Below are positions 1 to 64,000 of a DNA stretch of 64,000 bases, in pieces (position 1 is the stretch's first letter; the number at the start of each line of letters is the position of its first letter). The notes below the pieces were generated by a model. The model ran no database searches. It saw nothing but the letters and a program-made list of their open reading frames with translations, and had not been told where the DNA came from. The stretch is from a plasmid. The DNA lies in sequence record NZ_CP118109.1. One strand, given 5' to 3'. A program made the position numbers and the translations under genes.

Positions 1-84
1 ACTATAAATAGGCTTTTGGCCAAGCGCGGGCTCCCAACTCGGGAGTATAGCAGTACCATACTATATTTAAAGGAGTGTCATATC

Positions 85-294
85 ATGGATAATAAACAGA
101 TCATCAGATATTTTATGAAGCCTATTCAGAATAACTTTGCTTTGGTTGTCGCTACTCGGAGTAAAGGAGATATCATTATCGAGGAAGGCCCTAAGCCTTT
201 CGTGAAAGGGAAGTATACTTTCTATTCCCGTGATCGCCAGGCTCTCGAAAATAAAGTAGAGGAGGTGCTGTCATTAGAGACTGCTCACTCCTAA
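85..294 (+). CDS. hypothetical protein (69 aa; start moved to ATG after AAGGAG RBS)
   Basis: ORF track 16..294; RBS aaggag at 70-75; no recognisable motif. Confidence 0.4.
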   Translation: MDNKQIIRYFMKPIQNNFALVVATRSKGDIIIEEGPKPFVKGKYTFYSRDRQALENKVEEVLSLETAHS

Positions 295-691
295 AGATTC
301 GTTTCCCTATATGGGATAACTAAACCATTGCATAGGGTTTTAAAGGTTTTATGCTCTGCCTCATTTGGACAGACCTCTCCCAAAGGCCGATTATTTATGT
401 ATCTTACTAATGAATGTTACTCTCAATAGAATGAACTGACGATTCTATACGATAGCTCATTCTATTAAAGGTAGCTGCCGTTTTTGCTCCACCTTTTTAT
501 TTTTCTATCTACATCAGAAGTAAGCTAACTCTTGAATTGAATGTAATCTATCTATTCTTAAGTAAGCTTGCTTCTATATATAAAGAATTACCGGAAAACA
601 TAGGGTATATACACCCAATCCTAAAACGTTCACAAATTGTACACATACTGTTCGTGTAATGTTCTATTCCAGTGGAGGGAGGCTAACTAAA

Positions 692-811
692 TTGACTGTT
701 TTCGGTATCGTGCTTGGTATCTATGTAGCATGCCATTTAATCGGTGACTATCGCAAAATCCGTCGTTTTGTACTAAAATGTAAGGCAATACAACAAAAAT
801 ATATGAATTGA
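692..811 (+). CDS. small hydrophobic protein (39 aa, TTG start)
   Basis: GGAGGGAGG RBS 8 nt upstream of TTG; single predicted TM helix; below ORF-track size cutoff. Confidence 0.3.
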   Translation: MTVFGIVLGIYVACHLIGDYRKIRRFVLKCKAIQQKYMN

Positions 812-825
812 GGAGACATTTTTCG

Positions 826-1353
826 ATGTATCTTGTACAATACAGAGACGACACCAACTATAGCGAACTTAAAGTGCAGTACTGCAAGGATCCATTAGAC
901 GTAGAGAAGATGTGGAATCTGGATGATTCGGCCATATCTATCGTGGATGTTATTGAAGTGGATGAATACTTCAGACTTGTTGTAGCCGGGTCACGCGACT
1001 TCGATGATTACGCACTGCTTAGCAGACATTTGGATCATCTCTTGCAACACAAGAAGAACATCGTGATTGTTTCAGGAAATGCTATAGGTGCAGACATGCT
1101 AGGAGAGCGATATGCCAATGAAAGAGGATACTTTATAGATACATACATCCCTAATTGGCGCCCTAGGGGTCCGAGAGGTCCTGTTGATCGTTCTGCTGGA
1201 CATAGGCGAAATGCTGATATGGCCGATAATGGCGATGCTCTTGTGGCCTTCTGGGATAGCATTAGCAAAGGAACAGCAGGCATGATTAATATCGCTAAGA
1301 ATAAAGGATTACAGGTTCGTGTAATACATTACAATAAAGAAGGTGTCGTATGA
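826..1353 (+). CDS. SLOG-superfamily Rossmann protein (DUF2493/YspA-like)
   Basis: Motifs VVAGSRDFDDY and IVIVSGNAIGADMLGERYA typical of DUF2493 SLOG proteins common in phages; AGGAGA RBS 9 nt upstream of ATG 826. Confidence 0.45.
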   Translation: MYLVQYRDDTNYSELKVQYCKDPLDVEKMWNLDDSAISIVDVIEVDEYFRLVVAGSRDFDDYALLSRHLDHLLQHKKNIVIVSGNAIGADMLGERYANERGYFIDTYIPNWRPRGPRGPVDRSAGHRRNADMADNGDALVAFWDSISKGTAGMINIAKNKGLQVRVIHYNKEGVV

Positions 1354-1835
1354 ATAACAACCTTAAAGAATGGCTGAGATCACGCCCTTCGGGCTATCCT
1401 GAACTTTCTCATGATTTCCACGTTAAATTCCAAGCTGGTCTTGGAATATTCGCTACATATGTATCAGAAGATTTCTTTGATATTCAAGAGCAGCCAATGG
1501 ATCGAATGGATGTTTCTAATCAAGATGGATATTATTATTCTATCCCTTACTTTCATGGTGATTCGTTTTCTTCACACAGTGGCGAAATACCTCTACTTTA
1601 TGTACTTAGAGTCAAAGATCGTGGGTTTTTCTACCCGCTTCGATTCGACTTTAATGCGACAGTAGTCGAGCGTGATCGTGTCGATTTTTGGATCAAGGTC
1701 TATGATCAGACAGGTTCTCGTACTACGAGTCGAGAACTGGCGTATCATGAGAAGGGTGTAAATTATACGATGATACCCGACCATGACAAAATGAAGCTTT
1801 CTGACTTTATTAAGGAGGTGGAGCCTGGTGGATGA
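1350..1835 (+). CDS. hypothetical protein
   Basis: ORF track; ATGA start/stop overlap with upstream gene. Confidence 0.5.
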   Translation: MNNNLKEWLRSRPSGYPELSHDFHVKFQAGLGIFATYVSEDFFDIQEQPMDRMDVSNQDGYYYSIPYFHGDSFSSHSGEIPLLYVLRVKDRGFFYPLRFDFNATVVERDRVDFWIKVYDQTGSRTTSRELAYHEKGVNYTMIPDHDKMKLSDFIKEVEPGG

Positions 1836-2052
1836 GAATCTTTATCTTATTGATTCCCTGGCTTATCAAATTAACGGTAAGAGTGGATTGCTTCTTGGAC
1901 ATATGATGGCCACACATCAGCATATTGCAAGATCTGAAGCTGTTCATCAAGCGAATAAGAGGGAAGCCAAGGATCCCAAGCTTAACCGTGCCAACTATAG
2001 AAATGCCGTTCGTAATGTACTTGAGGATCGTCGCACTAGACGTTTCAAATAA
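1828..2052 (+). CDS. hypothetical basic protein
   Basis: ORF track; GTG/ATG start overlapping previous stop; followed by intrinsic terminator. Confidence 0.4.
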   Translation: MDENLYLIDSLAYQINGKSGLLLGHMMATHQHIARSEAVHQANKREAKDPKLNRANYRNAVRNVLEDRRTRRFK

Positions 2053-2080
2053 GCAGTCTAACGACTGCGGGGGCTTTTTG
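2053..2080 (+). terminator. intrinsic terminator (GCAGTC-TAAC-GACTGC hairpin + GGGGGCTTTTTG)
   Basis: 6-bp stem, TAAC loop, U-tract; same GGGGCTTTTTG tail as terminators at 21137, 32306, 47020. Confidence 0.7.
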
Positions 2081-2118
2081 AAGTTAAATAATAAAACATA
2101 CTTTGGAGGAATTTAATC

Positions 2119-2481
2119 ATGCAAGCTAACATCACAATCAAAGGTCTATCTATCCATGTCGTTAACCCAGTAGAGGGTTCAGATAAAGAGAGTCAATTTA
2201 ATCTTAAAACCGATGAAATCTCTGTATCTCTGAAAGAAGCAACGGTCGAAAACATTGGCGATACTTTCAAATCAGTTATCCAAGAGCAAATTAAAGAAGC
2301 TAAGAAAGCTAAGCTTCAAGAGCTTAAAGAAATGATGTTGCATTCTCACAAAGAGGAGAGCTTTGATCCATTCAAAATACCTGGTTTAAATGGGCATATC
2401 ATTGTTGGCGGAAACATTGATGATATACCCAAGGAAATCTTTGACCAGCTTCCAGATTTCATCAAAAATAGCTTTAAGTAA
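2119..2481 (+). CDS. hypothetical protein
   Basis: ORF track; GGAGGA RBS. Confidence 0.5.
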   Translation: MQANITIKGLSIHVVNPVEGSDKESQFNLKTDEISVSLKEATVENIGDTFKSVIQEQIKEAKKAKLQELKEMMLHSHKEESFDPFKIPGLNGHIIVGGNIDDIPKEIFDQLPDFIKNSFK

Positions 2482-2774
2482 TTCGTCTTGCCGGGGAAGC
2501 AACCCCTGGCTCCATGCCGTGATGGACTCTAAATAAGACACGGGTAAGAGATTCTAGTTGCTACTAAATACTATATATGAAATACGATTTAGACCCATAT
2601 CATATGATGTGGGTCTTTTTCTATTTCTTGAATGCTTAAATCATATGTAGTATGGAATATGTCGTATTAAGTATGTAAAATCAAAAAATTTGTTGATAGA
2701 TTTGGTGATCCAAATATTTTGAGTTATCAAATGTTTCAGCAAATATCATTATTTTATATAGGAGGTCGCTTAAG

Positions 2775-3290
2775 ATGAGTGGCACAAAAGGAAAGAAAGA
2801 ATTTGACAGTTTGCGCATTGAAATGTGGGTATCCGGCACTGCTAACACCAACAAGGATGGAGGCTATTGTGTCATGCTTCATTCTGCTATGGGTGGCCAG
2901 CATTATAAAAAAACTCTTGGTGGATATGGCAAGGATACAACTGTAACTCGAATGACGCTTAAAGCAGTTCTTGAGGGACTTAAAGAAATAAAGAAAAAAG
3001 CCTTTGTCCATATCTATACCGGCATTCCACAAGTCAGTGCGGGTCTAAATAAGCTGATTCATCAATGGGCTAAGAATGATTTCAAGAAAGCTAATGGCGA
3101 TCAGCTCAAACATGAGGATTTATGGCGTCAAATTCATGCTCTTTTGGAGTCAAAGACTATAAGCTATAAAGTCCATTATATGGCCGATAGCCCAGCTCCA
3201 GAGAATAATATCGAAGCTATTCATATCTCAAGTGAATATGCAATGAAAGCAAAACAAACGATATATGAAACAGCAATCGCTGTGTCATAA
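2775..3290 (+). CDS. RNase H-like fold protein with substituted catalytic residues
   Basis: By-eye alignment to E. coli RNase HI: GGY, TRMTL-AV, VHIYTG-QV, W--NDFKK-D-LW all align. The DEDD positions read S/T/G/non-acidic instead. Confidence 0.45.
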   Translation: MSGTKGKKEFDSLRIEMWVSGTANTNKDGGYCVMLHSAMGGQHYKKTLGGYGKDTTVTRMTLKAVLEGLKEIKKKAFVHIYTGIPQVSAGLNKLIHQWAKNDFKKANGDQLKHEDLWRQIHALLESKTISYKVHYMADSPAPENNIEAIHISSEYAMKAKQTIYETAIAVS

Positions 3291-3303
3291 GAAGGAGGAT
3301 ATC

Positions 3304-3525
3304 ATGCTACCGCAAGATAAGAATCGCCCAGGTTGGGCAAGAATCGATGCTCGTGTTGAGTTTGTTTATTTAGGCAAAAAGTATTTAGGTGTAGTGGAAG
3401 ATACCAGTTATACATTCTGCACATTCAAGAACATTATTGATCTTAGAAAGAACAAACCTGCAACTATTCCAAATACGATTGCGTTTGCTTATATTCAGAA
3501 TCCAATTGTCAGGACGGTGATCTGA
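3304..3525 (+). CDS. hypothetical protein
   Basis: AGGAGG RBS 3291-3296; ORF track 3265..3525 trimmed to RBS-supported ATG. Confidence 0.45.
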   Translation: MLPQDKNRPGWARIDARVEFVYLGKKYLGVVEDTSYTFCTFKNIIDLRKNKPATIPNTIAFAYIQNPIVRTVI

Positions 3526-3782
3526 TGAAAAGATCATTCATGGATATTATCGGACCTGGCTTGGATTTTATTGCAGATCGTTTCATGCTTTGCTTATTAA
3601 CGGCTGCCATTCTGGCTTCACTAGCTATTTTATTAGAACCCTTCGGCATTTTTATTATTCTTGCTGCCGCTGCTTTGTTTACATTTTATATTAGATGGGA
3701 TCTCCGAAGACAAAGTATTGAAGAGATCATTATTGAGGAGGAAGAGATTCAATGGGAAGACAAATCAAAACGACATGCTTAA
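3525..3782 (+). CDS. small membrane protein (2 TM)
   Basis: Hydrophobic segments; ATGA overlap coupling. Confidence 0.5.
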   Translation: MKRSFMDIIGPGLDFIADRFMLCLLTAAILASLAILLEPFGIFIILAAAALFTFYIRWDLRRQSIEEIIIEEEEIQWEDKSKRHA

Positions 3783-4213
3783 AATGTAACGAGACTGTAA
3801 CACTAGACTTTGGTGATGCAAACTATTCTCAAGCTTTAAAGATGGCAGAAAAGCTAGATAGGCGTGCTATGGAATGCCCTGGCTTTCATGTGGAAATCGG
3901 TGGCTGGAATAAATATTGGCAACTAAATCGCATTATTGAGGAAGCATATACTGAGGAAGAAAAGGATATATGTCGTGATATTGTAAGGCGTATCACAATT
4001 CAAATACTCGATGGCAAATATTTAGAGAAGGAACATGAGTTTGGAACTGAGAAAGAGACCGGATTATTCCTTCAAGGCCTTATAGATGGCGGACTAAAAG
4101 AAGATTCCCGCGTTCATGTAAGGCATTACAATTACTTTAAAGAAGAACTCGGAGATTATGAGGCTCCAGCGAAAACAGCACTCACTTATTTAAGCGGAAG
4201 CCATCTGTGTTGA
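3752..4213 (+). CDS. hypothetical protein
   Basis: GAGGAGG RBS; ORF track. Confidence 0.5.
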   Translation: MGRQIKTTCLKCNETVTLDFGDANYSQALKMAEKLDRRAMECPGFHVEIGGWNKYWQLNRIIEEAYTEEEKDICRDIVRRITIQILDGKYLEKEHEFGTEKETGLFLQGLIDGGLKEDSRVHVRHYNYFKEELGDYEAPAKTALTYLSGSHLC

Positions 4214-4267
4214 TCGTCGCTAACGCTCCCATGGCCTTATAGAATTAACATTACGGAGGGAATACTT

Positions 4268-4549
4268 ATGCTTATGAATATTGTAAATAAAATCGTTAAT
4301 GCAGGCACTATGAATACTATAACAGAGGCGATTAAGCCTCTTACATCCATGCAGAGGTATGAAGCACTGCGCGCAGCTTCTGAGGCACTTTCTGATGAAG
4401 TAGAATCTCAACTTACTTCTAAGAATACGCTTCTTGCTATGTGGACTATGTCAAAGCTTGCTATTATTGATGATCTGGCACTTCAGGAAGAACGTAAAGC
4501 ACATAACGTTTTGCAATATGAGCGTATCAAGGAAGAAGTAGCATTATGA
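4268..4549 (+). CDS. hypothetical protein
   Basis: GGAGGG RBS; ORF track. Confidence 0.5.
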   Translation: MLMNIVNKIVNAGTMNTITEAIKPLTSMQRYEALRAASEALSDEVESQLTSKNTLLAMWTMSKLAIIDDLALQEERKAHNVLQYERIKEEVAL

Positions 4550-4692
4550 TTTGGTATTTTATATTCGGATTCTTTGTTCTGATAGGGCAGTTTTGGCTAC
4601 TGCCCGCTGTTGTTTTATTCGCATTGATCAATCACTTTTGGAATACTCAAGTAAAGCTACCTAAATCTAAAAATAATTGGAGGAAATTATAA
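4546..4692 (+). CDS. small hydrophobic peptide (48 aa)
   Basis: ATG overlaps upstream TGA (ATGA); translated by hand MIWYFIFGFFVLIGQFWLLPAVVLFALINHFWNTQVKLPKSKNNWRKL; stop abuts next start. Confidence 0.35.
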   Translation: MIWYFIFGFFVLIGQFWLLPAVVLFALINHFWNTQVKLPKSKNNWRKL

Positions 4693-5699
4693 TGTTAGAT
4701 AAAATTAAAAGCGATATTCAAAACGCAATCTCTGTTGAAGTAGGCATGATGACTGGTAATGGTACTTATCCTGTTATCGTTCAAGATATTTCTGAGGGAT
4801 CCATTACAAAAGGATGGTCGTTAACTTATTACCCTCGGTTGCTCAATACTAATGGCCCAGAGCGCTTATATGACGGAAGAGAAGCTTTCTCTACACTCCG
4901 AATTGCTAATTTCAGCTCCCTTTATCAAGCCATTATGGGCATTGACCAGCGATTTCTGAATGGCGATTCTGTTGAGATTGGCGCAAATAATCGTAAGCGT
5001 GCCACTTATGAACTCAATGGAGCTCGTTTCTCTGCTGTTGAGTATGAAAATAGTGTATCCATTTCACTCACAATTACTCATGATAAATCTCCTCTACATA
5101 TGCTTAACATCAATTTTCGAGTAGTGGATAGCAACAAAGCACCAGGTAGTCGCTATTTAATCGGCATGGAGGACCATTGGGATCGCAATACAGATGTATT
5201 TACTGAAGAAAATGCTTCACTCACACCGAAAAAACGACGCATGCTTCAGGTTCACCAAGATAGGGCTAATGGACAAGTAACGCCTTACATTAAGACGATA
5301 GCACAACAAGGAAATCTTCCGAATACTTCGTTTGTTCATCCGGATGTGTCCCCATTCGAATACGTGCAGGATGTTCGAAATAAGTACAAGGCACTTGCCT
5401 ACATTCAAGAGCAAACCATTATAGAAATTGCAATGGAAAAAGCTCTTCAAATTGTGAATCAGCAATCGAATCAGCGGTCTCAGCATCAATCTTTTGGCTT
5501 TGGATCCCAAACATTCGGCTCTCAGCCTCCTGCTTTTAGCGCTCAGCATCCTTTTGCAGCTCAACCACTCTTTGGTCAGCAGTCGTCTTCGCAAGCGCCA
5601 CAGGCTCAACCACAAGGCTCTGCATCCCCAAATAGCTTTCAGGCGCAGTCTATGCAGTGGGGTGCTCCGGTTGATTCTGCAGGAAAGCAAATTTTCTAA
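4692..5699 (+). CDS. hypothetical protein with Q/S/F-rich disordered C-terminal tail
   Basis: GGAGGA RBS 4678-4683; ORF track frame; low-complexity tail FGFGSQTFGSQPP... Confidence 0.5.
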   Translation: MLDKIKSDIQNAISVEVGMMTGNGTYPVIVQDISEGSITKGWSLTYYPRLLNTNGPERLYDGREAFSTLRIANFSSLYQAIMGIDQRFLNGDSVEIGANNRKRATYELNGARFSAVEYENSVSISLTITHDKSPLHMLNINFRVVDSNKAPGSRYLIGMEDHWDRNTDVFTEENASLTPKKRRMLQVHQDRANGQVTPYIKTIAQQGNLPNTSFVHPDVSPFEYVQDVRNKYKALAYIQEQTIIEIAMEKALQIVNQQSNQRSQHQSFGFGSQTFGSQPPAFSAQHPFAAQPLFGQQSSSQAPQAQPQGSASPNSFQAQSMQWGAPVDSAGKQIF

Positions 5700-5828
5700 C
5701 TAGACATTGCAACTCAGGGTTCCGATGATTATTTAAAATCGGGCCTTGCATGCAGTGCCTAATTGTTTAAAATAGTATTGAACAATGGGTTAACGTGATA
5801 TAATGTAGGATAGAAGGGAGGTTTCCTC

Positions 5829-7703
5829 TTGATACAAGTGCGCAGCCAATACGATAACGTATATATTAAAATATTGGATAACATAGATACATTCGAATAT
5901 ACTTTGTCCAGAGTTCGATCTTTGCCTGGACGTGCGTTCAACATGGAAACTGGCGAGTGGATGATCTCCCGTGACAATGTTGGTGCTCTTTTGTTTAATT
6001 TTAACAATCAGATTATCTGGATGACCCCGCTTAACGAAATCGTTGCTGGATTAGACATCTATGACGAGATTGTACAGAAGCACTTACAATGGGAATCCGA
6101 AACAGAGTTCAAGAAATTTAAGCTGTTGCTATATCCATATCAAAAAGTGGGTGCAAACTTTCTTCTTGATCGAGGATCCGCTGCCGTTTTTGATGGTTGC
6201 GGTCTTGGCAAGACTCCGCAATTGATCGGCGCTTTTGAGAAAATTTTTGAACGTGGTGGCAAGCGCGGACTGATCGTCACACTTAATTCTCTTAAGAGGC
6301 AATGGGCTAAGGAAATTGAGAAGTTTACGGGTAAGCCAGCTATTCCAGTAACAGGCACATCCAAGCAGAGAGAGAAGCTCATACGTGGCTTCGCTTCACA
6401 TAAGAAGACACAATATTTGGTGATCAACTATGAAATCCTGCGGGATGAAAAACTTCGCAAACTTATTACTAGTATTCCTTTTGATGCCGTTGGATTAGAT
6501 GAGGCTCAAAAAATAAAGAATGGTGTAACAGATACCTTTTTGGATCTCAAGCCAAGCCAGATAGCTTCCGCCACTTATGAGCTAAAATATATTCCTCATC
6601 GGTTTATTGCTACTGCTACACCTATGCAGGGTAAAGCAGAAGAGGTGTGGAGTCTGTTCTACTTCGTTAATGAACATATACTCGGTGATTGGTATGCTTT
6701 TCGTGAAAGATACTGCGAGTATAGCAAGCGATATGGGATTACAGGCTACAAAGAGCTTGGAGAACTTTATTATCGCATTGCGCCTTACTTTATACGGAGA
6801 ACGAAAGAGAACCCAGAAGTACAACAGCAATTGCCTAAAGTTACAGATGATCCAATCTTCCTTGATATGACCGATAAGCAAGCACAACTTCATGATTATC
6901 TTCTGGATAAGTACATGGAAGTTAAAGAGACAGCTAAGAAGATTTCCTCTAGCCCGGATCAGTATCATTTTATCGCCGGCAAAAGCATGTCTAAAGAGGA
7001 GGCGAAGGAATATTACGATGCATTAGCTCAAGGCTATCAAATATTTATGCTGAGTGCTTGTGATTCTCCGCAGCTTCTTACAATGTCCGATTCATCCATG
7101 GCGCAAGGCATACTGAAGGATATCTCTTTGTCCGAGAAAGACCTTAAATCACCAAAGGTGGATCATATTGTTCAGTTCTATGAGCAAATGCTTTATGATG
7201 AGCCAAAGTCTAAGGTTGTTATATTCACTCAGTTTGCCCGTATGGCTGAGCTTATTCATAGCAAGCTCAAGCAATCGGTGGTATTCCATGGAAAGATGAA
7301 TGACAACGCGAAGGAATTTGCTAAAGAGCAATTCGTTAATAATCCGAACATTAAGGCCATTGTGTGTACCGATGCTGGAAGCACTGGACTGAATTTGCAG
7401 GTTGCCAACTATATGATTCATGCTGACTTGCCTTGGGATCCTACTTTAGTTGAGCAGCGGAATGGCCGCATTGATCGCACAGGCAATAAGTTTAGCAACA
7501 TCAACATCTATTATTTGATCATGAATAACGGATACGACGAGCATCTGCTGAATATTCTCGAGCGTAAATCATCGATGGCCAATACAGTTATTGATGGCGG
7601 CAAGTCAACCGCCTCATCAAAGAACATAAGCAAGCTTGCAATGGAAAACATGATCAAGGAAAGAAAAAAATCTTCTCAGGGTCTTGTAACTGTTGGAGGT
7701 TAG
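5829..7703 (+). CDS. SNF2-family (SF2) helicase
   Basis: Walker A CGLGKTPQ, DEAQ box (LDEAQKIKN), motif III ATATP, C-terminal helicase motifs QRNGRIDRTGN. Confidence 0.8.
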   Translation: MIQVRSQYDNVYIKILDNIDTFEYTLSRVRSLPGRAFNMETGEWMISRDNVGALLFNFNNQIIWMTPLNEIVAGLDIYDEIVQKHLQWESETEFKKFKLLLYPYQKVGANFLLDRGSAAVFDGCGLGKTPQLIGAFEKIFERGGKRGLIVTLNSLKRQWAKEIEKFTGKPAIPVTGTSKQREKLIRGFASHKKTQYLVINYEILRDEKLRKLITSIPFDAVGLDEAQKIKNGVTDTFLDLKPSQIASATYELKYIPHRFIATATPMQGKAEEVWSLFYFVNEHILGDWYAFRERYCEYSKRYGITGYKELGELYYRIAPYFIRRTKENPEVQQQLPKVTDDPIFLDMTDKQAQLHDYLLDKYMEVKETAKKISSSPDQYHFIAGKSMSKEEAKEYYDALAQGYQIFMLSACDSPQLLTMSDSSMAQGILKDISLSEKDLKSPKVDHIVQFYEQMLYDEPKSKVVIFTQFARMAELIHSKLKQSVVFHGKMNDNAKEFAKEQFVNNPNIKAIVCTDAGSTGLNLQVANYMIHADLPWDPTLVEQRNGRIDRTGNKFSNINIYYLIMNNGYDEHLLNILERKSSMANTVIDGGKSTASSKNISKLAMENMIKERKKSSQGLVTVGG

Positions 7704-7714
7704 GAGGAATCTTT

Positions 7715-8530
7715 ATGAAAGGAATGCCGGTTGTTGTAAAGAAGGTCCCATATTTATATGGGCCTGAAAAAGAGAAGGTTTACTTCGCTCACCAATTGAT
7801 TCACTTAGAAGCAATGGGCAGGTCAGATTATTGGGGTGAAGAATTTATTCCTGATGGAAACTATAGCTTTAAGGTCGAGCCCGATACTTTTTATAACTTG
7901 TATAATTACACCGGTCGTCTTGATCATAAGCGGGTTCACTACTATGATAAGCGCCAGAAGCGTAGAGTCTGGCGCTCTCTTTATGACCTGCATCTACAGT
8001 TTAATCAGCATGGCCAAGTGCATGTGCTTTGCAAAACAAGTGGTGTTACTAAGCAGCAGGCTAGAAAGATAATTGTCCGTGAAGTTATTAAATTTGAGAA
8101 GACTAGCTATGTTCGCAAACATATATGGCCAAAGGTTATCCATAAGCACCGATTAACTCATATATTTAAGAATTTTGGGGATCGAGGTCATTTATGGGTC
8201 TCATCTACCTGGGGAGAACCTATTGATACCATATGTGAAAAAAGGTTCGGGCGGATTACAAAATCGCCTCTTGGCATCGGCAAATTCTATACATATAAGC
8301 CGAAGTTCAAAGTAAATTTTAGTTCTTGGATAAATTCCAGCTCAAGTGATTTGAAAGGTGAGTATCAGAACCCAGACATTTCTTATATTAATTACAGTGG
8401 AGGATCATATTCGAGATCAAGTTGTCATGACAATGATTTGCTTTTAGAAATTGAAGCCCAGCTTGATCTTAATAACTTGATGAAGAAGTACCACGATCAG
8501 CAACGATACGAATCTATATTCAACACATAA
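7715..8530 (+). CDS. hypothetical protein
   Basis: ORF track; RBS GGAGGAA. Confidence 0.5.
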   Translation: MKGMPVVVKKVPYLYGPEKEKVYFAHQLIHLEAMGRSDYWGEEFIPDGNYSFKVEPDTFYNLYNYTGRLDHKRVHYYDKRQKRRVWRSLYDLHLQFNQHGQVHVLCKTSGVTKQQARKIIVREVIKFEKTSYVRKHIWPKVIHKHRLTHIFKNFGDRGHLWVSSTWGEPIDTICEKRFGRITKSPLGIGKFYTYKPKFKVNFSSWINSSSSDLKGEYQNPDISYINYSGGSYSRSSCHDNDLLLEIEAQLDLNNLMKKYHDQQRYESIFNT

Positions 8531-8573
8531 AAATTATCTCTTTTGAAATTAATGTTTATTGGGGTGAACATTC

Positions 8574-8921
8574 ATGGAATTAATGACAGCCTATCATTAT
8601 CGAGACCCCGGTGAGTTTCAGGCTTCAATCAATTTGCAGAAGGCTAAAAATGGGGATTTCATTGGCTTCTGGACTACAGAAAAGGGGTTAGTTATTCGGC
8701 CTGCCAATATGACAGATAGTCATCTTTTAAATTGTATTCGCCTAACTGAAAGAAGAGTGCAGGATATTGATCTTCGCGAGCTTGCTTCTCAAATTATGAG
8801 TAAAAAATACAGGCGCAATAAAGCTAAAAATATAAGGATGGATGTTATTGCTGAATATCTTCGCAAATCCAAAACTTATTTATTGATGATTGAAGAAGCA
8901 AAAAACAGGGGGTTGATCTAA
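8574..8921 (+). CDS. hypothetical protein
   Basis: ORF track. Confidence 0.45.
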   Translation: MELMTAYHYRDPGEFQASINLQKAKNGDFIGFWTTEKGLVIRPANMTDSHLLNCIRLTERRVQDIDLRELASQIMSKKYRRNKAKNIRMDVIAEYLRKSKTYLLMIEEAKNRGLI

Positions 8922-9262
8922 TGCCTAAAGAACAATTTTTTAATTATAGTAGTGTACTAGAAATCGCATTATCTACTCAGTCAATTAATAGCAATAATAT
9001 CCAGTATCAAGAAGAAGAATTGAAAGTTGCAAATGTCATTTTTAATAACAACTCAGTATCTGATGAGCAGCTTGATAACATTAGCTTTGAAGGCATTAAA
9101 CGACTATTCGAAGAGATTAATTATACTGCCACCCTTGAAGATGGGGAGGAGTATACTCCCAATATGCTGAGAGACAGTATTTATCAACATGTATATATGC
9201 GCGAATTTATATTTGAGCTAAAAAAGATGCAGCGAGTTCGACAACCAGTAAAATTTTTTTAA
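8921..9262 (+). CDS. hypothetical protein
   Basis: ORF track; overlap coupling. Confidence 0.45.
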   Translation: MPKEQFFNYSSVLEIALSTQSINSNNIQYQEEELKVANVIFNNNSVSDEQLDNISFEGIKRLFEEINYTATLEDGEEYTPNMLRDSIYQHVYMREFIFELKKMQRVRQPVKFF

Positions 9263-9276
9263 TAGAGGTGTGATCC

Positions 9277-9804
9277 ATGCACGAAGTTACCCCTTTGTTC
9301 GGAGCTGAAGAACGTGATTATTGGCTTAATCAATTAGATATTCTTGCACTCTTGAAAATTCGAAGGATTAATAATTTTGAAACTTCATCGGAATTTAATA
9401 ACTTAACAACTCAGCCTGGTGATGGATTAGTTCAAACATTATTTCGCCTAACTCTTCACGATCTTATATTTCCCTACGGAGCAGTATTTGGCTATTCCGA
9501 TGATGATCATGAAGATACAATTGCGAGAATCGAGTTTTATTTTCGTGAAGATTTAACAGAAACAGAATTAAAAATACTAGCTCCCATCAAAAAGAAGTTT
9601 GAAGATATTCTTGATGATATTTCAGGTTTTGATTTTGATGCCTCGTGGGAAATCGAACAAGAAGATATATTGCATATTAAATATTATTATTTTGTTGGTG
9701 TGGGGTTGGGTGCTATAAATTTTATGAACTTACTTAAAGAAATAAAGCCATATTTAACAGAAGGAGGCAATGGAAATGTCAGTCAAGATCGAGCTTCATC
9801 CTGA
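9277..9804 (+). CDS. hypothetical acidic protein
   Basis: ORF track. Confidence 0.45.
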   Translation: MHEVTPLFGAEERDYWLNQLDILALLKIRRINNFETSSEFNNLTTQPGDGLVQTLFRLTLHDLIFPYGAVFGYSDDDHEDTIARIEFYFREDLTETELKILAPIKKKFEDILDDISGFDFDASWEIEQEDILHIKYYYFVGVGLGAINFMNLLKEIKPYLTEGGNGNVSQDRASS

Positions 9805-10447
9805 AAAGATGCCGCTTTTAATTATTGAAGATAATGGAGTTAAAACGACGAAATATGTTTATGCGGATCAAATTATTGATATGCTTCAATCATCAACAGG
9901 AGGGAAAGAATTTACATCTGATAGAGTGGTTCTTACTTCTCCTGCGCTTCCACAAAACACAGCCAAATATGCTCAATCTGAAAAAGGAACAAACTATTTA
10001 TTTATTACAGTAGAAGAAACTACCCATGATGTTAAATATCATGATTTTAGTTTCGAATCGATACCATATCCAAAAATGGTTTTTGCTTTTGCTGTTGCTG
10101 GTAAAACACTCATATCGGCATATGTTGCAGCTTATAAAGACTTAAGCCTTAGAGACACGTCTGAGCTATACCGATTCCCTTATTCTAATGTTTACGATAG
10201 TGGAAAGCTCTGCTACTGGACTAATGAGTTGGTTCATGATCTTGTGCAGTTGCAGACATTCCCTTATCAATGGCGTGAAGTGCCTAATAATGATCATATT
10301 TATTTTTCCGGAGAAACCAACAAAATTAAAGACACCTTGTATAATGTCTTTGACATGTTTAAAAACAAGCCATTTGATTACGATATCCTAACACCAATGA
10401 ATACGACATTTGGTGATTGGTCTAGATTATTTATTAATAACAACTAG
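9776..10447 (+). CDS. E2-like (UBC-fold) protein, candidate ubiquitin-like conjugating enzyme
   Basis: Motif FPYSNVYDSGKLCYW matches the E2 HPN-x(6-7)-G-x-hydrophobic-C-hydrophobic active-site pattern (His absent, as in many prokaryotic E2s); AGGAGG RBS 8 nt before ATG 9776. Confidence 0.4.
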   Translation: MSVKIELHPEKMPLLIIEDNGVKTTKYVYADQIIDMLQSSTGGKEFTSDRVVLTSPALPQNTAKYAQSEKGTNYLFITVEETTHDVKYHDFSFESIPYPKMVFAFAVAGKTLISAYVAAYKDLSLRDTSELYRFPYSNVYDSGKLCYWTNELVHDLVQLQTFPYQWREVPNNDHIYFSGETNKIKDTLYNVFDMFKNKPFDYDILTPMNTTFGDWSRLFINNN

Positions 10448-10458
10448 GAGGAATTATC

Positions 10459-10884
10459 ATGGATTTTATTCAAGAGCAAGAAAACAATGAGGAATTAGAA
10501 AAACAAAAGCAGCTCGATTATATGATGAAATCAGTGGAGCCAGAAGAACCAGAAGACGAGGCAGAAAGCAAAGACGCTAATGTTGAGTATGATCTCTTTG
10601 GTGAGCCTATTGCTGCAGCAACTCCAAAATCAAAATCTTCAAAGCCTAAAGTCAATGCTACAAAGCCATCACCGACTGATCCTGTCAAATATGATACGAA
10701 TTGGGTATGTCTCGTTTACGATAAGCGCATTCCCGTTCCAGAAGACGGATTAACATTGGAAAAAGTGCGACAGTACTTGGAAATGGAGTATCCTCAATTT
10801 TCTAAAGACCGCACTGAAATGATGATTGATAAGGAGCAGAAATATATCATTCCAAATGTAACCAAAGCACCGAAAAAGGGGTGA
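10459..10884 (+). CDS. candidate ubiquitin-like (beta-grasp) protein with acidic disordered N-terminal half, ending in Gly
   Basis: C-terminal ~60 aa has beta-alpha-beta pattern and terminates ...KAPKKG-stop; sits between E2-like and E1-like genes. Confidence 0.3.
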   Translation: MDFIQEQENNEELEKQKQLDYMMKSVEPEEPEDEAESKDANVEYDLFGEPIAAATPKSKSSKPKVNATKPSPTDPVKYDTNWVCLVYDKRIPVPEDGLTLEKVRQYLEMEYPQFSKDRTEMMIDKEQKYIIPNVTKAPKKG

Positions 10885-10891
10885 TTATATT

Positions 10892-11707
10892 ATGATCAAG
10901 GAAATCAATGTAGCTGATTCTTTATCAGGATTTTCTATTGTTCAGATTGGCGTCGGAGGTAATGGAGGATATTTAACCCAGCGTCTTTCAAAAATGCTTA
11001 AATCTTTCCTGCAGACGAATCCAGTTTTTCGCTTTACTTATACGCTTATTGATGGGGATCGATTTGAAGAGAAGAATCTCCTGCGGCAACCATGCATCGA
11101 AGAAGATATTGGTTTTGTAAAGTCTCAAGTGTTAGCTGATCGTTATGGGAATGTTTATGACTTTCCGATTCATTATAAGGATGAGTACATTGAATCTATT
11201 CAAAGTATTGAAGAAGCATTTAGCATTGGGGGTCATCGGGTAAAGATTCTTATCGGCTGTGTTGATAATCATGCAACACGCAAGATCATGCATGAATACT
11301 TTCATAGCTGCACAGGCGATATTATCTACATTGATAGTGGAATTGATCCTTACGATGAAGATGATCCAGCTTCAGGATATTCTGGACAGATTGTTTGCGG
11401 TCTTAAATTAAGCGGAAAAGTAGTGCTACAGCCGGTTGGAGATCTATATGAAGATATCTTAACAGATACGGAATCAAAGCTCCCTACAGAGTCATGCGGG
11501 GATATTGTGGCTAATCAACCGCAGCGCATGATGACAAATGAAATGGCAGCTCTCGTTATGGCTGGCTATCTAAATAACATATTAGGCTCACGCACTCTTA
11601 TCAGTCATGTAACAAATTTCAACGCAAGACTATTATCAACACGCTCTGAATATATTACTGCAGGACAATTCGCTTTAGCAGAAAATGTCCGTTTAGTTAC
11701 AGCATAA
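10892..11707 (+). CDS. E1-like adenylyltransferase (ThiF/MoeB/UBA family)
   Basis: Rossmann IGVGGNGG; LIDGDRFEEKNLLRQ (DxD...NLxRQ); CVDNHATR; candidate catalytic Cys in PTESCGD. Confidence 0.7.
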   Translation: MIKEINVADSLSGFSIVQIGVGGNGGYLTQRLSKMLKSFLQTNPVFRFTYTLIDGDRFEEKNLLRQPCIEEDIGFVKSQVLADRYGNVYDFPIHYKDEYIESIQSIEEAFSIGGHRVKILIGCVDNHATRKIMHEYFHSCTGDIIYIDSGIDPYDEDDPASGYSGQIVCGLKLSGKVVLQPVGDLYEDILTDTESKLPTESCGDIVANQPQRMMTNEMAALVMAGYLNNILGSRTLISHVTNFNARLLSTRSEYITAGQFALAENVRLVTA

Positions 11708-11716
11708 TACACAATA

Positions 11717-11758
11717 AAAGCCGGTGGCTCTCATTTTGAGGGCTGCCGGCTTTTTTAT
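11717..11758 (+). terminator. intrinsic terminator
   Basis: AAGCCGGTGGC...GCTGCCGGCTT stem followed by TTTTTTATTT. Confidence 0.7.
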
Positions 11759-11791
11759 TTCTCAATTCTTATAACAACGGAGGTTAGTTCA

Positions 11792-13009
11792 TTGAAGACT
11801 TTTTTCGAAGTGATGCAGATTGTCATTTTCCTTTGGTTAAGCTATTGGTTTGTCATTGGTCTATTCGGCTTCGGCAAAGCAAAGAAGTTAGCGAATCATG
11901 CGCCTGAAAACCGATTTTTGCTTCTAATTCCTGCGAATAACGAGGCGGCTGTCATATCTGACATCTTGGAAAATCTTAAGCAAATAGACTATCCTGATCA
12001 TCTATATGATATCTGCTTAATTGCTGACAACTGTCAAGACAACACAGCAGAGATAGGTAGATCCAAGGATGTAATGGTCCTTGAGCATTTTTATCTCCCA
12101 GGGGAGAAAAAAGGAAAGCCCTATGCTATTCGTTATGCGATTGAAACAGTCGATCTGAATCAGTATGATGCAATCTGTGTATTTGATGCAGACAATCTTG
12201 TTTCGAGAAATTATCTTGAACAAATGAACAATCACCTTTGTGCTGGAGAGAAAATCGTTCAATGCTACATAGACACGAAAAATCCTACAGACAACTTTGT
12301 AACGATCGCATTCGATACAAGCTTTCGTGTAATGAACAGATCATGGCAATTGGCCAAATCACGTCTTGGACTCAGTAACGTGATCGGCGGCACTGGATTC
12401 TGTGTAGAGATGAACGTATTTCGTGAAGTAGGCTGGACAGCTAAGAGCTTGACTGAAGACCTAGAATTTACAATGCAGGCTCTCCTTAGAGGCGTGAAAA
12501 CAACGTGGTGCCACCATGCTAAAGTATACGACGAGAAGCCTACTGGCTTTAAAGACAGCTGTATTCAGCGTCTTCGCTGGTCGAGAGGGCATTGGGATGT
12601 ATGCTTTAAATATACTGCCCCCCTGCTTAAAAGAGCATTCATAAAGGGAGACCTATCTGCATTTGACAGCGTTCTTTATCTGCTTAATCCAGGAAGAATT
12701 GCTGCCGCTTTTATCATGTCTTCATTTTTCTATATAGCTTTGGTTTTTGGCCACACTTTATACGATACGATTATTCCTATGTGGGTTTACACATTTATGC
12801 TTCTTTCTAATTTTATGTATATCCATATCTCATTAAAGGATGCAAAACATAAGGTGAATACCTTTAAGGCTTACTTCTATTTAAACCTAATTAGCCTATC
12901 TAATATTCCGCTTTATTTTTGGTCATTCTTGACTTTTTCTAAGAAAGTTTGGGTGACAACAAAACACACAAAGTCCTCAAGCCTTCAGCAAGTGGAGGAT
13001 CTTGTTTAA
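11792..13009 (+). CDS. family-2 processive beta-glycosyltransferase (cellulose/PNAG/hyaluronan-synthase-like), multi-TM
   Basis: DAD (VFDADN), Q-x-x-R-W motif (CIQRLRWSRG), N- and C-terminal TM helices. Confidence 0.7.
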   Translation: MKTFFEVMQIVIFLWLSYWFVIGLFGFGKAKKLANHAPENRFLLLIPANNEAAVISDILENLKQIDYPDHLYDICLIADNCQDNTAEIGRSKDVMVLEHFYLPGEKKGKPYAIRYAIETVDLNQYDAICVFDADNLVSRNYLEQMNNHLCAGEKIVQCYIDTKNPTDNFVTIAFDTSFRVMNRSWQLAKSRLGLSNVIGGTGFCVEMNVFREVGWTAKSLTEDLEFTMQALLRGVKTTWCHHAKVYDEKPTGFKDSCIQRLRWSRGHWDVCFKYTAPLLKRAFIKGDLSAFDSVLYLLNPGRIAAAFIMSSFFYIALVFGHTLYDTIIPMWVYTFMLLSNFMYIHISLKDAKHKVNTFKAYFYLNLISLSNIPLYFWSFLTFSKKVWVTTKHTKSSSLQQVEDLV

Positions 13010-13093
13010 ATCTGTAATATTAATTCGTATAACAGAGCATTTTTGACCTATTCTAATATCACAACCTAATATCTCCAAGATTATCGCCTATAT

Positions 13094-13107
13094 TGTAACG
13101 CATTACA
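13094..13107. promoter_or_regulatory. dyad motif TGTAACGCATTACA (copy 1a)
   Basis: 14-bp near-palindrome recurring 13x in intergenic regions. Confidence 0.6.
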
Positions 13108-13128
13108 TTATATGTAGTACTTTTATTT

Positions 13129-13142
13129 TGTAATGCATTGCA
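13129..13142. promoter_or_regulatory. dyad motif TGTAATGCATTGCA (copy 1b), followed by TATAAT at 13152
   Basis: Second copy 35 bp from 1a; -10-like GGGGTATAAT downstream. Confidence 0.55.
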
Positions 13143-13203
13143 AAACATGGGGTATAATGCTATGATATCTTACGACAACCGAACAAAGCGAGGTGGAAAC
13201 AGA

Positions 13204-13926
13204 ATGAAACATCGTAATTTTTATACGATGGGCGTCATTAATGTCCTACTTGCTGCCGCACTTGTTACTAGCGTTCAAAGAGCGGATAGTAGCTTGCAAG
13301 AAAAGAGAAACACGATACATGACTTAAACCAGACTGTAGCTAACCAGAAGCTTCTGATCGACACTCAGCAGGAGGTGCTGAACGATCAGGAAATTTTGAA
13401 AAAGCAGAACAATGAATTGGCCTATCAGCTCAATACCGTTAAGGAAAAAAGAGCAGAAGAAAATGAGCAGTTCAAGGAGCAGCTGGAAGTGCAAAATCGT
13501 TTGTTCACTCAGAAAATTGAGAAGCTTTCGAGCGAAAAAGAACAAGCAAAGCAAAGTGCTAATTCCCAGACCAGGCAACTGAATTGGGATGAAGGCACCG
13601 GTTCGTCTTACATTGCCACGTACTATGATGCAAACGAGGCATCTACAGGTAAGGGACCCGGCCATCCGGCTTATGGAGTGACATTCTCCGGTCGGAAAGT
13701 AGAGGCTGGTGTTACGATTGCAGTAGACCCGAGATTGATCCCAATTGGATCGTGGGTCGAAGTCATGTATCCAGACGGCAGAGTAGAGAAGCGGCGCGCT
13801 GACGATACTGGTGGGGCTATTAAAGGCCACAAAATTGATATCTATGTGCCCGATGCTTCTGACCGTACTAGATACGGAAAGCACGAAGTCAAGGTGAGGA
13901 TTATCTCTACACCAGAGAAATTATAA
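13204..13926 (+). CDS. 3D-domain protein (MltA/RlpA-like double-psi barrel) with signal-anchor TM and coiled coil; YabE/YocH/YuiC-like cell-wall protein
   Basis: C-terminal block GVTIAVDPRLIPIGSWVEVMYPDGRVEKRRADDTGGAIKGHKIDIYV (three conserved Asp); N-terminal TM after GAGGTGG RBS. Confidence 0.6.
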   Translation: MKHRNFYTMGVINVLLAAALVTSVQRADSSLQEKRNTIHDLNQTVANQKLLIDTQQEVLNDQEILKKQNNELAYQLNTVKEKRAEENEQFKEQLEVQNRLFTQKIEKLSSEKEQAKQSANSQTRQLNWDEGTGSSYIATYYDANEASTGKGPGHPAYGVTFSGRKVEAGVTIAVDPRLIPIGSWVEVMYPDGRVEKRRADDTGGAIKGHKIDIYVPDASDRTRYGKHEVKVRIISTPEKL

Positions 13927-13974
13927 TCACTGCAAATTATGAGGAGAGGGCGATCTGCCCGAGGAGGAACTAAC

Positions 13975-14211
13975 ATGCCTATAGATGGACAGGGTGATTT
14001 GTTTGACAATCTTATACCTGCATCAAGAGAAGAGAAACCTTTCGTATCTCTTAGAAGAGAAGATCTGCTTCAATCTTCTTATGTAATCAGCAATGTATTA
14101 CTCAACGTTCTCATTAAACGAGGAATCATTCGCGAAGATGAATTGAATGATCTGCTTGACGAAGCATGGAAAACATACAACGAGCAGGTGAGATTGCATG
14201 GCAACAATTAA
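13975..14211 (+). CDS. hypothetical protein
   Basis: CGAGGAGGA RBS; ORF track trimmed. Confidence 0.4.
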   Translation: MPIDGQGDLFDNLIPASREEKPFVSLRREDLLQSSYVISNVLLNVLIKRGIIREDELNDLLDEAWKTYNEQVRLHGNN

Positions 14212-14539
14212 TAAGATACAGTCTGTGGTTACGCATTTTTCTGAACAATTAAAAGACGGTGAGTACCTCAGTGAAGTTAAGATTGCTGGCAAAATTACTT
14301 CTGTCAGTTTGACGCCTTTATTACCTATTTTCGATAATGAATCTTCGATTCGATCATTTGTTATTGACGACTACATAGGTGAGATCCGAGTGATTATCGC
14401 TGATGATGTATATCAGAATTTCAAAGATATCATCGAAGTTGGCAGCTACCTGTGTATTGACGGAATTTTAAACGTAATCGATAAGCTGCCTAAAAAAGAG
14501 TTTTCAGTTGTTGCCTATGATATGGAGCTACTGGTATGA
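14198..14539 (+). CDS. hypothetical protein (possible OB-fold)
   Basis: ORF track; beta-rich pattern. Confidence 0.4.
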   Translation: MATINKIQSVVTHFSEQLKDGEYLSEVKIAGKITSVSLTPLLPIFDNESSIRSFVIDDYIGEIRVIIADDVYQNFKDIIEVGSYLCIDGILNVIDKLPKKEFSVVAYDMELLV

Positions 14540-14715
14540 GAAATGTGTTTGTTTTGCCAGACGGCACCGAACAGCACTTCATGTATCCTGTTGAACGAGA
14601 TATAGAAATTGGTGATCGCTTCGCTGCACATTTTAGCGATAATTCAGATCACATACTTACTTTAACTTCTATTGTTCATGAGGAAAAACGTATTCTCTAC
14701 AAGCTTTCGTATTAG
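14536..14715 (+). CDS. small hypothetical protein (59 aa)
   Basis: ATG overlapping upstream TGA; hand translation gives uninterrupted 59 codons. Confidence 0.3.
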   Translation: MRNVFVLPDGTEQHFMYPVERDIEIGDRFAAHFSDNSDHILTLTSIVHEEKRILYKLSY

Positions 14716-14779
14716 GTCGCTAACGCTCCATAGGCTTTTTGAAATTATAAATTAAATTACTCTTGAGGAGGACTTTCAC

Positions 14780-15544
14780 ATGTCTAACTATCAAAATAAT
14801 GGTCAAGGTCAACAAGGAAATAACAATCAGGGGAACAGCATGCCTTCCCACGCAGAAATCGAGCTCATCGTTAATTTGGCTACTGTAAAGGATCCAAACA
14901 ATCAAAACGGCGATCGCGTACATGCTTATGCAAGAGCTGTTGGAGATTCTAAAGTTGCTAATGCAAGTGTAGCTGTTAATCACCAAGGTCAATCTGAACC
15001 GGATTATTGGAATCTTGAAGTTTGGGCGAACGGCGACCGTGACGGTAACTTTAAATTTCTGATGGAACACTGCTATAAGGGTCGCCAACTCTTCATCAAA
15101 GGTATTCCAATGCTGAAGAAAAACACAGATGGCCGTATGTTTCCGACCATCAAAGTTAGCAAAATCCAAGGTCTGGGTTCTAGCAATAACAATCAATCTG
15201 GTAATGGATCTAATCAACAACAAGGCGGCTTTGGTCAACAACAGCAACAAGGCGGAGGATTCCAGCAACAGGGTTATCAGCAACAGCCGCAACAAGGGTT
15301 TGGCCAGCAACAAGCTGGAGGCTTCCAACAGCAACAGCCTCAGCAAGGTGGGTTCCAACAGCAACCGCAACAGCCTCAACAAGGCGCTCCTGCTTGGGGT
15401 AATCAACAAGGATTTAACCAGCAACAAAATGGATTTGGTCAGCAACAACCTGCAGGATTTGGCGCCCCACAACAAGGAGGCATGCCTCAAAACCAGCCGC
15501 CACAAGGTAATTTCCAACCACCATTCGGCGCACCGCAACGCTAA
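14780..15544 (+). CDS. ssb: single-stranded DNA-binding protein with long Gly/Gln-rich linker
   Basis: OB-fold N-terminal domain; Q/G-rich tail ending ...FQPPFGAPQR (SSB C-terminal PF tip); GAGGAGG RBS. Confidence 0.75.
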   Translation: MSNYQNNGQGQQGNNNQGNSMPSHAEIELIVNLATVKDPNNQNGDRVHAYARAVGDSKVANASVAVNHQGQSEPDYWNLEVWANGDRDGNFKFLMEHCYKGRQLFIKGIPMLKKNTDGRMFPTIKVSKIQGLGSSNNNQSGNGSNQQQGGFGQQQQQGGGFQQQGYQQQPQQGFGQQQAGGFQQQQPQQGGFQQQPQQPQQGAPAWGNQQGFNQQQNGFGQQQPAGFGAPQQGGMPQNQPPQGNFQPPFGAPQR

Positions 15545-15567
15545 TCCTTTTAAGCAGGTGATGCATT

Positions 15568-15954
15568 ATGTCTCAGCATAAACCTGCAGAAGCCATTTCA
15601 CGCTTCCTGCACGGCATCTTCTCATTCTATCGGGATAAGGGGATGAACGTGCAGGGAGCGAAAGGGCGCATGTATGAAGAATCTTTAACCAAGATTCACA
15701 ACATGATCAAAGATGATAAGGATATTCCGGATCATGCCCAGGTGATTTCTGCACAGTTCTTTTCCAGAACGCTTCAGGCCCGAGGCCGAGCGTTAACAAC
15801 AGAATTAGAGTCAGCCGTAGCGGCTGGAGACGAACATTTGATTGCAACACTCCGCGCCGCTATTGGCGACCTGCACAAGATAAAAGTAGGGGTTGATGAT
15901 TTTATCGTCAACTATAAAGGAGTGTACAATCATGGCAGCAACAACGAAGGCTAA
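15568..15954 (+). CDS. hypothetical protein (immediately upstream of recA; possible recombination mediator)
   Basis: ORF track; position only. Confidence 0.4.
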   Translation: MSQHKPAEAISRFLHGIFSFYRDKGMNVQGAKGRMYEESLTKIHNMIKDDKDIPDHAQVISAQFFSRTLQARGRALTTELESAVAAGDEHLIATLRAAIGDLHKIKVGVDDFIVNYKGVYNHGSNNEG

Positions 15955-17122
15955 AAAAAACGATGAGAAAGAATCGGCTAAGCCTAAAAATCCGGTTATG
16001 ATGGATAATAAAGCAATCCAAGCCGATTTTAATAAGCGCTTTGGCGAAGGCACTTTCTTTACACTTGAAGGAAATGAGCGCACTCAAGTTACTCCTATTC
16101 CTTCTGGTATACCGGCATTCGATTTTGCAACAGGCATTGGAGGGGTTCCTTCTGGTCGTATAATCGAGATTTACGGTCCAGAGTCATCCGGTAAAACAAG
16201 TTTGTGCTTAATGCTTGCAGGAAAATTTCAGGAGTTAGCAAAGCTTCCAGGACCCTTCTTCGGAAAGAAGGTAGGGTTTATAGATGCTGAACATGCTTTA
16301 GACCCTTATCATGTCTCTAACTTGGGCGTAGACACTTCGGCAAATGGGATGTTGATCAACCAACCAGAGACAGGGGAAGGAGCCTTTGATCTAATGGAGG
16401 CTATGTGCTTATCTGAGCAGTTCGGTCTTGTAATAGTCGATTCAGCAGCAGCGTTGGTGCCTCTTGCAGAAGTTGAAAATGATATGGAGTATAATCCGAT
16501 CGGACTTCAAGCTCGAATGTTAGGAAAAGGGCTGCGTAAATTGAAAGGTCCTGCTCAAAAAACGGGAACTACTTTTATTTTTATTAATCAACTTCGTCAA
16601 AAGCCAGGCTTAAAAGGAGCAGTAGTAAATACAACTCCTGGCGGTCTTGCTCTTAGATTTTATGCATCAATGCGTATCGAAGTAAAAGCTACAAAGATCG
16701 AAAAAGGCGGATCTGAGGTTGGCCTGGCAACTACTCTTCATTTCAAGAAGAATAAGGTCGCCGTTCCGTTTACAACCGCTGAGTATGATTACTATTGGGT
16801 CGGTGGCGTTGATCGTGTGAAGAATATTATGGATGTCGCTTGTGATTTAGATATCATTCATCGTAAAGGAGCTTATTATTTTTATGGTGCCGACCCTGAT
16901 GATTCAAAGAATCCTTTCACAGATGGATCTGGTAATGAACTCAAGTGGCAAGGGAAAGAGCAATTGCTTCAAGCTTTAAGAGTTAGCCCAGCACTGTATG
17001 AATATACAAATAATCTTGTTCTTGGAAATATTCCAAGCGATACTGTTTTTGTAGATGAATCTGATTCAGATGAGGAGCCCGATGATTTGGAAGGCGCAAC
17101 TGAAGAAGAAGTATTACTCTAA
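15932..17122 (+). CDS. recA: RecA-family recombinase
   Basis: Walker A GPESSGKTS, LQARMLGKGLRKL, acidic C-terminal tail; AAAGGAG RBS. Confidence 0.9.
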   Translation: MAATTKAKKNDEKESAKPKNPVMMDNKAIQADFNKRFGEGTFFTLEGNERTQVTPIPSGIPAFDFATGIGGVPSGRIIEIYGPESSGKTSLCLMLAGKFQELAKLPGPFFGKKVGFIDAEHALDPYHVSNLGVDTSANGMLINQPETGEGAFDLMEAMCLSEQFGLVIVDSAAALVPLAEVENDMEYNPIGLQARMLGKGLRKLKGPAQKTGTTFIFINQLRQKPGLKGAVVNTTPGGLALRFYASMRIEVKATKIEKGGSEVGLATTLHFKKNKVAVPFTTAEYDYYWVGGVDRVKNIMDVACDLDIIHRKGAYYFYGADPDDSKNPFTDGSGNELKWQGKEQLLQALRVSPALYEYTNNLVLGNIPSDTVFVDESDSDEEPDDLEGATEEEVLL

Positions 17123-17138
17123 ATAAGGAGTGGTTGAT

Positions 17139-17708
17139 ATGGCAGCGGCCGAAAAACCAGTTTACTATAATGAATTGCTTAATGATATGCCGCAGGAGTG
17201 TATGCTGCAACAATCTCATGACATGTTGCGTCAAGATATACAAAACTGCAGATTATGTCCGTTTGCTAAACTTACCAAGCCGCTGCCTCTCAACAATTTT
17301 GATGCTTCAATTATGATCGTCGGGGAGACTCCCGACGATGTTTTGTATGATGGCAAGCGAGGCGGAAAACTTGGTAAATTATTGGTTGAAATGGGTATTG
17401 ATCTTAAAGACGTCTATTTAACTTCCCTTACAAAATGCTCAGAGTCCCAAGACTCCGCCAAATGTGCCCATCATCTTACCGGTGAGATTTTAACAGTTCG
17501 CCCCTCTATTATAGTTTGTTTAGGATACAAGACTTCTAGTACAATTATGCAACAACCTCAGTTTGGTCAGTATGTTCAGATAGCGCCATATACACATGCA
17601 TTAGCAACATATTCATTTGCTGATGCAGAAGAGGCGATTGTTTTAGACACGCTTCGGGGGCAGTTTAACTATATTTTAAATGTTTTACAGGGGATGAGGA
17701 CAGCATGA
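17139..17708 (+). CDS. uracil-DNA glycosylase superfamily protein (family 4/5-like, divergent motif)
   Basis: C-x2-CPF...IMIVGETPDD resembles family-4 UDG CxxC + GEAPG motif but degenerate. Confidence 0.4.
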   Translation: MAAAEKPVYYNELLNDMPQECMLQQSHDMLRQDIQNCRLCPFAKLTKPLPLNNFDASIMIVGETPDDVLYDGKRGGKLGKLLVEMGIDLKDVYLTSLTKCSESQDSAKCAHHLTGEILTVRPSIIVCLGYKTSSTIMQQPQFGQYVQIAPYTHALATYSFADAEEAIVLDTLRGQFNYILNVLQGMRTA

Positions 17709-17947
17709 GCAAGGACTACACTATCAACGAAGCAGCCAAGATCCTTGGCGTTCATAAGGATACGATCAAGTACTGGGAGGAAAGAAATCTAATTCCCAGA
17801 GCTAGACGTTCTATTAAAAACAGTCCACGCCATAGTTATCGCATCTACAATGTGGATGAGATCAGGGCTATCGCTAAAATACGAGGCATTTACGATGTTG
17901 AATTGGACGCCGCGATACACAACTTTCATATTTGGGAAAGAAAGTAA
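17705..17947 (+). CDS. MerR/excisionase-type HTH DNA-binding protein
   Basis: N-terminal YTINEAAKILGVHKDTIKYWEERNLIP helix-turn-helix. Confidence 0.55.
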   Translation: MSKDYTINEAAKILGVHKDTIKYWEERNLIPRARRSIKNSPRHSYRIYNVDEIRAIAKIRGIYDVELDAAIHNFHIWERK

Positions 17948-17986
17948 GCCTCGTTATAAATTTTTCATGGAATTTCCAATATTTCG

Positions 17987-18015
17987 TTGACACTATACGA
18001 CAAAGTATTTATAAT
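17987..18015 (+). promoter_or_regulatory. sigmaA-type promoter TTGACA-N17-TATAAT
   Basis: Perfect -35 (17987-17992) and -10 (18010-18015) hexamers with 17-nt spacer. Confidence 0.75.
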
Positions 18016-18086
18016 CAAAAAAGTAATCGATAATCGCAGGAAACAAGAGGATTCTTGCGGGATCGAGCAGGAGCGTGGTTTTAGCA

Positions 18087-18500
18087 ATGGAAATAAGACA
18101 GCTAGAGAAGAATCTTGCTATGGAATCCGCCAGAATCGGAAAGAAAGTCATTGGGCGGGGTCCTACAGAATGCAGAGTTCGCATTATAGATTCCATGATT
18201 GTAATTCGTTGCAGGCTAGAAATGACGCAGTTAGAAAAGCTAATGTACAAGCATCTTGAAATATCAAATGTAACGCATGCCATGATTGAAGACTATAAAA
18301 AAATTCTTCTCCCTATGATTAGCGTCACACTTGCTTCGATTCACTCAGATCTTGAAGTTACAGACTCTTATCTGAAACTTAATACAGAAGGCGGATTCTC
18401 TGTTTTTATTTTGAATATGAATATGGACATTGAAAAATTAATAGCACAAGAAAGAGTGACCGGCTCTAAGTCGGTCACTCGAAAGATAGCAATTAACTGA
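18087..18500 (+). CDS. hypothetical protein (possible DUF2294-like GRGP motif)
   Basis: ORF track trimmed to ATG after AGGAG; downstream of consensus promoter. Confidence 0.4.
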   Translation: MEIRQLEKNLAMESARIGKKVIGRGPTECRVRIIDSMIVIRCRLEMTQLEKLMYKHLEISNVTHAMIEDYKKILLPMISVTLASIHSDLEVTDSYLKLNTEGGFSVFILNMNMDIEKLIAQERVTGSKSVTRKIAIN

Positions 18501-18651
18501 AAATAAATGTTCAGTTGAGGCTGGTCAGTTTACTCCTTTCTTTCGGGATACTGTCCAGCCTTTTTTTAACCTTGCTTTTTCCTTTGTATCGCGCAAAATC
18601 CCTAGGTATACAGAGTAAAATGCCTCTTTCGCGAGATAGCCGTTGCAAAAA

Positions 18652-18665
18652 TGTAACGCATTATA
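18652..18665. promoter_or_regulatory. dyad motif TGTAACGCATTATA (copy 2a)
   Basis: Recurring motif family. Confidence 0.55.
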
Positions 18666-18676
18666 TCTTTTCACTT

Positions 18677-18690
18677 TGTAACGTGTTATA
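18677..18690. promoter_or_regulatory. dyad motif TGTAACGTGTTATA (copy 2b)
   Basis: Recurring motif family. Confidence 0.5.
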
Positions 18691-18767
18691 CTTTATCGTA
18701 ACAAGTGAAATTGTATTGCGTTGCTTTGTGCCAAAAGGCGATGCAAAATTGCGAGGAGGATGAAGTC

Positions 18768-19406
18768 GTGTCTGAAAATTATCTGGAAAGTCGCCTGACG
18801 AAGAATGAAATGTTAGTTTATGAGTATATAAAGCTTAAAACAGAAGAACAGGGATCCGTACAAGAATCTATGATTCAAATGGCTGAAAGCATTAGCGAAA
18901 TGTTTAAGGATCGCATCTCTGTCCGAAAAGTTCATTCCGTGGGCGGCGCAAGTTCCAAAAGCAAAAAAGGTTCTGCCATTAGCACCGCAACGATTTCACG
19001 CGCGGTTAATCGTTTGAAAGCTGAAGGCATAATTGATATTAGACAGTCGCCTGATAGCACGACACCACACGAGTATGTCTTCTTAGGCTTGCCTAATGAA
19101 GAAGAACAAGTGTCTGAAATACTCAATCTGGCTGACAAATTGAACAGTCATTTACAGCGGTTTGAAAAGCTTCTAGTGAATCGTGATAAGGAGATTCATC
19201 AGTTGAAAACGGAGAAGAAGCAGCTGTATGTTCAGCTCGATGCAAAGAATGAGGAGATCCGCGCTTTGAACGAATCATTAGCTTCGCTGCAGAATGAGTT
19301 GAAACAAATCAACACAGATGGAGTGAATCCGTTTAATGACGGTCAATTCGTAGGAATCACGGACATTGGTGATGGCGTTCGAGCCTATCTCGTAAAGACA
19401 CACTAA
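18768..19406 (+). CDS. winged-helix DNA-binding protein with C-terminal coiled coil
   Basis: GTG start after GAGGAGGA; ISTATISRAVNRLKAEGIIDIRQ wHTH; heptad repeats. Confidence 0.4.
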   Translation: MSENYLESRLTKNEMLVYEYIKLKTEEQGSVQESMIQMAESISEMFKDRISVRKVHSVGGASSKSKKGSAISTATISRAVNRLKAEGIIDIRQSPDSTTPHEYVFLGLPNEEEQVSEILNLADKLNSHLQRFEKLLVNRDKEIHQLKTEKKQLYVQLDAKNEEIRALNESLASLQNELKQINTDGVNPFNDGQFVGITDIGDGVRAYLVKTH

Positions 19407-19428
19407 GTTCGAGGGGGAACACGTCCAC

Positions 19429-20034
19429 ATGCTTAATCTTTTGACCAAATCAAATCGCACATCCGATACTTTTGCAAGATGGGTTGCAAGTGCCGTTATG
19501 AGCGGAAAAAGCAGCACGATTGAGAATTTTAAGGAGCAATTAATGGTTCAATTTTCAAGCAATCCATCCTTTAGCGGTTTAGTGAAGGAGCGGATTGAGG
19601 ATGAATTTTGCGATAACCTTTCTATGATGCTGGATAATTATGAGAGACCTTGTTTGGATGAATCATATTACCGCATCGCTATGGTCAAAGGTAAGTTATT
19701 ACATGTTGAAGTGGACTGCGAATTTTGTTGCAGAGTTGGAGTGACTTCGCATCAATTCCTTGGCAGGGAGCTTTCAAAAGAGTTTATGCCTTTAGATAAC
19801 CTGGAACATGTGCGGGATTGCTATTTCCGCGCATGGAACGGGGAAACAGTAGACTTTATCAGTCGCGGCAACACGGGAGAGTCTTATACAGTTAAGCTGA
19901 GCCCGGTCTATGATGATAATGGTGCTCTTTGCTTTGTCGAAGCTATTTGCCGTTTCACGAACCCGATCCCTATTGATCAGAGTGTTCGTGATGAAATGGG
20001 AGAGTTTCAGCCTACTCAATATGTATTATGGTAA
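19429..20034 (+). CDS. hypothetical protein (possible PAS-like fold)
   Basis: ORF track; C-terminal GESYTVKLSPVYDDNGALCFVEAI pattern. Confidence 0.35.
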   Translation: MLNLLTKSNRTSDTFARWVASAVMSGKSSTIENFKEQLMVQFSSNPSFSGLVKERIEDEFCDNLSMMLDNYERPCLDESYYRIAMVKGKLLHVEVDCEFCCRVGVTSHQFLGRELSKEFMPLDNLEHVRDCYFRAWNGETVDFISRGNTGESYTVKLSPVYDDNGALCFVEAICRFTNPIPIDQSVRDEMGEFQPTQYVLW

Positions 20035-20055
20035 TGTAGTTAGGAGTGATTACAT

Positions 20056-20520
20056 TTGGCTATTATCGACATCATATTGCGTGAAAATTTCATGGCATGG
20101 AATCGTTTAACCTTTGAGTATGAACAGGAAACAAAAAACTTAAGGGTACCGTCTGAAAATACAGCAGAGACACTGCTTGATTTTAACGTCAGACTGGATG
20201 AACTTAACACAAGAGCGGTCTATGACTTCGGCAGAATCCGTAAATTAAAAGATATTATGGATAGTCTGCTCGAAAGTGTTTTGAAAGATTTGTATGCCGG
20301 TCCGAATGACGCTGCAAGGAAAGCTGGCGGAATCCAACATGCCAGGGCGTTTCCAGTAACTGGATATCCTTTTGAAGCCGTAAATCTTTATGAGCTTCAA
20401 GACAATATCTTAAGCAATTATTACTCAATGCAATCTACAGTTAGAGCTCTTGAAGGCAAGATGGGCGCAAAGATTACAAACAATGCGCTGCTTAAAAATG
20501 AACTGGCCTCAGCAATGTAG
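20056..20520 (+). CDS. hypothetical protein (TTG start)
   Basis: ORF track; TAGGAGTG RBS. Confidence 0.4.
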   Translation: MAIIDIILRENFMAWNRLTFEYEQETKNLRVPSENTAETLLDFNVRLDELNTRAVYDFGRIRKLKDIMDSLLESVLKDLYAGPNDAARKAGGIQHARAFPVTGYPFEAVNLYELQDNILSNYYSMQSTVRALEGKMGAKITNNALLKNELASAM

Positions 20521-20583
20521 ACTCGAAAAGAAAGCGGTCTGGTCCTCCAGTCCGCTATTTTGATATATGCAAGGAGGAGCAAT

Positions 20584-21135
20584 ATGTCTGAATGTGAGCA
20601 CGCCTCTGAGTGTGAAAACGTGGACAAGTCCTGCCGCCGATGTTTCAACTACAACATGTTTCGTCCTAAGAAAGAAGTACGGCGGCTTGGGCAGCGCTCC
20701 GGTGCCAAAAAGAGCGATAAAGAAGGAATGGCATTTGAAGAGCGCGGTACGAAGAAATACAACCAGGCGATAAGACAAGCAAAAGACGTAGCGCGTCGTC
20801 AGTTCGCATCAGGCGCTCTGTATCACTCTCTAGGAGACATGATTACCGAAGAGGATCTTACAGCTGCTCTGGCCGAATTTAAAGAGCGTGGAACGCTAAG
20901 CAAGTCCGGAGAGAAGCAAATTACGATCAAGAAAGAGTGGCTTGATAAGCTGGAAGAAGAAGCGCGACTAATGAATCGTGACTTCTACTTCCTTCCGTTC
21001 ACATTCAAAGGTCAAAATACCGATTATGTCGTTATGACATATGATCGTATGCTTGCATATATTCAGACGATTCAAATACTGAATCAGAATTTGCGTCATC
21101 TTCAGGATCAACTTAATGCAGCGCAGGCCGACTAA
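20584..21135 (+). CDS. hypothetical protein with N-terminal Cys cluster
   Basis: CAAGGAGGAG RBS; CEHASECENVDKSCRRC. Confidence 0.45.
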   Translation: MSECEHASECENVDKSCRRCFNYNMFRPKKEVRRLGQRSGAKKSDKEGMAFEERGTKKYNQAIRQAKDVARRQFASGALYHSLGDMITEEDLTAALAEFKERGTLSKSGEKQITIKKEWLDKLEEEARLMNRDFYFLPFTFKGQNTDYVVMTYDRMLAYIQTIQILNQNLRHLQDQLNAAQAD

Positions 21136-21136
21136 C

Positions 21137-21160
21137 GCCGGCGGGGGCTTTTTGATAGTC
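21137..21160 (+). terminator. intrinsic terminator (CTAACGCCGGCGGGGGCTTTTTG family)
   Basis: GC hairpin + U-tract directly after stop. Confidence 0.6.
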
Positions 21161-21206
21161 TTTTTTAATTACATCATAAAATCAAAACACAGGAAGGATG
21201 TTAATA

Positions 21207-21932
21207 ATGAATACACTATTAGATTCAGCTTATATGTTTGAGCATGATGATATCATGAATGCAGTCGATGAAATGCTGGAAGCCGCTAAAGAGAACGGCG
21301 GGGTTACTCGTGAACTGAACGACATGGATATTCGTCGCATGATCATTCGTCGAAAATACTTGCTCCAGGAAAAAGAAAAGACTAAGCAAATGGCAGATAT
21401 AGTAGCATCTGAATGGAAACAAAGAATCAATCGTAAAGATGAACAGATCGAACAGATCAATCAAACGATTGAGAGTTATGTCAAAAATCGAGGCGAGAGT
21501 CTTGCTCTTGATGTGGCCACCGTTGGGACGCGCACCGTTAAGCACAAGATCGAGATTGCTGATATTGATGAGCTTACTCAAATGCTTGAAAAGCAAAACA
21601 TGAAGGAGCAGTTCTTAAAAGCTCCTGTTCTGGATGAAACAGCTATTAAAAATTACTTCATAAAGACGCTCGATGAGGCAATTGAAAAGCTAGAAGAAGA
21701 TCGTAAGAAAAAGTTAGACGATCTGGATCAGCAATATTCAGACGAAACAAAGGATATTAAGAAGGCTGCTGACAAGAAGCCGATCCAATCTAAGTATGCC
21801 GATCTGAAGAAAGAAGTAAGAAATCAGCATGATGCGAAAGTTGCCGAAACGATTAAGCAATTTCAAGAATGGATTCCAGGCTGCGTAAACTATGTGCCTG
21901 CAGATAAATCCTTATATGTAAAAATGAATTAG
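21207..21932 (+). CDS. Mu Gam-like (Ku-like) DNA-end-binding / host-nuclease-inhibitor candidate
   Basis: Coiled-coil N-terminus and LALDVATVGTRTVKHKIEIADIDEL resembling Phage_Mu_Gam block (LP-GTV-FR...I-D). Confidence 0.35.
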   Translation: MNTLLDSAYMFEHDDIMNAVDEMLEAAKENGGVTRELNDMDIRRMIIRRKYLLQEKEKTKQMADIVASEWKQRINRKDEQIEQINQTIESYVKNRGESLALDVATVGTRTVKHKIEIADIDELTQMLEKQNMKEQFLKAPVLDETAIKNYFIKTLDEAIEKLEEDRKKKLDDLDQQYSDETKDIKKAADKKPIQSKYADLKKEVRNQHDAKVAETIKQFQEWIPGCVNYVPADKSLYVKMN

Positions 21933-21938
21933 TGTTGT

Positions 21939-21967
21939 GGCGCTGCCTTACGGTGGCGCCTTTTTTA
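21939..21967 (+). terminator. intrinsic terminator
   Basis: GGCGCTGCCTTACGGTGGCGCC hairpin + TTTTTTAA. Confidence 0.75.
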
Positions 21968-22090
21968 ATGCATTAGCGTATCAGAAGACGCATGATCATA
22001 AATTCGTGCTTCTTCTAATGCAATAATTCATTTTTCTTTGAAATACTGCAGATTTTTCTTGTTTTTCCCTATGTTATAGTTTATATTGAA

Positions 22091-22104
22091 TGTAACGCAT
22101 TACA
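22091..22104. promoter_or_regulatory. dyad motif TGTAACGCATTACA (copy 3), 18 nt upstream of ATG 22122
   Basis: Recurring motif family. Confidence 0.6.
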
Positions 22105-22121
22105 ATTGTAGGAGTGAGGTA

Positions 22122-22970
22122 ATGATTAACTCAAGTTACATACGCCATTTGGCAGGCGTTCATGAGGTAGATATGAAACGTCAAGAAATGCGTTTTATTG
22201 GTGTGACCAAAGATGCAACTACAGCAGGTCCAGGAAAGCGCTTGGAACTGTTTTTAAAAGGATGTATACGAGGAATAGTTAACCCTTGCGAAGGCTGCTT
22301 CAATCCAGCTACATGGGAATTTGGAGGGCTAAGGAGAGATATGAAAGTCGATGAAGTGGTATACATGCTTGAGCGAGATGCATGGAATCTACAGATTACT
22401 TTCTGCGGGGGAGAGCCACTTCTACAAACACGGAATCTTATTAAAGTCTGCACCGAATTAAAACGCAGGAATCCTAGATTTCATATTGTGGTTTACACTG
22501 CTTATGTTCTCGAAAATTTGCTCAAAAACGGCATCACTTATCGTATCCGAAATGTAGATGAAGAACCTGTTAAAGAAACGCTTCTTGCCTATAGTGAAGA
22601 TTGGAACGATGAGCAAGACCGTTTTACTATAGCTACGCCTGATCAAATCAAAGAATTAATGTCTGTAATTGATCTGCTTGTTGATGGAGATTACCAAGCT
22701 AAGCATCGTATTCCTACTGAGAAGTATATGAACGAGGGTATGTTTGTTGGCTCTAGTAATCAGCGCGTATTTGATACGCAAGCGACTCTGAAAGAAAACT
22801 CTTTTATCTTTCTGCATGCAGACGAATGGATGGAAGAGCACCTTCGCCTGAAACATTGCAAATGCTGCGGTCATGGGCTCGAAGATCAACGAAGAACATT
22901 CTGTGATTCAACATGCTCAAAATTATATCGCAAGCGTGATAAGGCAATGGCCAAAATGGGCGGTGCTTAA
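22122..22970 (+). CDS. radical-SAM activating-enzyme family protein (NrdG/QueE-like) with C-terminal FCS/TRASH-type zinc ribbon
   Basis: GPGKRLELFLKGC...C-x2-C FNPATWEF and FCGGEPLL motifs as in NrdG/QueE; C-terminal CKCC-x11-FCDSTC. Confidence 0.5.
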   Translation: MINSSYIRHLAGVHEVDMKRQEMRFIGVTKDATTAGPGKRLELFLKGCIRGIVNPCEGCFNPATWEFGGLRRDMKVDEVVYMLERDAWNLQITFCGGEPLLQTRNLIKVCTELKRRNPRFHIVVYTAYVLENLLKNGITYRIRNVDEEPVKETLLAYSEDWNDEQDRFTIATPDQIKELMSVIDLLVDGDYQAKHRIPTEKYMNEGMFVGSSNQRVFDTQATLKENSFIFLHADEWMEEHLRLKHCKCCGHGLEDQRRTFCDSTCSKLYRKRDKAMAKMGGA

Positions 22971-24151
22971 TGGGTGATGATCTCGACTTATCCGAATTAC
23001 TTGTGACACTAAGTGATGGCAATCGTTCTGTTGATATTACTCCGGGTCTTGAAGCGCATGCTGAGGCAGTGTCGCGATCTGATCCGAATAGCGCGTTTAA
23101 GGCGCTTCAATCGATCGCATTAAATAATACCGAGCTTGCAGAGAATCTGCCTGCAGCATTTCGTATTCCAAGCGATCAGCTGTTAATGAGTTATGCTGTA
23201 GAGCTATCTGGACTTTTATCAATTCAACAACATTACAAAGAAATATTGGAGGTACTTCACATGCCAATTCCGAATCCTCATAATCCGAATGAAATGGATT
23301 ACATTGACTATTCGATTGTTAACAAGACTGTTATGAACCCTGACTATTTATTCTCTTGCGAAACAATGAGGCTCCAGAAGATGGATCTTTCTCTGGAAAT
23401 TGAGCCTAATGATGAAGAGAATATTTATTTTGTGGCTAAGCTTTCTGATACTAAAATCAAAGCGAAAACTTCTAGAGAGCAGTTTGAGCAACTAATGTCT
23501 GATCTGGCGCATAAAACTGAGAACAAGAACAAACGTATCGAGCAAACAGACTTATTCCGAAACACCCTCGGTGAGGCGATTGATCTTCATATTGAGGGCC
23601 AAAAGCAAGTTGGCAATCTGTATTTCAAGATTGGCAATAAAGCATTCGTTGGAGGACTAGGCATTATTTGGGACAGAGAAAAGAACGAAGATATCGGTAT
23701 TTTTGAGTCCTTGGAAATTGAAGTTAAGGACAGCGGATCAAATCGATATATTGTCCATGATTTAACGCTCCCTATCGGAAATGATAAAACTATCCTATCT
23801 AATTTGGAACGATATGAATTTATTTTTTATAACCTTGATGAAAAGTTGCTATACACTCTCAGCGCCAGCGCACAAGGTTCCACTTCTTTCCCTTCAGAGC
23901 TTGCATCACATTCATTGCAATTGAATGCAGCTTCTCTTTATCTTGATAAGATTGTTGACTTGTCAGAGGTGGATCTTATAGCAAAGGCTGTAGAATCTCG
24001 TAACAACCTTAAGTCTGTGGAATCCAATGATCCTTTCTATGCGGACTACAAGGATACTTTTGCTTCCGATCGACATGCCATTTTGAGATTAAGCAAGCAA
24101 AAAGCAGAGCAAGAGAAAGTTCAAAGCATCTTTTCTGATATCGAATTTTAA
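22970..24151 (+). CDS. hypothetical protein
   Basis: ORF track; ATGA-type overlap. Confidence 0.5.
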   Translation: MGDDLDLSELLVTLSDGNRSVDITPGLEAHAEAVSRSDPNSAFKALQSIALNNTELAENLPAAFRIPSDQLLMSYAVELSGLLSIQQHYKEILEVLHMPIPNPHNPNEMDYIDYSIVNKTVMNPDYLFSCETMRLQKMDLSLEIEPNDEENIYFVAKLSDTKIKAKTSREQFEQLMSDLAHKTENKNKRIEQTDLFRNTLGEAIDLHIEGQKQVGNLYFKIGNKAFVGGLGIIWDREKNEDIGIFESLEIEVKDSGSNRYIVHDLTLPIGNDKTILSNLERYEFIFYNLDEKLLYTLSASAQGSTSFPSELASHSLQLNAASLYLDKIVDLSEVDLIAKAVESRNNLKSVESNDPFYADYKDTFASDRHAILRLSKQKAEQEKVQSIFSDIEF

Positions 24152-24179
24152 TTTATCTAGTCTTGAGGAGGACTAATTC

Positions 24180-25829
24180 ATGTCAACTGCTATTCAACAA
24201 TCATCTGTGGATCAACTTACTGTGCTTCTCAACTCCAGGCACAGAGCTATTCTTGTTAAAACTTTTGAAGAGCAACGCTTCATAGAAAATTTGCAACATA
24301 TTGCTCAGCAAAAAGGTTATGCGAACATGTATTATTGGTCAATTACTTCTGGTCTTGTAGATGGTATTACCGGGAAACCAGCCGAGGGACCAAAGGCTGA
24401 TAATCCTATGAAGCTTTTTGATATTATTGCTGAAGCCAGGGAGCAAAACATTTATGTAATTCGTGATTTTCATGATATTTGGACCAATGCTCAAGCAAAG
24501 CGTAAATTACGGGATTATCTCGAATCGAAAACTGAATTTTATAAACCAATTATCTTAACTTCTCCCGAAGCATCTATCCCACTGGAACTTGAAAAGCTTA
24601 TAACGCTAATTAACTTTGATTTACCTGATCGGGATCGTGTTAAGTTTCTGCTGGATGGCAACATCAAGTTTTTGGAGAGCAAAGACCTTCCCACACCTAA
24701 AGGTCGAGAGTATGAAGCAATTATCCATGCCTTAGTTGGCATGACCGAGCATGAGATTTCAAATATTCTGCGCAAGACAACCTCTAAACATAAGGCGATC
24801 GTCCTTGCAGAGATTGTAGCTGAAAAAGAGCAAGTTATCAGAAAGACAGGCTTGCTCGAATACATCACGAAGCTTGGCGATATGGATAATGTAGGCGCGA
24901 TGGATCGTTTTAAAGAGTGGACGGAAGATGCCTACTACGCATTCCATCCTGATGCGCAGCAGTATAATGTTGATCCGGTACGTGGTGTAGTCCTTGCTGG
25001 CGTGCCGGGTACTGGTAAATCCTTGGCGGCTAAATCTATTGCTCATCAATGGAATCTTCCGCTGCTTAAGATGAACATGTCGGACATCATGGATTCCAAA
25101 GTTGGCCAGTCCGAGAAAAATATATCTCGTGCTCTAAAACTGTCTGAACAAGTATCGCCTTGCGTTCTCTGGATGGATGAGTTTGAGAAAGGTTTGTCGG
25201 GCATGTCGAGTTCAGACAAATCAGACTCTGGTACGCTATCCCGCGTTGTTCAAGAGATTTTGACTTGGCTCTCTGAAAAAGAGAAACCGGTATTTGTTAT
25301 TGCTACTGCGAATGATATTACAAAGCTGCCACCAGAGCTTACTCGTGCGGGTCGGTTTGACGAAATTATGTTTGTTAGTCTCCCACACACGGAAGAGCGT
25401 GCCGAGATTTTGGCTATCCATCTAAAGAAACGCGGGTATTCAATCACGAACGATGACTTTGAACATCCCAGCACACTTAATAAGCTAGATATTCTTAACC
25501 TTGCCGAGAAGATGAAAGATTTCACTGGTGCCGAGATCGAACAGGCAGTCTCTGAGGCTGGTCGCCGTGCGTACGCTGCTTTTAGAAAAGGACAACGTGA
25601 GAAGCACTACATCACTGTTCCTGATCTTGAAGAACAGGCAAACAAAATTGTTCCAATAGCGAAGCGAAATCCTCAGTTGATTAATGATCTGAGAGAATGG
25701 GCTAAACATTCAGCAGTCTGTGTGTCCAGCACCGAACATGATTTTCTTCATAGCGGTGGAAAAACAGAAGAAAACAAATCTGGTTCAACATTCCGCGTCT
25801 TTGGAACAGATCTTGAATTTTCTCAATAA
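24180..25829 (+). CDS. AAA+ ATPase (classical clade, Cdc48/FtsH/Vps4-like AAA domain) with ~240-aa N-terminal domain
   Basis: Walker A GVPGTGKS, Walker B VLWMDEFE, second region of homology TANDITKLPPELTRAGRFD. Confidence 0.7.
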   Translation: MSTAIQQSSVDQLTVLLNSRHRAILVKTFEEQRFIENLQHIAQQKGYANMYYWSITSGLVDGITGKPAEGPKADNPMKLFDIIAEAREQNIYVIRDFHDIWTNAQAKRKLRDYLESKTEFYKPIILTSPEASIPLELEKLITLINFDLPDRDRVKFLLDGNIKFLESKDLPTPKGREYEAIIHALVGMTEHEISNILRKTTSKHKAIVLAEIVAEKEQVIRKTGLLEYITKLGDMDNVGAMDRFKEWTEDAYYAFHPDAQQYNVDPVRGVVLAGVPGTGKSLAAKSIAHQWNLPLLKMNMSDIMDSKVGQSEKNISRALKLSEQVSPCVLWMDEFEKGLSGMSSSDKSDSGTLSRVVQEILTWLSEKEKPVFVIATANDITKLPPELTRAGRFDEIMFVSLPHTEERAEILAIHLKKRGYSITNDDFEHPSTLNKLDILNLAEKMKDFTGAEIEQAVSEAGRRAYAAFRKGQREKHYITVPDLEEQANKIVPIAKRNPQLINDLREWAKHSAVCVSSTEHDFLHSGGKTEENKSGSTFRVFGTDLEFSQ

Positions 25830-25841
25830 GGATGTGAATCT

Positions 25842-26204
25842 ATGCCCTATGATCGCGAAGAGCAACGCAAAAAGGCAATGGAGCTTGCAAAACCGCTTCA
25901 TGTGGATCCTAGAACAAAGATCGATAAGACTATCGAATATGCGTTAAACGAGCTAAAAGAATACGAGCAGCATGTGAGAAAAGCCCACAGTGAAATGAAT
26001 GGCAATGTAATTCAAGCTCATGCAGGTGAAAGTTTTATAAAAACACTGGATAACTTCGTGTCTTCTGCTACGTTTTTAATTCAGAAAGATTATTCTGAAG
26101 AGGAGTTAAATCAAATGCCAGCATCTGTTCATAAAGATGTGATCGCCTCTCAGGAAGTCAGAGCCAAATTACTGCGAAATATCGCAAATAAATACAATCT
26201 TTAA
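25842..26204 (+). CDS. hypothetical protein
   Basis: ORF track. Confidence 0.45.
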   Translation: MPYDREEQRKKAMELAKPLHVDPRTKIDKTIEYALNELKEYEQHVRKAHSEMNGNVIQAHAGESFIKTLDNFVSSATFLIQKDYSEEELNQMPASVHKDVIASQEVRAKLLRNIANKYNL

Positions 26205-26304
26205 TTTCTTGGGGAACCATACGGCGCGAATTGGGTGCCGCAACGGCAAGCGCATGACGGAGGGGTTAGGGCGCACTTAATATATCCTAGGAGGAATTAT
26301 CAAT

Positions 26305-26703
26305 ATGTCTCACTTTCAAGCTTACAAATGTGAAGTAAATAATGTCGAGTTCGTAAAGAAGGCTCTTACTGAAATGGGTCTTGGATACAAAGAAAACACG
26401 ACAATCATCGACTACTACAAGCAGTCCCGCAATGTTGTTCTGGCTGTTATCGATAGTAACGGAAAGCTGCAACCAATCGGGTTCCAAGAGAACGTTGTTG
26501 ATGGCAAAACTAAACTCGAATGCGTAGCTGACTGGTTTATGACTGGCTTCTCTGAAAAGTCCTTTACAAATCAAGTGGCACAGCTGCACGACAAGTACAT
26601 GGTTATTGACATGTGCGAATCTAATGGCTTCTCTATCGATTTTGACAGCATTGCTCATAATGATGCCGGCGAATTGGAGCTAGTCGCTTCTACTTGGTCC
26701 TAA
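26305..26703 (+). CDS. hypothetical protein
   Basis: TAGGAGGAA RBS; ORF track. Confidence 0.5.
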   Translation: MSHFQAYKCEVNNVEFVKKALTEMGLGYKENTTIIDYYKQSRNVVLAVIDSNGKLQPIGFQENVVDGKTKLECVADWFMTGFSEKSFTNQVAQLHDKYMVIDMCESNGFSIDFDSIAHNDAGELELVASTWS

Positions 26704-26739
26704 TAAATTTAACTACTCATTAAATCGGAGGTATTTGAC

Positions 26740-26946
26740 ATGCAAGAGAGAAAAGTAAAGTTCACTATTGGTAAAGAAGGCGGCGTGGCATTTGAAGTTT
26801 TGAATGGTGAAGGTGCAGATTGCACGAAGATCACCAAGGATATCGAAGTTCATTTGTCCCAAAACGGCACAATGGTTGATGAGGGCAAGAAACCTGAGTA
26901 CTACGATGGCGGCGGCCTCACTGATGTGTTTAACAGCCTAGACTAA
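26740..26946 (+). CDS. hypothetical small protein
   Basis: ORF track; GGAGG RBS. Confidence 0.45.
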   Translation: MQERKVKFTIGKEGGVAFEVLNGEGADCTKITKDIEVHLSQNGTMVDEGKKPEYYDGGGLTDVFNSLD

Positions 26947-27269
26947 TGGGCGACAGCATATTTTGGACTTATGTCTCTTTATCTTTTACCGTAAGCATAC
27001 TGATTGGGCTTTCGAAGGTTCTGCCTCGGAAGCCTGGATCAGAGCGAACGCGAGATAGAGGAGCCTTTCTAACTGTATCTATGTTCATAGTCAATATTAT
27101 GTACACTGCCGCCTTTGGCTGGAACATGAGAGCAGCATCAACAGCAGAAATGGTATTAGACATAATTAACGGTATATTAATGGGTCTTGGATTCATGATG
27201 ATGTACAAGGACGTAACTTTTATTAAAAAAGCAAAGGAGACCGACCGTGACCGAACAGAAAAGAACTAG
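26946..27269 (+). CDS. membrane protein (3 TM)
   Basis: Hydrophobic helices; overlap coupling. Confidence 0.45.
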   Translation: MGDSIFWTYVSLSFTVSILIGLSKVLPRKPGSERTRDRGAFLTVSMFIVNIMYTAAFGWNMRAASTAEMVLDIINGILMGLGFMMMYKDVTFIKKAKETDRDRTEKN

Positions 27270-28833
27270 ACGCACTACAAAGAGTCAGCCGGTTGCTAAA
27301 GAACAAAATCTTGATCTGACAGCACTACCGGATATTACTCCATTTGTGACGAATCCGGATGGAAATGTATATGCGGTAACGAATCTCACAGAGGAGTTTA
27401 TAGCTGTCTTGTTTGCCTGGGTGAGCCGATCACCGAAGTCATTCAAGGAACATCTACTGAAAGCTATTCAAGATGGGCTCATCAATGCAAGCGATTATCA
27501 AGGAAAGGATTCCTTTGAGAAGCTTTCGAAGAAGGCCCAAGACTTCCATGAGAAATGGACGGTTTCTTATGGACACAGCAGCGTTGCGGAGCATGCGAAT
27601 GCTCACGTAGGCATCGAGAAAGTCTCCAGATTAGCTTCTGCTGAGCTGGAGCTGTCCAACACTTTCTATTCCATTACTGAGTATTCTCAGCGCTATCAGA
27701 AGCCTCAGAGAGGGGACTGGCATAATCCAGTGCCTAAATCGATGCCTAATCCAAACGGAATCACCAGAGACATGGTGCCTAATCCGCTTTGGCAAGAGTT
27801 CGAAGATTTTATGAACGAATGTTACGATGTATTCGAACAATTAATTGATGGCGTATATAAGCATCTAAAAGAAGCTGATGATAAATTGTTCCATCCATCA
27901 TCTGGAACCGCAAATATAAAACGCGATAATGAGATTATGAAACTGGCGTTCGAAGATGCACGGTACGCGTTGCCACTTGCTATGCATACTCAACTGGGCA
28001 TGACAGCAAACGGACGTACTTGGCGGGACGGCATTGCTACTCTCTACTCAAGCTCCTATCCGGAGGTCATTAAGCTTGCTGGTGATCTGAAAACAGAGAT
28101 CACTAAAGTACTCCCAACATTGCTGAAGCATGCTGTGCCTTCTCAATATAAGGTGAATAGCAAGCAGCGTATTAAGCATCGTTTTGCTGATCAGCCTAGC
28201 GCAACAAAGGTGAGTAATCTTGCAACCCTAATCAAAGGCCCTTCACCTAAGAAGGCAATCGAAACAATTATTGCTGAAGCCATTGTGCAAGAGAATGGTA
28301 TTCCTTATGAGGAAGCTATGCGCCGGGCAGAGAACATCTCTAATCCGACCGAAATCATCAAAGAGATGCTTTTCGAAATTGGGAAGCATGACACCCCGCC
28401 AGAATCTTTCCGCGGGATTGATTTTTCTTTCGAACTACTTGTTTCTGAAGCCAACTGGCACCAGCTGCTTCGCCATAACCGTAAGACTGACTTTATTTAT
28501 AACCAGCCTTCTCCTTATAATGGCGTTACAATTCCGCCTCGTATTGCTGAAGCAGGTTTGCAGGGTCTGCTCTTTGATCTAGCAGAGAAAGCAGAAACTC
28601 TTTATGAGAAGCTGCTTGGCACAGTAGGACATGAATATACAGCACCATATATTGTCTTGAATACTCACCGCCGCCGCATTGTAGCTCACTTTGATCTGTG
28701 GGAGGCTTACCACTTGATCAATCTGAGAACATCGGAAGAAGCACAGTGGGATATTCGCGAGACATTTGAAGAAGTCTATCGCCAGCTTCATTTGCTTTAT
28801 CCTGATCTGATTGATCAAGCAAAAAGAAGATAG
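27247..28833 (+). CDS. thyX: flavin-dependent thymidylate synthase ThyX, tandem-domain form
   Basis: HSSVAEHA (ThyX H-x-x-x-E-H), ...YSQRY in first half; RHNR and ANGRTWRD in second half; GTG start after AAGGAG. Confidence 0.5.
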   Translation: MTEQKRTRRTTKSQPVAKEQNLDLTALPDITPFVTNPDGNVYAVTNLTEEFIAVLFAWVSRSPKSFKEHLLKAIQDGLINASDYQGKDSFEKLSKKAQDFHEKWTVSYGHSSVAEHANAHVGIEKVSRLASAELELSNTFYSITEYSQRYQKPQRGDWHNPVPKSMPNPNGITRDMVPNPLWQEFEDFMNECYDVFEQLIDGVYKHLKEADDKLFHPSSGTANIKRDNEIMKLAFEDARYALPLAMHTQLGMTANGRTWRDGIATLYSSSYPEVIKLAGDLKTEITKVLPTLLKHAVPSQYKVNSKQRIKHRFADQPSATKVSNLATLIKGPSPKKAIETIIAEAIVQENGIPYEEAMRRAENISNPTEIIKEMLFEIGKHDTPPESFRGIDFSFELLVSEANWHQLLRHNRKTDFIYNQPSPYNGVTIPPRIAEAGLQGLLFDLAEKAETLYEKLLGTVGHEYTAPYIVLNTHRRRIVAHFDLWEAYHLINLRTSEEAQWDIRETFEEVYRQLHLLYPDLIDQAKRR

Positions 28834-28859
28834 CACCACAGCATCCTTTATGCTAAAAT

Positions 28860-28873
28860 AGTAATGCATTACA
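28860..28873. promoter_or_regulatory. dyad motif AGTAATGCATTACA (copy 4)
   Basis: Recurring motif family. Confidence 0.55.
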
Positions 28874-28898
28874 TTTAGACATAAAGGATGTGAAACGA

Positions 28899-29114
28899 AT
28901 GGCAAACATCGAAAAAATGGAAGCAGTTTTCGAGGATGTTCTTAAACGCTATGTTGGCGCAGAGAAGAGTTACGTAGGTACTCTTGCTGGCGGCGGCACC
29001 GATTATAAACGTAACCTTGAAATTACTGATCAGCATGCAAATGCATTCCGTAAACGGTTCAAAGAAGCAATGCAAGAAGAGGCTGCCGAGCCTACAGAGC
29101 CGGTTGCTCCTTAA
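28899..29114 (+). CDS. hypothetical small protein
   Basis: ATG 28899 after AAAGGATG; ORF track frame. Confidence 0.4.
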   Translation: MANIEKMEAVFEDVLKRYVGAEKSYVGTLAGGGTDYKRNLEITDQHANAFRKRFKEAMQEEAAEPTEPVAP

Positions 29115-29135
29115 CAGATGATGAATATGAACATA

Positions 29136-29160
29136 AAAGCCGCCTAACCGCGGCTTTTCT
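29136..29160 (+). terminator. intrinsic terminator (AAGCCGC-CTAACC-GCGGCTT + U-tract)
   Basis: Hairpin + TTTTCT. Confidence 0.7.
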
Positions 29161-29202
29161 ACATAAAGGAAGCTTTATGATTTATTTTAGGAGGGAACAT
29201 GA

Positions 29203-31191
29203 ATGGCTACTGAGGAGAGAGAGCTCAACAATGTTGTATCGATGGAGAAGGTCAAAGAATTACTGGATGAATTAAATCCAGAGCAACGCATAGCAGCTGA
29301 GGCAATTTATGGACCCGTATTGGTTCTTGCGGGAGCCGGGAGCGGTAAAACCAAAACACTAACCTATCGGATTGCTAACATGCTTGCACATGGCGAGAAA
29401 GCATCCAGTATATTTGTAGCCACATTTACTAATAAGGCAGCCAAGGAAATGAAAGAACGTATCGCTAAAGCTGTTGGTGAAGAGACGGTGCGTGATTTAT
29501 GGATGGGAACCTTTCATTCCCTTTGTGTGCGCATCTTGCGCAAGCATGGACACTTGCTTGGGTATGAGAGCAACTTTACGATCATGGATACAGGTGACTC
29601 TCTTGATCTGATCAAACGTATTTATAAGAAGTTAAATGTTGATGAGAATACAAAACCAGGTTTGGCTTTGCACTATATTGACCAAGCTAAGAATAACCTG
29701 TTTACTCCTGAGTATTGCCTTCATGAGCAGGCCGAAAGCGCAAATGATCAAATGTGCGCCCTTGTTTATCAAGACTTTCAACTCCTGGCTAAAGAAATGA
29801 ACGCTATGGACTTTGGCGACTTGATCATGAACGTAGTAAAGCTTCTTGAGGAATTTCCAGATGCCTGCAATTACTGGCAGAACCGTTTTAAATTTGTTCT
29901 TTCTGATGAGTATCAGGACGCAAATCATGCGCAGTACCATTTGCTTCGGCTACTTGCATTCCCACATAACAACATCTTTGTCGTCGGGGATCCACAGCAG
30001 TCGATCTATAAATTCAGAGGAGCCGCTGTTAACCTGATTCTCTCTTTCGAGTCTCAGTATTTCCCTTGCACAACAGTAAGACTGTCAACAAACTATCGCT
30101 CGAACCATGTTATTGTCCGTGCTGGCAATGAATTAATGAAACAGAATAGTCACATGAGGCTTGAACTAGTAGCTAACAATCCAGAATTAAATGTTCATCC
30201 TATTCTTATTATGAAAACTCAGAATGAACATGCTGAAGCAGCTTTTGTTTCTTTTCAGATTCAGAAGATGGTTAAAGCTGGAACTCATGCGTATGGTGAT
30301 TTTGCAATCCTATACAGAACAAATGATCAGTCCGCACCATTCGAGCAAATGTTTATGCACAATATGATTCCTTATAAAGTCGTGGGCGGCACCGGCTTCT
30401 TTCAACGCGAAGAAATCAAAGACATTGTTGCTTACTTGAAGTCGATCGTTAACCGCAAGGATGATGGTGCCTTAATACGGATCATGAATAAACCTTCTCG
30501 TGGCATTGGAGATACGACTATCAATCATATTGTTGACTATGCTAATGAACATAAAGTAAGTGTTTCTCGAGCGATGAAGAATATTGATGATATTTCTGTG
30601 ATCAAAAAAGGGCCTAGAGGAAAAGTAAGAGACTTCCTCGGTATGCTTGATCATTTCGATTCAATGAAGCACATGGACATTAGAAGATATGTGCACTATG
30701 TGCTTGAACAAAGCGGATACATGGCAATGTGGACTTCAAAAAACAACAAAGAGGCAGAAGAAAAGGTCGATAATATTAATGAGTTTCTTCGACTGGTCGA
30801 ACGTTATAAAGATGAAAATTTAGACAAATCCCTTACTGATTTTATGCAAGAGATATCCCTACTCATGGATTTTGATAATAAAGAGAAGGATAATGCTGTT
30901 CGTATGATGTCTATTCACGGGAGCAAAGGCTTGGAGTTTCCTGTTGTCTTTGGTGTAGGAATGAACGAGGGCATCTTCCCATCATTCCGCAGTTACTCTC
31001 CAGAAGACTTGGAGGAAGAAAGACGATTGGCATATGTTCTCGTTACAAGAGCTGAAAATCAGATTATGCTAACATCTACACGAGAACGCACAAACTATCG
31101 AGGGGGCAAAACTTCTCAGGATTCTTCCCGATTTTTAGATGAACTCCCCGAGGATCTTGTGGTTCGGCATGAGCTTAAACCAAATAATTAG
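29203..31191 (+). CDS. uvrD: UvrD/PcrA-family SF1 DNA helicase
   Basis: Walker A AGAGSGKT, DEYQD, VGDPQQSIY, later helicase motifs. Confidence 0.85.
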   Translation: MATEERELNNVVSMEKVKELLDELNPEQRIAAEAIYGPVLVLAGAGSGKTKTLTYRIANMLAHGEKASSIFVATFTNKAAKEMKERIAKAVGEETVRDLWMGTFHSLCVRILRKHGHLLGYESNFTIMDTGDSLDLIKRIYKKLNVDENTKPGLALHYIDQAKNNLFTPEYCLHEQAESANDQMCALVYQDFQLLAKEMNAMDFGDLIMNVVKLLEEFPDACNYWQNRFKFVLSDEYQDANHAQYHLLRLLAFPHNNIFVVGDPQQSIYKFRGAAVNLILSFESQYFPCTTVRLSTNYRSNHVIVRAGNELMKQNSHMRLELVANNPELNVHPILIMKTQNEHAEAAFVSFQIQKMVKAGTHAYGDFAILYRTNDQSAPFEQMFMHNMIPYKVVGGTGFFQREEIKDIVAYLKSIVNRKDDGALIRIMNKPSRGIGDTTINHIVDYANEHKVSVSRAMKNIDDISVIKKGPRGKVRDFLGMLDHFDSMKHMDIRRYVHYVLEQSGYMAMWTSKNNKEAEEKVDNINEFLRLVERYKDENLDKSLTDFMQEISLLMDFDNKEKDNAVRMMSIHGSKGLEFPVVFGVGMNEGIFPSFRSYSPEDLEEERRLAYVLVTRAENQIMLTSTRERTNYRGGKTSQDSSRFLDELPEDLVVRHELKPNN

Positions 31192-31266
31192 CATAATTTA
31201 ATCTTAATGGTTATAATCGAGTGGGGAATTAAAAATAATTAAAGATATGGGAAGGAAGGCCTTAGA

Positions 31267-32304
31267 ATGAGTGCTGCGCCACAAAAAAAAGTGGATAGGG
31301 ATACCCTACTCGAACATTTAAAAACCATGGCTGATGATGTTGGAGATATTCATGTATCTCCAACAGTTCTTGGTCAAGAATTTGAGGTTTCAACTGCTTC
31401 AATTACACATCATTTACGTGTACTTTCGGATGAGGGAAAGATAGTAGATACAGGACGAACAGGTCCACATAAGAAAAAAATATATCGCTTATCATCTAGC
31501 TTAATGAGGGAATCAAAAGTGCCTCAATCTAAATTAATCTATCCTACGATTAATGATGAAAGCTTTATGCAAAAAATTAAAGATAGTGTTAAACATCTTA
31601 ATATACCAAAATCCATAATCTCTTCGGAGAGTCAAATAAAAACAAATGAACATATAGATGAAAACACAATTAATCAGGAAAATTATAAAAATATTGAACA
31701 GGATGCCCCAGGCGAGGAGGAAATAATTTCCAAAAACGATTTTTCTATTAGCGAAATATCTTCAAATAATAAAGCTGAGGACTCTTCTGATAATCATGAT
31801 GAAGATGACTCTTTTAATCGATCAATTATTGAGAGAGAGAAGTCTTTAGATGATCAAATTAGAGAATTTCAGGCTAAATCTAGATCTTCATCTGCACAAA
31901 TAATGTTAGAAAAAGATGATCGAGAAATCTTATCTGTTGCTGTTGAAAGTTTAAATCAAATTCAAATGTTCTTTAAAGATTTAACAGATCAATTATCTAC
32001 GATTGAAGAGAAAAAATTTATTCAAGCATTGATCGAGGAAAGGAATCAAAATCTCCAACAAATTGCTGAACTTCAAAATCAAATTAGTACGATGAACGAT
32101 ACAATTAACGAGATGAGTTCAAAGAAAAACAAGAATGGCGATATAGAGCAGAAAGCAAAAAATATATATCAAAGCCTTCTTTTTATTGTTGATAATTTCG
32201 TTGATCAGCCAGCCCATACTATGTTTTTACAGAAAACGGAGTTCCGTAAAGACATTGGCGAAAGAGTTAAGGAGCTGTTCTTACTAGCTGTCCGCAAGGA
32301 GTAA
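31267..32304 (+). CDS. N-terminal winged-helix DNA-binding protein with acidic/coiled-coil C-terminal region
   Basis: ASITHHLRVLSDEGKIVD wHTH-like; low-complexity middle; ORF track. Confidence 0.4.
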   Translation: MSAAPQKKVDRDTLLEHLKTMADDVGDIHVSPTVLGQEFEVSTASITHHLRVLSDEGKIVDTGRTGPHKKKIYRLSSSLMRESKVPQSKLIYPTINDESFMQKIKDSVKHLNIPKSIISSESQIKTNEHIDENTINQENYKNIEQDAPGEEEIISKNDFSISEISSNNKAEDSSDNHDEDDSFNRSIIEREKSLDDQIREFQAKSRSSSAQIMLEKDDREILSVAVESLNQIQMFFKDLTDQLSTIEEKKFIQALIEERNQNLQQIAELQNQISTMNDTINEMSSKKNKNGDIEQKAKNIYQSLLFIVDNFVDQPAHTMFLQKTEFRKDIGERVKELFLLAVRKE

Positions 32305-32305
32305 C

Positions 32306-32336
32306 AGGCCGCCTTACGCCGGCAGGGGCTTTTTGA
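32306..32336 (+). terminator. intrinsic terminator (GCCGCCTTACGCCGGCAGGGGCTTTTTG family)
   Basis: Hairpin + U-tract right after stop. Confidence 0.7.
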
Positions 32337-32360
32337 AAATTGAATAAGGAGGTGCACCCA

Positions 32361-33728
32361 GTGTCTGCATTTTACCCAGATAATTTTAAGTCAGAATTGA
32401 AAGAGAAAGCTGATATTGTCCAAGTCATCAGTCAGTTTACAACACTTACTCCTATGGGAAGTAATGTATTTGGGATATGCCCATTTCACAACGATCATTC
32501 ACCTTCGATGCAAATTCGTCCAGATACTCAGACGTTTTATTGTCATGCTTGCGGAGCTGGATCGAAAAACCATAGTACGGTACAAGCATCCGATGTTTAT
32601 GGCTTTTTAAAAGGCATCTTAAATGTGAATATGGGCGGTGCGATCGAATGGCTCTCCAGTTTTCTGAATATTCCATTGCCGCCGATGAATCCCGAAGAAG
32701 CAAAAAGAGAAAATATTAGATCTCAGTGGGTGCAATATTGTGAAGAATCTGGCAGGCGGTTTCATGACCGCTTGCTAGAGAGCACTGAAGGACTTAATTA
32801 TCTATACAATCGGGGTTTCGATATTAATGATATCAAACTTTGGAATTTAGGATTAGGCGATGACCAAGTTTATGATTTTCGGAATACCAAGGATCGCATT
32901 GTCTTTTCACTTTATGATTATTGGGGAAATCTGGTCAGTTTTACGGGTCGAGTGCTGCTTCCTGATAATGTTCTCAAAGCAAAAAATGATCAACTTAAAT
33001 CTGATAATAAGCCGACTATTGTTAAATACTTAGATCGAATCGGCCTTAAGAAAGACGATGCAAATTATGCTAATCACCCTTATCCTGAGTTTGTAAAAGG
33101 CGATCATCTATATGGTATTCACATTGCTAAAGATTTTATACGCAGATTCGGTGTTGCTATTATTGTTGAAGGTTGGACTGATATAATTAAGCTTCATAAA
33201 TACGGGGCGCAGCATGCCGTTGCTACAATGGGCGTGGCGCTTACATTAAATCAGGTCAAGTTATTAAAACGGGCAGGAGCAAAGAGTGCGATAATCATGC
33301 GTGATGGTGATCCTGCAGGTGAAGCTGCCATACAGCGTGATTCTAAAATATTAAAAGAAAATGGTATTGAGCCACTCGTCCTTGCGCTCTCTCCAGGACT
33401 TGATCCTTGCACTGTTTGCGATAACTTCAATATGGTGGATGATTCATTTGCTCGTTTTATTGAGCGTTATACCATGCAACTAAATCAGTATCGGCTTAAA
33501 CGGATCTATCAAGAAACGCATGAAGATATCGTTTATCATCAGTCAAGAATAAGTGGCTTGCAGAATGAGCGTATGCGTAAAGTAATTGAAGTCCTTAGCA
33601 GTATAGAGAATCCTGTTGAAAAGGATATCTATGTCCGTCAAGCATCTGAATTGTTTGGCGTAAACTATGAATCTATCCAGGCACATGTTTCGCATTATCA
33701 GGAGAAAGGTGTGTTCATGGTCAGATGA
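32361..33728 (+). CDS. dnaG: DnaG-type DNA primase
   Basis: CHC2 zinc finger CPFHNDHSPSM...C-x2-C; TOPRIM IIVEGWTD...MRDGDPAGEAA; GTG start after AAGGAGG. Confidence 0.85.
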   Translation: MSAFYPDNFKSELKEKADIVQVISQFTTLTPMGSNVFGICPFHNDHSPSMQIRPDTQTFYCHACGAGSKNHSTVQASDVYGFLKGILNVNMGGAIEWLSSFLNIPLPPMNPEEAKRENIRSQWVQYCEESGRRFHDRLLESTEGLNYLYNRGFDINDIKLWNLGLGDDQVYDFRNTKDRIVFSLYDYWGNLVSFTGRVLLPDNVLKAKNDQLKSDNKPTIVKYLDRIGLKKDDANYANHPYPEFVKGDHLYGIHIAKDFIRRFGVAIIVEGWTDIIKLHKYGAQHAVATMGVALTLNQVKLLKRAGAKSAIIMRDGDPAGEAAIQRDSKILKENGIEPLVLALSPGLDPCTVCDNFNMVDDSFARFIERYTMQLNQYRLKRIYQETHEDIVYHQSRISGLQNERMRKVIEVLSSIENPVEKDIYVRQASELFGVNYESIQAHVSHYQEKGVFMVR

Positions 33729-34114
33729 GCATAAAGATTGAAAGATATCTAATGCATTGCAAAGACTGCAATAATAAATTCTGGGCGCTTAAAGATATGA
33801 AAAACAATCTGCCAGATGACTGCATATATTGTGGAGCTAAGAATAGTAGGAATCCAAATATAGAGCCACATACTATTGATTTTATATCGCTCGATTCTGA
33901 TCTCTATGAGATTGACATTGATCAGGAAACTGGAATACCATTCATGAAGCACCACGAGCAAATACTTCGGAGTGCTGAAATCTTAGCAAATCTTTCTCAG
34001 AATTACGGCCAAGTTATTGATGGTTTTAGAGTAAGAGAATGTATTATTGCAATTCGAGAAGAACTAAGAAATCTTAATGGAAAATCCGAAAATATAATTG
34101 CAGGGGAGAAATGA
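33725..34114 (+). CDS. zinc-ribbon protein
   Basis: CKDCNNKF...CIYCGAKN; ORF track. Confidence 0.45.
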   Translation: MSIKIERYLMHCKDCNNKFWALKDMKNNLPDDCIYCGAKNSRNPNIEPHTIDFISLDSDLYEIDIDQETGIPFMKHHEQILRSAEILANLSQNYGQVIDGFRVRECIIAIREELRNLNGKSENIIAGEK

Positions 34115-34347
34115 TTATGGCTGTGACTTTGGCTCAGCTTCATGTAATGAAGCCAGGAACCGTATTACAAAAAGGTAAAAGAAAACGCATATATCTTGGC
34201 ATGCAAGGAATCATGGTCTTTTACAAAAGGCCATCTTCCAAACAACTGCACGGTGAACATATTGGCCATTTCCGAAAATGGCTTTTAGATGCTGAAATTT
34301 TGCCGACCGAAAATGCATCAAAAACCGATCTTAATATTTCTTTGTAA
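34111..34347 (+). CDS. hypothetical basic protein
   Basis: ORF track. Confidence 0.4.
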   Translation: MIMAVTLAQLHVMKPGTVLQKGKRKRIYLGMQGIMVFYKRPSSKQLHGEHIGHFRKWLLDAEILPTENASKTDLNISL

Positions 34348-34356
34348 CACATTACT
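34343..34356. promoter_or_regulatory. dyad motif TGTAACACATTACT (copy 5) with TATAAT 10 nt downstream
   Basis: Recurring motif family. Confidence 0.5.
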
Positions 34357-34388
34357 TTTTCATAATATAATAATGAGGTGTAGCACAT

Positions 34389-35066
34389 ATGGATTTGAAT
34401 GCATTGATCAATCAGCAGTTAGTAAATCTACAGGAAGAAGGATATATTGAAACTGTCGTAAAGGAGCAGCTAAAAAGCACAATTAAATCGGTTATCGAAA
34501 ACTCCCTGCGCTCCTACAGTAATTTTGGCAAGGAATTAGAAAAACAAGTAGAAGAATCGCTTAATGTTAATCTTAAGTCTCTCGACGTGCCATCATATAA
34601 TCATGTCGTTCTCAATATGATCAAACAGGAGATTGATCGTTCTATCCATGAAGTTGGTTCTGCTAAATTAAAGGAGCAGCTTGAAGACATGCTTGGAACC
34701 GGCAAGAATGAGTATAAGCTATCCGAATTGATTCAAGAAATGGTTGAATTTGAAATGGAACTTGGAGAGCTTGAATATGATGAAGTTGCTGAGATTTCAG
34801 TTCATGTAAAAGAGACCGGCGCAGGGCTTACTTGGATCTATTTAGATCCCAATCCAGATAAGGAAGCATACGAATGCAAGTACCGAATATATCTGGATGA
34901 TAATGTTGTAACTAGCGCTATGCTTGGTGAGAAGAGTTTTGATAATAGCGTTATTCTAGGTGGTCTTTACGGTCTTGAAGAAACGATCTTCAAAATGTTT
35001 ATTCACGGTTCCAGACTCATCATTGATGAGTATACGACAGAGTTCTCAAATCCCTCTTTCGATTAA
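34389..35066 (+). CDS. hypothetical acidic protein
   Basis: ORF track; GAGGTG RBS. Confidence 0.5.
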   Translation: MDLNALINQQLVNLQEEGYIETVVKEQLKSTIKSVIENSLRSYSNFGKELEKQVEESLNVNLKSLDVPSYNHVVLNMIKQEIDRSIHEVGSAKLKEQLEDMLGTGKNEYKLSELIQEMVEFEMELGELEYDEVAEISVHVKETGAGLTWIYLDPNPDKEAYECKYRIYLDDNVVTSAMLGEKSFDNSVILGGLYGLEETIFKMFIHGSRLIIDEYTTEFSNPSFD

Positions 35067-35079
35067 AGGAGTTTTTTCG

Positions 35080-35427
35080 TTGTACGACAAAGTAGATTGC
35101 CCATATTGTGGCAGAAAAAACGATATGCGTGATGCTCTTACTGAAGGGCTGTCTGATGACAACACTACCGATTGGGAGTGCGAGCATTGCGGACAAGAGT
35201 TCACGGTTCATGTTGACTTTATTCCAACTTTCACTGCGTCTAAAATTATCATTGTAGAATGTGATCTCTGCAAATTTGAAACTAGCGACATTAAGAATAA
35301 GGATAATGTCTGGCCTTTCCCCGAAGCATTATTAAAACTGGGAAAGAACTTTTGCCATTCTTGTTGGCTTAAATACATGGGTAAGGAGATGGATACTAAA
35401 TATGGAACTAACAGAGACTCAACGTAA
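35080..35427 (+). CDS. multi-CxxC zinc-finger protein (TTG start)
   Basis: AAGGAG RBS 35066-35071; CPYCGRKND, CEHCGQEF, CDLCKFE, CHSC motifs. Confidence 0.4.
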   Translation: MYDKVDCPYCGRKNDMRDALTEGLSDDNTTDWECEHCGQEFTVHVDFIPTFTASKIIIVECDLCKFETSDIKNKDNVWPFPEALLKLGKNFCHSCWLKYMGKEMDTKYGTNRDST

Positions 35428-35644
35428 TCAAATGAAACATGCTCTTGGGTTGAATTATCATGAACATGAAACACGGAATTATTTCTTTACTCGTGCGAAC
35501 AACGCAGACTGGAACGATCTTGTTGATAAAGGCTATGCCAATAAGCGTCCAGGTTGGGATGATGAAGATGCTTATTTCTCAGTGACTGATGAAGGGCGCA
35601 AAGCGCTCGGATTGCCTGAGAAAAGAACAGAGGATGCTCAATAA
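35402..35644 (+). CDS. hypothetical protein
   Basis: ORF track. Confidence 0.45.
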   Translation: MELTETQRNQMKHALGLNYHEHETRNYFFTRANNADWNDLVDKGYANKRPGWDDEDAYFSVTDEGRKALGLPEKRTEDAQ

Positions 35645-35720
35645 AAAGGAGTTTATATGAAAACATTACATCCTCACATATGATCCCCTTACGCTTGTAA
35701 GGATTGCTCTCGAAAGTCAT

Positions 35721-36215
35721 GTGGAGAACAATATACAAGGGAAATTCTATAAGGCTAAGCAATTTGCCTGCTATGATTTTTTGAACAAAATGGATGACCA
35801 AACTTTGGAAGTCATATTGCTGAAATTTATGGAGAACGAAGGTTTAGAGGTCATCACATTAGAGAATTGGAAAAAAGATGCGCGCTTAATATTCGATGTA
35901 ATTTTCCAAAGAGAAGATTATAAGAATTTAGAAATTAATTTTAAAAAAAGAGGATATGGTTCAACCGGTTTAGGTGTTTACGATAAGCAGGCCAATAAGT
36001 TTTATGACTGCACATGGACAAATCACTTTCCAACTATAATGACGATAGTTGAATCTGAATACCCTGATAAATTCCCTGCCTTGCGTGAATTTTACGCAAT
36101 GCCAAGTATTGACCAACATGAGAATTATACAAGGGAAGAAATTGAACGATTTGTTATGGAAAACTTCGAACTCATCGGACAAACAAAACAACTAGATGAT
36201 TATTTAAAGGATTGA
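35721..36215 (+). CDS. hypothetical protein
   Basis: ORF track. Confidence 0.45.
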   Translation: MENNIQGKFYKAKQFACYDFLNKMDDQTLEVILLKFMENEGLEVITLENWKKDARLIFDVIFQREDYKNLEINFKKRGYGSTGLGVYDKQANKFYDCTWTNHFPTIMTIVESEYPDKFPALREFYAMPSIDQHENYTREEIERFVMENFELIGQTKQLDDYLKD

Positions 36216-36417
36216 GGCTGCCTACCTCTTTCCTCTGGGGGAGATATAAACCTTGTTTATACTAATAGAATTAGATCGGGATTGGACAGTAGGTCTTGAC
36301 TGGTACAAGCACAGTAAAGGTGTACGATTAGGCTATTTCGCCATACACATCGTTTTTGTAAAGCATTCTGAATTTGTAAATAGATTAGCCAAGCACTATG
36401 CAGAGGAGCGATAACAG

Positions 36418-36675
36418 ATGAGCCAAGAGGGGCAAGTGATTAAACATTTAGTTGAACAAATGAAGGCACTTAATGCAGATAATGCACACACGCAGCTTCA
36501 AAACATTGAACAGACTCAAGGACTGACTGTTGTTATATCTATTTATGACAATTTAAAGCCGGCACACGAAGTATTGGATGAATTATATGAATGGGCGGAA
36601 GAAAACAACGAAGAAGTAAAGGAACTCATTGAGCAACTGGAGCAAGATATGAGTTGGAACGCTGAGACGGATTGA
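36418..36675 (+). CDS. hypothetical acidic protein
   Basis: ORF track. Confidence 0.45.
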   Translation: MSQEGQVIKHLVEQMKALNADNAHTQLQNIEQTQGLTVVISIYDNLKPAHEVLDELYEWAEENNEEVKELIEQLEQDMSWNAETD

Positions 36676-36710
36676 GGCCATCAGTCTCTTTCCCTGGGAG
36701 GGGAGAACAC

Positions 36711-36875
36711 ATTGAAGAATTTTGACATATACGAGTATTTAGCTGACTTTGTTAGTGATGGGAAATCAAAAGACGGAGATGAAATTCTTATAAACATTGA
36801 TGGTCGGAAGATATGTGTAGTTACTCCTCAATTTAAGGAAGAAGAAATCAGTTTCAAGATTGTAAAACGGTATTA
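36711..36875 (+). CDS. small hypothetical protein (54 aa, TTG start)
   Basis: GGAGGGGAGAACA RBS-like block directly upstream; hand translation uninterrupted. Confidence 0.3.
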
Positions 36876-36999
36876 GGGAGGGGAGAACAACAGATGATTA
36901 AAAATCAGCGAGTTGTAGTTGAGTACTTAACCAATACCGGACATGACTTTTTTAATAAAGAAACAAAGGAAAAACGAAAGTATGGTGGAAAGGTAGACT

Positions 37000-37332
37000 A
37001 TGAGTAAACAAGAGCACCTTATATCAGCAGATAAGCTGAAGGAATGGTTTTTAAATAATGACAAAGCTGAACCTTTTATGGAATCTGAGTATTCTGGTGA
37101 TGCATTCGTAGACCTTTGCGCAGCAATTGATTCAGGATTGCTCAATCCTGATCCAGTACCCACCATTAAGCCGGGAGATAAGGTGCGATACCACGGATGG
37201 CAATACAATCTATCTAATGTTGCAACAGTAGATCATTTGATAGAGAGAAATGGCACATATGCAACCATAATACATGACGAAGCACCTTATATTGTTCCAC
37301 TTGAACATTTGGAGGTAGTAAAGGATGAATGA
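37000..37332 (+). CDS. hypothetical protein
   Basis: ORF track. Confidence 0.45.
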   Translation: MSKQEHLISADKLKEWFLNNDKAEPFMESEYSGDAFVDLCAAIDSGLLNPDPVPTIKPGDKVRYHGWQYNLSNVATVDHLIERNGTYATIIHDEAPYIVPLEHLEVVKDE

Positions 37333-37552
37333 AGAAGTAGAAACAATCGGTGATTACCTTGAGCGAATGATTACAGAAGGTTACATTGACAAAGACTGTC
37401 GCCCGATAAAGTGTCACATCTGTGAAAGCACTGATATAGAAGGACGTAATTATATGTACGAAGATTTCGCGCTTATCATTGAATATGAAATGTTCTGCAA
37501 GCCTTGCAATGTATCAATTGGGCGATGGTCTTATGGAAACTGGGAGGCGTAA
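37325..37552 (+). CDS. zinc-ribbon protein
   Basis: C-x2-C ... C-x2-C; ORF track. Confidence 0.45.
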   Translation: MNEEVETIGDYLERMITEGYIDKDCRPIKCHICESTDIEGRNYMYEDFALIIEYEMFCKPCNVSIGRWSYGNWEA

Positions 37553-37555
37553 AAA

Positions 37556-37792
37556 TTGAGTAAAGAGAAAAAACTCTTATATAGGGTATATGGTCAAAGC
37601 AATAACACTACAGCAAAGGTGTCAGTTGATAAAGAGATGACACTTGAAGAATGCAAAAGCGCTGCTGCTAATGAAGTCTTTAAAACCACATATCACCAAT
37701 TAGACAAACTTGTTGCTCTGCCAATTGGAACTAAAGATGATTATGATCGAGGAATTATTCTTTTCTGTCCAAGGTGCGGGGGAACCTGTTGA
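37556..37792 (+). CDS. hypothetical protein with C-terminal CPRCGGTC
   Basis: ORF track. Confidence 0.45.
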   Translation: MSKEKKLLYRVYGQSNNTTAKVSVDKEMTLEECKSAAANEVFKTTYHQLDKLVALPIGTKDDYDRGIILFCPRCGGTC

Positions 37793-37881
37793 GGATATGG
37801 GTGCTTCGGAAGCGAATTTTGATTGCTACCAATGTGATGCCAGTATTTATGTAGATATAAGTGTATCCCAGGAGGAGGAGT

Positions 37882-38115
37882 ATGAATGACTTTCTCTTAT
37901 TTTATAACAGCATAAGTCATAATTTTTCCTGGACGCTTGATATTTACCACTCAAGCATAGTGGGCTGGATTATAACCATTGGCTATAAACCTGCACATGA
38001 AATGCATGGCCAAAATGTAATTCATGTTCAGGATGATTGCGATATGCAGCTCTGCTTTGCGAAAGCGCAGATTGCGCTTAAAGAGTGGCTTTGTGAAAAT
38101 AATGGCGGCTATTAA
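37882..38115 (+). CDS. hypothetical protein
   Basis: CAGGAGGAGGAG RBS before ATG 37882. Confidence 0.4.
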   Translation: MNDFLLFYNSISHNFSWTLDIYHSSIVGWIITIGYKPAHEMHGQNVIHVQDDCDMQLCFAKAQIALKEWLCENNGGY

Positions 38116-38127
38116 GGGCGGTGAATT

Positions 38128-38370
38128 ATGAAAGACAAGGACGAAGTGTGCGAAGATCACGGCCGGCTTCGTTGTGATATATGCGCCTATGTTGAAGAAT
38201 TAAGAGAGCGTGCTGAAAAAGCAGAGCGTAAAGAGGAGAAGCTTAAAGAGGCGATAGGGCATGCTATTTCTCAATACCCTCAGTTCGATTCTAGTGCTAT
38301 TTATGGGATAATGATGCACGATTACTTGGTATCTATTATGGCCATTCTATATCCCGAAAATAAGGAGTGA
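38128..38370 (+). CDS. hypothetical protein
   Basis: ORF track. Confidence 0.45.
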   Translation: MKDKDEVCEDHGRLRCDICAYVEELRERAEKAERKEEKLKEAIGHAISQYPQFDSSAIYGIMMHDYLVSIMAILYPENKE

Positions 38371-39050
38371 ATTATATAGTGGCATACAATAACGGCAACG
38401 GAGGAAAACGCTCCAGCTTTGATCCATCTAAATATGAGACTGTTAAACGAAGAAAAGAACGCTTACGTATTGATTATCCCAATTCCATCATTTATCCAAT
38501 GCAAATATCTGGCGTTAACTATGCTAATCATTATGTAGTCTATATTTCCTTAATCTGGCTGGATAAGGAAAAGCGCATCCTTTCACCCGAAGCGGTTACT
38601 GCAGTAACAGAACTATGTAAGTCCGTTACTCCGGATAACGCAGCGATCGTTGCTTCAAGTATTGGTCTGCTCTTAGGTGCAGATTCTATCGGCTATTCTC
38701 TTTCTATCGCCGGTGGTCGCCAAGCGGATCAATATGCTTGGGTAGAAAACTGTGAAGAGTCGGCTAGTGGCCGTGCTTTAGATAATCTTGGCTATCACAG
38801 CGGCAGCGCAAGCCAAGAGGAAATGCAAAAAGTAATTGAGACAGAAAATATAGCAAAAAGACGCATTGATATTGAGAGTCAAATCACGTTTTATTTGCAA
38901 CAAATGTACAATATGGATATCAATGTCCAGAATGTCTTTAACCAATGTGCGAGCGCAGTAGGCCACAGCTTTAATTATCTAACCGAATTGGACATTGATG
39001 AATTGCAAACTGTTCATAAAATCGTTAAGAGCGCCATGCCAGCGGCATAA
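38367..39050 (+). CDS. hypothetical protein
   Basis: ORF track. Confidence 0.5.
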   Translation: MNYIVAYNNGNGGKRSSFDPSKYETVKRRKERLRIDYPNSIIYPMQISGVNYANHYVVYISLIWLDKEKRILSPEAVTAVTELCKSVTPDNAAIVASSIGLLLGADSIGYSLSIAGGRQADQYAWVENCEESASGRALDNLGYHSGSASQEEMQKVIETENIAKRRIDIESQITFYLQQMYNMDINVQNVFNQCASAVGHSFNYLTELDIDELQTVHKIVKSAMPAA

Positions 39051-39137
39051 TTCGACACAATTCGTATATCCTATATCATATGAAATATTGACCTCAGCCT
39101 CATGCTTATTTATAATCATGACTGAGGAGGTGTACAT

Positions 39138-39650
39138 ATGGGTGCACAAGATTTAATGAGAGCGGCCGCGAACGCAAGTGGGCAGAGCCGGCTTCAGCCG
39201 CAAAAACCGAAAATGGGAACTGCAGCAGCTCAGCCACCAACACCTGAGCCAGAACAAGAAGAAAGCAATATTCGAGAGGATATTATTGAAACTGCCCAAT
39301 CTCAGGTTGCAGCAACACGACAGACTGAACAGAGGGTAGTTCGTCCACGTCTTCCTAGGCAAGAGACAAGCACTGCCAAGCATCGGTTTGTTAAGCGTCC
39401 AGAGCTGCCTGACGATCTCTATCGTGAAGTTCCTTCAACCAGCAGTTATCAAATCTATAATAAAGATATTGATAAATTTATTAAAAATTTTTCATCGGAA
39501 AATTCTCAATATCGTGGTGGGGCTAAAATCACCCCTTCTATGCTGATAGAAGCTGTTCTAGATTTCACTTTTTACGATATGGATATCCGACCGGATGGCT
39601 ATATTGATCTCGAAGAGCTACGTGAACATATGCGCAGCAAATTGAAGTAA
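39138..39650 (+). CDS. hypothetical protein with disordered N-terminus
   Basis: TGAGGAGGTG RBS. Confidence 0.5.
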   Translation: MGAQDLMRAAANASGQSRLQPQKPKMGTAAAQPPTPEPEQEESNIREDIIETAQSQVAATRQTEQRVVRPRLPRQETSTAKHRFVKRPELPDDLYREVPSTSSYQIYNKDIDKFIKNFSSENSQYRGGAKITPSMLIEAVLDFTFYDMDIRPDGYIDLEELREHMRSKLK

Positions 39651-39662
39651 AACATTGCATAA

Positions 39663-39676
39663 TGTAAGACGTTACA
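39663..39676. promoter_or_regulatory. dyad motif TGTAAGACGTTACA (copy 6a)
   Basis: Recurring motif family. Confidence 0.5.
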
Positions 39677-39686
39677 TTTTTCTGCC

Positions 39687-39700
39687 TGTAACGTCTTTTA
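39687..39700. promoter_or_regulatory. dyad motif TGTAACGTCTTTTA (copy 6b); TATAAT at 39718-39723
   Basis: Recurring motif family. Confidence 0.45.
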
Positions 39701-39753
39701 TTATGCTCAAAACATGCTATAATAGCTTATGTTACTGAATGGAGGCCCATACT

Positions 39754-40218
39754 ATGGAGCTTATGAAAGCTTATTTATATAATCAATTCCCTTTTCAAAC
39801 TACGGACATTTCTGCAAGAACGATTTCAAACCTGCTGACTTGCAATTGGTTTGAGGATGATCGAAAATCGGCAGCTTATACAATATTGCATCGAAGACTG
39901 TTAATCAGTTCACAGTGGTACAAGATTACATTACGCTTTAAAAAAGAAGGTCCTGAATTATTGTCATTAGATACGCCTGCCCCTTTTATGGTTGTTCTCA
40001 GTGAAGTGAAAGAGGCAGACAATAAAAATTCTCGTTTTGTAGATAAGCAGGTTTATCATTCTAAAACTGTTGGCACTGTATCAGGATACCTTGAGAAAGG
40101 TATACCTGCAGAGCTAATTGATGCAATGATTGAAGAGTTCAGGATCAGTGTGCAATACGGCATTCCTATGGTTGAAATCGCTTCTGCTAATAGTAAACTT
40201 TCAGAAATACCATTTTGA
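39754..40218 (+). CDS. hypothetical protein
   Basis: GGAGG 39741-39745 then ATG 39754. Confidence 0.45.
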   Translation: MELMKAYLYNQFPFQTTDISARTISNLLTCNWFEDDRKSAAYTILHRRLLISSQWYKITLRFKKEGPELLSLDTPAPFMVVLSEVKEADNKNSRFVDKQVYHSKTVGTVSGYLEKGIPAELIDAMIEEFRISVQYGIPMVEIASANSKLSEIPF

Positions 40219-41495
40219 GGAGGAGATTGATTATGAGTTTTCCATCACAAATTAACGCTGCCTTGTCTGGACATACGGCAAGGCGTTTACATAGTTTTCT
40301 TGAGTTCCCTGAAGGCAAGTCAATTACTGCCCTTGATTTTAAAGCTTTTAATGGCAAGACATTAGATGAATTAACTTACTTTGCGAGTGAACGCTACCTA
40401 TATGGCGCCGAAGCAAGTGAGTATATGGCGAAGGAAGCCAGTACTTTCTTTGAAAGAGTTGCCCTTTCTCATTACAAGAGAGAGATGAAGATAAGTAATG
40501 ATGCTTTTTCGCTAGCAGTTGTTGATCCTTATATTCACCCGCAATTCATTGAAGATATCTTTATGTCCTATGATCCTTTTCAAATCCCTGACTTTGAGGC
40601 TGAGATACGGCAGCAACAACAATCGCTTCAATCTACTGCAGATAATTATCTCGATCTGAATCAGCTTGAAATGACGGAGGAAGAAGTTGAAAAGCGCAAA
40701 GTAGATATGGAAGAGCGGATTCAGAAAGCAATCGAAGATAGAAACATTGCATATCGTAAGGCATTACGTGAACAAGAGAAACGTACTTCTGCCTTGCGTG
40801 ATGATAAGCTCCTTTTAACGAATGCTGCTCGTTATTTAAAGCCTGGCGGCATTCTTATCATGCTTACTCCGAAGGAATTTATTGATGCACATATTTCATT
40901 TAAGTTGGCCAACGCCTTTGAAGATATTCAAATTTTCCGCCTGGATGATAGCGAATATGAGAAGCACAGAAAGTGCGTTATTATCGCTAAGAAACGCCTA
41001 AGAACAGAGAAGCAAGATACGCTCCCTTACGAGATCATGCAGACGAAATACAAGCCTTACAAGGATATTCCGGTTATCTCTGTACAAGAGAAACCTCTAT
41101 ATAAAGTTCCTGAAGGAAAGAAAGAAGATGTAGTCAGCTTCCGGATCGGACCGATTACACCAGAAGAAGTTCAACAAGTCATGAGAAAGTCTATGCTCGT
41201 CGAAAACTATGCTGTTCAGCATGGAATAACCCTGGATAATATCACACCAAAACCACCCACGCAGCTGCATAAAGGACATGTATCATTAACCCTTGCAAGT
41301 GGACTGCTAAACGGATATATCGGCACTGGTGCGGATCGCCACTTGGTTAAAGGATCGGTTGTCAAAAAGAATAGTGAGTTTACTGAAGAGGAAGAAACGG
41401 ATCGCGGAACTGAGATTAAGACCGTAGATCGTGAATACTTCCATATCGGAATCAAATATTTAGATCGGCACGGTGATTTTCACAAATTATTATAG
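40215..41495 (+). CDS. hypothetical protein (weak SAM-methyltransferase-like LKPGGILIM motif)
   Basis: ORF track; translationally coupled to downstream giant helicase. Confidence 0.4.
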   Translation: MRRRLIMSFPSQINAALSGHTARRLHSFLEFPEGKSITALDFKAFNGKTLDELTYFASERYLYGAEASEYMAKEASTFFERVALSHYKREMKISNDAFSLAVVDPYIHPQFIEDIFMSYDPFQIPDFEAEIRQQQQSLQSTADNYLDLNQLEMTEEEVEKRKVDMEERIQKAIEDRNIAYRKALREQEKRTSALRDDKLLLTNAARYLKPGGILIMLTPKEFIDAHISFKLANAFEDIQIFRLDDSEYEKHRKCVIIAKKRLRTEKQDTLPYEIMQTKYKPYKDIPVISVQEKPLYKVPEGKKEDVVSFRIGPITPEEVQQVMRKSMLVENYAVQHGITLDNITPKPPTQLHKGHVSLTLASGLLNGYIGTGADRHLVKGSVVKKNSEFTEEEETDRGTEIKTVDREYFHIGIKYLDRHGDFHKLL

Positions 41496-41506
41496 GAGGT
41501 TGTGTC

Positions 41507-44500
41507 ATGGCCACAAGAGTATCGGACAAACTCTTTGAACTCGTCCTGCATAATAAAGGTCGTGGACCTAGAATCAGTACTTTTATTGATTTGATCGTCC
41601 TCGAAAGAATAGGTAGAAGCGCCAATAATATGTATTTGGTTAATACCATGAATGCAGGACCGAAACAAACACTTTTAGCTTATGAGATGAATGAGCATAA
41701 AAGCGGAACGATCTCTCCATTAGGTGAAGGGGTAAGCCGGGATGAAATCATGAACGTCTTTGTTCCAGAGAAAGACTTTTATGACTCATCGGAGCAAAAG
41801 ATTGATGATATCGTTAACACTCTTTATGTAGCAAAAGCTGCCAAGAATGATATCAAGAAGAAGGAAATGCGCATTTTAGAAAACAAGCAACGCGTTGAAT
41901 CAGGCATACAGCCACTAGGGCCACATCCTGAACTTATCTTAGCTTGGGATGGCGATATCTTCTCAGAAGTGTATCGAGTACTGAATGATCGATATAATAC
42001 GCCAATGCTTCCTGAATGGAAGGAAGAGATCGTGCAGGCTTGTTATGATCATGGTCTCCTGACTAACCTTGAAGTAAAGAGCTATGGTAAGGATTATGAT
42101 CTTGAAGCTGCTTTGCTTCGAATCACTGAAGAGAACCTGGAAGCCATTATTTCAGAAGGTATTCGGTCTTATTCCATGCCATTCGCTATTCTGGACGATG
42201 GTCCAACTGAAGAAGAATCTGTACTCAAGAACTGCACGACGTTGGATGTGTATCTCGAGAACTTTGCAGGAGAGCTTGGCCAGCGGATTCAGGAAAACTC
42301 TGTATTGCGCTTTGATCCTACAAAGGAAGAGCATCATCGTTCTTTATATCATGCGAATCTTCATGCAAACACCAAAGGTGTTACCGGATTGTTCCCGCCA
42401 CAAGCAGATGTCGTTATGGGCTGTGCTAATACGATCAAAGACGATGAGGATGACTACGTATTTGTCGTCGGTGAGATGGGATCTGGTAAATCACCAATGG
42501 GCGCCCTAATTCCTTATGTTACTCATGCTATTCGATCAGGCATGGAGAAACCTAAGCCTTATCGTGCACTCGTATTTGTGCCAGCAATAATGGTCGAAAA
42601 ATGGAAGCGGGAGATAGAGGAGCGTATTCCTGATGTGAAAGTATATCAAATCAATAACTGGCGGGATGTACATCGCTTAAGAAATATGCCGTATCGCCCG
42701 ACAGAGATCGAATACTATGTCATGAGTTCTGATGCAGCAAAGCAGACATATCCGATTGAACCGGTTATGGATTTCCGCAAAGGATATGTCAAAAATCATG
42801 ACTATGAAGAAGTCATTGCACAAAAGAGAGCGGGTAAGAAAATCCGCATTCGTATGACCAAAGAAAATTCCTTTAGAAATGGTGCAGCGATAACACGAAC
42901 TGCTATTGGCCCTGAAGCTATGTATTGTCCTCAATGCGGACAGCCGATTAAGAAGACGAAAGAGAAGTACTCTGATGAGCATTACTTCCAGCTTCGCCGC
43001 GGTAAAGACAAATGGGCTTGGAATCAAAACCGTGAAAACTACCGCTGTCGCAATAAAGTCTCAAAAGATGCTCTTCCTAAGCATCAGCGTCTTAAGGGCG
43101 ATTCTCCTGATCAAGAGTGCGGCTTTATTTTTTGGAGTGCTAAGAAGCTCCCTGCTCGCTCTCTCGAGAGAAAGGTATCTCCTGCATGGTATCTGAATAA
43201 ACATCTTCGTCGTGGATTCTTTGAATACTTGATCGCAGATGAGGTTCATGAATACAAGAGTGGAGACTCGGATCGTGCGAATGCCTTCGGTCAGTTGATC
43301 AATCATACAAATAAGCAGATTTTGCTGACAGGTACACTTCTCGGTGGTATGGCAAGAGATATCTTCTATCTTCTGGCTAGACTGGACGCGAAGAAGCTGA
43401 AATTGGAAGGTATTACGTATGATGATGAAAGCCGCTTCGTTGAGAACTATGGCGTATACGAACGTTCTATGACAGAGTTCACCGATGATCGTAAGGGCAA
43501 GAAGAGAAAGAAGCAGTTGCCTGGCGTTTCGCCACTTGTATTCCCGCGCTTCTTAATGAGTAACTGTGCCTTTATCGAGCTGGGTGACCTAGGCTATGCA
43601 CTGCCGCCGTATCGTGAGATTCCAATGTTCATCGAGATGGAAGACGAGCATCGCAGAATGTATGACGAGTTGGAAGAAAACATCATGGATGCGATGGGGC
43701 AAGGCGGGATGAAGCATCTTTCCTCGTATATCACAAAGCTCTATCAGTATGCAGATATGCCATTCAAACACGAGCCGATCACATATCTTGATGAGCATGA
43801 CAAGGTTAAGGAGCTATGTCAGCCGTATAATTTCCCTGAAGATTACACTCCAAGTAAATATTATGCGCTCCAGAGCCTTCTGGAGGAGCAGATCGAGGAA
43901 CGCGGCCGTAAAGTACTTGTCTATGGACGTTTTACTGGCGGAGATAATGGAGTCGATACGTGGCTGTATGAGCGGCTTAAACAGGATGGCTATAATGTTG
44001 GTATCCTACGTTCATCTGGAACCTATGATGGAATGAAGATGCCGAAGCAAGAGGATCGGGAAACCTGGCTGCGTAAGAATATGGAACGCTATGATTGGGA
44101 TGTTCTTGTAACCAACTCTCGTCTGGTCGCTGTTGGTCTTGATCTGCTTATGTTCCCTCATATTCATTTCTATCAAATGGATTACAGTGCTTATAACTAT
44201 ATGCAGGCTTCACGCCGATCTTGGCGGATTAAACAGACTGAGGAAGTTGAAGTTAGTACGTCGGTCTATCGCAATACAATCCAGGCAGATGTGCTAGAAA
44301 GCATTGCGAAGAAGATTGATGCGGCAATGGCTCTGCAAGGCAAGTTCTCTGAAGAGGGTCTTCGTGCAATGGCAGACTCTGGCGATGGCATCAATGCACT
44401 GGCTAAGAAGCTTATGAGTGAAGGAAGACTGGATAATATCAATTCCATTGAAGATCGATGGAAGCGAATCAATGCTTCCTATGAGCAGCTGCAGAACAGC

Positions 44501-44752
44501 TCCTATGAGGGTTATGACTCTTATGAAATGAATCCACTTGGTATTGATAAAGTGCGTGAGATTCAGAAAGGCCTTGTTAATAAGATGCGTATTGATGTGG
44601 CTTCCGGCAAGATTACTCAGAACGATCTAAACAGTTATATGGATCATATCGAAGAAATCTTCCGTGTCGTTGAGGATGTGCGTGAGTATAACAAAGGGCT
44701 TCGTAAGAACGATAGAATCGTGGAAGGACAAGGCGCTTTTGCCTTCTTTTAA
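41507..44752 (+). CDS. large SF2 (DEXH/SNF2-like) helicase with inserted zinc ribbon
   Basis: VVGEMGSGKS (Walker A), LIADEVHEY (DExH), LLTGTLLGG (motif III), QASRRSWR (motif VI), CPQCG...C-x-N-K. Confidence 0.6.
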   Translation: MATRVSDKLFELVLHNKGRGPRISTFIDLIVLERIGRSANNMYLVNTMNAGPKQTLLAYEMNEHKSGTISPLGEGVSRDEIMNVFVPEKDFYDSSEQKIDDIVNTLYVAKAAKNDIKKKEMRILENKQRVESGIQPLGPHPELILAWDGDIFSEVYRVLNDRYNTPMLPEWKEEIVQACYDHGLLTNLEVKSYGKDYDLEAALLRITEENLEAIISEGIRSYSMPFAILDDGPTEEESVLKNCTTLDVYLENFAGELGQRIQENSVLRFDPTKEEHHRSLYHANLHANTKGVTGLFPPQADVVMGCANTIKDDEDDYVFVVGEMGSGKSPMGALIPYVTHAIRSGMEKPKPYRALVFVPAIMVEKWKREIEERIPDVKVYQINNWRDVHRLRNMPYRPTEIEYYVMSSDAAKQTYPIEPVMDFRKGYVKNHDYEEVIAQKRAGKKIRIRMTKENSFRNGAAITRTAIGPEAMYCPQCGQPIKKTKEKYSDEHYFQLRRGKDKWAWNQNRENYRCRNKVSKDALPKHQRLKGDSPDQECGFIFWSAKKLPARSLERKVSPAWYLNKHLRRGFFEYLIADEVHEYKSGDSDRANAFGQLINHTNKQILLTGTLLGGMARDIFYLLARLDAKKLKLEGITYDDESRFVENYGVYERSMTEFTDDRKGKKRKKQLPGVSPLVFPRFLMSNCAFIELGDLGYALPPYREIPMFIEMEDEHRRMYDELEENIMDAMGQGGMKHLSSYITKLYQYADMPFKHEPITYLDEHDKVKELCQPYNFPEDYTPSKYYALQSLLEEQIEERGRKVLVYGRFTGGDNGVDTWLYERLKQDGYNVGILRSSGTYDGMKMPKQEDRETWLRKNMERYDWDVLVTNSRLVAVGLDLLMFPHIHFYQMDYSAYNYMQASRRSWRIKQTEEVEVSTSVYRNTIQADVLESIAKKIDAAMALQGKFSEEGLRAMADSGDGINALAKKLMSEGRLDNINSIEDRWKRINASYEQLQNSSYEGYDSYEMNPLGIDKVREIQKGLVNKMRIDVASGKITQNDLNSYMDHIEEIFRVVEDVREYNKGLRKNDRIVEGQGAFAFF

Positions 44753-44764
44753 TCTATGGACCTA

Positions 44765-44914
44765 ATGCAACATTATCTTGAAAAGAAATACTTGATCGGT
44801 GAAGCATGGATGTGCCGCCTTCGATGTTATGAATGCGGCAGGTCCTACCATTACTTTGAGTATATTAAAAAATATTGCTGTTTTTCATGCTATTCAAAAT
44901 ATGCTGCTGTATAG
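44765..44914 (+). CDS. small FCS/TRASH-type zinc-ribbon protein (49 aa)
   Basis: CYECG-x13-CCFSCYSKY; weak RBS; below ORF-track cutoff. Confidence 0.3.
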   Translation: MQHYLEKKYLIGEAWMCRLRCYECGRSYHYFEYIKKYCCFSCYSKYAAV

Positions 44915-44940
44915 CTAGCAAGCAAAAGGAGAGATATTCT

Positions 44941-45414
44941 ATGTCGGCTGTAAAGATTCCAGAGGGAGCAATACGCTGCTCCGTTTACGAAGCATTTCGT
45001 GCAATGCGAGAAGAAGGAAAAACGATAGTCGCTGTATTGCAAGATGAAGACAATATTAACTACGCTGCTCACTGTTTCTATCCGTGGGAGATCGACAATG
45101 AACGAGGATACAGGTGCTCATTTTCTGAATTATCTGAGTACATTGAAAAAGGTAAATGGCATGTGCTTCAGGAGAAGAGCGCAGCTCCAGACGAGCGCAT
45201 CTATGATCAAGATTATATTAACGTTTATCTTGTCGGAGGCATTGTGGATGGTGTTTCGAAATTTGATACAGAGAAGGAGGCTATGGAAGACATTCGTGAG
45301 CGATATTCTCAAGATCCTTTTGATCCTGACGAAGATGATGCCACAGTATGGAAGCGAGAGCCCGATGGCTCCTATGAGGTCATCCATAATGAAGACGCGG
45401 TGGAGATAGCATAA
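44941..45414 (+). CDS. hypothetical acidic protein
   Basis: AAAGGAGAG RBS; ORF track frame. Confidence 0.45.
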   Translation: MSAVKIPEGAIRCSVYEAFRAMREEGKTIVAVLQDEDNINYAAHCFYPWEIDNERGYRCSFSELSEYIEKGKWHVLQEKSAAPDERIYDQDYINVYLVGGIVDGVSKFDTEKEAMEDIRERYSQDPFDPDEDDATVWKREPDGSYEVIHNEDAVEIA

Positions 45415-45416
45415 AT

Positions 45417-45551
45417 ATGGAAGCCGTTTTAGTAAAGAAATGTTTTCACTGCGATGATGAGATCTCCAGCAATAAACATAAAAACTTTTGCTCGGATTCT
45501 TGCAAATATTTGTATGCTGGCAATGAAGATGGGGAGGAGAGAGAGTGCTGA
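45417..45551 (+). CDS. small FCS/TRASH-type zinc-ribbon protein (44 aa)
   Basis: GGTGGAG RBS; CFHCDDEISSNKHKNFCSDSCKYLY. Confidence 0.35.
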   Translation: MEAVLVKKCFHCDDEISSNKHKNFCSDSCKYLYAGNEDGEEREC

Positions 45552-45778
45552 TGCAGATCAAGGCAAAAAGATGGATCAGAGAGAGATTTAAACCTTGGAT
45601 AAACAAGAATAAGGGGTCTGTGGAAATATGGTTTACAGCCAACAATAAAGCACACGCCCTTGCATTTGAGTGTGCCAAGCCTATATTTTGGTTTCCGAGG
45701 ATAGATAGGAGGCCAAGACTCATCCGATTCGGCTTTCTACTGTTTTCAATAATATATTACAAAAGAACAATCGAATAA
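45545..45778 (+). CDS. hypothetical basic protein
   Basis: ORF track. Confidence 0.35.
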   Translation: MLMQIKAKRWIRERFKPWINKNKGSVEIWFTANNKAHALAFECAKPIFWFPRIDRRPRLIRFGFLLFSIIYYKRTIE

Positions 45779-45791
45779 GGGGGAATCTTGG

Positions 45792-46685
45792 ATGGCAAAA
45801 GCCAAGAAGCGCCAGGACCTGTATCAAATGGATCGTTTTCTTCCGGAGCAGCTCATAAAAGTGCAGTCTAGCATTCAAAGCTATGCTTCAGCGGTAAACG
45901 GTCTTCCAATGAATCATTCGGAGGTATTTGAGAAGAGGGGGTGGCTTTTGCCATTCCTATTCTCCTTCGATGATTTGCTTTGGGGTAGATGGAACTACTG
46001 GCATGAGATATTGCAGAAGAAAACGATCGAAGGCAGTGGGCCAATTCCTCAGATTGAATGGAAAGACCGAGGCAGAGAAGGTGTCGAAGAGACTCAAAAG
46101 ATGCTGCGCACTTGTCTCGATCATCACGAATCAACGATTGATCACTTTGCAGATTGGCTGATGTGGGGTCTAGCGGCTTCACCGGAAGACCAAAAGCTCA
46201 ATATATCACCAGAGCTGAATGAGCATTACTATAGAAAGTTTGATATTTTTTTAGTTCAAAATTATCCGACCGATTACTTGTCTCAGACGCTCTCAGAAGA
46301 AACTGGAAAAGGTTATAAGTCTGGATTGGGCTACTTCCCTACACCATTTAATATAACTTGCATGATGACCAAAATGACCATGGGTGGAGATCCCGAAGAG
46401 GAAAAGCGCCAGACTGTATACGATGGCTGTGTAGGCTGCGGAGCTACCATACTTCCAGCATCTAATCATACTCTTCGAATGTTCGCCCAAGATATCAGCC
46501 AGATTGCTGTTAAGCTCTGCAAGATTCAAATGTATTGGTATGCTCCATGGTATGCTTTCCATCCACAATGGCTTAAGGGCTTTGAGCAAAGCAAAACAAT
46601 TTCTCTTGTTCCTGCATCACCTGGTAAGAAGATTCTCGAAGGACAACTTGCATTTGATTTAGACTGGGCAACCACGCCCGTATAA
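45792..46685 (+). CDS. N6-adenine DNA-methyltransferase-like domain protein (HsdM/N6_Mtase fold) with non-canonical motif IV
   Basis: GLGYFPTP...DGCVGCGATIL matches N-6 DNA methylase G-x-Y/F-x-TP ... D-x-x-C-G-x-G; NPPY replaced by APWY. Confidence 0.45.
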   Translation: MAKAKKRQDLYQMDRFLPEQLIKVQSSIQSYASAVNGLPMNHSEVFEKRGWLLPFLFSFDDLLWGRWNYWHEILQKKTIEGSGPIPQIEWKDRGREGVEETQKMLRTCLDHHESTIDHFADWLMWGLAASPEDQKLNISPELNEHYYRKFDIFLVQNYPTDYLSQTLSEETGKGYKSGLGYFPTPFNITCMMTKMTMGGDPEEEKRQTVYDGCVGCGATILPASNHTLRMFAQDISQIAVKLCKIQMYWYAPWYAFHPQWLKGFEQSKTISLVPASPGKKILEGQLAFDLDWATTPV

Positions 46686-46713
46686 AAAACTAACTTATTG
46701 GAGGAATTTTATT

Positions 46714-47019
46714 ATGCATAACCCTGAATTGGTAGTCCAAAAACTAGAAAAACAATCGGTGATTTCTCAAGATCAACTACAAAATCTAATTGATACATTT
46801 CCATATAACCAAAACGAAGGCTTTGTTCCATTTGCTGCTGCGTCTGATGACTTCTCTCTGTTTGGTTTTATGCGTAGTGAAATTGCAATGAGCGAGCGCG
46901 TTAACGAAGGCATGCTTTCAGCTTTTCAAGAAATGGTTCTACAAGAGGGAGCGAAACTTCCCGCAGGAGCCATTAAGCATATTTCTCCATTTGGCATTCT
47001 AACAAACATCATTGGGTGA
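46714..47019 (+). CDS. hypothetical protein
   Basis: ORF track; GGAGGAA RBS. Confidence 0.45.
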   Translation: MHNPELVVQKLEKQSVISQDQLQNLIDTFPYNQNEGFVPFAAASDDFSLFGFMRSEIAMSERVNEGMLSAFQEMVLQEGAKLPAGAIKHISPFGILTNIIG

Positions 47020-47050
47020 CGGCCGTCTTACGACGGCGAGGGCTTTTTGG
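47020..47050 (+). terminator. intrinsic terminator (GACGGCCGTCTTACGACGGCGAGGGCTTTTTGG)
   Basis: Hairpin + U-tract after stop. Confidence 0.7.
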
Positions 47051-47064
47051 AAATGAGGTGCTTT

Positions 47065-47298
47065 ATGGATAAGAATTACTATTTCCGTTTTATATATAAA
47101 TCAAAGAATTATAGATGGGGGATCTACCTTCACACTCTTTCATATTGGAAGATAAAAAGAAAAGAGATAGATCCGATTCCTCTATTTCGATTGAATGTTG
47201 TTCGTCCTTATAAATATTCGGACGACTCCAATCAGTTTATCGCTATTGGCACCTATATATTTCCCTTTGTTATTCGTAAACTCAAAATGAAAAAATAG
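47065..47298 (+). CDS. hypothetical basic protein
   Basis: ATG after GAGGTG. Confidence 0.35.
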   Translation: MDKNYYFRFIYKSKNYRWGIYLHTLSYWKIKRKEIDPIPLFRLNVVRPYKYSDDSNQFIAIGTYIFPFVIRKLKMKK

Positions 47299-47311
47299 TG
47301 GAGGCGTAGAA

Positions 47312-48652
47312 ATGACTATGACACTTGAACATGATATTGATTTAGATAAGAAGGTTGACCTGCAGCTGGCTGATGATGCGAATAAGGTAAGAAAGATAAC
47401 AATTAAGACTGCTGAGCTATTAAAAGCAGTGAGACGAGCTGTATCCATTGTTAACCATAATCATTCAACTCTTGTATTGCAAAATATATTCTTTGCTACT
47501 ACAGATAACGGAATTATTTTACGAGCTGTAAACGACAGCTTTTCTGTAGAAACAACAATCGATCCGGCACATTGCGTGATTGAAGATGATCCGAGATCTG
47601 TTTTGTTTCCAGCTAAGCGTCTTTTAGATATTGTCAGTAAAATGAGCGGAAAGAATACGACGATCTTTATTCGGGATAATTTCATTCGAATCAAGTCAGG
47701 TCGAGCTAATATGGATATTGGAGTCCAGGATGCAGACGAGTTCCCAAAACTGCCTCAGATCAAGAAAGGAAACACTTTCGAAATCGCTGCTGATGCATTG
47801 CTTGATATGTACACTCGTACAGTATTTGCAACCTCTAAGCTTGAAAGCATGCCTGTTTTGCAGGGCGTACTACATGACATTGAAGATCAAAGATTCCGCT
47901 GTATTGCAACGGATCGTCATCGTTTTGCGCAGGTCTATCATCCGACAACTATTGAGTGTGAGCCAATGCGTGTCAGCGTTCCTGCAATAACAATCAATGA
48001 AGTTATGAAGCATCTGAAAGAAAAGAAGGCTGATACGATCAAGGTTACAGTCAAAGACACTCGTGTAGTATACGATATGAACGATACTGTCCTTTACTCC
48101 CAGGTATTAGAAGGCACATATCCGGATACAAATCGAATCATCCCTACTGGAGCTAAGGCTACTGTGACAGTTCCTAATTCAGAGTTCCTAGGCGCAGTGA
48201 AGCGGGCAGCTATCTTTTTGGATGATTCTAATTCTTCTAAAATAACAATCATGATTGATGGCGAAAAGAACCAGATGCGCATTCAATCACTGGATAGTGA
48301 TGAAGGCACAATGTTAGAAGATATGGTAACACTAAAAGGAGAGGGCGGGTTTGCTTCATCCACGATGAATGGTCGTTATCTGCTTGAGTCCCTAAGCAGG
48401 ATTGGTGGCACTGCTCATGTTGAGATTAAGATGACATCAACAATGCCTTTTCTCTTAAGAGAAGCTAATGCTCTTGAAGGTAATGTAAATGTCGTTGTGC
48501 CTGTTAAGCATAGACTTGATAGCTCGAAATCTATCGAAAACTTTACGTCAAATTATAACGAAGAAGAAGCTGATCCTTTTGCTGGTCGTGCAGAGGAATA
48601 CGCTGAGCAGCAAGCTTCTGAGGCTACTGAAAGCCAAGAAGGAGCAGCTTAA
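47312..48652 (+). CDS. dnaN: DNA polymerase III beta sliding clamp (DnaN-like) with acidic C-terminal extension
   Basis: Three-domain length; ATDRHRFA (DnaN ATDGHRLA), domain-I N-terminal pattern. Confidence 0.75.
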   Translation: MTMTLEHDIDLDKKVDLQLADDANKVRKITIKTAELLKAVRRAVSIVNHNHSTLVLQNIFFATTDNGIILRAVNDSFSVETTIDPAHCVIEDDPRSVLFPAKRLLDIVSKMSGKNTTIFIRDNFIRIKSGRANMDIGVQDADEFPKLPQIKKGNTFEIAADALLDMYTRTVFATSKLESMPVLQGVLHDIEDQRFRCIATDRHRFAQVYHPTTIECEPMRVSVPAITINEVMKHLKEKKADTIKVTVKDTRVVYDMNDTVLYSQVLEGTYPDTNRIIPTGAKATVTVPNSEFLGAVKRAAIFLDDSNSSKITIMIDGEKNQMRIQSLDSDEGTMLEDMVTLKGEGGFASSTMNGRYLLESLSRIGGTAHVEIKMTSTMPFLLREANALEGNVNVVVPVKHRLDSSKSIENFTSNYNEEEADPFAGRAEEYAEQQASEATESQEGAA

Positions 48653-48687
48653 TCAATTTATCTTAAAATAACGCTTGATTTTAGCTT

Positions 48688-48701
48688 GTAACGTGTTATA
48701 A
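48688..48701. promoter_or_regulatory. dyad motif TGTAACGTGTTATA (copy 7a)
   Basis: Recurring motif family. Confidence 0.5.
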
Positions 48702-48709
48702 TTCAAAAT

Positions 48710-48723
48710 GTAATGCGTTACAA
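48710..48723. promoter_or_regulatory. dyad motif TGTAATGCGTTACA (copy 7b, near-perfect palindrome)
   Basis: Recurring motif family. Confidence 0.6.
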
Positions 48724-48750
48724 GCTCATGCTAATAGGGGGCTAATAACG

Positions 48751-48969
48751 ATGACAGCAATGACAGTTGAAGATATGTATGCAATGAAACCAGTAGGCAG
48801 TGTGATTCCTTTCTTTAATTTCACCGGATATAAATCAGGTGATTCTGTGCAGGTGGCTGACGGCGCTTATGACTACGACAACAAGGTGTATGTCGTAGAA
48901 GGAAGCCGAATACAGCATATCTGGCATAATGAAGAGAATCAAATGGCATTTGAATTTGAAGGGATTTGA
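48751..48969 (+). CDS. hypothetical protein
   Basis: ORF track. Confidence 0.45.
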   Translation: MTAMTVEDMYAMKPVGSVIPFFNFTGYKSGDSVQVADGAYDYDNKVYVVEGSRIQHIWHNEENQMAFEFEGI

Positions 48970-49208
48970 AGTACATGAACTTCGACGTTCAGCGTTCAAT
49001 ATTTGCAACAAATGCATTCGCTTCAGAATTTCCGGAACAGCATACTCAGCTCTGGAAAGAGTTTGAAGAAAAGGTTCCACAGGTAAATCGGATTGGCTAT
49101 TATGGCGCAGATAATGTGGCTTATATAGGCTGGCTCCGTAGCACGAAGAATGCACTCTTTAATTCATTTTTGCAATCCAATATTGCAACAAAGCATTTTG
49201 ATGCATGA
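48966..49208 (+). CDS. hypothetical protein
   Basis: ORF track. Confidence 0.45.
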   Translation: MKYMNFDVQRSIFATNAFASEFPEQHTQLWKEFEEKVPQVNRIGYYGADNVAYIGWLRSTKNALFNSFLQSNIATKHFDA

Positions 49209-49558
49209 TATAAGAATGTGGTGGCGGAAGAGAGACGCTTAGGTCTAAGGCAGATACGACTCGGTGAGCCCCGGCGCAATTCTCAGAGAGGCGGACTAGA
49301 AACCGCGCTGTAGAAACGTAGAGCCGGATTAGGGCCGTGGGAACCTGTAAGGGGAAGTCAGTTAGGCTGCTACCCGTGATGATGAAATGCTGCTATGCAA
49401 GGGAGAATGGCCCTTGCCCACATTCTTGCTCTCATTCAGCGCACAAGAGTACTGTCCCCCCGGTCTTGAGGACAGCGGCTTGCAACTGAAACCGGTAAAG
49501 GAGCCGACCTTGTGCGTTGAATGAGGGTCTTTTATTCACCCTTTTTTTCCCCTCATCT
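49209..49558 (+). ncRNA. candidate structured non-coding RNA (GC-rich, ends in intrinsic terminator at ~49525-49558)
   Basis: ~350 nt without credible ORF; GC content clearly above flanks; terminal AGGGT-loop-ACCCT + TTTTTTT. Confidence 0.35.
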
Positions 49559-49835
49559 AAGAACTATAAAGGGTAGGTTATCTGATTTAGCCGTAGGAAG
49601 TCTGGAGTTATTCGTTAGTAGGTTTGTAGGCGCTGCAGAGCCGATCACTGAGGACGGTAGCCTGGATGGACTATTCAAAAATCAGACGACAGTATGCAAA
49701 AACTGACGTTACACAACAGCCAGGACCGAACCTGCAAAAAAGGCGATGAAGAGAGGCAAAAGATGGGCCCTCCGCGACAACCTAGGGGTGTGATGAGGGT
49801 TGTCATGATCATACTGGATGTGAGTCTGCCATGAT

Positions 49836-49908
49836 AGCTTAATTGGGAAAGCGCATGACTGAGAATCATGAGATGCGGTTCAATTCCGATGTGGTGGCAT
49901 TCTAGTAT
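49836..49908 (+). tRNA. tRNA-like element (non-canonical; D-arm and anticodon arm fold, loop CUGAGAA; weak T-stem)
   Basis: GCCATGA acceptor, GCTT/AAGC D-stem, CATGA/TCATG anticodon stem, GGTTCAATTCC T-loop; T-stem only 3 bp; no CCA. Confidence 0.3.
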
Positions 49909-50167
49909 GATTCACTTATGTAGGCGCACTGATGATCTTGTCCGGTTCCGCAAGCCACGCTGATGCGGGTAGACTGGTCTTGTATCGAATCTGAGAGAGT
50001 AAATAGTGGATTAGAAACGGGCGGCTTAAATGACCGGCAACGCGTGGCTTGCCGGCATCATAAGCTGGAGTGTTTCGGCTCCGTTTGCATCCCTTGCTTT
50101 GCGACAGCAGTTAGTCACACGAAACGCAGAACCCTTAGTGACTTTCAGTGCGCTACATAGATTTGTC

Positions 50168-50245
50168 CGGAATAGCTTAACGGTAGAGCGCTCGTATAAA
50201 CCCATACGAGAGATCAGAGGTTCGATTCCCGTTTCCGGCTTCTGC
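50168..50245 (+). tRNA. tRNA-like element (GGTTCGATTCC T-loop; aberrant anticodon arm)
   Basis: TCCGGAA/TTCCGGC acceptor pairing 6/7, GCTT/GAGC D-stem, 7-bp anticodon-region stem with 6-nt loop. Confidence 0.25.
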
Positions 50246-50803
50246 ATTTAGCATACAAGTAAAGACCGTAGATCAGCCAGAGACCTCTGTATTATTTACT
50301 TGAAAAGGTGCGTTGTGTACGAAACTTTTCAAGTAAACAATATAGGCAAGTAGCGAAAGCTATTATAAGTCCAATTGTTTTCTGGTGCATGGATGCTTAA
50401 ATGGGATCAGGTGCAACAAGTGCCAATGGCAGGGTAGAAGACTCGAATCGGTTGCTTTAAGTTTCCGTTTATCGGATCGGATGGATGCTTGAACAGTAAT
50501 GTTCTTGATCGTGAAAAACACCTTTCATCCTATATGCTTAAAGACCTGCAGCTTGTATGTTAAATGGAGAAAGTTTGTGGGGCGGATTAAGTCTCAATGG
50601 ATTGGACGAGGGCGAAGCTTACTATTAATTTCAGGTAGGATCTTCAGGCATCGAGCAGTTGGGTGTCTGAAGACTATCTTTAAATCCTATATGCCGAAAG
50701 GCCAAGGCTTAATGACCCTAACGAAAACTTTCCGAGACTCACAGGTGATCTGCAGTCGGGTAAGCGGTAAAGACCGGCGTACATAATATAAAGGAGGCTT
50801 CCT

Positions 50804-51109
50804 ATGAATATCCCTGAAATTAGGCTCCGTAATGGAAAATTAGCTACATATAAATCATCCAGGCAAACGCGGATTCCTGATATGGGTATTAACGAATTAA
50901 CGGAAGTCCATAGTTTTCGTATCCCTTGCCCAGTATGTGATTACAATGAAGATAATATTGCCGTTTCACAAGACGGCATTGTCTTTCTAAATAGCCAGAT
51001 TGTCTGCCGGTTCTGTGGAGTATTTTTCCGTCCGGTAATAGATCCTGCATTCATAAAAGAGCAGCGGCTTGTCCGCTCGACTATATCCCAAAATGAAGCC
51101 GCCAAATAA
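50804..51109 (+). CDS. zinc-binding hypothetical protein
   Basis: AAAGGAGG RBS; CPVCDYNED...CRFCG. Confidence 0.5.
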   Translation: MNIPEIRLRNGKLATYKSSRQTRIPDMGINELTEVHSFRIPCPVCDYNEDNIAVSQDGIVFLNSQIVCRFCGVFFRPVIDPAFIKEQRLVRSTISQNEAAK

Positions 51110-51143
51110 GCCGGCTTTTTATTATGTTGAAGGAGATGAATTA

Positions 51144-51374
51144 ATGGATCTTTTTGATTTTGCCGATCAGCAGGAAGAAAAAGAGGAAGTTTACTTACCA
51201 GTAGAAGGAGATCGTGTTTTTATCCCCTCTATTGAGCAGAATGGAGTAGTAGATTATATAGATCAAAAGACTCTCTTTGTTGATGAATATTTTCCGAATC
51301 AAGTAATATTAGATGTTCCTTATGATTACTCAGCACTAATTCGCACTAATTTGAGAGATATTAAAAAAGAATAA
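51144..51374 (+). CDS. hypothetical acidic protein
   Basis: AAGGAG RBS 51129-51134. Confidence 0.4.
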   Translation: MDLFDFADQQEEKEEVYLPVEGDRVFIPSIEQNGVVDYIDQKTLFVDEYFPNQVILDVPYDYSALIRTNLRDIKKE

Positions 51375-51436
51375 CTTGCCATTTTTGCAAAAAAGTTTTA
51401 TTCTAACTGTTGAGAATTGTCGAGGGGAGAATAGAA

Positions 51437-52270
51437 ATGATTAATAATATTGATGCCAGTGACTTAGACTCTCTCATAAGTCAGCTAAAAAACACTTTTT
51501 CATTTGGTGACTGGGATAAGATTATACTTTTAGCTGAAAAACTTATAGAGAAAACTAATGTTATTAATAATATAACGAAGATGACTGGTGTTAATTTTAA
51601 TCAAGCAGAGAGAAGCCTGGTTTATTATTATGGCTTCGCATATATGGCTATTGGATCAGCTTACGAACATAAGTGTGATTTCTCTAGGGCCAGAGAATGG
51701 GCTCTTAAATATAGGGACTGGTCTTCTGTTTCATCGCCAACTTCTGAGGATATCAGATGGATGAATCATTGGACTAAATTGTCTGAAATTAATGTGATTG
51801 TTGTCGATCTCCTTATGGGAAAAAATGAAGCTCTTGATCAAATTGCTGATTATATATTGGAGCATCCTGAAGATGCCCTAGCCGGATTAATCACAATGCT
51901 CGATGCTGCAAACAAAAATGATATAAATATTGATCATGTCCTTGCTCGTATTCCAGATGATTTCTGGCAGAACGATAAAAGCACAGGTGTTGTCAACATG
52001 TCTTATCAGTATAGATTTTTTCGCCAACTATCCCTTTACAAACAAAAATGTAATGAGTTACATTTTTGTTTAGAAAATCTCTTGCGCGCTTTATCATTAG
52101 CTGATAAAATGAAAAACGTAGATGACTTTAAGGAATGTATTCAAGTTTTTGAATCTCTTAAAGATCACGCCGACAAGCGTCAAGAGAAAAAATATAACCG
52201 GATAGTAAAGGGAGCGATTAGGCATGAAAAAGTTGTTTCTATCAGCATTGCTAACATTAGGGATTCTTAG
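51437..52270 (+). CDS. TPR-like all-helical protein, candidate RRNPP-type (Rap/AimR/PlcR-like) peptide receptor lacking obvious HTH
   Basis: SLVYYYGFAYMAIGSAYEHKCDFSRAREWALKY TPR signature; GAGGGGA RBS; 3' end overlapped by secreted-peptide ORF. Confidence 0.45.
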   Translation: MINNIDASDLDSLISQLKNTFSFGDWDKIILLAEKLIEKTNVINNITKMTGVNFNQAERSLVYYYGFAYMAIGSAYEHKCDFSRAREWALKYRDWSSVSSPTSEDIRWMNHWTKLSEINVIVVDLLMGKNEALDQIADYILEHPEDALAGLITMLDAANKNDINIDHVLARIPDDFWQNDKSTGVVNMSYQYRFFRQLSLYKQKCNELHFCLENLLRALSLADKMKNVDDFKECIQVFESLKDHADKRQEKKYNRIVKGAIRHEKVVSISIANIRDS

Positions 52271-52376
52271 CGTAACAGCAGGCGCTGTGAGCGCATCGGA
52301 CGTAACTAAGCCTGTGGTTGTATCTAACCAAGAGGATGCAGTTATTACTACTATGACCTTTGGTTGGGGTTCTTAA
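52224..52376 (+). CDS. secreted pro-peptide (50 aa) with Sec signal peptide; candidate signalling peptide (C-terminal ...MTFGWGS)
   Basis: AAGGGAG RBS; MKK + hydrophobic core + AVSA-SD cleavage site; overlaps receptor 3' end in alternate frame as in rap-phr/aimR-aimP. Confidence 0.4.
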   Translation: MKKLFLSALLTLGILSVTAGAVSASDVTKPVVVSNQEDAVITTMTFGWGS

Positions 52377-52397
52377 TTCAAACCACATATTCTATAT

Positions 52398-52434
52398 AAA
52401 AAGAGCTGATCGTTTATTGTTCGGCTCTTTTTTA
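52398..52434 (+). terminator. intrinsic terminator
   Basis: AAAAGAGC...GCTCTTTT stem + TTTTATTT. Confidence 0.6.
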
Positions 52435-52442
52435 TTTCATAT

Positions 52443-52456
52443 TGGAATGCATTACA
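52443..52456. promoter_or_regulatory. dyad motif TGGAATGCATTACA (copy 8) immediately upstream of RBS of 52475 gene
   Basis: Recurring motif family. Confidence 0.55.
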
Positions 52457-52474
52457 TATAAGGAGGTTTTGTAG

Positions 52475-52702
52475 TTGAGTGATAAGAGATACATCCTATT
52501 TACAAGAGAAGGTAGTAGTGAGGTTCGTGCAGACGATACCCAGAAGCGTTATTTCGATCCGCCAGGAAGAGATCATATTATTTTTGGATTTGATAATCAG
52601 AAAGCTATGGCTAGAAAGGCTAATGAACTCCTACGAGATGGTTGCACATTGCTTACCCGCGGAGGAAGAGAGCAGCTGAGGATTTTTAAATCCTATATAT
52701 AA
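52475..52702 (+). CDS. hypothetical small protein (TTG start) downstream of peptide cassette
   Basis: AAGGAGG RBS; ORF track. Confidence 0.45.
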   Translation: MSDKRYILFTREGSSEVRADDTQKRYFDPPGRDHIIFGFDNQKAMARKANELLRDGCTLLTRGGREQLRIFKSYI

Positions 52703-52956
52703 CCAATTCATTTGATATGCCTTCCTTATCATGATAAAATATCCCTAGTATTGGAGTGTATGCCTAGCGCTTCAAACTTGTCATCACAATACGCCATATT
52801 GTTTTTGACAATTGATGTTTATGGATGTCTCAGATCGGTTGAGTCAACAGTTTCGCTATAGGCTGTTCGACATACGAGCTGAGGATCATGATTTGACATC
52901 AGCATATAACCCATCTTTTATGATGGGTTTTTGCTTTGTAAGGAGGGAATATCAAA

Positions 52957-53268
52957 ATGGTTCCAAAATCACCTTTTATTTTGGAAATGTGTCAAGACAT
53001 AGCCCGACACATGCGGGCAAAAGGTGTTTGGCCAGATTGCTCAGCTGAAGATATACACAAATCTGCTGATGTTTATGAGCAGATCCCTTCGTGGTGGTAC
53101 GATGCCCTTGCCTACTTTAATGAAAGGGATTATTATTACACTTTAGATGATGTCCAGAGCCCACAGGAAGGCCAATACGTTTCTGTACGAAAGCCAGGAT
53201 ACATAGATGGATATCAGTATAGAAATGGCAAATGGGTAGAAACTGGAGGCTTTAGCACTTATTCATAA
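52957..53268 (+). CDS. hypothetical protein
   Basis: AAGGAGGGAA RBS. Confidence 0.5.
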   Translation: MVPKSPFILEMCQDIARHMRAKGVWPDCSAEDIHKSADVYEQIPSWWYDALAYFNERDYYYTLDDVQSPQEGQYVSVRKPGYIDGYQYRNGKWVETGGFSTYS

Positions 53269-53286
53269 TAAGAGAGGAATTTGCAA

Positions 53287-53619
53287 ATGTATTTCTATAG
53301 TGAATCTCATGAAACTAATTACAAAGAAATGCTCAAGAGGTATCCTACAGCATTAAAGGATGCGGAATATAAATTAGGCTGCTATATCGTAGCTCATCCT
53401 GAAATTTATCTTGCCGCATCTGAGCAAGATTGGCCAGATATTTTCGATGATTGGACTGAGAAGTCATTCTCAAGAGGAGGACGACTGCTCATTGATCTCG
53501 GCATGCACCTCTTCGGGGGCGGACATACTGAGCTTAATCTAACAGATGCCATTAACACATGGGATGATAAGAATTACAAAGTGTTTTTACAAGCAGTTGA
53601 TATTCGAAGAAATGGTTAA
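53287..53619 (+). CDS. hypothetical protein
   Basis: GAGAGG RBS; followed by terminator. Confidence 0.45.
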   Translation: MYFYSESHETNYKEMLKRYPTALKDAEYKLGCYIVAHPEIYLAASEQDWPDIFDDWTEKSFSRGGRLLIDLGMHLFGGGHTELNLTDAINTWDDKNYKVFLQAVDIRRNG

Positions 53620-53650
53620 GTCGCCTAATATGGCGGCTTTTCTTTTTCCC
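53619..53650 (+). terminator. intrinsic terminator
   Basis: CGCCTAATATGGCGGC hairpin + TTTTCTTTTT. Confidence 0.6.
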
Positions 53651-53740
53651 ATATTTTACGTGTTACTATGAAAATATTAGTAACATTAGTTCAAAATACC
53701 TGCTATAATGAAAAGCGGAAAATTAAGAGGAGGAAGAAAG

Positions 53741-54517
53741 ATGGAAGACTTTAGTGCTATTTTATTGTTTGTTTCACTCATTGCTATGGTCGCATTTTTA
53801 GTTTTATCAGTGGTTTCTAAGATTAAGAAAGATGGCAAAGCTAAGCGGAAGCTAATGTATGCGGGTGGATCTTTCGTCGTAATGATCGCATCTTTTATTA
53901 TGTTTGGTAGCGTGACTTCTGGCACGACTACAACCGCTGATCCTGCTCCTGCTGTTGAGCAACCAAAGGCTGAAACAGTAAAGCTTTCACCTGAAGAAGA
54001 AGCGGCCATAAAGGAAGAAGCAGAGGCAGCTGCGAAGGCTAAAGCAGAGGAAGAGGCTAAAGCGAAAGCTGAAGCTGAGGAAAAGGCAAAGGCTGAAGCA
54101 GAAGCTAAAGCAAAGGAAGAAGCTGAAGCAAAGGCTAAAGCAGAAGCGGAAGCTAAGGCTGCAGCTGAGGCGGCGGCTCAAGCAGAGGCTGATAAGAAAG
54201 CAAATGCTCAAACAATTGAATATCCGCATCTTTCAAAGAATCCTGACCGTTACGCAGGGGAGTATGTTACATACACCGGCGAAATTGTTCAAATATTAGA
54301 GAGCGGCGAGTTTACTAATATCAGACTTGCTGTAACTCAGGATGAATGGGGATATAACTACAACGACCTCATCTTCATTGAATACGAGGGATTAACTGAC
54401 TTTGTTGATGGTGATGTTGTAACGGTCTATGGTGAGATCTACGGGGCTTATTCGTACACATCACAGGCAGGTTGGGAGATCACCCTGCCTGGTCTAGTAG
54501 CTGACACTGTAGAATAA
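53741..54517 (+). CDS. membrane-anchored protein with Ala/Glu/Lys-rich (EAKAKAEAE) repeat linker and C-terminal globular domain
   Basis: AAGAGGAGGAAG RBS; TM helix; tandem GAAGCTAAAGC-type repeats 53990-54200. Confidence 0.5.
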   Translation: MEDFSAILLFVSLIAMVAFLVLSVVSKIKKDGKAKRKLMYAGGSFVVMIASFIMFGSVTSGTTTTADPAPAVEQPKAETVKLSPEEEAAIKEEAEAAAKAKAEEEAKAKAEAEEKAKAEAEAKAKEEAEAKAKAEAEAKAAAEAAAQAEADKKANAQTIEYPHLSKNPDRYAGEYVTYTGEIVQILESGEFTNIRLAVTQDEWGYNYNDLIFIEYEGLTDFVDGDVVTVYGEIYGAYSYTSQAGWEITLPGLVADTVE

Positions 54518-54543
54518 AATGATAAAGAAACTCCCTCCAAGGA

Positions 54544-54570
54544 AGCCGTCCGATCGGGCGGCTTTTTTAT
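54544..54570 (+). terminator. intrinsic terminator
   Basis: GCCGTCCGATCGGGCGGC hairpin + TTTTTTAT. Confidence 0.65.
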
Positions 54571-54572
54571 AT

Positions 54573-54596
54573 TTATATTGCACTAAAATATGGTAT
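54573..54596 (+). promoter_or_regulatory. sigmaA-type promoter with extended -10 (TGGTATAAT)
   Basis: TTGCAC ... TGGTATAAT; same TGGTATAAT element as at 61760. Confidence 0.5.
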
Positions 54597-54691
54597 AATT
54601 AAAAATGCATCAAAATACTGACAGGTATTATCATGGTGAGGGCCGCCTTTGTGCGGCTTTTCCCATGTATATCATCATATGGGGGATTCCT

Positions 54692-55738
54692 ATGTCAAAT
54701 AAGGTATATAATGACTCATTGTATAACGAGGATGTGAAATTAAAGTTCCTAGAGTTAATGAAAAAGAATGGTTGTTCTGAAAATACATTAGTTACATATA
54801 AGCGAGTTTTTCTACGCGCATCTGGATTAGAAAAAAGATTTAAGACGGATCTGTATGATTTTACATTCGAATATATAGAAAAACTCTTAATCAAGATGAA
54901 TCATACAACATTAAACTCCGCAATAAGCAGCATTAGCATCATAAGAAGTTACATTGATTGGGCGATACAGAACAAGTACAGAAAGGTGCCTTTAAGCCCA
55001 CTGGACGTATTCACTACGAAGGAATTGGCCCAGCGATACAAGAACAAACGAGTAAGAGTATATTTTACACATGCTGAAGTGCAAAAGTTTGCAGATAGCG
55101 CTGTGAATGCGCAGGATAAGGCTCTCATTTGGGCAATGTTTCATGGTATATGTGGAAATGGGATGGCAGAACTAAGGAATCTTACGTTGTATGATATTGA
55201 TCAGCATAACTATAAATTGACTCTTAAGGACGATGATTCAGAGAGAGTTATTGAACTCATCTCAGATGAACAAAAAAAATTGATCGACCACCTTCTTAAA
55301 GCCCATGAGCAAACTCATTATCTAAAGGGAAACGGAAAGTCTGTTGCTAAAAACCCTATCGGTTTCTTAGCAAAAAATAACCATGTATTTAGGCCTATGA
55401 TTCGTGGAGACAGTTCTACTGCTTCTTATCATGTTTTAAGAAATAGACTTGTAGATATATCAAAAATCAACGAAGAGCCGCAACTAACTTCCCCTATTTC
55501 GTTAAGATATAGTGGGATGCTTTATATGGCTTATTGTGAATATCAAAAGCATGGGGCGTTGAGTCTTGAGTCCATAAAGAGAATTTCAGATTTCTATGCT
55601 ATCAGTAAAGTAACTGATTCCAAATATGACAACTTCTTTATTCGAAGAGAATTTTTAACCGAAGAAACGATCATAAAGGAATATCTCTCTGGAGACGAAG
55701 GAGAAGAAGACTATGGAGTTGATGCAAAGATATTTTGA
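54692..55738 (+). CDS. tyrosine-recombinase/integrase-like protein (SAM-like core-binding domain; divergent catalytic region)
   Basis: N-terminal core-binding-like helices (FLELMKKNGCSENTLVTYKRVF...); HVLRNR and terminal Y candidates; start after TGGGGGAT. Confidence 0.35.
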   Translation: MSNKVYNDSLYNEDVKLKFLELMKKNGCSENTLVTYKRVFLRASGLEKRFKTDLYDFTFEYIEKLLIKMNHTTLNSAISSISIIRSYIDWAIQNKYRKVPLSPLDVFTTKELAQRYKNKRVRVYFTHAEVQKFADSAVNAQDKALIWAMFHGICGNGMAELRNLTLYDIDQHNYKLTLKDDDSERVIELISDEQKKLIDHLLKAHEQTHYLKGNGKSVAKNPIGFLAKNNHVFRPMIRGDSSTASYHVLRNRLVDISKINEEPQLTSPISLRYSGMLYMAYCEYQKHGALSLESIKRISDFYAISKVTDSKYDNFFIRREFLTEETIIKEYLSGDEGEEDYGVDAKIF

Positions 55739-56006
55739 TAATCTTTATCCCAAGGTTCAGGTTATATCAAATCGATTCAAGTGTACCCTAGATTATCACA
55801 CGATAAAAAGATGGCTAAATGCTAATGTTCCAAGACAGTTTACTCATAAGTATGGGGGCTATACTTATACCACAACAGGTCTTGGCAAAGAGATTGTTGC
55901 TAAGGTTGTATGTGAAGGAAAGATTAACGGCGATGCAGTTTACTGTGCTATCGTTTTTCATAATTCGATTCGCATATATCTAAAGCAGGGGTTAAATTAT
56001 TTGTGA
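55713..56006 (+). CDS. hypothetical protein
   Basis: ORF track. Confidence 0.4.
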   Translation: MELMQRYFDNLYPKVQVISNRFKCTLDYHTIKRWLNANVPRQFTHKYGGYTYTTTGLGKEIVAKVVCEGKINGDAVYCAIVFHNSIRIYLKQGLNYL

Positions 56007-56011
56007 TTGGA

Positions 56012-56212
56012 TTATTCTCTTAATTCAACACGGCCATCATTATATATGTTCATTCGCAGTAGCCGGCCATCACGAACTCTGTAATTGTACACGCAGTATT
56101 CATAGTTGAGACCGGATCGACCAAAATATATAAGCTCACCATATTTTTCATAATACTTTACAGCTTCGTCCAGTGAGTCAAATTGTGGCAACGGCTTATT
56201 CATACAAACCAC
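56012..56212 (-). CDS. hypothetical small protein
   Basis: Minus-strand ORF with GAGGTGG RBS; convergent with upstream + genes. Confidence 0.45.
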   Translation of the reverse strand: MVCMNKPLPQFDSLDEAVKYYEKYGELIYFGRSGLNYEYCVYNYRVRDGRLLRMNIYNDGRVELRE

Positions 56213-56278
56213 CTCGATACAAGTATAACATATGTAATATAATGCAATTCTTGAATTACAGCAGGAGGAAGATAATAA

Positions 56279-56569
56279 ATGAGCATGCAGAAAAAGTTAG
56301 AGGCAGCAAGACTAGAAGGATATAAGGCAGGGTTTGAAGCTGGTCTTAAAGACAGTGCTTCGCAGAAGGAAATTCAGACATCTTTTCTGAATGGTATCAA
56401 AGTGGGGGCAGATGCTGCAAATGAAGCATGGTCCTCAGCCGTTCAAAATGCCCCAGGCGTAGGTCCAAAAACCATGAAAAAGATATACGATCAAGCCGAG
56501 AAGGAGCATAAAGAACGAAAAGTGGAGCGTGAAATGCTTGCAAAGTCTTCCGTAGCCAAAGGTGCATAG
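56279..56569 (+). CDS. hypothetical protein with helix-hairpin-helix-like GVGPKTMKKI
   Basis: AGGAGGAAG RBS. Confidence 0.45.
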   Translation: MSMQKKLEAARLEGYKAGFEAGLKDSASQKEIQTSFLNGIKVGADAANEAWSSAVQNAPGVGPKTMKKIYDQAEKEHKERKVEREMLAKSSVAKGA

Positions 56570-56580
56570 GTTGCTTTGCA

Positions 56581-56666
56581 ATGACATAAAGTTGCCTACT
56601 CGGCTAGAGAATTGACATAAAGTTACCCACCAGACTGGAGAGTGACATAAAGTTACCTACCAGAAG
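56581..56666 (+). repeat. three direct repeats TGACATAAAGTTNCCYACC at 32-bp period
   Basis: Copies at 56582, 56614, 56646; directly upstream of strong terminator. Confidence 0.7.
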
Positions 56667-56674
56667 CTGCCTAG

Positions 56675-56716
56675 GCCGCCGGTAAACTAGCTCAAGTTTA
56701 CTCGGCGGTTTTTTTG
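56675..56716 (+). terminator. intrinsic terminator (13-bp stem + TTTTTTT)
   Basis: CCGCCGGTAAACT...AGTTTACTCGGCGG + U7. Confidence 0.8.
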
Positions 56717-56755
56717 GTAATACTATCTTCATAATAGTTCTTGGAGGAAACACAC

Positions 56756-56845
56756 TTGAAGGAAGATGCTAAGATCGTATTCAGTATTATTGCATTAGGT
56801 TTTTTCATCATTGCATTAGTCATACTAGTATTATACTGGGCCTAA
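56756..56845 (+). CDS. tiny hydrophobic peptide (29 aa, TTG start)
   Basis: GGAGGA RBS 56743-56748; single TM; speculative. Confidence 0.2.
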   Translation: MKEDAKIVFSIIALGFFIIALVILVLYWA

Positions 56846-57007
56846 GAGGGCCGATTTCTCATCCTCAGACATTTAGTCAAAATTCAGATTTTGTGCACAT
56901 GTCTAACATAAAATACTTTATGTAAACCAAAAAGCCGCCTATTGGCGGTTTCCTGGACCCAATGAACCAATGATTATTATCACCAATAAAATGTTTTTCA
57001 TACATAA

Positions 57008-57040
57008 AAGCCGCCCTATACAGGACGGCCTTGTTTTTGC
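57008..57040. terminator. bidirectional intrinsic terminator (serves minus-strand hag and + strand)
   Basis: GCCGCCCTATACAGGACGGC hairpin flanked by T-tracts on both strands; second hairpin at 56930-56953. Confidence 0.65.
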
Positions 57041-57048
57041 TTTTAATA

Positions 57049-58092
57049 TTAACGAAGCAATTGAAGAACTGCTTGTGGTTGTTGGTTTGCTTGAGCCAAC
57101 ATTGCTTGAGCTGCTTGGGAAAGAATCGAGTTCTTAGTTTGCTCAACCATTTCTTTCGCCATGTCAACGTCACGAATACGGGATTCAGATGCTGTCAGGT
57201 TCTCTGCTGTTGTACCCAGGTTATTTACTGTGTGCTCCAAACGGTTTTGTACGGAACCCAATTTAGAACGCTCAGCAGATACGCTCTCGATCGCTGCGTT
57301 AATTGTAGTGATTGCTGTATCAGCGTCTTCTTGGTTAGAAATGTTGATACCAGCGTTTACTTTTGCTTCATCAGCATATGCTTCGTCAACTTTGACAACC
57401 ATTTTGTCGCCATCGTAGTAACCAGCTACAACAACATCATCTTCGGTTGCCTTTCTAGTTGTACCATTACCACTGCCATCGTCAATGTCGTCTCCGACAT
57501 TAACTGCTTCTTTAAAAGTAAGTGTAGTTGTTCCGGCAGTCAAAGTTGCAGTAGTGCCATCGTTATCAGATGTGTACTCTGTGCTTACTTTCAGCGCTTC
57601 AGCGCCCATGTCACTAATTGAAAGACTAATGCTTTGACCTGCATTTGCTCCGATTTGGAATGTAACATTTTCAGCAGAACCATTGATCAGCTTTTTCGTA
57701 TTGAACTCAGTGTCTGTAGAGATACGAGTCAATTCTTCAGCTAATTGGTTTACTTCTTTTTGAAGCTCTGCGCGGTCGGAATCCGTGTTTGTGTCAGATG
57801 CTGATTGAACTGCCAGCTCACGCATACGTTGCAGGATAGAATGAGATTCATTCAATGCACCTTCAGCTGTCTGGATCAGTGAGATACCATCTTGAGCGTT
57901 ACGAGAAGCTTGCTCAAGACCGCGGATTTGTCCACGCATTTTTTCGGAGATTGCAAGACCCGCTGCGTCATCACCAGCACGGTTGATGCGAAGACCGGAA
58001 GACAATTTCTCCATGTTTTTTCCTTGTGCAGAGTTAGCTGCGCCCAGGCTGCGTTGAGTGTTAATCGCCGCAATGTTGTGATTGATAATCAT
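57049..58092 (-). CDS. hag: flagellin (Hag/FliC family)
   Basis: N-terminal [16 protein letters not shown]...[30 protein letters not shown] and C-terminal [14 protein letters not shown]...[25 protein letters not shown], near-identical to B. subtilis Hag D0/D1; GGAGGT RBS. Confidence 0.95.
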
Positions 58093-58150
58093 TTTTAACC
58101 TACCTCCATGTAGTTACGTCAAGGAGAGTCCTTTCTCCTTGCGTTAAGAT

Positions 58151-58348
58151 TTAGAGCGGCAGTCCATTTTGTCTGCAGAGCTCTTTTTGTTCGTCTGACA
58201 AGATCTCTTCCCTGAGTATCTTAACGTCATTCGGAGCAGTTATTTCTAACTTTGGATTGCCGTAATCATCGACCTTCACTTTAATATGTATGGAATTGCC
58301 GATAATGATCGACTCACCCGCTCTTCTGTTGACTGTTAATTTTCCCAT
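58151..58348 (-). CDS. csrA: carbon storage regulator CsrA (flagellin translation regulator)
   Basis: MGKLTVNRRAGESIIIGNSIHIKV...ITAPNDVKILREEI matches CsrA (LVLTRKVGESIVIGDDIEITV...APKEV-V-REEI); directly upstream of hag as in B. subtilis. Confidence 0.8.
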   Translation of the reverse strand: MGKLTVNRRAGESIIIGNSIHIKVKVDDYGNPKLEITAPNDVKILREEILSDEQKELCRQNGLPL

Positions 58349-58382
58349 GCCGACTACCAACTTCCCTATTGTGATAGTTATT

Positions 58383-58409
58383 TTATCGGCGGGATCCGGA
58401 AATAGTTTA
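58383..58409 (-). promoter_or_regulatory. sigmaD (sigma-28, flagellar) promoter TAAA-N15-GCCGATAA driving csrA-hag
   Basis: Minus-strand TAAA (58409-58406), 15-nt spacer, GCCGATAA (58390-58383) vs consensus TAAA-N15-GCCGATAT. Confidence 0.65.
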
Positions 58410-58445
58410 TACCATTTTAAAAAAATTTTATTGGAGCTGATAAAT

Positions 58446-58790
58446 ATGAAATATAACCCTACTCTACTCAACGTTTTTAATCTTAATAAATTTGATCCTC
58501 GTGAGTTAACGTATAGCGAAAAAATGCTGGTCGAGGAATATCTTGGCGAAATCTTAGAGGAACAATATTCCGGAGACATCCAAGAAATTATCCATTATCA
58601 AGATAAACGCATTACATTTAGCGAGGATTCTGAAGGCTTCAAACTGCCCCTAGCAAACGATCTACCACTTGAATATAACCTATGGAATATAAATAGTTTA
58701 TTCGCCTATGGAGAGGCTGATATGGAGCTTGTGGCGGTCTTAGAGAATCCCGAAAATACAATGAATCAGGTGATGGTTAGTATGTATTAA
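58446..58790 (+). CDS. hypothetical acidic protein (divergent from csrA)
   Basis: ATG 58446 after GGAGCTGA; ORF track frame. Confidence 0.4.
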   Translation: MKYNPTLLNVFNLNKFDPRELTYSEKMLVEEYLGEILEEQYSGDIQEIIHYQDKRITFSEDSEGFKLPLANDLPLEYNLWNINSLFAYGEADMELVAVLENPENTMNQVMVSMY

Positions 58791-58841
58791 TTATCTATTT
58801 ATTGGTATAATTTAATTAGAACATCGAGGTGATTTTGCTAA

Positions 58842-59102
58842 ATGAAAATAATATCTATCTATCTGGCGATAGGTTCCATTATCGCTTTTCTATTTTTAAT
58901 GTCTCTATACGGCTTTAGTTGGTACACCCAAAGAAATGAGCCTGATGATTTTGAAGAGGAGCTGGAAAGAGAGCAGCTGCAAGGATCGTGGGATAAAGCA
59001 TCAAGAGAATTTGGCGGAGACATGCGTACTGTATTCTTGATGTTCGTTACGATCTGTCTGGCTTGGCCAGGTTTTATTATTTATGCTTTCAAGAAAGACT
59101 GA
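58842..59102 (+). CDS. membrane protein (2 TM)
   Basis: ORF track; GAGGTG RBS. Confidence 0.45.
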   Translation: MKIISIYLAIGSIIAFLFLMSLYGFSWYTQRNEPDDFEEELEREQLQGSWDKASREFGGDMRTVFLMFVTICLAWPGFIIYAFKKD

Positions 59103-59130
59103 ACATCGTATTGCAGGAGTGTAAAGAAAA

Positions 59131-59367
59131 TTGAAACAGATTGAAGAATGCTTTGACCGGTATTTTGATAATATGTCACCGCTCAAAAAGAAATGGCAAA
59201 TCGTCGATGCGCCAGGAAATAGTCTATGGCTTTTTCATTACCACCATCTTATTCTTGTCTTTAATAAGACCACTAGAGAGATTATTCATGAGTGGGCGGA
59301 AACATCTGCTGATAAGCGCGGTTTGAGAGCTGCAAAAGAATATCTTACAAGACGTTATGATCTGTAG
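59131..59367 (+). CDS. hypothetical protein (TTG start)
   Basis: ORF track. Confidence 0.4.
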   Translation: MKQIEECFDRYFDNMSPLKKKWQIVDAPGNSLWLFHYHHLILVFNKTTREIIHEWAETSADKRGLRAAKEYLTRRYDL

Positions 59368-59481
59368 TATAGTATAGCAACGAGGAACGCTTGTATGCTT
59401 AGGCGCTGTCTCCGATTTTGATGTTTCATTATTGGAATCATGGGGTAATATATTCTTTTACATTCATCACGAGGTGAGGAC

Positions 59482-60009
59482 ATGATTGGCCTGCTTAGAC
59501 AGCGACCTGCGTTAATTGTTGGATTTATTGTAAATAGCGATACCCACATTGAAGCTGTACGTAATTTATTTCCTGTCGAGTACCATAAAAGGATGATCTT
59601 TCTTTCGCTAAGCGCGCTTGATCTAACCGATAATATGAAGCGTTATGTAACCATGCTAGGCAATCTTACTCATCATTTAATTATTTGCCTAGATCCTGGC
59701 CAAATCGCTGATGCTCTTACTCCTGTATTTAAGGAGTGGGTGCCTTCTGCCGAAGAAGTTGTTCTCAACGTTCCTTTGCTCGAATGCGAAAAAGAATATT
59801 TGGGTCTTCAAATTTTTGAAGCATACCGTTTTTCTGTTTGTGAGAAGAAACGTGCTAAAGAATTAATACCCTGCATAAATTGTACCAAGATGACCTATAT
59901 TATCGACTCTAGCTGGAATGTGCCTTTATGTAGTGATGCATGCTTTGAAGAATGGGAATCGAATCATGCGAAGAAGCTGCGCTCAAAACGCCATAAGCAA
60001 AAATTATAA
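59482..60009 (+). CDS. hypothetical protein with C-terminal FCS/TRASH-type zinc ribbon
   Basis: GAGGTGAGG RBS; CINC-x15-CSDACFEEW. Confidence 0.45.
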   Translation: MIGLLRQRPALIVGFIVNSDTHIEAVRNLFPVEYHKRMIFLSLSALDLTDNMKRYVTMLGNLTHHLIICLDPGQIADALTPVFKEWVPSAEEVVLNVPLLECEKEYLGLQIFEAYRFSVCEKKRAKELIPCINCTKMTYIIDSSWNVPLCSDACFEEWESNHAKKLRSKRHKQKL

Positions 60010-60260
60010 TATCTAAGCGGATGATTGGATGTTTTCAGTTGTCCGCTTCTTTGTTTTTCGATTTTTATCTACCTTCTTCCCTCTCATTTTTACCGCCTCC
60101 GTTTGATAGTTTCTACTCTTTTTATACCCTATTTGCTAGGACGAACACAAGTCTTTTGTCGATTCACTTATCCACAGCTCTGCCTATTATTTATATATGG
60201 TGGAGAAAAGATTTTATTAAAGAAAGTACTTCTTTGCGTTAAATTTTTTAACCCCCCTCT

Positions 60261-60463
60261 TTAAAATTTTTAACGTAATAGCCTTTCGTTAAAATTTTTA
60301 ACGTAATGTTTTTGCCTAAAATCGTTACGTTAAAAATTTTAACATAAGGGTTATCCACAGATCGATCTACTACGTTAAAATTTTTAACGTAATGAGCTTC
60401 AACTCTCAAATTCGTTACGTTAAAAATTTTAACGTAAGAGATAACCACAAAATCTGTGGATAA
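60261..60463. repeat. origin-like array: five palindromic iterons (TTACGTTAAAA(A)TTTT(T)AACGTAA) plus two perfect DnaA boxes in inverted orientation
   Basis: Iterons at 60261, 60287, 60323, 60371, 60412; TTATCCACA 60351-60359; TGTGGATAA 60455-60463; AT-rich. Confidence 0.65.
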
Positions 60464-60477
60464 CTTTTCAATAAAAA

Positions 60478-60508
60478 AAGCAGAAGGATGTCTCCCTCTG
60501 CTCTCTTT
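60478..60508. terminator. bidirectional intrinsic terminator between rep gene and iteron array
   Basis: AGCAGAAGG-loop-CCCTCTGCT with T-tracts on both sides. Confidence 0.55.
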
Positions 60509-61483
60509 TTACAAAAATTTTTCTGCTGTAGTAACACAAATAATTGCATCATTATTGTTGGTCAAATCTCTAAAGATGTTAAGAATTTGCTTCGAATGAT
60601 AATTATCAATCCATTCTGCAGCGAATGGCGCAGGCGCAAGCACCACCAGTTTGTTATCTTCGAAGAACCCAAAAGTCTCTTTAAACCATGTGCCAAATGT
60701 AACGGCGCTTATAGATCGTTTCAAGATATCTTCGATCTCACTCCATAAGTGAATGTCTTGAGGTGTTCGATTCAGGAACAGCTCTTCACGTTTTTTGTTG
60801 ATCCTTACTTCCAACGGAGCGGTGACTTCAATTGATCCAGGTGTTCTAGCTCTCCCCTTCTCATGCAGCTTCTTAATCTCGTCTTCATGATCATTATTCT
60901 CTGGGAGCATAACCTCGTTAGACTCAAAAAGTTTTTCCATAAAGCGATTATGTTGAAGGAGTAGCCACTCAGGCAGCTGCTTCAGCTCTGCCTCACTTAA
61001 GAAAGGAACGGTCTGTCTTACTTTCACTCGAGTGCTATCATTCATTCCCTTTTTCTTTTTACTCTCTGCCCAGAACCGCATAACAAAACCGTAGTCTTCA
61101 AGTTTACTTAGGTATTTAATCAGTGTAACACGACTGATCCCCATCATTTCTGCCATGTGTTCTTGTGACATATGAGGGATTGATTCGTTGAATGAAAGGC
61201 TCAGATAATTTATGTAGGTCATGGTAGCTTCTGGCCCAAGAAAGTATTGCCAAAATTTAATCAGATAATTGTGAACGGTGGTTTTGTTGCCTGGTGTGTA
61301 AGGCAGTGAAAGACCCAAGTTCTCGAGCGAATAACTAGTGACATCTTTTTCAGTGTAATAGATCTTCCTCGTCTCCTCGACCATTTCCTCAATGCTCTCC
61401 CCGTTAACTTTTCTTTTTCGCGGCACCTTATTTCCCGTCTTTTCATAGCGGAAATAATGTATGTCATTCGTGCTGTCGCCCAT
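60509..61483 (-). CDS. replication initiator: N-terminal RepA_N-like wHTH plus C-terminal DnaA domain-I-like domain
   Basis: HTH MSQEHMAEMMGISRVTLIKYLSKLEDYGFV; C-terminal LWSEIEDILKRSISAVTFGTWFKETFGFFEDNKLVVLAPAPFAAEWIDNYHSKQILNIF aligns with B. subtilis DnaA N-terminus ([25 protein letters not shown]...LTITAPNEFARDWLESRYLHLI); start set at ATG 61483 behind GAGGAGG. Confidence 0.6.
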   Translation of the reverse strand: MGDSTNDIHYFRYEKTGNKVPRKRKVNGESIEEMVEETRKIYYTEKDVTSYSLENLGLSLPYTPGNKTTVHNYLIKFWQYFLGPEATMTYINYLSLSFNESIPHMSQEHMAEMMGISRVTLIKYLSKLEDYGFVMRFWAESKKKKGMNDSTRVKVRQTVPFLSEAELKQLPEWLLLQHNRFMEKLFESNEVMLPENNDHEDEIKKLHEKGRARTPGSIEVTAPLEVRINKKREELFLNRTPQDIHLWSEIEDILKRSISAVTFGTWFKETFGFFEDNKLVVLAPAPFAAEWIDNYHSKQILNIFRDLTNNNDAIICVTTAEKFL

Positions 61484-61505
61484 CTTCAAAGACCTCCTCA
61501 AGTAA

Positions 61506-61534
61506 TTGACAGGAATAGGAGGCTCCGATATACT
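61506..61534 (+). promoter_or_regulatory. sigmaA-type promoter TTGACA-N17-TATACT divergent from rep
   Basis: -35 61506-61511, -10 61529-61534. Confidence 0.55.
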
Positions 61535-61540
61535 AGACCT

Positions 61541-61668
61541 AACGTAAAAATCATATTCCTCTATATCTCTCTGATGATTCTCTCAATTTTCAAGGAGCCA
61601 TGACACTAAAGTCTAGGTATAGCAGGAACCTTTAAGCCACCTGACCACGGGTGGCTTTTTCCTTTTAT
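61541..61668 (+). ncRNA. candidate small RNA (~125 nt) from promoter 61506 to terminator 61636-61665; potentially antisense to rep leader
   Basis: Promoter + intrinsic terminator (GCCACC-TGACCAC-GGGTGGC + TTTTT) with no ORF (only 11 codons) between. Confidence 0.35.
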
Positions 61669-61743
61669 TGATATTAACATACATTCTTAGACTTTGGAAA
61701 CTCCCCCAGTACTTTTATCACCAAGGTATGATTTGACAACGAC

Positions 61744-61768
61744 TTGACACTAAAAGTTTGGTATAATA
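61744..61768 (+). promoter_or_regulatory. promoter with extended -10 TGGTATAAT (TTGACA 12 nt upstream)
   Basis: TTGACActaaaagtttgGTATAAT upstream of 61804 gene. Confidence 0.5.
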
Positions 61769-61803
61769 TACTAAACCCAACAAATGGATGTTGGGTGGTC
61801 ATT

Positions 61804-62352
61804 ATGAAATATGTCAAAGGCTTAGACGAAAAATACTACGGAGAGATGATCGTAGAGATCGACCAAAAGTTCCAGGCGCTCCATGCAAAATTGAATCTGT
61901 ATTGCCCTGGGCTGCATTTAATGCCCACGCCGGTTACTGTAGAGGGTGTTCAATATCCTTATCCTCTTGCAGCACAAATACGAGAGATCTATCTCTATAT
62001 GATCGGTCAAAGAGAAATGCCGCAAGACATAGTAAGCATGCTAGAAAGTATCTGCTCTCTAATTTGGGAGAACAACTTTCTGAATGAAACATTCTTTACT
62101 ATCGACTGGCTAAAGTGGGAAAAAACCTTGATCGGAAGGTTTGTAAGATGCACCTACATAAGAATTACACTAGATGCTGGCGAACCGATCACAGCAAAAC
62201 AATTGGCGCTTATGACTGGCCTTACACCGGCTGGTATAGTAAAAGCCATAAATACCAAGAGGCTTCATGGGCGGAAGATCAAGAGCGAATGGTCTATTCC
62301 AGCGGAAGATGCCACCACTTTTATTTGGAAGCACGTCAATACATCAAGATAG
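61804..62352 (+). CDS. hypothetical protein with C-terminal HTH-like segment
   Basis: ITAKQLALMTGLTPAGIVKAINTKRLHG; ORF track trimmed. Confidence 0.4.
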   Translation: MKYVKGLDEKYYGEMIVEIDQKFQALHAKLNLYCPGLHLMPTPVTVEGVQYPYPLAAQIREIYLYMIGQREMPQDIVSMLESICSLIWENNFLNETFFTIDWLKWEKTLIGRFVRCTYIRITLDAGEPITAKQLALMTGLTPAGIVKAINTKRLHGRKIKSEWSIPAEDATTFIWKHVNTSR

Positions 62353-62365
62353 GGGATTGAGCTGC

Positions 62366-62518
62366 ATGTACATTGTAACCTGGGTTGAAAATGATCAAGT
62401 CCAAGATAGAGGATTCAAAACTCCTTCAGAGCGAGATACTTTTATTAGCAATCTTAAAGAAGAAGGCATTGAATCTGATTGGTACTCTGACGAAGAAGCC
62501 AAGGAGGAAAATCGTTAA
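62366..62518 (+). CDS. small hypothetical acidic protein (50 aa)
   Basis: GGGGATTGAG then ATG 62366; ORF track frame 62267..62518. Confidence 0.3.
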   Translation: MYIVTWVENDQVQDRGFKTPSERDTFISNLKEEGIESDWYSDEEAKEENR

Positions 62519-62790
62519 TGAATGATATGGTAGTTCAAATGGAGATTGCTGACTTAACCGATCACACAGATTTGCAAAAGCAAATCATCATTGAACGACT
62601 ACAGACTGACACGAATTTGCGAGACGATCAGTACAATGTAATAGGAAGAATAATTCTGCCTTATCTTGATGGTGACAAGTTAAAGGCTACCGTAAAAGTG
62701 CACTCATCTTCTATTATCACTAGGTCAATAGCAGAGGCTTGCAAAAATATATCATCTGAAATACGAAATATGAAATTTAATCTGCACTAA
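62518..62790 (+). CDS. hypothetical protein
   Basis: ORF track; ATGA overlap; followed by terminator. Confidence 0.45.
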   Translation: MNDMVVQMEIADLTDHTDLQKQIIIERLQTDTNLRDDQYNVIGRIILPYLDGDKLKATVKVHSSSIITRSIAEACKNISSEIRNMKFNLH

Positions 62791-62795
62791 AAAAA

Positions 62796-62820
62796 CCTGC
62801 CAACACGGCAGGCTTTTTTA
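62796..62820 (+). terminator. intrinsic terminator
   Basis: CCTGCC-AACAC-GGCAGG + TTTTTTA. Confidence 0.75.
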
Positions 62821-62900
62821 TAGGGAAAATAAGTCAAAGAGAGAAAAATCAAGGAGCAGGAAAAAAGGTCATTTGTTCCTATAGCTAGTATATAATGAAA

Positions 62901-62914
62901 TGTAATGCATTACA
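62901..62914. promoter_or_regulatory. dyad motif TGTAATGCATTACA (copy 9, perfect palindrome) flanked by TATAAT boxes
   Basis: Recurring motif family. Confidence 0.6.
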
Positions 62915-63053
62915 ATACATATAATTATTTCAGTGTATGAAAAATTCATAATAGAAAGACATCCAATGTTAAAAGAAGCAATCATGCCACATTCTACCTC
63001 TCGGCGTCAAACCTTTTTTAGCTGCCCCTCTCCCTTTGCCGCCTATCGGCGGA

Positions 63054-63082
63054 AGAAAAAAACCACCATTGCTGGTGGCTTA
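63054..63082 (-). terminator. intrinsic terminator for minus-strand tmk operon
   Basis: rc: AAGCCACCAGCAATGGTGG + TTTTTTTT. Confidence 0.7.
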
Positions 63083-63085
63083 GTA

Positions 63086-63703
63086 TTATAGGATGTCCTC
63101 GTCTTTAAGTCTTGCGATGACTTCCTTCTTAATTTCTTCATGAACATCCTCGATCGGCGCATTTCCATCTATAATTGGATGATCTTTTCTTCTGAAGATT
63201 CGATAGGCAAAGCTAACTTGATGAAGCAAATTAAGATCAGATTCATAACGATCATTAACACCGCCATTATGCTTTCCTTTTCGCTCCATGCTGAGCTCTG
63301 GTGGAATTTCAATAACAATATCCATATCTGGCTTACGTAAAAGCTCCTGAAGCTTTTCGCACCAATCATATGGCATTTCATTCACTATGCCATAAACAAA
63401 TTGACTTAGAGTATAGCGATCTAGGATTAGTACATCTACACCGGCAGCTTCTAGTTCATTGAAGTATTCTTGTTGAGCATGCTTATCGGCTGCCATGATC
63501 AGCTCGATAGTAGCTTGGCTAACAGGGTATTCCTTACGAAGCCATTTTGCGATGAGCTCTCCGGTTGGCGTATCATACCGATGAAACTCACTCTGCTCTA
63601 CCTTGAGACCTTTCTCCCGCAATGCTTCAGTAAGCAGCTTTGCTTGAGTGGCTTTCCCACTCTTATCAAGTCCCTCAAGGGCTATGATGAACATTTTCTT
63701 CAT
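63086..63703 (-). CDS. tmk: thymidylate kinase
   Basis: P-loop LEGLDKSGKAT, DRY motif (ILDRYTLS), lid region; typical dTMP kinase length. Confidence 0.85.
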   Translation of the reverse strand: MKKMFIIALEGLDKSGKATQAKLLTEALREKGLKVEQSEFHRYDTPTGELIAKWLRKEYPVSQATIELIMAADKHAQQEYFNELEAAGVDVLILDRYTLSQFVYGIVNEMPYDWCEKLQELLRKPDMDIVIEIPPELSMERKGKHNGGVNDRYESDLNLLHQVSFAYRIFRRKDHPIIDGNAPIEDVHEEIKKEVIARLKDEDIL

Positions 63704-63709
63704 ATCACT

Positions 63710-63940
63710 CTACCCTTTCATCTCTTCTGTCTTTTCTATAACGAGCTGCAGTATTTCTGCCTGGACAGCGAGTGCAGCATTCATCATTTCCCTAATGTTT
63801 AATTCTTTGTCTTCTGATATCTTACGGATCTCTTCGAACATCAAGTCAGCTGCTTCAGCTGAGTTTTCCTTTTCTTTGTCCGTAAGCATGCTTTGCAGGA
63901 TTCCTAGAAACCCTTTCGATTGGTTAAGAAACTCTTCCAT
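63710..63940 (-). CDS. hypothetical acidic protein
   Basis: GGAGGAAAG RBS; ORF track. Confidence 0.45.
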   Translation of the reverse strand: MEEFLNQSKGFLGILQSMLTDKEKENSAEAADLMFEEIRKISEDKELNIREMMNAALAVQAEILQLVIEKTEEMKG

Positions 63941-64000
63941 GTTTTTCTTTCCTCCGTTAACTCATCCATGTCTTCATTCAGATCGGCAATATCTACCAAG

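Follow-up and report, generated by a model that had tools for sequence, protein, structure and literature searches.

The 64-kb window analysed here (sequence record NZ_CP118109.1) belongs to a phage-like element of ~215 kb from Paenibacillus. Within a block of replication and recombination genes, the element carries a cassette whose products resemble the E2, ubiquitin-like (Ubl) and E1 components of a protein conjugation pathway, preceded by a gene for an acidic companion protein (Table 1). All four ORFs on which an earlier, sequence-only reading of this DNA relied (those for the three components and for a nearby glycosyltransferase) are present, each on the + strand.

Table 1. Genes and sequence features of the cassette and its flank
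Feature	Position	Strand	Basis or remark
Acidic fast-evolving companion protein, 175 aa	9277..9804	+	Syntenic counterparts; directly upstream of E2
E2-like protein, predicted UBC fold, Prok-E2_D, 223 aa	9776..10447	+	Pfam match and structure model
Ubiquitin-like protein, 141 aa	10459..10884	+	Homologue profile and fold
Candidate beta-clamp-binding motif E43-Y-D-L-F-G-E-P-I51	10585..10611	+	In the disordered N-terminal Ubl extension
Predicted beta-grasp (ubiquitin-like) domain, Ubl residues 77-141	10687..10881	+	Ends …KAPKKG
E1-like adenylating enzyme, ThiF family, PRTRC-type, 271 aa	10892..11707	+	Pfam ThiF, TIGR03736
Intrinsic terminator	11716..11754	+	18-bp stem, 9 GC pairs, 3-nt loop, then TTATTT
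GT2 gene	11792-13009	+	QRLRW at residue 259, DAD at residue 132

Organization of the operon

The companion and E2 genes overlap by 29 nt. The E2 ORF could start at 9770 or 9776; GGAGG at 9763-9767 lies 8 nt ahead of the 9776 ATG and only 2 nt ahead of the 9770 ATG, and since this spacing agrees with the NCBI product (223 aa, start 9776), 9776 is the better start. The Ubl gene has its ribosome-binding site, AGGAGG, 7 nt ahead of the ATG at 10459, and the E1 ATG (10892) follows 7 nt past the Ubl stop codon. The operon is closed, as had been read, by a strong terminator, which begins 9 nt past the E1 stop. The GT2 polysaccharide synthase reported beside the cassette does have the expected motifs, but its membership in the system is not borne out: because the gene is missing from the closest relative (213 kb), it is a lineage-specific insertion unrelated to conjugation.

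The companion protein has a counterpart in 7 of the 7 relatives examined, at identities of only 11-41%, and has zero invariant residues across 8 sequences. It has no match in Pfam, NCBIfam, PHROGs, PADLOC or PDB. A JAB deubiquitinase of the PRTRC_A type is absent from the 64-kb window (best E-value 0.85 in a six-frame HMM search), in keeping with the earlier remark that none was obvious, and is likewise absent within 6 kb on either side of the cassette in about 20 Bacillales loci of the same layout.

Predicted E2, ubiquitin-like and E1 products

The E2 gene product matches Pfam Prok-E2_D (PF14460) above the gathering threshold (28.0 bits, cut-off 25, E = 2.2e-6); it covers only residues 96-162 of the 225-aa ORF, and PF14460 is pre-annotated on most of the homologues. 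In the structure model the protein has a UBC fold, with a Cys after the beta-meander and an HPN-type Asn ~8 residues upstream, as in the UBC/E2 superfamily. The translation places this candidate catalytic residue, Cys146 (nt 10211-10213), in PYSNVYDSGKLCY, inside P135-Y-S137-N138…C146, with N172 and H174 downstream. The PxSN…Cys146 motif is invariant across relatives, and differs from the classical HPN in that Ser replaces Pro and the His is missing. The E2-type active-site motif claimed for this gene is therefore present, and both the modelled fold and the family match agree with it.

In the Ubl, an acidic helix at the N-terminus is followed by a short linear motif, then by a Lys/Pro-rich linker and the C-terminal beta-grasp domain; the N-terminal extension is disordered and about 75 aa long. 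It ends …TKAPKKG-stop, with Gly141 immediately before the stop codon. Every close relative ends …KKG-stop, G141 being invariant, and homologues generally combine a variable N-terminus with a conserved C-terminus, the most conserved portion of the protein, that always finishes Gly-stop. Structural comparison of the Ubl ranks ubiquitin, ISG15 and SUMO highest, and not ThiS. The predicted beta-grasp fold and the conserved, exposed C-terminal Gly are those of a ubiquitin-like modifier, and bear out the initial description of a small protein with a beta-grasp-like C-terminal region and a final Gly.

A profile search of the Ubl family yielded 74 cluster representatives. The window Ubl itself has no match in Pfam or NCBIfam, even at E<=1, whereas among 56 profile-linked relatives 12 match Prok_Ub (PF14454, best 1.1e-4), 5 match PRTRC_C (TIGR03738) and 9 are Ubl-JAB fusions; the link to Prok_Ub/PRTRC_C is therefore transitive. 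In these fusions, found in remote relatives, the HSHx7Sx2D metalloprotease motif comes directly after …KG. Other relatives have tails of 2-4 residues past the Gly (GR, GCR, ARPR), and in one, two tandem Ubl repeats precede the JAB. Judged from these sequences, the fusions, tails and repeat suggest that the Ubl is a processed or conjugated tag. The stop codon of the window Ubl occupies the would-be cleavage site.

The E1-like product matches Pfam ThiF (PF00899) above threshold (1.3e-7, 31.5 bits, cut-off 28.1). Its best NCBIfam match is TIGR03736 PRTRC_ThiF (5.4e-18), below the cut-off at 65.2 bits versus 144.75, and a PDB profile search returned ThiF, TcdA and MccB. The motifs GVGGNGG, DGDRFEEKNLLRQ, CVDN and LPTESCGD were confirmed, the last containing the candidate Cys202 (nt 11495-11497), and the residues G20xGGNGG26, D56, N62, R65, Q66, K77, D125 and C202 are invariant. 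With all adenylation residues in place, the assignment of this gene to ThiF/E1 holds. The protein is free of a rhodanese domain.

Distribution and relation to known systems

Wherever a fetched Bacillales locus was of sufficient length, it contained the E2-Ubl-E1 set, at protein identities of 39-66% (about 20 loci were counted, several being copies of a single contig). Because it recurs across these loci, the arrangement is not a matter of chance. The relatives are Bacillales phage-plasmids of 190-256 kb, all with the cassette among replication and recombination genes, and with SNF2 helicase, SSB, RecA and UDG genes as conserved neighbors. They include IMG/VR viral contigs as well as pBtic235, an inducible jumbo prophage proven by experiment (PMC9700832), which has a homologous cassette (E1 49% identical). 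The proposal that the cassette is on the phage side thus receives indirect support.

Kinship with Bil in particular does not hold. The cassette falls instead in the type-6d/PRTRC class, known from computational work (PMC1779556), and is therefore not new in kind. The type 6d operon (Iyer, Burroughs & Aravind 2006) consists of genes for a Ubl, an alpha-helical protein, an E2-like protein, a JAB and an E1-like protein; it is the PRTRC cassette of TIGRFAM/NCBIfam, was predicted in 2006 to be a conjugation system, and 'Bcer' and 'Bthu' already appear in the table of that year (PMC1779556). Like type 6d, the cassette combines in one operon a small Ubl whose C-terminal Gly is conserved, an E2-like protein without the classical HPN His but with a conserved Cys and downstream His, and a stand-alone, rhodanese-free E1, together with an extra protein that diverges rapidly; carriage on a mobile element is also shared. 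By family model the proteins come closest to Prok-E2_D, PRTRC_B and PRTRC_ThiF, and the Ubl relatives lead to Prok_Ub and PRTRC_C, although all NCBIfam PRTRC scores of the window proteins lie far below the cut-offs (for PRTRC_B, 21 bits versus 131.45), so that the proteins are not PRTRC equivalogs.

There are also differences from type 6d. No ParB homologue, PRTRC_A (JAB), D, E or F was matched among the 9 ORFs at 7715-13926 (NCBIfam TIGR03734-03742). The JAB with a JAB-N domain, which adjoins or is fused to E1 in type 6d, is missing here and from the ~20 Bacillales relatives; remote relatives keep a JAB in the form of the Ubl-JAB fusions. The companion protein, syntenic and rapidly diverging but with no residue in common among its 8 sequences, may or may not correspond to the type 6d alpha-helical protein, whose charged residues are conserved. 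PRTRC_C proteins are roughly 70 aa long, and lack the N-terminal extension and [DS]LF(G) motif of the window Ubl. Lastly, the gene order here is unknown protein, E2, Ubl, E1, and the replicon is a Bacillales jumbo temperate phage-plasmid. We conclude, with a probability of roughly 0.6, that the cassette is a JAB-less, diverged type-6d/PRTRC Ubl conjugation variant on a Paenibacillus temperate jumbo phage-plasmid.

Related sets of Prok-E2_D, JAB (PRTRC_A) and ThiF are present in the lytic jumbo phages vB_BceM_WH1 and vB_BauM_KLEB27-3 (Bacillus), D69 (Vibrio) and ME3 (Acinetobacter). These share with our cassette the jumbo carrier, homologous E2 and E1 proteins (E1 about 28-30% identical) and the order E2, middle gene, E1. 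The middle gene, however, encodes a JAB protein of 356-460 aa there and the Ubl, with no JAB, here; no Ubl of the window family was detectable in the fetched lytic jumbo phage loci.

True protein conjugation by CBASS Cap2, Bil and Bub has recently been demonstrated in defence against phage. Bil (BilABCD) and Bub are chromosomal host defence operons with a dedicated deubiquitinase or peptidase, in contrast to the phage-carried cassette, whose E2 is of the Prok-E2_D family. Type II CBASS shares the E1 and E2 superfamilies, and E1 has a weak NCBIfam cap2_3 match; but E1 and E2 are fused in CBASS, where the C-terminus of the CD-NTase takes the place of a 'Ubl' and the JAB is Cap3, whereas the cassette has no CD-NTase or effector. 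Neither a CD-NTase nor a DUB was found nearby with Pfam and NCBIfam, and the cassette does not group with Bil, Bub or type II CBASS. PADLOC left E2 unmatched, gave for the Ubl only a weak match to the unrelated PDC-M09B (E 0.016), and gave for E1 only weak matches (E>=2.7e-4) to CBASS 'E1-E2' models; the version used, v2.0, dates from 2023 and possibly lacks Bil and Bub models.

Proposed mechanism, targets and role

The sequence-only reading of an E1/E2/Ubl conjugation pathway is supported as to its three components: E2 and Ubl have the predicted folds, and no sulfur-metabolism genes of the ThiS/MoaD type surround E1, here or in relatives. The act of conjugation and its targets are what we infer from the known chemistry of the E1, E2 and Ubl families. 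The ThiF-type E1 would bind ATP and adenylate the free Gly141 of the Ubl, which may transit via Cys202 of E1, then form a thioester on Cys146 of E2, and be passed by E2 through isopeptide bonds to lysines on one or more targets. As the stop codon directly follows that of the Gly, a maturation protease would not be required, and as no cognate JAB is present, the element itself probably does not undo the modification. No E3 or target of the cassette was identified. The likeliest determinants of targeting would be the [DS]LF(G) docking motif of the Ubl and the fast-evolving acidic protein, which is translationally coupled to E2. Both the clamp-binding-like motif and the conserved position of the cassette among SNF2 helicase, SSB, RecA and UDG genes suggest that its targets are proteins of replication or repair.

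The motif has the family consensus Q-L-[DS]-L-F-G, and clamp-binding peptides have the consensus QL[S/D]LF (PMC11139829; bioRxiv 10.64898/2026.05.27.728225). Among 66 Ubl family representatives, [DS]LF occurs in 40 and the canonical Q-phi-x-[LM]-[FL] in 14 (1.2 and 0.3, respectively, expected from shuffles); the exact QL[SD]LF is present in 6. The window version, EYDLF, has Glu at the Gln1 position, a replacement reported to lower the affinity of clamp-binding peptides greatly (PMC11139829 / bioRxiv 10.64898/2026.05.27.728225). By sequence, the motif is a candidate beta-clamp-binding site or a dock for another partner. The Ubl could be a clamp-directed tag, docking by its QL[DS]LF-type motif on the beta clamp, either host DnaN or the DnaN-like protein that the element itself encodes (47312-48652), while E1 and E2 join its Gly to the clamp or to replication and repair proteins bound there. 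We regard this combined proposal, acceptors included, as speculative and rather unlikely. If this is true, PCNA ubiquitination/SUMOylation would have a bacterial counterpart, encoded by a phage and serving to take over or re-program the replisome, and a functional motif would be the first link of Ubl tagging to the bacterial replisome.

The location within a replication block is also what would be expected if the cassette helped to keep the extrachromosomal prophage stably inherited or its copy number in check; its targets would then be, for instance, proteins of partition or replication initiation, and not host defence or virion proteins. This explanation concerns the role of the cassette, not its chemistry. 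Canonical PRTRC cassettes, which are found with ParB on plasmids, have been called partition cassettes (PMC13366799), and the close relatives are all low-mobility replicons of 190-256 kb kept as plasmids. However, no experiment ties PRTRC to partition (PMC13366799), homologues of ParB and PRTRC D, E and F do not lie beside the cassette (Pfam, NCBIfam), and the related E2-JAB-E1 sets occur in strictly lytic jumbo phages; a maintenance role is improbable, though worth keeping in mind. We consider it less probable still that the phage uses its Ubl system against host immunity, by tagging defence proteins or competing with Bil, Bub or CBASS machinery. That bacterial E1/E2/Ubl systems act against phage, and that the companion protein evolves fast (11-41% identity) with a patchy lineage distribution, both typical of arms-race genes, would fit such a role; but the components share only their fold with those of Bil and Bub, the PADLOC matches of E1 to CBASS are weak, and the conserved location is among replication genes and not in an anti-defence island.

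The conjugation chemistry itself could be replaced by that of a sulfur carrier, the Ubl forming a C-terminal thiocarboxylate (as do ThiS, MoaD and Urm1) for phage-specific thiolation of tRNA, DNA or a cofactor, with no protein tagging. This is very unlikely, given that E1 has no rhodanese domain and that ThiG, ThiH, MoaE, cysteine desulfurase and sulfurtransferase genes are absent nearby, here and in relatives, whereas an E2 with a predicted UBC fold and an invariant Cys is always present; JAB fusions and a relative with tandem Ubl repeats typify conjugation systems, and the structural matches of the Ubl also argue against it. Least favored is a decaying remnant, in which the genes no longer work together after JAB loss: the ancestral JAB is indeed missing and the proteins score well under the PRTRC family cut-offs, but the catalytic-type residues are all invariant across relatives at 39-66% identity, the C-terminus is the part of the Ubl that is best conserved, and the intact, tightly coupled genes keep their synteny across many genera.

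Type 6d/PRTRC is the oldest predicted class of bacterial Ubl systems, yet we found no experimental or biochemical study of it in the literature, and the function of the PRTRC system is stated as not studied (PMC13366799). The predicted conjugation variant described here is minimal, self-contained and virus-side; with four small genes, an already-mature Ubl and no protease, it is attractive for reconstitution. RNA-seq of pBtic235 counts against this reading: mitomycin C significantly induces the neighbors of the cassette but not its E2, Ubl and E1 genes. pBtic235 of B. thuringiensis is a plaque-forming, genetically tractable relative, so that the function of the cassette can be tested directly.

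Operon layout and the cassette proteins

Five consecutive plus-strand genes fill 9277-13009 (see table). The middle three lie exactly where the sequence-only reading had placed a ubiquitin-like conjugation cassette; all the motifs it quoted are found in the translated ORFs, and the terminator with which it closed the operon is present. The first 29 nt of the E2 gene are shared with the upstream gene, a consensus ribosome-binding site precedes the Ubl gene, and 7 nt separate the Ubl stop codon from the E1 start. E2 has two readable starts, 9770 and 9776; the latter is the better one, because a GGAGG (9763-9767) lies 8 nt before its ATG and the NCBI product begins there. The three proteins are homologues of E1, E2 and Ubl components, a reading to which we assign a probability above 0.9.

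Features of the window and of related loci (window coordinates unless another locus or record is named)
Feature	Location	Strand	Remarks
Upstream acidic protein	9277-9804	+	ORF, 175 aa; overlaps E2 gene
E2	9776-10447	+	223-aa NCBI product; Prok-E2_D
Ubl	10459-10884	+	141 aa
E1 (ThiF)	10892-11707	+	Pfam ThiF
Terminator	11716-11754	+	18-bp stem, then T-run, after E1 stop codon
Membrane GT2	11792-13009	+	DAD and QRLRW motifs
3D-domain protein	13138-13926		SpsC/Ent-like
Antisense ORF	14720-15538		Over SSB-like gene
SSB-like protein	14780-15544		Gln/Gly-rich tail
Clamp-loader-like ATPase	24180-25829
DnaN-like clamp	47312-48652		phrog_947 at 1e-58
E2-JAB-E1 sets, lytic jumbo phages	L001 1692-4801; L002 1633-4732; L003 2098-4939		Prok-E2_D, JAB (PRTRC_A), ThiF
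Cassette, Alicyclobacillus plasmid p1	L027 711-6631		Ubl-JAB fusion
Cassette, P. lautus pAZOPL1	L028 5995-8846		ThiF gene annotated as fragment
Second ThiF-family gene, pBtic235	NZ_CP051859.1 819-2364		Also L029

The E2 protein scores above the Pfam gathering threshold for Prok-E2_D. P135, N138 and C146 are invariant in an alignment of 49 homologues, and S137, N172 and H174 are additionally invariant inside the Bacillales clade. Its AlphaFold model is confident (pLDDT 91) and UBC-like, with Cys146 in the loop joining the beta-meander to the next helix, where it is expected in UBC enzymes, which upholds the original E2 assignment. The classical E2 active-site motif, H-P-N-I-x3-G-x-I-C, is paralleled here by Y-S-N-V-x3-G-x-L-C. 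The classical His is missing and a conserved His lies downstream, exactly as described for the E2-like proteins of class 6d operons (Iyer et al., 2006; PMC1779556).

The earlier call of a ThiF/E1 adenylyltransferase is borne out by a Pfam ThiF score above threshold, by the adenylation residues (Gly-rich loop, D56, N62, R65, Q66, K77, and D125) and by a candidate Cys202 within LPTxxC(G/A), all kept in 10 homologues, lytic jumbo phages included. Among NCBIfam models, PRTRC_ThiF matches best (5.4e-18), under its equivalog cut-off. No rhodanese domain is found in E1, and PHROGs searches returned no family for E1 or E2. A PDB search with the single E1 sequence gave no match; a PDB profile search retrieved ThiF, TcdA and MccB, together with 9egc, a ThiF-fold entry that is unpublished. 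Of solved structures, the set 9egb/9egc/9egd ("THIF-type NAD/FAD binding fold domain-containing protein") matches the profile best; it is likewise unpublished, and its depositions are assemblies of 7 and 14 chains. A literature search for a paper on these entries returned nothing relevant.

Two other ThiF-family genes lie beside reverse-transcriptase or reverse-transcriptase-like genes. The cassette ThiF gene of Paenibacillus lautus pAZOPL1 is annotated as a 135-aa fragment followed by a reverse-transcriptase gene, and this E1 gene may be interrupted by a group II intron; the middle gene of the locus encodes 477 aa. The second ThiF-family gene of the Bacillus thuringiensis jumbo prophage pBtic235, which responds to mitomycin C with about 16-fold induction (PMC9700832, Supp. 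Data 1), adjoins a reverse-transcriptase-like gene.

Homologues of the Ubl share a layout: the N-terminus is acidic and variable, and a short conserved motif and a linker rich in Lys and Pro lead to a C-terminal domain of about 65 aa. This domain is highly conserved, and in every homologue a Gly is followed by the stop codon, the ending being …(A/S)(P/K)KKG in nearly all relatives and …AKNG in the pBtic235 group. A profile of the domain matched 74 clusters in a search of 1.84 billion representatives; in most the domain is at the extreme C-terminus, and others have 2-4 residues past the Gly. At least 12 clusters are Ubl-JAB fusions, with a JAB metalloprotease domain (HSHx7Sx2D) directly after …KG, and one fusion relative has two Ubl repeats ahead of the JAB. 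Scans of single members (n = 56) matched Prok_Ub in 12, PRTRC_C in 5 and Prok-JAB/PRTRC_A in 9. Because of the Gly-stop ends, the tails, the JAB fusions and the Prok_Ub and PRTRC_C matches among relatives, the only reasonable reading of the small protein is a predicted ubiquitin-like modifier with an exposed C-terminal Gly, as first proposed, although the window protein itself has no direct match in family-model searches (Pfam, NCBIfam, PHROGs; PADLOC gave nothing useful). Three of the fusions found by the profile search (P0037, P0038, and P0068) carry, ahead of the Ubl domain and within the N-terminal extension, an "E3_binding" domain (PF02817), which is the peripheral-subunit-binding domain of 2-oxoacid dehydrogenases.

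Absence of a JAB protease and class of the cassette

The 64-kb window has no gene for a PRTRC_A-type JAB, in agreement with the initial remark that no obvious JAB was present, and in Bacillales relatives that share the layout the 6 kb on either side of the cassette are free of one too. The lytic jumbo phages Bacillus vB_BceM_WH1, Bacillus vB_BauM_KLEB27-3 and Vibrio D69 show the opposite pattern, with the order E2, JAB protein (356-460 aa), E1; a Ubl of the window family was not detectable in their fetched loci. A plasmid of Alicyclobacillus and a Clostridia MAG encode Ubl-JAB fusions. The simplest history would be loss of the JAB domain from an ancestral Ubl-JAB gene that left a stop codon at the cleavage site, so that the tag would be made mature and the element would be without an eraser of its own. 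On the Alicyclobacillus sp. TC plasmid p1 (124 kb), the fusion, annotated "Mov34/MPN/PAD-1", is flanked by the E2 and ThiF genes, and the plasmid dnaN lies 3 kb upstream.

Except for the missing JAB, the cassette matches the type 6d operons that Iyer, Burroughs and Aravind described in 2006. Type 6d combines an E1, an E2-like protein and a Ubl ending in Gly with an alpha-helical protein and a JAB that has a JAB-N domain; "Bcer" and "Bthu" were already in the 2006 listing (PMC1779556). TIGRFAM later gave the class the name PRTRC; by NCBIfam cut-offs and the component list, the window cassette is not a bona fide PRTRC system. A 2026 study of Burkholderia prophages records full PRTRC cassettes in a few temperate phages and says that their function was never studied (PMC13366799). 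Our literature search found no experimental work on the 6d/PRTRC class, and a jumbo-phage review (PMC7824862) leaves the cassette unmentioned. Membership in the defence systems Bil, Bub or CBASS was rejected, a PADLOC search having returned nothing useful; the comparison with Bil drawn at first gives way to 6d, a computationally predicted class. The cassette is a variant of that class: JAB-less, ParB-less, phage-plasmid-borne, and with a Ubl extended by a putative docking motif.

Family chemistry, invariant residues and the existence of JAB-fusion relatives tip the balance toward an active pathway by analogy, in which E1 would adenylate the Ubl, thioester transfer would follow, and the Ubl would then be conjugated to lysine.

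The N-terminal Ubl motif and possible targets

Motif counts in the 66 family representatives that possess an N-terminal extension were compared with the expectation from shuffles. [DS]LF occurs in 40 of the 66 (1.2 expected), [DS]LFG in 23 (0.03), the canonical clamp-binding pattern Q-phi-x-[LM]-[FL] in 14 (0.3), and the exact QL[SD]LF in 6 (0). The motif is clearly under selection. QL[S/D]LF is the published consensus for peptides that bind the beta sliding clamp of bacteria; residues 1, 4, and 5 count most, acidic flanks are favourable, and replacement of Gln by Glu is reported to lower affinity greatly (PMC11139829; 2026 bioRxiv 10.64898/2026.05.27.728225, B. subtilis). The window Ubl has EYDLFGEPI and its nearest relatives ELDLFG, with Glu where the consensus has Gln.

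The element has its own DnaN-like clamp, with an acidic C-terminal tail, and a clamp-loader-like ATPase. Since dnaN is near the cassette in one relative only (L027), genomic linkage lends the clamp idea no support, and other window proteins contain no convincing clamp-binding motifs. That the motif binds the clamp would be an attractive hypothesis; it is equally possible that it docks to E1, E2 or the upstream protein instead. Taken with the motif, the conserved placement of the cassette amid genes for replication and recombination suggests that the targets are proteins of the replisome or of repair; clamp-directed Ubl tagging is an improbable version of this. When pBtic235 is treated with mitomycin C, genes flanking the cassette are induced (log2FC 3.1 for the gene upstream of E2; Supp. 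Data 1), and E2, Ubl and E1 are absent from the significant list (PMC9700832).

The carrier element and neighbouring genes

A 214,846-bp contig of Paenibacillus sp. TCA20 matches the window. Megablast of 9000-13500 against the phage collection gave zero matches, and the element is therefore not close to any deposited phage. Large window genes match phage families (helicases, primase, clamp-loader-like ATPase, DnaN-like processivity factor, and integrase). The closest relatives of the cassette proteins are on Bacillus, Paenibacillus, Cytobacillus, Alicyclobacillus and Oceanobacillus replicons or contigs of about 93-256 kb, recorded as non-mobilizable plasmids or IMG/VR viral contigs; a scan of genome contigs found three loci only. 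Because the relatives include IMG/VR viral contigs and pBtic235 (= pBTHD789-2), a circular jumbo prophage proven by experiment to be inducible and plaque-forming (PMC9700832), the claim that the cassette is phage-borne is well supported indirectly, by homology, with no virion genes inside the 64-kb window.

The upstream acidic protein is syntenic in all relatives, with just 11-41% identity and no invariant residue. Neither Pfam searches with 8 homologues nor a profile search of the PDB detected homology, and no PHROGs family was found.

The GT2 product is a genuine membrane GT2, as had been recognized from its QxxRW-type motif (best matches EpsU-like, 2e-43, and PgaC/IcaA-like, 2e-16; closest phage homologues in large Staphylococcus phages, 32-37% identity), but its gene is not tied to the cassette. 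Since it sits past the cassette terminator and is absent both from the closest relative (213 kb), where E1 is directly followed by the 3D-domain gene, and from the other relatives examined, it is an independent, lineage-specific insertion (moron). A functional link between GT2 and cassette was rejected.

The 3D-domain cell-wall protein has an N-terminal membrane anchor and a coiled coil, and is possibly a phage lytic transglycosylase; its gene comes after the cassette not only in the window but also in L004, L006, and L007, three of the fetched relatives. The SSB-like protein has an unusually long, repetitive Gln/Gly-rich tail (GGFQQQ…), and the long antisense ORF over its gene is probably an artefact of this repeat.

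Follow-up and report, generated by a model that had tools for sequence, protein, structure and literature searches.

Over a large part of a phage-plasmid, one short palindrome, TGTAAYGCRTTACA, recurs ahead of genes of many kinds, which raises the question of what this sequence does and which protein, if any, reads it. The window, that is, the whole stretch of DNA analysed here (64 kb), is part of a ~215-kb phage-plasmid of Paenibacillus sp. TCA20. A pattern search of the window returned four exact copies of the palindrome (13094, 22091, 48709 and 62901), where none was expected, and 21 copies with at most two mismatches against 0.84 expected, the expectations being taken from 100 shuffles, of which the highest gave 4. 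The excess is thus confirmed. Twelve of these 21 matches fall between genes, non-coding DNA making up ~6-10% of the window, and 8 of the 36 gaps longer than 40 bp hold a site. The information content is confined to a compact symmetric core of 14 bp with AT-rich flanks, which points to recognition by a symmetric dimer.

The first-pass annotation had listed 13 sites. Eleven of its coordinates are right, and the two given as 48688 and 48710 are off by one (48687 and 48709). Four of the 13 carry no mismatch, four carry one, four carry two and one carries four. The sites, with the operon behind the first pair, are as follows:

13094..13107, TGTAACGCATTACA: exact; adjoins a -10-like TATATT; upstream half of a tandem pair; kept in the relative L127
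13129..13142, TGTAATGCATTGCA: one mismatch; its right arm is the -35 (TTGCAA) of a TG-extended promoter at 13138-13166; kept in L127
13204-17947: operon behind the 13094/13129 pair (3D-domain peptidase, SSB, RecA, UDG, MerR-like protein)
18652..18665, TGTAACGCATTATA: one mismatch; 116 nt upstream of a winged-helix (wHTH) gene; not conserved in L127
18677..18690, TGTAACGTGTTATA: two mismatches; 91 nt upstream of the same gene; its right arm merges into a -10-like TATACT; kept in L127
22091..22104, TGTAACGCATTACA: exact; 10 nt past an extended -10 (TGtTATAGT), with a radical-SAM (NrdG-like) gene starting 17 nt downstream; the block is wholly kept in L127
28860..28873, AGTAATGCATTACA: one mismatch; directly 3' of TGcTAAAAT, ahead of a small gene at 28890 and a UvrD-like helicase gene
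34343..34356, TGTAACACATTACT: two mismatches; upstream of gene 34389; overlaps the -35 (TTGTAA) of a TTGTAA-18-TATAAT promoter
39663..39676, TGTAAGACGTTACA: two mismatches; upstream of gene 39739; position kept upstream of the orthologue of this gene (w_39739) in L014, L016 and L042
39687..39700, TGTAACGTCTTTTA: four mismatches; on direct reading only the left half-site is retained, and the copy is doubtful
48687..48700, TGTAACGTGTTATA: two mismatches; runs into the spacer and -10 of a TG-extended TTGATT-16-TATAAT promoter that lies downstream of the beta-clamp gene
48709..48722, TGTAATGCGTTACA: matches the consensus exactly; 6 nt past the -10 of that TTGATT-16-TATAAT promoter and 28 nt upstream of the ATG at 48751
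52443..52456, TGGAATGCATTACA: one mismatch; 18 nt upstream of a 75-aa gene at 52475, which opens a block whose last gene encodes an MrpR homologue
62901..62914, TGTAATGCATTACA: perfect palindrome; 4 nt past TATAAT; the putative 52-aa ORF downstream has no clear RBS

Perfect symmetry had been claimed for both 62901 and 48709. It holds for 62901, the sole perfect palindrome, and fails for 48709. Every copy had also been described as intergenic, which is true of the listed sites but not of all matches, since the following unlisted ones include copies in coding regions:

779..792, TGTAAGGCAATACA: two mismatches; immediately upstream of a SLOG-family gene (808-1353)
1320..1333, TGTAATACATTACA: one mismatch; within the 3' end of the preceding ORF, 16 nt upstream of the ATG at 1350
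4117..4130, TGTAAGGCATTACA: one mismatch; near the 3' end of ORF 3752-4213, with gene 4268 beginning ~140 nt downstream
5276, 18200, 18269, 23290, 33748 and 52049: further matches in coding regions

The palindrome is not a peculiarity of this plasmid. Phage-plasmids of ~200 kb in Bacillus and Paenibacillus form a previously undescribed family, whose members (140-260 kb) occur in Paenibacillus, in the B. licheniformis, subtilis and cereus groups and in Alicyclobacillus. They have the motif in common despite protein identities of only 30-60% and a spread in GC content from 28 to 53%. In the P. rhizovicinus member (NZ_CP048288.1), we counted 42 sites with up to two mismatches, where chance would give about 2; 25 of them have no more than one mismatch. 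The sites lie on both strands, ahead of early, replication, structural (late) and lysis operons. Position is conserved across the divergent family as well as sequence, even where protein identity is 30-50%. The site ahead of the NrdG-like gene is kept in place in L127, L068, L114 and P. rhizovicinus (137337), and a site after the clamp gene, as at 48709, recurs in L011, L046 and P. rhizovicinus (160389). The palindrome is also present in SPbeta and in an unrelated contig of 60% GC (L091), neither of which encodes the wHTH protein or the MerR-like protein.

Placement is intergenic and close to promoters. The motif typically starts -1 to +11 nt past a sigma-A-type -10 hexamer and 10-30 nt upstream of a start codon. 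Among 74 family sites, 54 are followed within 130 nt by an RBS and an ORF, 26 of them at 10-29 nt, and strong -10 hexamers end -1 to +11 nt before the motif at 32 of 40. When both sides of 47 sites were compared, a -10 in this interval was found on the gene side at 27 and on the far side at 12. A few sites (13129, 34343 and 48687) overlap the -35 or the spacer instead. The TATAAT or TACAAT reported 10-30 bp after the motif is not the rule, the -10 lying more often before it, but the motif does occupy the -35 or spacer in the upstream member of some tandem pairs. A position that varies in this way is what one would look for in an operator rather than in a promoter element.

This bears directly on a second proposal of the first-pass annotation, a phage-specific promoter class, in which the motif would be part of a promoter for a phage-encoded or phage-modified RNA polymerase and no repressor site. 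The motif stands at nearly all operon heads, the late ones too, as such a promoter might. On direct reading, a 1227-aa protein of the P. rhizovicinus relative contains the sequence GADNDGD, which recalls the catalytic loop found in two-barrel (YonO-like) RNA polymerases; a Pfam search with this protein gave no match. A promoter class of its own, 21 bp long, has been proposed for phage 0305phi8-36, a phage with shared structural genes (PMC2147016), but the 50-kb stretch of that phage at 100-150 kb contains no good copy of the motif. The single known YonO start in SPbeta lies away from the palindrome (PMC5467207). Ordinary sigma-A -10 or extended -10 hexamers accompany the sites, the motif varies in place between the -35 region and about +20, and a perfect palindrome, which is unexpected in a promoter, has no direction. 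We consider a phage promoter very unlikely.

The near invariance of the motif over hosts from the B. cereus group to Paenibacillus and Alicyclobacillus, at GC contents of 28-53%, would also suit a conserved Bacillales transcription factor of the host that is exploited by these elements, and SPbeta has the palindrome with neither candidate protein. To our knowledge, however, the motif fits no operator of a global Bacillus regulator: cre needs a central CG where the motif has GC, TnrA/GlnR and Rex sites differ in spacing, and Zur/Fur boxes have a 7-1-7 arrangement. The palindrome was not found in the literature searched. Each element carries dozens of copies while none has been demonstrated on chromosomes, which favours a factor encoded by the element. 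A host factor has a small chance of being the reader.

Among element-encoded proteins, the MrpR/YopR homologue at 54605-55738 (Pfam MrpR_N_CB and MrpR_C_cat) was weighed as well. SPbeta shows a similar arrangement, with one site repeated at many promoters over a large Bacillus prophage. The motif would then be the equivalent of the SPBRE, operator of a master repressor of the MrpR/YopR (SroF) type. SPbeta MrpR binds its repeated element at ~10 promoters, just 5' of ribosome-binding sites (PMC10516654). Like the motif, the SPBRE often lies between the -10 and the RBS, including ahead of the repressor operon itself; in the window the 52443 copy heads the block that ends in the MrpR gene, and SPbeta has two copies of the palindrome immediately upstream of yopM. 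Nevertheless, MrpR is absent from most motif-rich relatives: P. rhizovicinus has 42 sites and no homologue, and in family plasmids B. halotolerans alone has one. The SPBRE (ACAAATACAAAWAATATGTATA) is a different element, ~22 bp long, AT-rich, asymmetric and bound by a monomeric integrase-fold protein, whereas the motif is a perfect dyad of 14 bp, 3-4 times more numerous and present in relatives without MrpR. The box recognised by SroF of phi3T is 26 bp long, and the protein binds it as a monomer (bioRxiv 10.1101/2025.11.27.690993). In Perkons, which has the nearest MrpR relative of any sequenced phage, no motif lies within 17 kb. Most motif-rich relatives lack MrpR, and repressors of the SPbeta type act as monomers on long asymmetric boxes. 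We exclude the window homologue as the binder on these grounds; the chance that the motif is its operator is minimal.

The 52443 copy had also suggested a communication-controlled regulon, as it lies directly 3' of an ORF for a 50-aa secreted-peptide-like product and of a helical-repeat protein; the motif would then mark genes under an arbitrium-like peptide-signalling cassette (51410-52376). This link is not supported. The site is one of dozens of equivalent sites, and relatives that lack the cassette have as many or even more, P. rhizovicinus having agrBD elsewhere instead. For the 286-aa "AimR-like" protein (51410-52270), we found no HTH and no Pfam family, only weak PPR/TPR-like helical-repeat similarity. 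Known AimR operators differ too, SPbeta having an ATCACT...AGTGAT repeat beside the palindrome, with another sequence. Of all the readings weighed here, we give this one the least credence.

Our data support the view, already held in the first-pass annotation, that the motif is a dyad-symmetric promoter element best read as the element-wide operator of a dimeric HTH protein. TGTAAYGCRTTACA is probably the operator of a global repressor which the element itself encodes. Binding by a protein, repression as its effect and the identity of the binder are what we infer. The earlier list of regulators contained the two best candidates:

18768..19406, + strand: TCA2_4445, 212 aa; winged helix, 73-residue coiled coil and small beta domain
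17705..17947, + strand: 80 aa; MerR-type winged-helix domain only; last gene of the RecA-UDG operon

The protein at 18768-19406 is the best candidate, and we put its chances of being the binder at nearly even. It was found in 9 of 9 family plasmids, where its gene belongs to the core set; of its 42 homologues, almost all come from contigs of 130-230 kb. Within 200 nt upstream of the gene, 10 of 11 loci have a site with no more than three mismatches, against ~6% of random 200-nt windows; the sites ahead of the P. rhizovicinus gene are 3-mismatch matches only. Outside the family, a homologue on a 12.7-kb contig (L141) is accompanied by one exact TGTAATGCATTACA, where ~1e-4 was expected, and by no MerR neighbour gene. 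The AF2 model (pLDDT 81.6) predicts a winged helix, a 73-residue helix and a small beta domain; its top Foldseek matches in the PDB are dimeric PadR-type, RTP and MarR proteins, though these matches are weak (E >= 0.016) and generic for winged helices, and Pfam detected no PadR or MarR domain. Against this candidate, the recognition helix reads STATISRAV in the window and SEATVHRAI in the family, yet the motif is nearly unchanged, its sole difference being a modest shift to C at position 6.

The small MerR-type protein at 17705-17947 would bind the palindrome as a dimer, like minimal MerR-family regulators. Of the family's small DNA-binding proteins it is the best conserved (54-59% identity), it occurs in exactly the family plasmids, and its HTH segment, LGVH+DT+xYWE, is nearly invariant, as is the motif. 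Pfam assigns the MerR-type domain, sequence matches in the PDB are to MerR, CarA-N and CueR, and the tandem sites 13094/13129 head its operon. The MerR-family regulators TnrA and GlnR recognise TGTNA-N7-TNACA, with the same half-sites as the motif but another spacing. Against this, only ~15-30 residues follow the DNA-binding domain, so that the typical MerR dimerisation coiled coil is absent or very short; the last place in a recombination and repair operon is odd for a maintenance repressor; MerR-type operators normally lie in the promoter spacer, not at +1; and L141 combines an exact motif and a wHTH homologue with no MerR gene. All family members have both proteins together with the motif, and shared occurrence therefore does not tell the two apart as binders; the divergent member L138 keeps both but has few good sites. 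We regard the MerR-like protein as a possible but rather unlikely binder.

Under a repressor encoded by the element, a symmetric dimer, most likely the PadR/MarR-like winged-helix and coiled-coil protein at 18768-19406, would bind the 14-bp dyad. In sigma-A-type promoters the dyad would mostly cover the start point of transcription (about -5 to +20) and less often the -35 or spacer. The bound dimer would stand in the way of RNA polymerase where most operons begin and so keep the whole element silent in the carrier state, and some promoters, the repressor's own among them, may be more tightly controlled through tandem sites. With all operons, the late ones too, under one repressor, temporal control would have to come from another factor.

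Several known systems resemble this proposal in part. PadR operators contain inverted ATGT/ACAT repeats at a spacing of 8-10 nt (PMC3506622). The motif here is TGT-N8-ACA, but the flanking A/T of the PadR sites is not conserved. PadR, LmrR and B. cereus PadR1/2 are dimeric winged-helix proteins that pair through a C-terminal helix, and PadR-type proteins are the top fold matches of the candidate's model; the candidate differs in its 73-residue C-terminal helix followed by an extra beta domain, and a PadR protein usually governs one or two operons whereas the motif is found at dozens.

In phage P1, the single repressor C1 acts at many dispersed operators and silences a plasmid prophage. The proposal made here shares this logic of scattered operators; the sequences and proteins are unrelated, the C1 operators being asymmetric 17-mers bound by a monomer. 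KorA and KorB of IncP plasmids act on short palindromic operators, present in 7-12 copies at backbone promoters and conserved across divergent plasmids, but they involve different proteins (KorB is ParB-like), different hosts, fewer sites and no phage. Cluster A mycobacteriophages carry dozens of repressor sites per genome, the stoperators, which are asymmetric, orientation-dependent, located in transcribed regions and stop elongation. The sites described here are as numerous, dozens in both cases, but they are symmetric and lie at promoters.

The motif reported by the first-pass annotation in this DNA, a recurring 14-bp palindrome, is confirmed by our counts. A pattern search with the consensus TGTAAYGCRTTACA found 4 exact copies in the 64-kb window where 0 were expected, and allowing up to two mismatches raised this to 21 matches, against 0.84 expected and a maximum of 4 in shuffled sequence. 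Intergenic gaps account for only about 6–10% of the window but hold twelve of the 21, and the excess extends to the whole family of related elements. In an alignment of the sites, only the 14 symmetric positions carry information, the flanks being AT-rich without further conservation. Eleven of the 13 coordinates first assigned are correct and two were off by one base (true positions 48687 and 48709). The sequence at 39687 is not a full copy, as its left half-site alone is kept (four mismatches), and several copies had been missed, among them those at 779 and 1320, just before start codons. The motif is also not exclusively intergenic as first described, since further overlooked matches, at 4117, 5276, 18200, 18269, 23290, 33748 and 52049 fall in coding sequence. 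The densest cluster of motif-like sequences in the window (18200, 18269, 18652 and 18677) lies ahead of the gene for a winged-helix protein. The copies, far above chance and concentrated in non-coding DNA at operon heads, fit the dispersed operator regulon of a global repressor of a prophage or plasmid.

The proteins encoded in the window include RecA, a UvrD-type helicase, a DnaG-type primase, a beta clamp, ThyX, RNase H, a uracil-DNA glycosylase and two SNF2-type helicases, and the window further carries a flagellin gene, a tRNA and a protein matching both Pfam MrpR domains. The 18768–19406 product is identical to TCA2_4445 of Paenibacillus sp. TCA20, on a contig of 214,846 bp. In the INPHARED phage collection, window positions 40000–48000 had no DNA match, and no sequenced phage comes close at the DNA level. 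At the protein level, the 1081-aa helicase (41507–44752) retrieved from INPHARED only four human faecal contigs (26–33% identical), the winged-helix protein retrieved nothing and the MerR-like protein of 17705–17947 marginal matches only. The large SNF2 helicase has full-length matches, 43–50% identical, on 200–260 kb plasmids of P. rhizovicinus, B. licheniformis, B. paralicheniformis, B. halotolerans and B. thuringiensis. The P. rhizovicinus record (NZ_CP048288.1; 228,841 bp) encodes a major capsid protein, terminase, tail proteins, holin, ParM, DnaE and NrdEF. Over about 45 genes its gene order matches that of the window, which is therefore part of a phage-plasmid. Its family appears undescribed, as no description was found in the literature searched. 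The same genes and the same motif-bearing promoter are found at both ends of the linear P. rhizovicinus record (around 6800–10750 and 218570–222520; L129 and L133), which reflects either long terminal redundancy or the assembly of a circularly permuted genome. Further features of the window are the following.

9770–10447 (+): Prok-E2_D-like protein, forming a ubiquitin-like conjugation pair with the next gene
10892–11707 (+): ThiF-family adenylyltransferase, whose gene is also present in the B. paralicheniformis relative
49200–50800: region with no convincing ORF, containing tRNA-Leu(GAG) at 49827–49898 and a second tRNA-like match, by Rfam only, at 50166–50240
57049–58579 (−): complete flagellin gene (Flagellin_N and Flagellin_C), then on the same strand a 142-aa protein with a CsrA domain in its C-terminal part; this looks like a flagellin/CsrA regulatory pair on a phage-plasmid

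Scanning IMG/VR with TGTAATGCATTACA returned many loci, clustered on a few contigs of 80–230 kb that encode orthologues of window proteins (30–50% identity). The position of the motif is kept as well: the orthologue of gene 39739 is preceded by a site in three contigs, a site follows the beta-clamp gene in P. rhizovicinus and in two contigs, and the NrdG-like gene has one ahead of it among relatives. In the closer contig L127 (about 70% nucleotide identity), sites 13094, 13129, 18677 and 22091 are kept within conserved promoter blocks, while 18652 is lost. The P. rhizovicinus element (50% GC) has 9 exact copies; the count rises to 25 when one mismatch is allowed and to 42 with two, against an expectation of about 2. 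These sites occur on both strands, ahead of early and replication genes, the operons for the tail chaperone and the head, the amidase and the holin region. Sites are also present in pG9842_140 (a 140-kb B. cereus plasmid, 30% GC), in a B. thuringiensis plasmid (28% GC) and in an Alicyclobacillus contig (53% GC). L138, a divergent member of the family, retains both the winged-helix and the MerR-like proteins but has few good sites; TGAAA arms occur in some of its sites. Three palindrome copies (at 624, 2475 and 5335) were found on a 6.4-kb viral contig of 60% GC (L091, IMGVR_UViG_3300048902_000100) that has no protein in common with the window's family, and these may represent independent use of the same operator sequence.

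We then analyzed how the motif is placed relative to genes and promoters, using a pool of 74 family sites with at most one mismatch. In 54 of the 74, a ribosome-binding site and an ORF follow within 130 nt on one side, with the start codon 10–29 nt away in 26 of these 54. A strong -10 hexamer lies up to 45 nt upstream of 40 of the 74 sites, ending -1 to +11 nt before the motif in 32 of the 40; at the 47 oriented sites, it is on the gene side in 27 and on the far side in 12. By sequence, the sites coincide with core promoter elements or with the putative transcription start. At 13129 the right arm of the motif is the -35 hexamer, at 34343 the motif overlaps the -35, and a TG-extended promoter has its spacer and -10 overlapped by 48687 and its sequence from +6 onwards covered by 48709. 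A generic sigma-70 scan gave total promoter counts not above those of shuffles, so that we use only individual coincidences with the motif. These promoters look like ordinary sigma-A promoters overlaid by a symmetric site. Since this site covers the region occupied by RNA polymerase, the arrangement points to a repressor and its operator, and a perfect palindrome that shifts between the -35 region and +20 disfavours a directional promoter element or an RNA signal.

A phage-specific promoter element is nevertheless kept alive as an alternative by a 1227-aa protein of P. rhizovicinus (99362–103045; L130/L131), whose GADNDGD motif is reminiscent, from its sequence, of the catalytic loop of two-barrel (YonO-like) RNA polymerases. 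Against it, Pfam finds nothing in this protein, the sole known YonO start in SPbeta is upstream of yonK and away from the palindromes of that phage, and the published 21-bp promoter class of phage 0305phi8-36 is not the motif in the 50 kb of that genome covered.

If the motif is a repressor operator, its binder could be one of several DNA-binding proteins encoded in the window.

17705–17947: 80-aa MerR-type protein (Pfam)
18768–19406: winged-helix protein (sequence reading and weak PHROG matches)
31267: winged-helix protein (sequence reading and weak PHROG matches)
54605–55738 (+): MrpR homologue (Pfam MrpR_N_CB and MrpR_C_cat), 28% identical to SPbeta MrpR/YopR
60509–61501 (−): protein with a winged helix and a DnaA N-terminal domain (Pfam)

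Pfam searches of about 90 further window ORFs, as concatenated pseudo-proteins, and of 9 single queries added no other HTH; this set covered obviously spurious crude ORFs and the stretch 59000–60750 only in part, and the GS linkers of the pseudo-proteins gave spurious "Serglycin" matches. The genes for the MerR-like and 18768 proteins are neighbours, and because both are present in all nine family plasmids detected, their co-occurrence cannot tell them apart.

The 18768 protein has no Pfam family at E ≤ 0.001. Its AlphaFold2 model (mean pLDDT 81.6) consists of a winged helix, a single 73-residue helix that would lend itself to coiled-coil dimerization, and a small beta domain. The best Foldseek matches of this model in the PDB were dimeric PadR-type proteins (1xma, LmrR, 6abt), the replication terminator protein and MarR, all of them weak (E of at least 0.016; TM about 0.5 on the target for the PadR type). 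PadR operators are ATGT/ACAT inverted repeats 8–10 nt apart (PMC3506622); the motif has TGT-N8-ACA, without conservation of the outer A/T. The 200 nt upstream of the winged-helix gene contain a site with no more than three mismatches in 10 of 11 loci, where about 6% would be expected, an autoregulation-like arrangement as far as the sequences indicate. A homologue also occurs outside the phage-plasmid family and without the MerR neighbour, on a 12.7-kb P. naphthalenovorans contig (L141) that carries one exact TGTAATGCATTACA in a divergent intergenic region, against about 1e-4 expected. Distant relatives from Oscillospiraceae share the SEATVHRAI helix, but they belong to a different, HTH_36-type family with no motif nearby and were set aside. 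Upstream of this gene, a perfect sigma-A consensus promoter (TTGACA-17-TATAAT; 17987–18015, +) without the motif points into a DUF2294/MpsC gene (18075–18500) and onward to the winged-helix gene; it could be a source of unrepressed expression of the candidate repressor. We give the predicted winged-helix protein of 18768–19406 close to an even chance of being the binder.

Some minimal MerR-family proteins, such as TnrA and GlnR, read TGTNA half-sites, and the MerR-like protein of 17705–17947 is more highly and more uniformly conserved, above all in its recognition helix. However, it leaves little space for a dimerization helix and its gene is the last of a recombination operon, and we regard it as an unlikely binder. 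The TnrA/GlnR box itself (TGTNA-N7-TNACA, 17 bp) was rejected, as its half-sites fit but the motif spacing is N4 and not N7. The CcpA/LacI-type cre operator, a 14-bp dyad (TGWAANCGNTNWCA) with a central CG step, has the same outer arms (TGTAA...TTACA) but was rejected too, since every strong site has G|C at its centre instead of C|G. In a comparison of motif position 6 with the residues of the recognition helix, the frequency of C shifts modestly, from 47% in the window and L127 to 26% in P. rhizovicinus; as both candidates vary in parallel, this does not separate them, and the Bacillus loci in this comparison are biased, having been ascertained with the TGCA variant.

A conserved host factor exploited by these elements would account for the invariance of the motif across hosts and for the palindrome copies in SPbeta. 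To our knowledge, though, no operator of a Bacillus global regulator matches the motif, and no paper in the literature searched contains any of the four exact motif strings queried. Taken together, a host factor and a factor encoded outside the window are improbable, to about the same degree as the MerR-like protein.

The motif had also been proposed to mark a communication-controlled regulon, as one copy (52443) lies just downstream of a putative signalling cassette.

51410–52376 (+): 286-aa helical-repeat protein with no HTH and weak PPR/TPR-like matches, its end overlapped by a 50-aa ORF with a signal-peptide-like N-terminus and ending in ...TMTFGWGS; possibly a receptor-peptide signalling pair

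At another place, the P. rhizovicinus relative has agrB/agrD instead of this cassette. A regulon of such an arbitrium-like system fails as an explanation: there is no HTH in the receptor-like ORF, and sites are more numerous in relatives that lack the cassette. For the same lack of an HTH, and because the motif occurs dozens of times, an AimR operator (a single site downstream of aimP, driving aimX) was rejected.

In SPbeta, MrpR binds a repeated element, SPBRE, at about ten promoters (PMC10516654), and its phi3T orthologue, SroF, binds as a monomer to an asymmetric box of 26 bp (bioRxiv 10.1101/2025.11.27.690993). Given the MrpR homologue in the window, we considered the motif as a possible SPBRE counterpart. 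Reading the SPbeta genome in full located SPBRE, ACAAATACAAAWAATATGTATA, exactly at the ten published target genes; its sequence is unrelated to the 14-bp dyad, and identity with SPBRE or with the long asymmetric AT-rich SroF box was rejected. MrpR itself was also rejected as the binder: the P. rhizovicinus element has no MrpR homologue yet 42 motif copies, and among the other family plasmids only that of B. halotolerans has one. With most motif-rich relatives lacking it, MrpR is here accessory cargo. In SPbeta and phage Perkons it follows YopP- and YopQ-like partners, which the window homologue lacks. The only window proteins in common with SPbeta are MrpR and a 3D-domain peptidase; in searches of the window with YopM, YopN, YopO, YopP, YopQ, YopR, YopS, YopT, YonR, YopB, YosT and YotL, YopR alone matched.

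SPbeta (NC_001884) does contain exactly two copies of the palindrome, at 77773–77786 (one mismatch) and 77857–77870 (exact). Spaced 84 bp apart, they flank the aimX terminator immediately ahead of SPBRE and yopM/sroA, and their only annotation is "palindrome"; no binder for them was found proposed in the literature examined. They are kept in close SPbeta relatives and absent from the phi3T region. No homologue of the winged-helix protein or of the MerR-like candidate was found in SPbeta, and relatives of the winged-helix protein are present on B. subtilis contigs of about 150 kb. The palindromes lie shortly before the sroA-F repressor operon, the output node of the SPbeta arbitrium switch. That the operator is a shared regulatory "word" by which a resident jumbo phage-plasmid controls other mobile elements is a long shot; if true, the repressor of a co-resident phage-plasmid could set the lysis-lysogeny decision of SPbeta.

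Our results confirm the motif as a conserved, compact palindrome at most operon heads of large Bacillales phage-plasmids, where it is a putative operator. Judging by geometry, conservation and co-occurrence, a dimeric winged-helix protein encoded by the element, most likely that of 18768–19406, would repress globally through it. The element family, the site and the candidate protein all appear undescribed. For the operator of a temperate phage, it is unusual that the site hardly varies between genera and GC contents, which suggests that immunity specificity is set elsewhere in these elements. The SPbeta-type repressor and the signalling cassette beside one site are accessory cargo, not controllers of the motif. 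The motif offers a regulatory code, concrete and open to testing, for phage-plasmids of 140–260 kb, a large family that is essentially unstudied and is common in Bacillus and Paenibacillus, food and biocontrol strains among them. A 14-bp site at most operon starts can serve to map transcription units, to recognize family members in metagenome data and to isolate the master regulator. It is similar in type to the dispersed operators of P1, SPbeta and IncP plasmids.

What the first reader, a model, noticed from the sequence alone, without database searches (positions are those of the whole stretch)
49209..50803. 1.6-kb ORF-free structured-RNA region with tRNA-like elements; candidate large ornate ncRNA (GOLLD/ROOL-class) locus
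Between 49209 and 50803 no ORF has coding character; listed ORFs are short, mutually overlapping and basic or odd. The segment 49209-49558 is GC-rich relative to its flanks and ends in an intrinsic terminator. Two stretches carry canonical tRNA T-loops: GGTTCAATTCC at ~49877 and GGTTCGATTCC at ~50217. Both also have D-arm and acceptor pairing, but with defective T-stems or an aberrant anticodon arm, so they are tRNA-like rather than standard tRNAs. Further stable hairpins follow, for example an 11-bp stem at 50290-50330, and the motif TCCTATATGC occurs twice. Large ornate ncRNAs such as GOLLD and ROOL are characteristically found in Firmicute phages adjacent to tRNAs. This locus is the obvious place to look for one.
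Basis: partly seen in the sequence, partly recalled or inferred. Interest (0 to 1): 0.65.

Follow-up and report, generated by a model that had tools for sequence, protein, structure and literature searches.

The report
Island of novel structured RNAs
The 1.6-kb gene-free stretch is a tightly packed array of conserved folded RNAs, including two odd tRNA look-alikes and a new roughly 540-base two-domain RNA. It sits on a roughly 215-kb phage-like plasmid of Paenibacillus, resembles the enigmatic GOLLD/ROOL RNAs in setting, and matches no catalogued RNA family.

Summary
Window 49209-50803 is non-coding, GC-enriched and full of conserved secondary structure.

It is a head-to-tail array of six modules on the + strand:
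- a tRNA-Leu-derived module (49212-49427);
- a 99-nt three-way junction with kissing loops (49429-49527, plus a conserved 3' extension);
- a weak tRNA (49827-49899);
- a 265-nt RNA (49900-50165);
- a tRNA-like with an aberrant anticodon arm (50166-50240);
- a roughly 540-nt two-domain RNA, "B" (50243-50779), ending 24 nt before a Zn-ribbon ORF.

Relatives on roughly 200-kb contigs carry the same modules, shuffled and sometimes nested. B is 80% identical to a relative whose flanking genes are only 56-70% identical. B shows no codon periodicity and 30 compensatory pairs. It has 62 G·U against 5 A·C pairs, so the fold belongs to the + strand.

Covariance models built without the test sequence gain 22 bits (three-way junction) and about 50 bits (B domain 2) over sequence-only models.

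Rfam 15 reports only the two tRNA hits: no GOLLD, ROOL, intron, RNase P or tmRNA. So there is a large ornate RNA next to tRNA-like elements, but it is not GOLLD or ROOL. The proposed terminator is not conserved. Function is unknown. I infer a co-transcribed, processed RNA island.

The parts
48675..48702 (+). Promoter-like site (TTGATT-16-TATAAT with an upstream TG), before the two small ORFs that precede the RNA island. It is a candidate start of the transcript that carries the island.
   Evidence: One search gives a 10/12 match. The number of such sites in the region is not above chance, so this is an inference only. The upstream ORF stop (49208) is only 4 nt from module M1, which leaves no room for a promoter there.
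49212..49427 (+). Module M1, a tRNA-Leu-derived RNA. It has a 10-bp acceptor-like stem (AAGAATGTGG/CCACATTCTT) and a type-II D-arm (TGGCGGAAGAGAGACGC). The anticodon arm is reduced to CTTA-GGTC-TAAG. The variable region is about 150 nt and branched. The T-arm-like hairpin is CAAGGG-AGAATGG-CCCTTG.
   Evidence: Sequence is and the fold. Homologue L012 3905-4066 has the same D-arm, a CTTA-GAGA-TAAG mini-arm, covarying stems (GCAG/CTGC becomes GTCGC/GCGAC) and a T-loop-like TGCAAAT. ARAGORN and Rfam do not call it a tRNA.
49429..49527 (+). Module 'A-core', a 99-nt three-way junction. P1 is a 19-bp closing stem (49429-49447 with 49509-49527). P2 is CTGTCC/GGACAG and P3 is CGGCT/AGCCG. A kissing interaction joins the two hairpin loops (CCGGT at 49460 with ACCGG at 49491).
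   Evidence: It is about 98% identical to L002. L010 2575-2682 keeps every helix through compensatory changes: P2 CTTTCC/GGAAAG, P3 ATGAC/GTCAT, kissing pair CTGGC/GCCAG. A model built from window and L002 only scores L010 at 47.4 bits (E 2e-9), against 25.8 bits for the sequence-only model.
49528..49665 (+). Conserved 3' extension of A-core. It contains a small GGGT/ACCC hairpin and the segment CCCTCAT (49550-49556), which is a second complement of the P1 3' strand ATGAGGG (49521-49527). It also contains the conserved blocks AAGGGTAGGTTA and GCTGCAGA..ACGGTA.
   Evidence: nhmmer matches in L002, L010 and L012 have E values from 1e-40 to 5e-10. The alternative helix covaries (L010 ATGGGGG/CCCCCAT).
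49827..49899 (+). tRNA-1, a weak 72-73-nt tRNA with anticodon GAG (Leu) but no long variable arm. It has non-canonical pairs in the acceptor and T stems. An 11-nt inverted repeat (49808-49818 and 49901-49911) brackets it.
   Evidence: See ARAGORN, Rfam RF00005 at 44.3 bits and the inverted repeat. I found no counterpart in L002, L010, L011 or L012.
49900..50165 (+). Module C, a structured RNA of about 265 nt lying between the two tRNA-shaped elements.
   Evidence: The homologue is L010 4157-4398 (nhmmer E 1.5e-28). The two-sequence alifold is at 65% identity and has 70 pairs, 12 with changes on both sides and none broken. It has no Rfam hit.
50166..50240 (+). tRNA-like 2. The acceptor, D and T arms are normal (GGTTCGATTCC). 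The anticodon arm is aberrant, with a 7-bp stem and the 6-nt loop AAACCC. It abuts module B.
   Evidence: Rfam scores it at 36.9 bits with a 10-nt insert in the anticodon loop. It is 83% identical to L002 12481-12556, whose loop is 7 nt in the predicted fold and whose loop sequence differs.
50243..50571 (+). Module B, domain 1. It has a 17-bp closing stem (about 50245-50260 with about 50553-50569), the AAAGACCGT motif, a variable hairpin (50287-50345) and a GNRA-capped hairpin. Its conserved core includes GGTGCAACAAGTGCCAATGGCAGG and GAATCGGTTGC.
   Evidence: See alignments A2, A3 and A5 and the pair counts. Family-wide, the helix G(A/G)CCG with CGG(U/C)U covaries A-U to G-C across 7 modules in 6 genomes. 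Related shorter modules are in L010, L011, L012 and L009.
50576..50779 (+). Module B, domain 2. It has 58 pairs in two nested multi-helix arms, an invariant GCCGAAAGGC (GAAA tetraloop) hairpin, and a 3' hairpin ending 24 nt before the start codon of the next ORF.
   Evidence: Model R3 was built from window and L002 only. It scores L007 543-747 at 133.2 bits (E 1e-42) with 4 non-canonical pairs, against 83.2 bits for a sequence-only HMM. It is not found in L009-L013 or L016.
50804..51109 (+). Neighbouring gene, a 101-aa CPxC...CRxC zinc-ribbon protein of an orphan family. A closing-stem module lies directly upstream of its homologue in 5 related genomes. Seven other fetched loci, including two of the closer relatives (L011, L012), have the ORF without one.
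   Evidence: Homologues P0024-P0042 are, and loci. It has no Pfam hit and no significant PDB sequence match. The AF2 model has pLDDT 90.7, but Foldseek finds nothing against PDB.

Best explanation
The region is an 'RNA island' on a roughly 215-kb phage-like plasmid. It is a head-to-tail array of at least six structured non-coding RNAs, read from the + strand as part of the same transcript as the flanking small genes.

**Processing (inferred).** The tRNA-shaped elements (M1, tRNA-1, tRNA-like 2) would be cut by the host tRNA-processing enzymes RNase P and RNase Z. The 17-19-bp closing stems of A-core and B would resemble the RNase III processing stalks of rRNA precursors. Stable RNAs would be released.

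**The largest product.** B, about 540 nt in two domains, is a new large ornate RNA. By its setting (a tRNA-like neighbourhood on a large phage-like element, with variable peripheral inserts that in a relative include a nested tRNA-like module), it most likely acts in trans as a folded RNA particle, as is presumed for GOLLD and ROOL, rather than as an mRNA leader.

**Shown.** The region is non-coding. The structure is conserved, covaries and is strand-specific. The island is modular. No catalogued family matches.

**Inferred.** Co-transcription, processing by RNase P, RNase Z and RNase III, and trans action. The biochemical function remains unknown.
For: **Non-coding and under selection.**
- B is 80% identical to L002, while DnaN and three other flanking genes are 56-70% identical.
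- B shows no codon periodicity, has indels that are not multiples of 3, and has stops in all frames in L002.

**Structure of B.**
- Across 3 sequences and 148 pairs, 95.2% of cells pair, against 32-40% when the partners are slid.
- 30 pairs change on both sides, against 11.7 +/- 2.6 in shuffles (0 of 500 reach 30) and 2-6 when slid.

**Strand.**
- There are 62 G·U cells against 5 A·C cells.
- The + strand MFE is 21-36 kcal/mol lower than the - strand MFE.

**Independent tests.**
- Model R1 gains 21.6 bits on L010 over the sequence-only model.
- Model R3 gains about 50 bits on L007 over nhmmer.
- The A-core kissing loops covary.
- Module C has 12 double changes and no broken pair.

**Modularity.** The same modules recur in L002, L007, L009, L010, L011 and L012 in different orders. 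Small ORFs are interspersed in L002 and L012. M1 is nested inside a B-domain-1 homologue in L012.

**Packing and transcription.**
- Adjacent modules are separated by 0-2 nt in most cases; the exception is about 160 nt of unassigned sequence between the A-core extension and tRNA-1.
- No + strand terminator is detected inside the island.
- Genuine tRNAs (58-73 bits) sit in the same island in L012.

**Context.**
- The surrounding genes are RecA, ThyX, UvrD, DnaG, SNF2 helicases, DnaN, NrdG-like and thymidylate kinase.
- The relative is listed as a viral genome in IMG/VR.
Against: - There are no expression data, so transcript ends and processing are unverified.
- The comparative set is small: 3 full-length B copies, effectively 2 A-core lineages, and 2 C copies. 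The structures for B and C were derived from the same alignments on which the pairs were counted.
- B ends 24 nt before the start codon of the Zn-ribbon ORF. A closing-stem module sits directly upstream of that ORF's homologue in five genomes, which would also fit a cis-acting leader.
- The promoter assignment is weak, because promoter-like sites are not above chance.
- No structural phage genes were seen in this window, so 'phage' rests on relatives and on replication and nucleotide-metabolism genes. NCBI labels the replicon a plasmid.
Confidence: 0.55

Rival explanations
1. B, and the shorter closing-stem modules in relatives, is a cis-acting 5' leader that controls expression of the downstream zinc-ribbon ORF. 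It would be a riboswitch-like or protein-binding leader, possibly autoregulated by the ORF product.
For: - B ends 24 nt before the ORF start codon, just upstream of its ribosome-binding site, in window, L002 and L007.
- A closing-stem module also sits directly upstream of the ORF homologue in L009 and L010.
- No promoter or terminator separates B from the ORF.
- A-core has a covarying alternative helix typical of switches.
Against: - ORF homologues in L011, L012 and L013-L018 have no such module upstream.
- In L012 the B-domain-1 homologue precedes an unrelated 101-aa ORF.
- The ribosome-binding site lies outside the conserved fold, and I saw no conserved anti-Shine-Dalgarno segment in the three-way alignment.
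- At about 540 nt with 17-19-bp closing stems, B is far larger and more rigid than known leaders.
- The ORF has no recognisable RNA-binding fold.
Confidence: 0.2
2. B is a highly divergent member of the GOLLD or ROOL class that the Rfam models fail to detect.
For: - The genomic setting is the same: a large phage-like element next to tRNA and tRNA-like genes (PMC12286853, PMC5737381).
- B's length of about 540 nt is close to the ROOL average of 581 nt (PMC5737381).
- A tRNA-like element is nested in a variable region in L012. tRNAs are reported in the GOLLD linker (PMC12286853).
Against: - cmscan against all 4227 Rfam 15 families finds nothing beyond tRNA and chance miRNA/snoRNA hits. This was run with permissive filters at E<=10 on the 2.1-kb region and at E<=1 on four related loci.
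Confidence: 0.04
3. The structures act at the DNA level. They could be a replication origin, a single-strand initiation site or recombination sites near the replication genes, with the long inverted repeats serving as protein-binding or cruciform elements (MITE-like or attC-like).
For: - The locus lies in a replication-gene cluster (DnaN, primase, helicases) with a tyrosine recombinase (MrpR) about 4 kb downstream.
- The closing stems are 17-20-bp inverted repeats whose sequence (..CAGCGCACAAG..) recurs in different module types.
Against: - The pairing is strongly strand-asymmetric, with 62 G·U against 5 A·C cells.
- The region contains GNRA tetraloops, tRNA D- and T-arms and covarying kissing loops.
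- It has no iterons or tandem repeats.
- The closing-stem word does not recur elsewhere in the 64-kb window above chance.
Confidence: 0.07
4. The region is a decaying tRNA island. On this view the tRNA-like elements are pseudogenes and the rest is spacer with fortuitous structure.
For: - The two tRNA hits are weak (44 and 37 bits) with defective stems or loops.
- tRNA-1 has no counterpart in the relatives.
- Island content varies widely between genomes.
Against: - The non-coding modules are more conserved than the neighbouring protein genes.
- They retain pairing through compensatory changes.
Confidence: 0.05

Closest known systems
ROOL RNA (Rfam RF03087)
   Same: - It is a large, elaborately folded bacterial/phage ncRNA averaging 581 nt.
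- It is encoded in phages and prophages, often near tRNA islands.
- It has no known protein partner and no known function (PMC5737381, PMC12286853).
- B is about 540 nt and multi-domain. It sits next to tRNA-like genes on a large phage-like replicon.
   Different: - B does not match the ROOL covariance model even at E<=10.
- The B fold predicted here has two domains, each closed by a long stem. Only nested (pseudoknot-free) folds were predicted for B, so pseudoknots in B were not tested.
- B's distribution is narrow: full-length B was retrieved from three genomes, and B-type modules from a handful of roughly 200-kb Paenibacillus-type elements.
GOLLD RNA (Rfam RF01998)
   Same: - It is a phage or prophage RNA near tRNAs.
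- It has a variable region that can contain tRNAs (PMC12286853). This mirrors the tRNA-like module nested in the B-domain-1 homologue of L012.
- It combines a conserved part with a variable part.
   Different: - GOLLD is typically longer than 800 nt with a universally conserved 3' domain.
- B does not match the GOLLD model.
- Domain 2 of B is absent from several relatives that keep domain-1-like modules.
Phage tRNA islands and tRNA-like scaffolds processed by RNase P / RNase Z
   Same: - The genes are head-to-tail and tRNA-shaped, on the same strand, with almost no spacers.
- Genuine tRNAs occupy the same island in L012.
   Different: - In the window the tRNA-shaped elements have aberrant anticodon arms or giant insertions.
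- Most of the island is non-tRNA structured RNA.
rRNA-operon processing stalks (RNase III substrates)
   Same: - Long (17-19 bp or more) helices are formed by the 5' and 3' flanks of a structured RNA embedded in a longer transcript.
   Different: - This is an analogy only. No cleavage data exist.
- The stems contain G·U pairs and a conserved sequence word whose role is unknown.

Membership tests
GOLLD RNA (RF01998) | Match to the family covariance model (conserved 3' domain) | tested here: not met
   cmscan against Rfam 15 gives no GOLLD hit. This was run at gathering threshold on the window, at E<=10 on 48900-51000 and at E<=1 on L007 and L010-L012.
GOLLD RNA (RF01998) | Length typically above 800 nt | tested here: not met
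   B is about 540 nt (50243-50779). The 1.6-kb region as a whole consists of separable modules.
GOLLD / ROOL (shared context) | Encoded in a phage or prophage, near tRNA genes | tested here: met
   Two Rfam tRNA hits lie inside the island. The relative L012 carries 4 good tRNAs in its island. The relative is listed in IMG/VR. Replication and nucleotide-metabolism genes hit PHROGs families. NCBI nevertheless labels the replicon a plasmid.
ROOL RNA (RF03087) | Match to the family covariance model | tested here: not met
   No ROOL hit appears.
ROOL RNA (RF03087) | [quoted passage not shown] | not testable with these tools
   Only nested consensus folds from 3 sequences are available. They are too few to define the topology or pseudoknots of B.
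tRNA (RF00005), element 49828-49899 | Score above the gathering threshold and a cloverleaf with a 7-nt anticodon loop | tested here: met
   It scores 44.3 bits against a threshold of 29. ARAGORN calls tRNA-Leu(GAG). The acceptor and T stems contain non-canonical pairs, and a Leu anticodon without a long variable arm is atypical. Function as a tRNA is doubtful.
tRNA (RF00005), element 50166-50240 | Canonical 5-bp anticodon stem with a 7-nt loop | tested here: not met
   It scores 36.9 bits, but the model needs a 10-nt insert in the anticodon loop. The MFE fold gives a 7-bp stem with a 6-nt loop. Default ARAGORN does not call it.
Rho-independent terminator at about 49524-49547 | GC-rich stem of at least 5 bp followed by a U-run, conserved in relatives | tested here: not met
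   It is not reported by the scan. The stem is 4 bp, and the T-run is missing in L002, L010 and L012.
Group I / group II introns, RNase P RNA, tmRNA, 6S, Y RNA | Match to the Rfam models; for tmRNA, also an ARAGORN call | tested here: not met
   
Cis-regulatory leader of the Zn-ribbon ORF | Consistent linkage of the RNA to homologues of the downstream gene | tested here: inconclusive
   The linkage is present in window, L002, L007, L009 and L010. It is absent in L011, L012 and L013-L018. In L012 the module lies upstream of a different ORF.

The most novel reading that the evidence does not exclude
The locus encodes a previously undescribed family of large two-domain RNAs (B, about 540 nt). It also encodes companion RNAs: the kissing-loop three-way junction, module C and the tRNA-Leu-derived M1. 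Together they form a modular, recombining 'RNA island' in roughly 200-kb Paenibacillus-type phage-plasmids. In this island, tRNA-like units and long closing stems serve as processing and insertion points. B would be a third, independent class of phage-borne ornate RNA alongside GOLLD and ROOL, possibly forming higher-order RNA particles or acting catalytically.
Probability: 0.5. Interest if true: 0.75.

Novelty: new variant of a known kind. Interest (0 to 1): 0.62.

Why it matters
Very few RNA classes are large and ornate, and their functions are still unknown. GOLLD and ROOL were recently shown to form RNA-only nanocages (PMC12286853).

This locus offers an independent class in the same ecological niche, a large phage-like element next to tRNA-type genes:
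- It comes from a cultivable host, Paenibacillus urinalis.
- Its domain boundaries are clean.
- A relative carries a naturally nested tRNA-like insert.

It therefore gives a new experimental handle on what such RNAs do. It also lets one test whether association with tRNA-processing signals is a general design principle.

The small kissing-loop three-way junction, with its covarying alternative helix, is a compact candidate for structural and ligand studies.

Tried and rejected
**Searches for more homologues**
- Exact or degenerate DNA patterns from conserved blocks were scanned against three collections.
  - IMG/VR returned only the contig already known (L004 = L002/L003), or nothing.
  - GTDB genomes returned two hits, L005 and L006. 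They match only the 21-mer, so they are chance hits.
  - JGI metagenomes returned L008, a high-GC coding sequence, also a chance hit.
- The protein-based IMG/VR scans with DnaN and with the ORF alignment gave nothing new.
- BLASTN of the window island and of the L010 and L012 islands found no module match in INPHARED phages or PLSDB plasmids. The only hit was a tRNA-Met.
- The closest relative, Paenibacillus sp. TCA20 (DnaN 88% identical), could not be retrieved. P0030's contigs had no DNA available.

**Function of the downstream ORF**
- Pfam, a PDB profile search, and a confident AF2 model searched with Foldseek against PDB were all uninformative.

**Ideas considered and dropped**
- *attC-like or MITE-like inverted repeats.* A GTTRRRY-like word occurs in some closing stems but is not conserved in L009 or L010, and the pairing is strand-specific.
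- *An 11-nt GAAA-tetraloop receptor in domain 2.* The CCCTAAC and ATGG blocks are not opposite each other in the supported fold.
- *Hammerhead or purine-riboswitch identity for A-core.* The junction sequences do not fit, and there is no Rfam hit.

**Other dead ends**
- The MAFFT alignment of M1 with its L012 homologue failed because of the large insertion. The comparison was therefore made from the individual folds.
- Literature searches for a described equivalent found nothing relevant.
Full report
**Source and context**

The DnaN-like protein encoded at 47312-48652 is identical to an NCBI protein annotated 'DNA polymerase III subunit beta (plasmid) [Paenibacillus urinalis]', found on a 214,846-bp contig.

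All large ORFs in the window are on the + strand. They include RecA, ThyX, UvrD, DnaG primase, two SNF2 helicases, a DUF6094 methyltransferase, an NrdG-like protein, thymidylate kinase and an MrpR recombinase. I saw no virion genes in this window.

The nearest retrievable relative has DnaN 59% identical. It is a 213-kb metagenome contig (L002 = L003) that IMG/VR lists as a viral genome (L004). I therefore treat the replicon as a large phage-like plasmid.

**Checking the observation**

The region 49209-50803 holds only short overlapping ORFs. GC rises to 0.54 at 49200-49500, against about 0.40 in the flanks.

Rfam reports exactly two hits in the whole window. Both are tRNA: 49828-49899 (44.3 bits) and 50166-50240 (36.9 bits). 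ARAGORN calls only the first, as tRNA-Leu GAG.
- The first has mismatches in the acceptor and T stems.
- The second needs a 10-nt insert in the anticodon loop. It folds with a 7-bp stem and a 6-nt loop.

The hairpin at 50287-50345 and the repeated ATCCTATATGC... motif are real.

The proposed intrinsic terminator is not supported.
- No + strand terminator is detected in the island.
- The T-run after the small GGGT/ACCC hairpin is not conserved in relatives.

**The region is non-coding but conserved**

I compared the window with L002.

| Segment | DNA identity | Mismatches by codon position | Indels |
|---|---|---|---|
| DnaN | 62% | 127/100/281 | multiples of 3 |
| Two small upstream ORFs | 56% and 66% | third-position excess | multiples of 3 |
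| Zn-ribbon ORF | 70% | third-position excess | multiples of 3 |
| 548-nt element B | 80% | 24/40/43 | 1-6 nt |

All three frames of the L002 copy of B contain stops. Rfam searches with permissive thresholds on the region (E<=10) and on four related loci (E<=1) return only tRNAs and chance hits. GOLLD, ROOL, introns, RNase P, tmRNA and the other catalogued families are therefore excluded as far as covariance models can tell.

**Finding relatives**

DNA-pattern scans of the public collections gave only chance hits. The conserved 101-aa zinc-ribbon ORF directly downstream (50804-51109) gave a path instead. A profile search found 19 homologues, mostly on 185-214-kb contigs. Their loci were fetched as L007 and L009-L018.

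The synteny is DnaN, two small ORFs, a variable non-coding island, then the Zn-ribbon ORF. It holds in window, L002, L009, L010 and L011. L012 has a larger island containing four good tRNAs. More distant relatives (L013-L018) lack the island at this position.

**Anatomy: six modules packed head to tail on the + strand**

*1. M1 (49212-49427).* This is a tRNA-Leu-derived module.
- It has a 10-bp acceptor-like stem, a type-II D-arm and an anticodon arm shrunk to a 4-bp stem with a tetraloop.
- It has a branched variable region of about 150 nt and a T-arm-like hairpin.
- Its homologue in L012 (3905-4066) keeps these features with covarying stems.

*2. A-core (49429-49527).* This is a three-way junction with a 19-bp closing stem.
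- The L010 homologue keeps P1, P2 and P3 and a loop-loop kissing helix, all through compensatory changes.
- A covariance model built only from window and L002 scores L010 at 47.4 bits. The sequence-only model scores 25.8 bits.
- A conserved 3' extension runs to about 49665. It contains a second, covarying complement of the P1 3' strand, which could form an alternative helix.

*3. tRNA-1 (49827-49899).* It is window-specific and is bracketed by an 11-nt inverted repeat.

*4. Module C (49900-50165).* Its homologue is in L010 (E 1.5e-28). The consensus fold has 70 pairs, 12 with changes on both sides and none broken.

*5. tRNA-like 2 (50166-50240).* It is 83% identical to L002 12481-12556, but the anticodon-loop sequence differs. 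This argues against a decoding role.

*6. B (50243-50779).* It has two domains, each closed by a long helix.
- On the three-sequence alignment (window, L002, L007), the consensus fold has 148 pairs and 95.2% of cells pair, against 32-40% with slid partners.
- Thirty pairs change on both sides. Shuffles give 11.7 +/- 2.6, with 0 of 500 reaching 30. Slid controls give 2-6.
- That structure was derived from the same alignment, so I ran an independent test. Model R3 was built from window and L002 only. It scores the L007 copy of domain 2 at 133.2 bits with four non-canonical pairs out of 58. A sequence-only HMM scores 83.2 bits.
- The pairing is strand-specific, with 62 G·U cells against 5 A·C cells. 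The + strand folds 21-36 kcal/mol better than the - strand.

**A wider module family**

Domain 1 of B belongs to a family whose members share three features:
- a long closing stem;
- an AAAG(A/G)CCGT motif immediately after the stem;
- a partner CGG(T/C)T motif further downstream.

The implied helix switches A-U to G-C in two of seven modules, without a mismatch. Shorter members occur in L010 (4745-4985), L011 (about 3675-3945), L012 (3598-3866) and, in miniature, L009 (4833-4984).

In L012 a full domain-1 homologue (3866-4226) carries the M1-type tRNA-like module nested in the position of the window's variable hairpin. L010 and L012 also contain tRNA-shaped genes with 31-182-nt insertions in the anticodon region.

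The closing-stem word (..CAGCGCACAAG..) is shared between A-core and some B-type modules. It does not recur elsewhere in the window above chance.

**Interpretation**

The data show a co-linear array of selected, strand-specific RNA structures.

Three observations point to one transcript. Adjacent modules are mostly 0-2 nt apart, apart from about 160 nt of unassigned sequence before tRNA-1. No internal terminator is detected. The island is tightly joined to the flanking ORFs. I therefore infer a single transcript, possibly starting at the promoter-like site at 48675-48702 (weak evidence). Stable RNAs would be released from it by tRNA-processing enzymes at the tRNA-shaped units and by a double-strand-specific nuclease at the long closing stems. 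This processing is an inference from anatomy and was not tested.

B resembles ROOL and GOLLD in size, complexity and setting, including a nested tRNA-like insert in a relative. Those RNAs are encoded in phages near tRNA islands and tolerate tRNAs in a linker (PMC12286853, PMC5737381). B fails the only testable membership criterion, a match to the covariance model.

**Rival explanations**
- *Cis-acting leader for the Zn-ribbon ORF.* This is the main rival. It is favoured by adjacency in five genomes. It is weakened by ORF homologues without the RNA, by a B-type module upstream of an unrelated ORF in L012, and by a ribosome-binding site that lies outside the fold.
- *DNA-level element.* This is disfavoured by the strand asymmetry and the absence of iterons.
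- *Decaying tRNA island.* This is disfavoured by conservation that exceeds that of the neighbouring genes.

**Limits**
- Only three divergent full-length B sequences and two lineages of A-core and of C were retrievable.
- The closest relative (TCA20) could not be fetched.
- There are no expression data.
- The detailed topology of B domain 1 is unsettled. Two alternative pairings for the AAAGACCGT motif appear.
- The function of every module is unknown.

Noticed in passing
window 49521-49527, 49550-49556 and 49429-49435: Three segments co-vary across genomes: the 5' strand of the A-core closing stem, its 3' strand ATGAGGG, and a downstream CCCTCAT. In L010 the last two read ATGGGGG and CCCCCAT. 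This gives two mutually exclusive helices, as in a riboswitch expression platform.
   Followed up: partly
L012 3866-4226, with the insert at 3905-4066: A tRNA-Leu-like module (an M1 homologue) is nested inside a homologue of B domain 1. It sits at the position of the window's variable hairpin. This is a natural 'tRNA-in-large-RNA' arrangement like that reported for the GOLLD linker.
   Followed up: partly
L010 2763-3037; L012 3110-3310 and 3481-3607: These are tRNA-shaped genes with insertions of 182, 121 and 31 nt in the anticodon region. Only relaxed ARAGORN finds them. The insertions are too short for group I introns, and their nature is unknown.
   Followed up: no
window 49808-49818 and 49901-49911: An 11-nt inverted repeat brackets tRNA-1 and extends its acceptor stem. 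This suggests that the tRNA is embedded in a larger helix.
   Followed up: no
window 50527-50546 and 50684-50703: A 20-nt direct repeat (ATCCTATATGC..AAAG.CC, 85% identical) occurs once in each domain of B. It is only weakly conserved in L002 and L007.
   Followed up: partly
window 50804-51109: The zinc-ribbon protein (CPVC...CRFC) belongs to an orphan family of about 20 members, most of them on contigs of roughly 110-214 kb. The AlphaFold model is confident (pLDDT 90.7), but it has no Pfam hit, no significant PDB sequence match and no PDB fold match.
   Followed up: yes
window 47312-48652: The DnaN sliding-clamp homologue is 446 aa long. It carries an acidic C-terminal tail of about 60 aa that is not seen in typical clamps of about 370-380 aa.
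   Followed up: no
window 40215-44752: A DUF6094 methyltransferase (40215-41495) lies next to a 1081-aa SNF2/ResIII helicase (41507-44752). This pair is typical of anti-restriction modules of large mobile elements and is conserved upstream of DnaN in L002, L009 and L011.
   Followed up: no
L007 3287-3643: A CsrA (carbon storage regulator, RNA-binding) homologue is encoded about 2.2 kb downstream of the B RNA on this related contig.
   Followed up: no
L002 12584-13243 and 13394-13666; L012 1620-2228 and 2682-2945: Two small protein genes (219 aa with CxxC pairs, and about 90 aa) are interspersed among the RNA modules in two relatives. They are absent from the window's island.
   Followed up: partly
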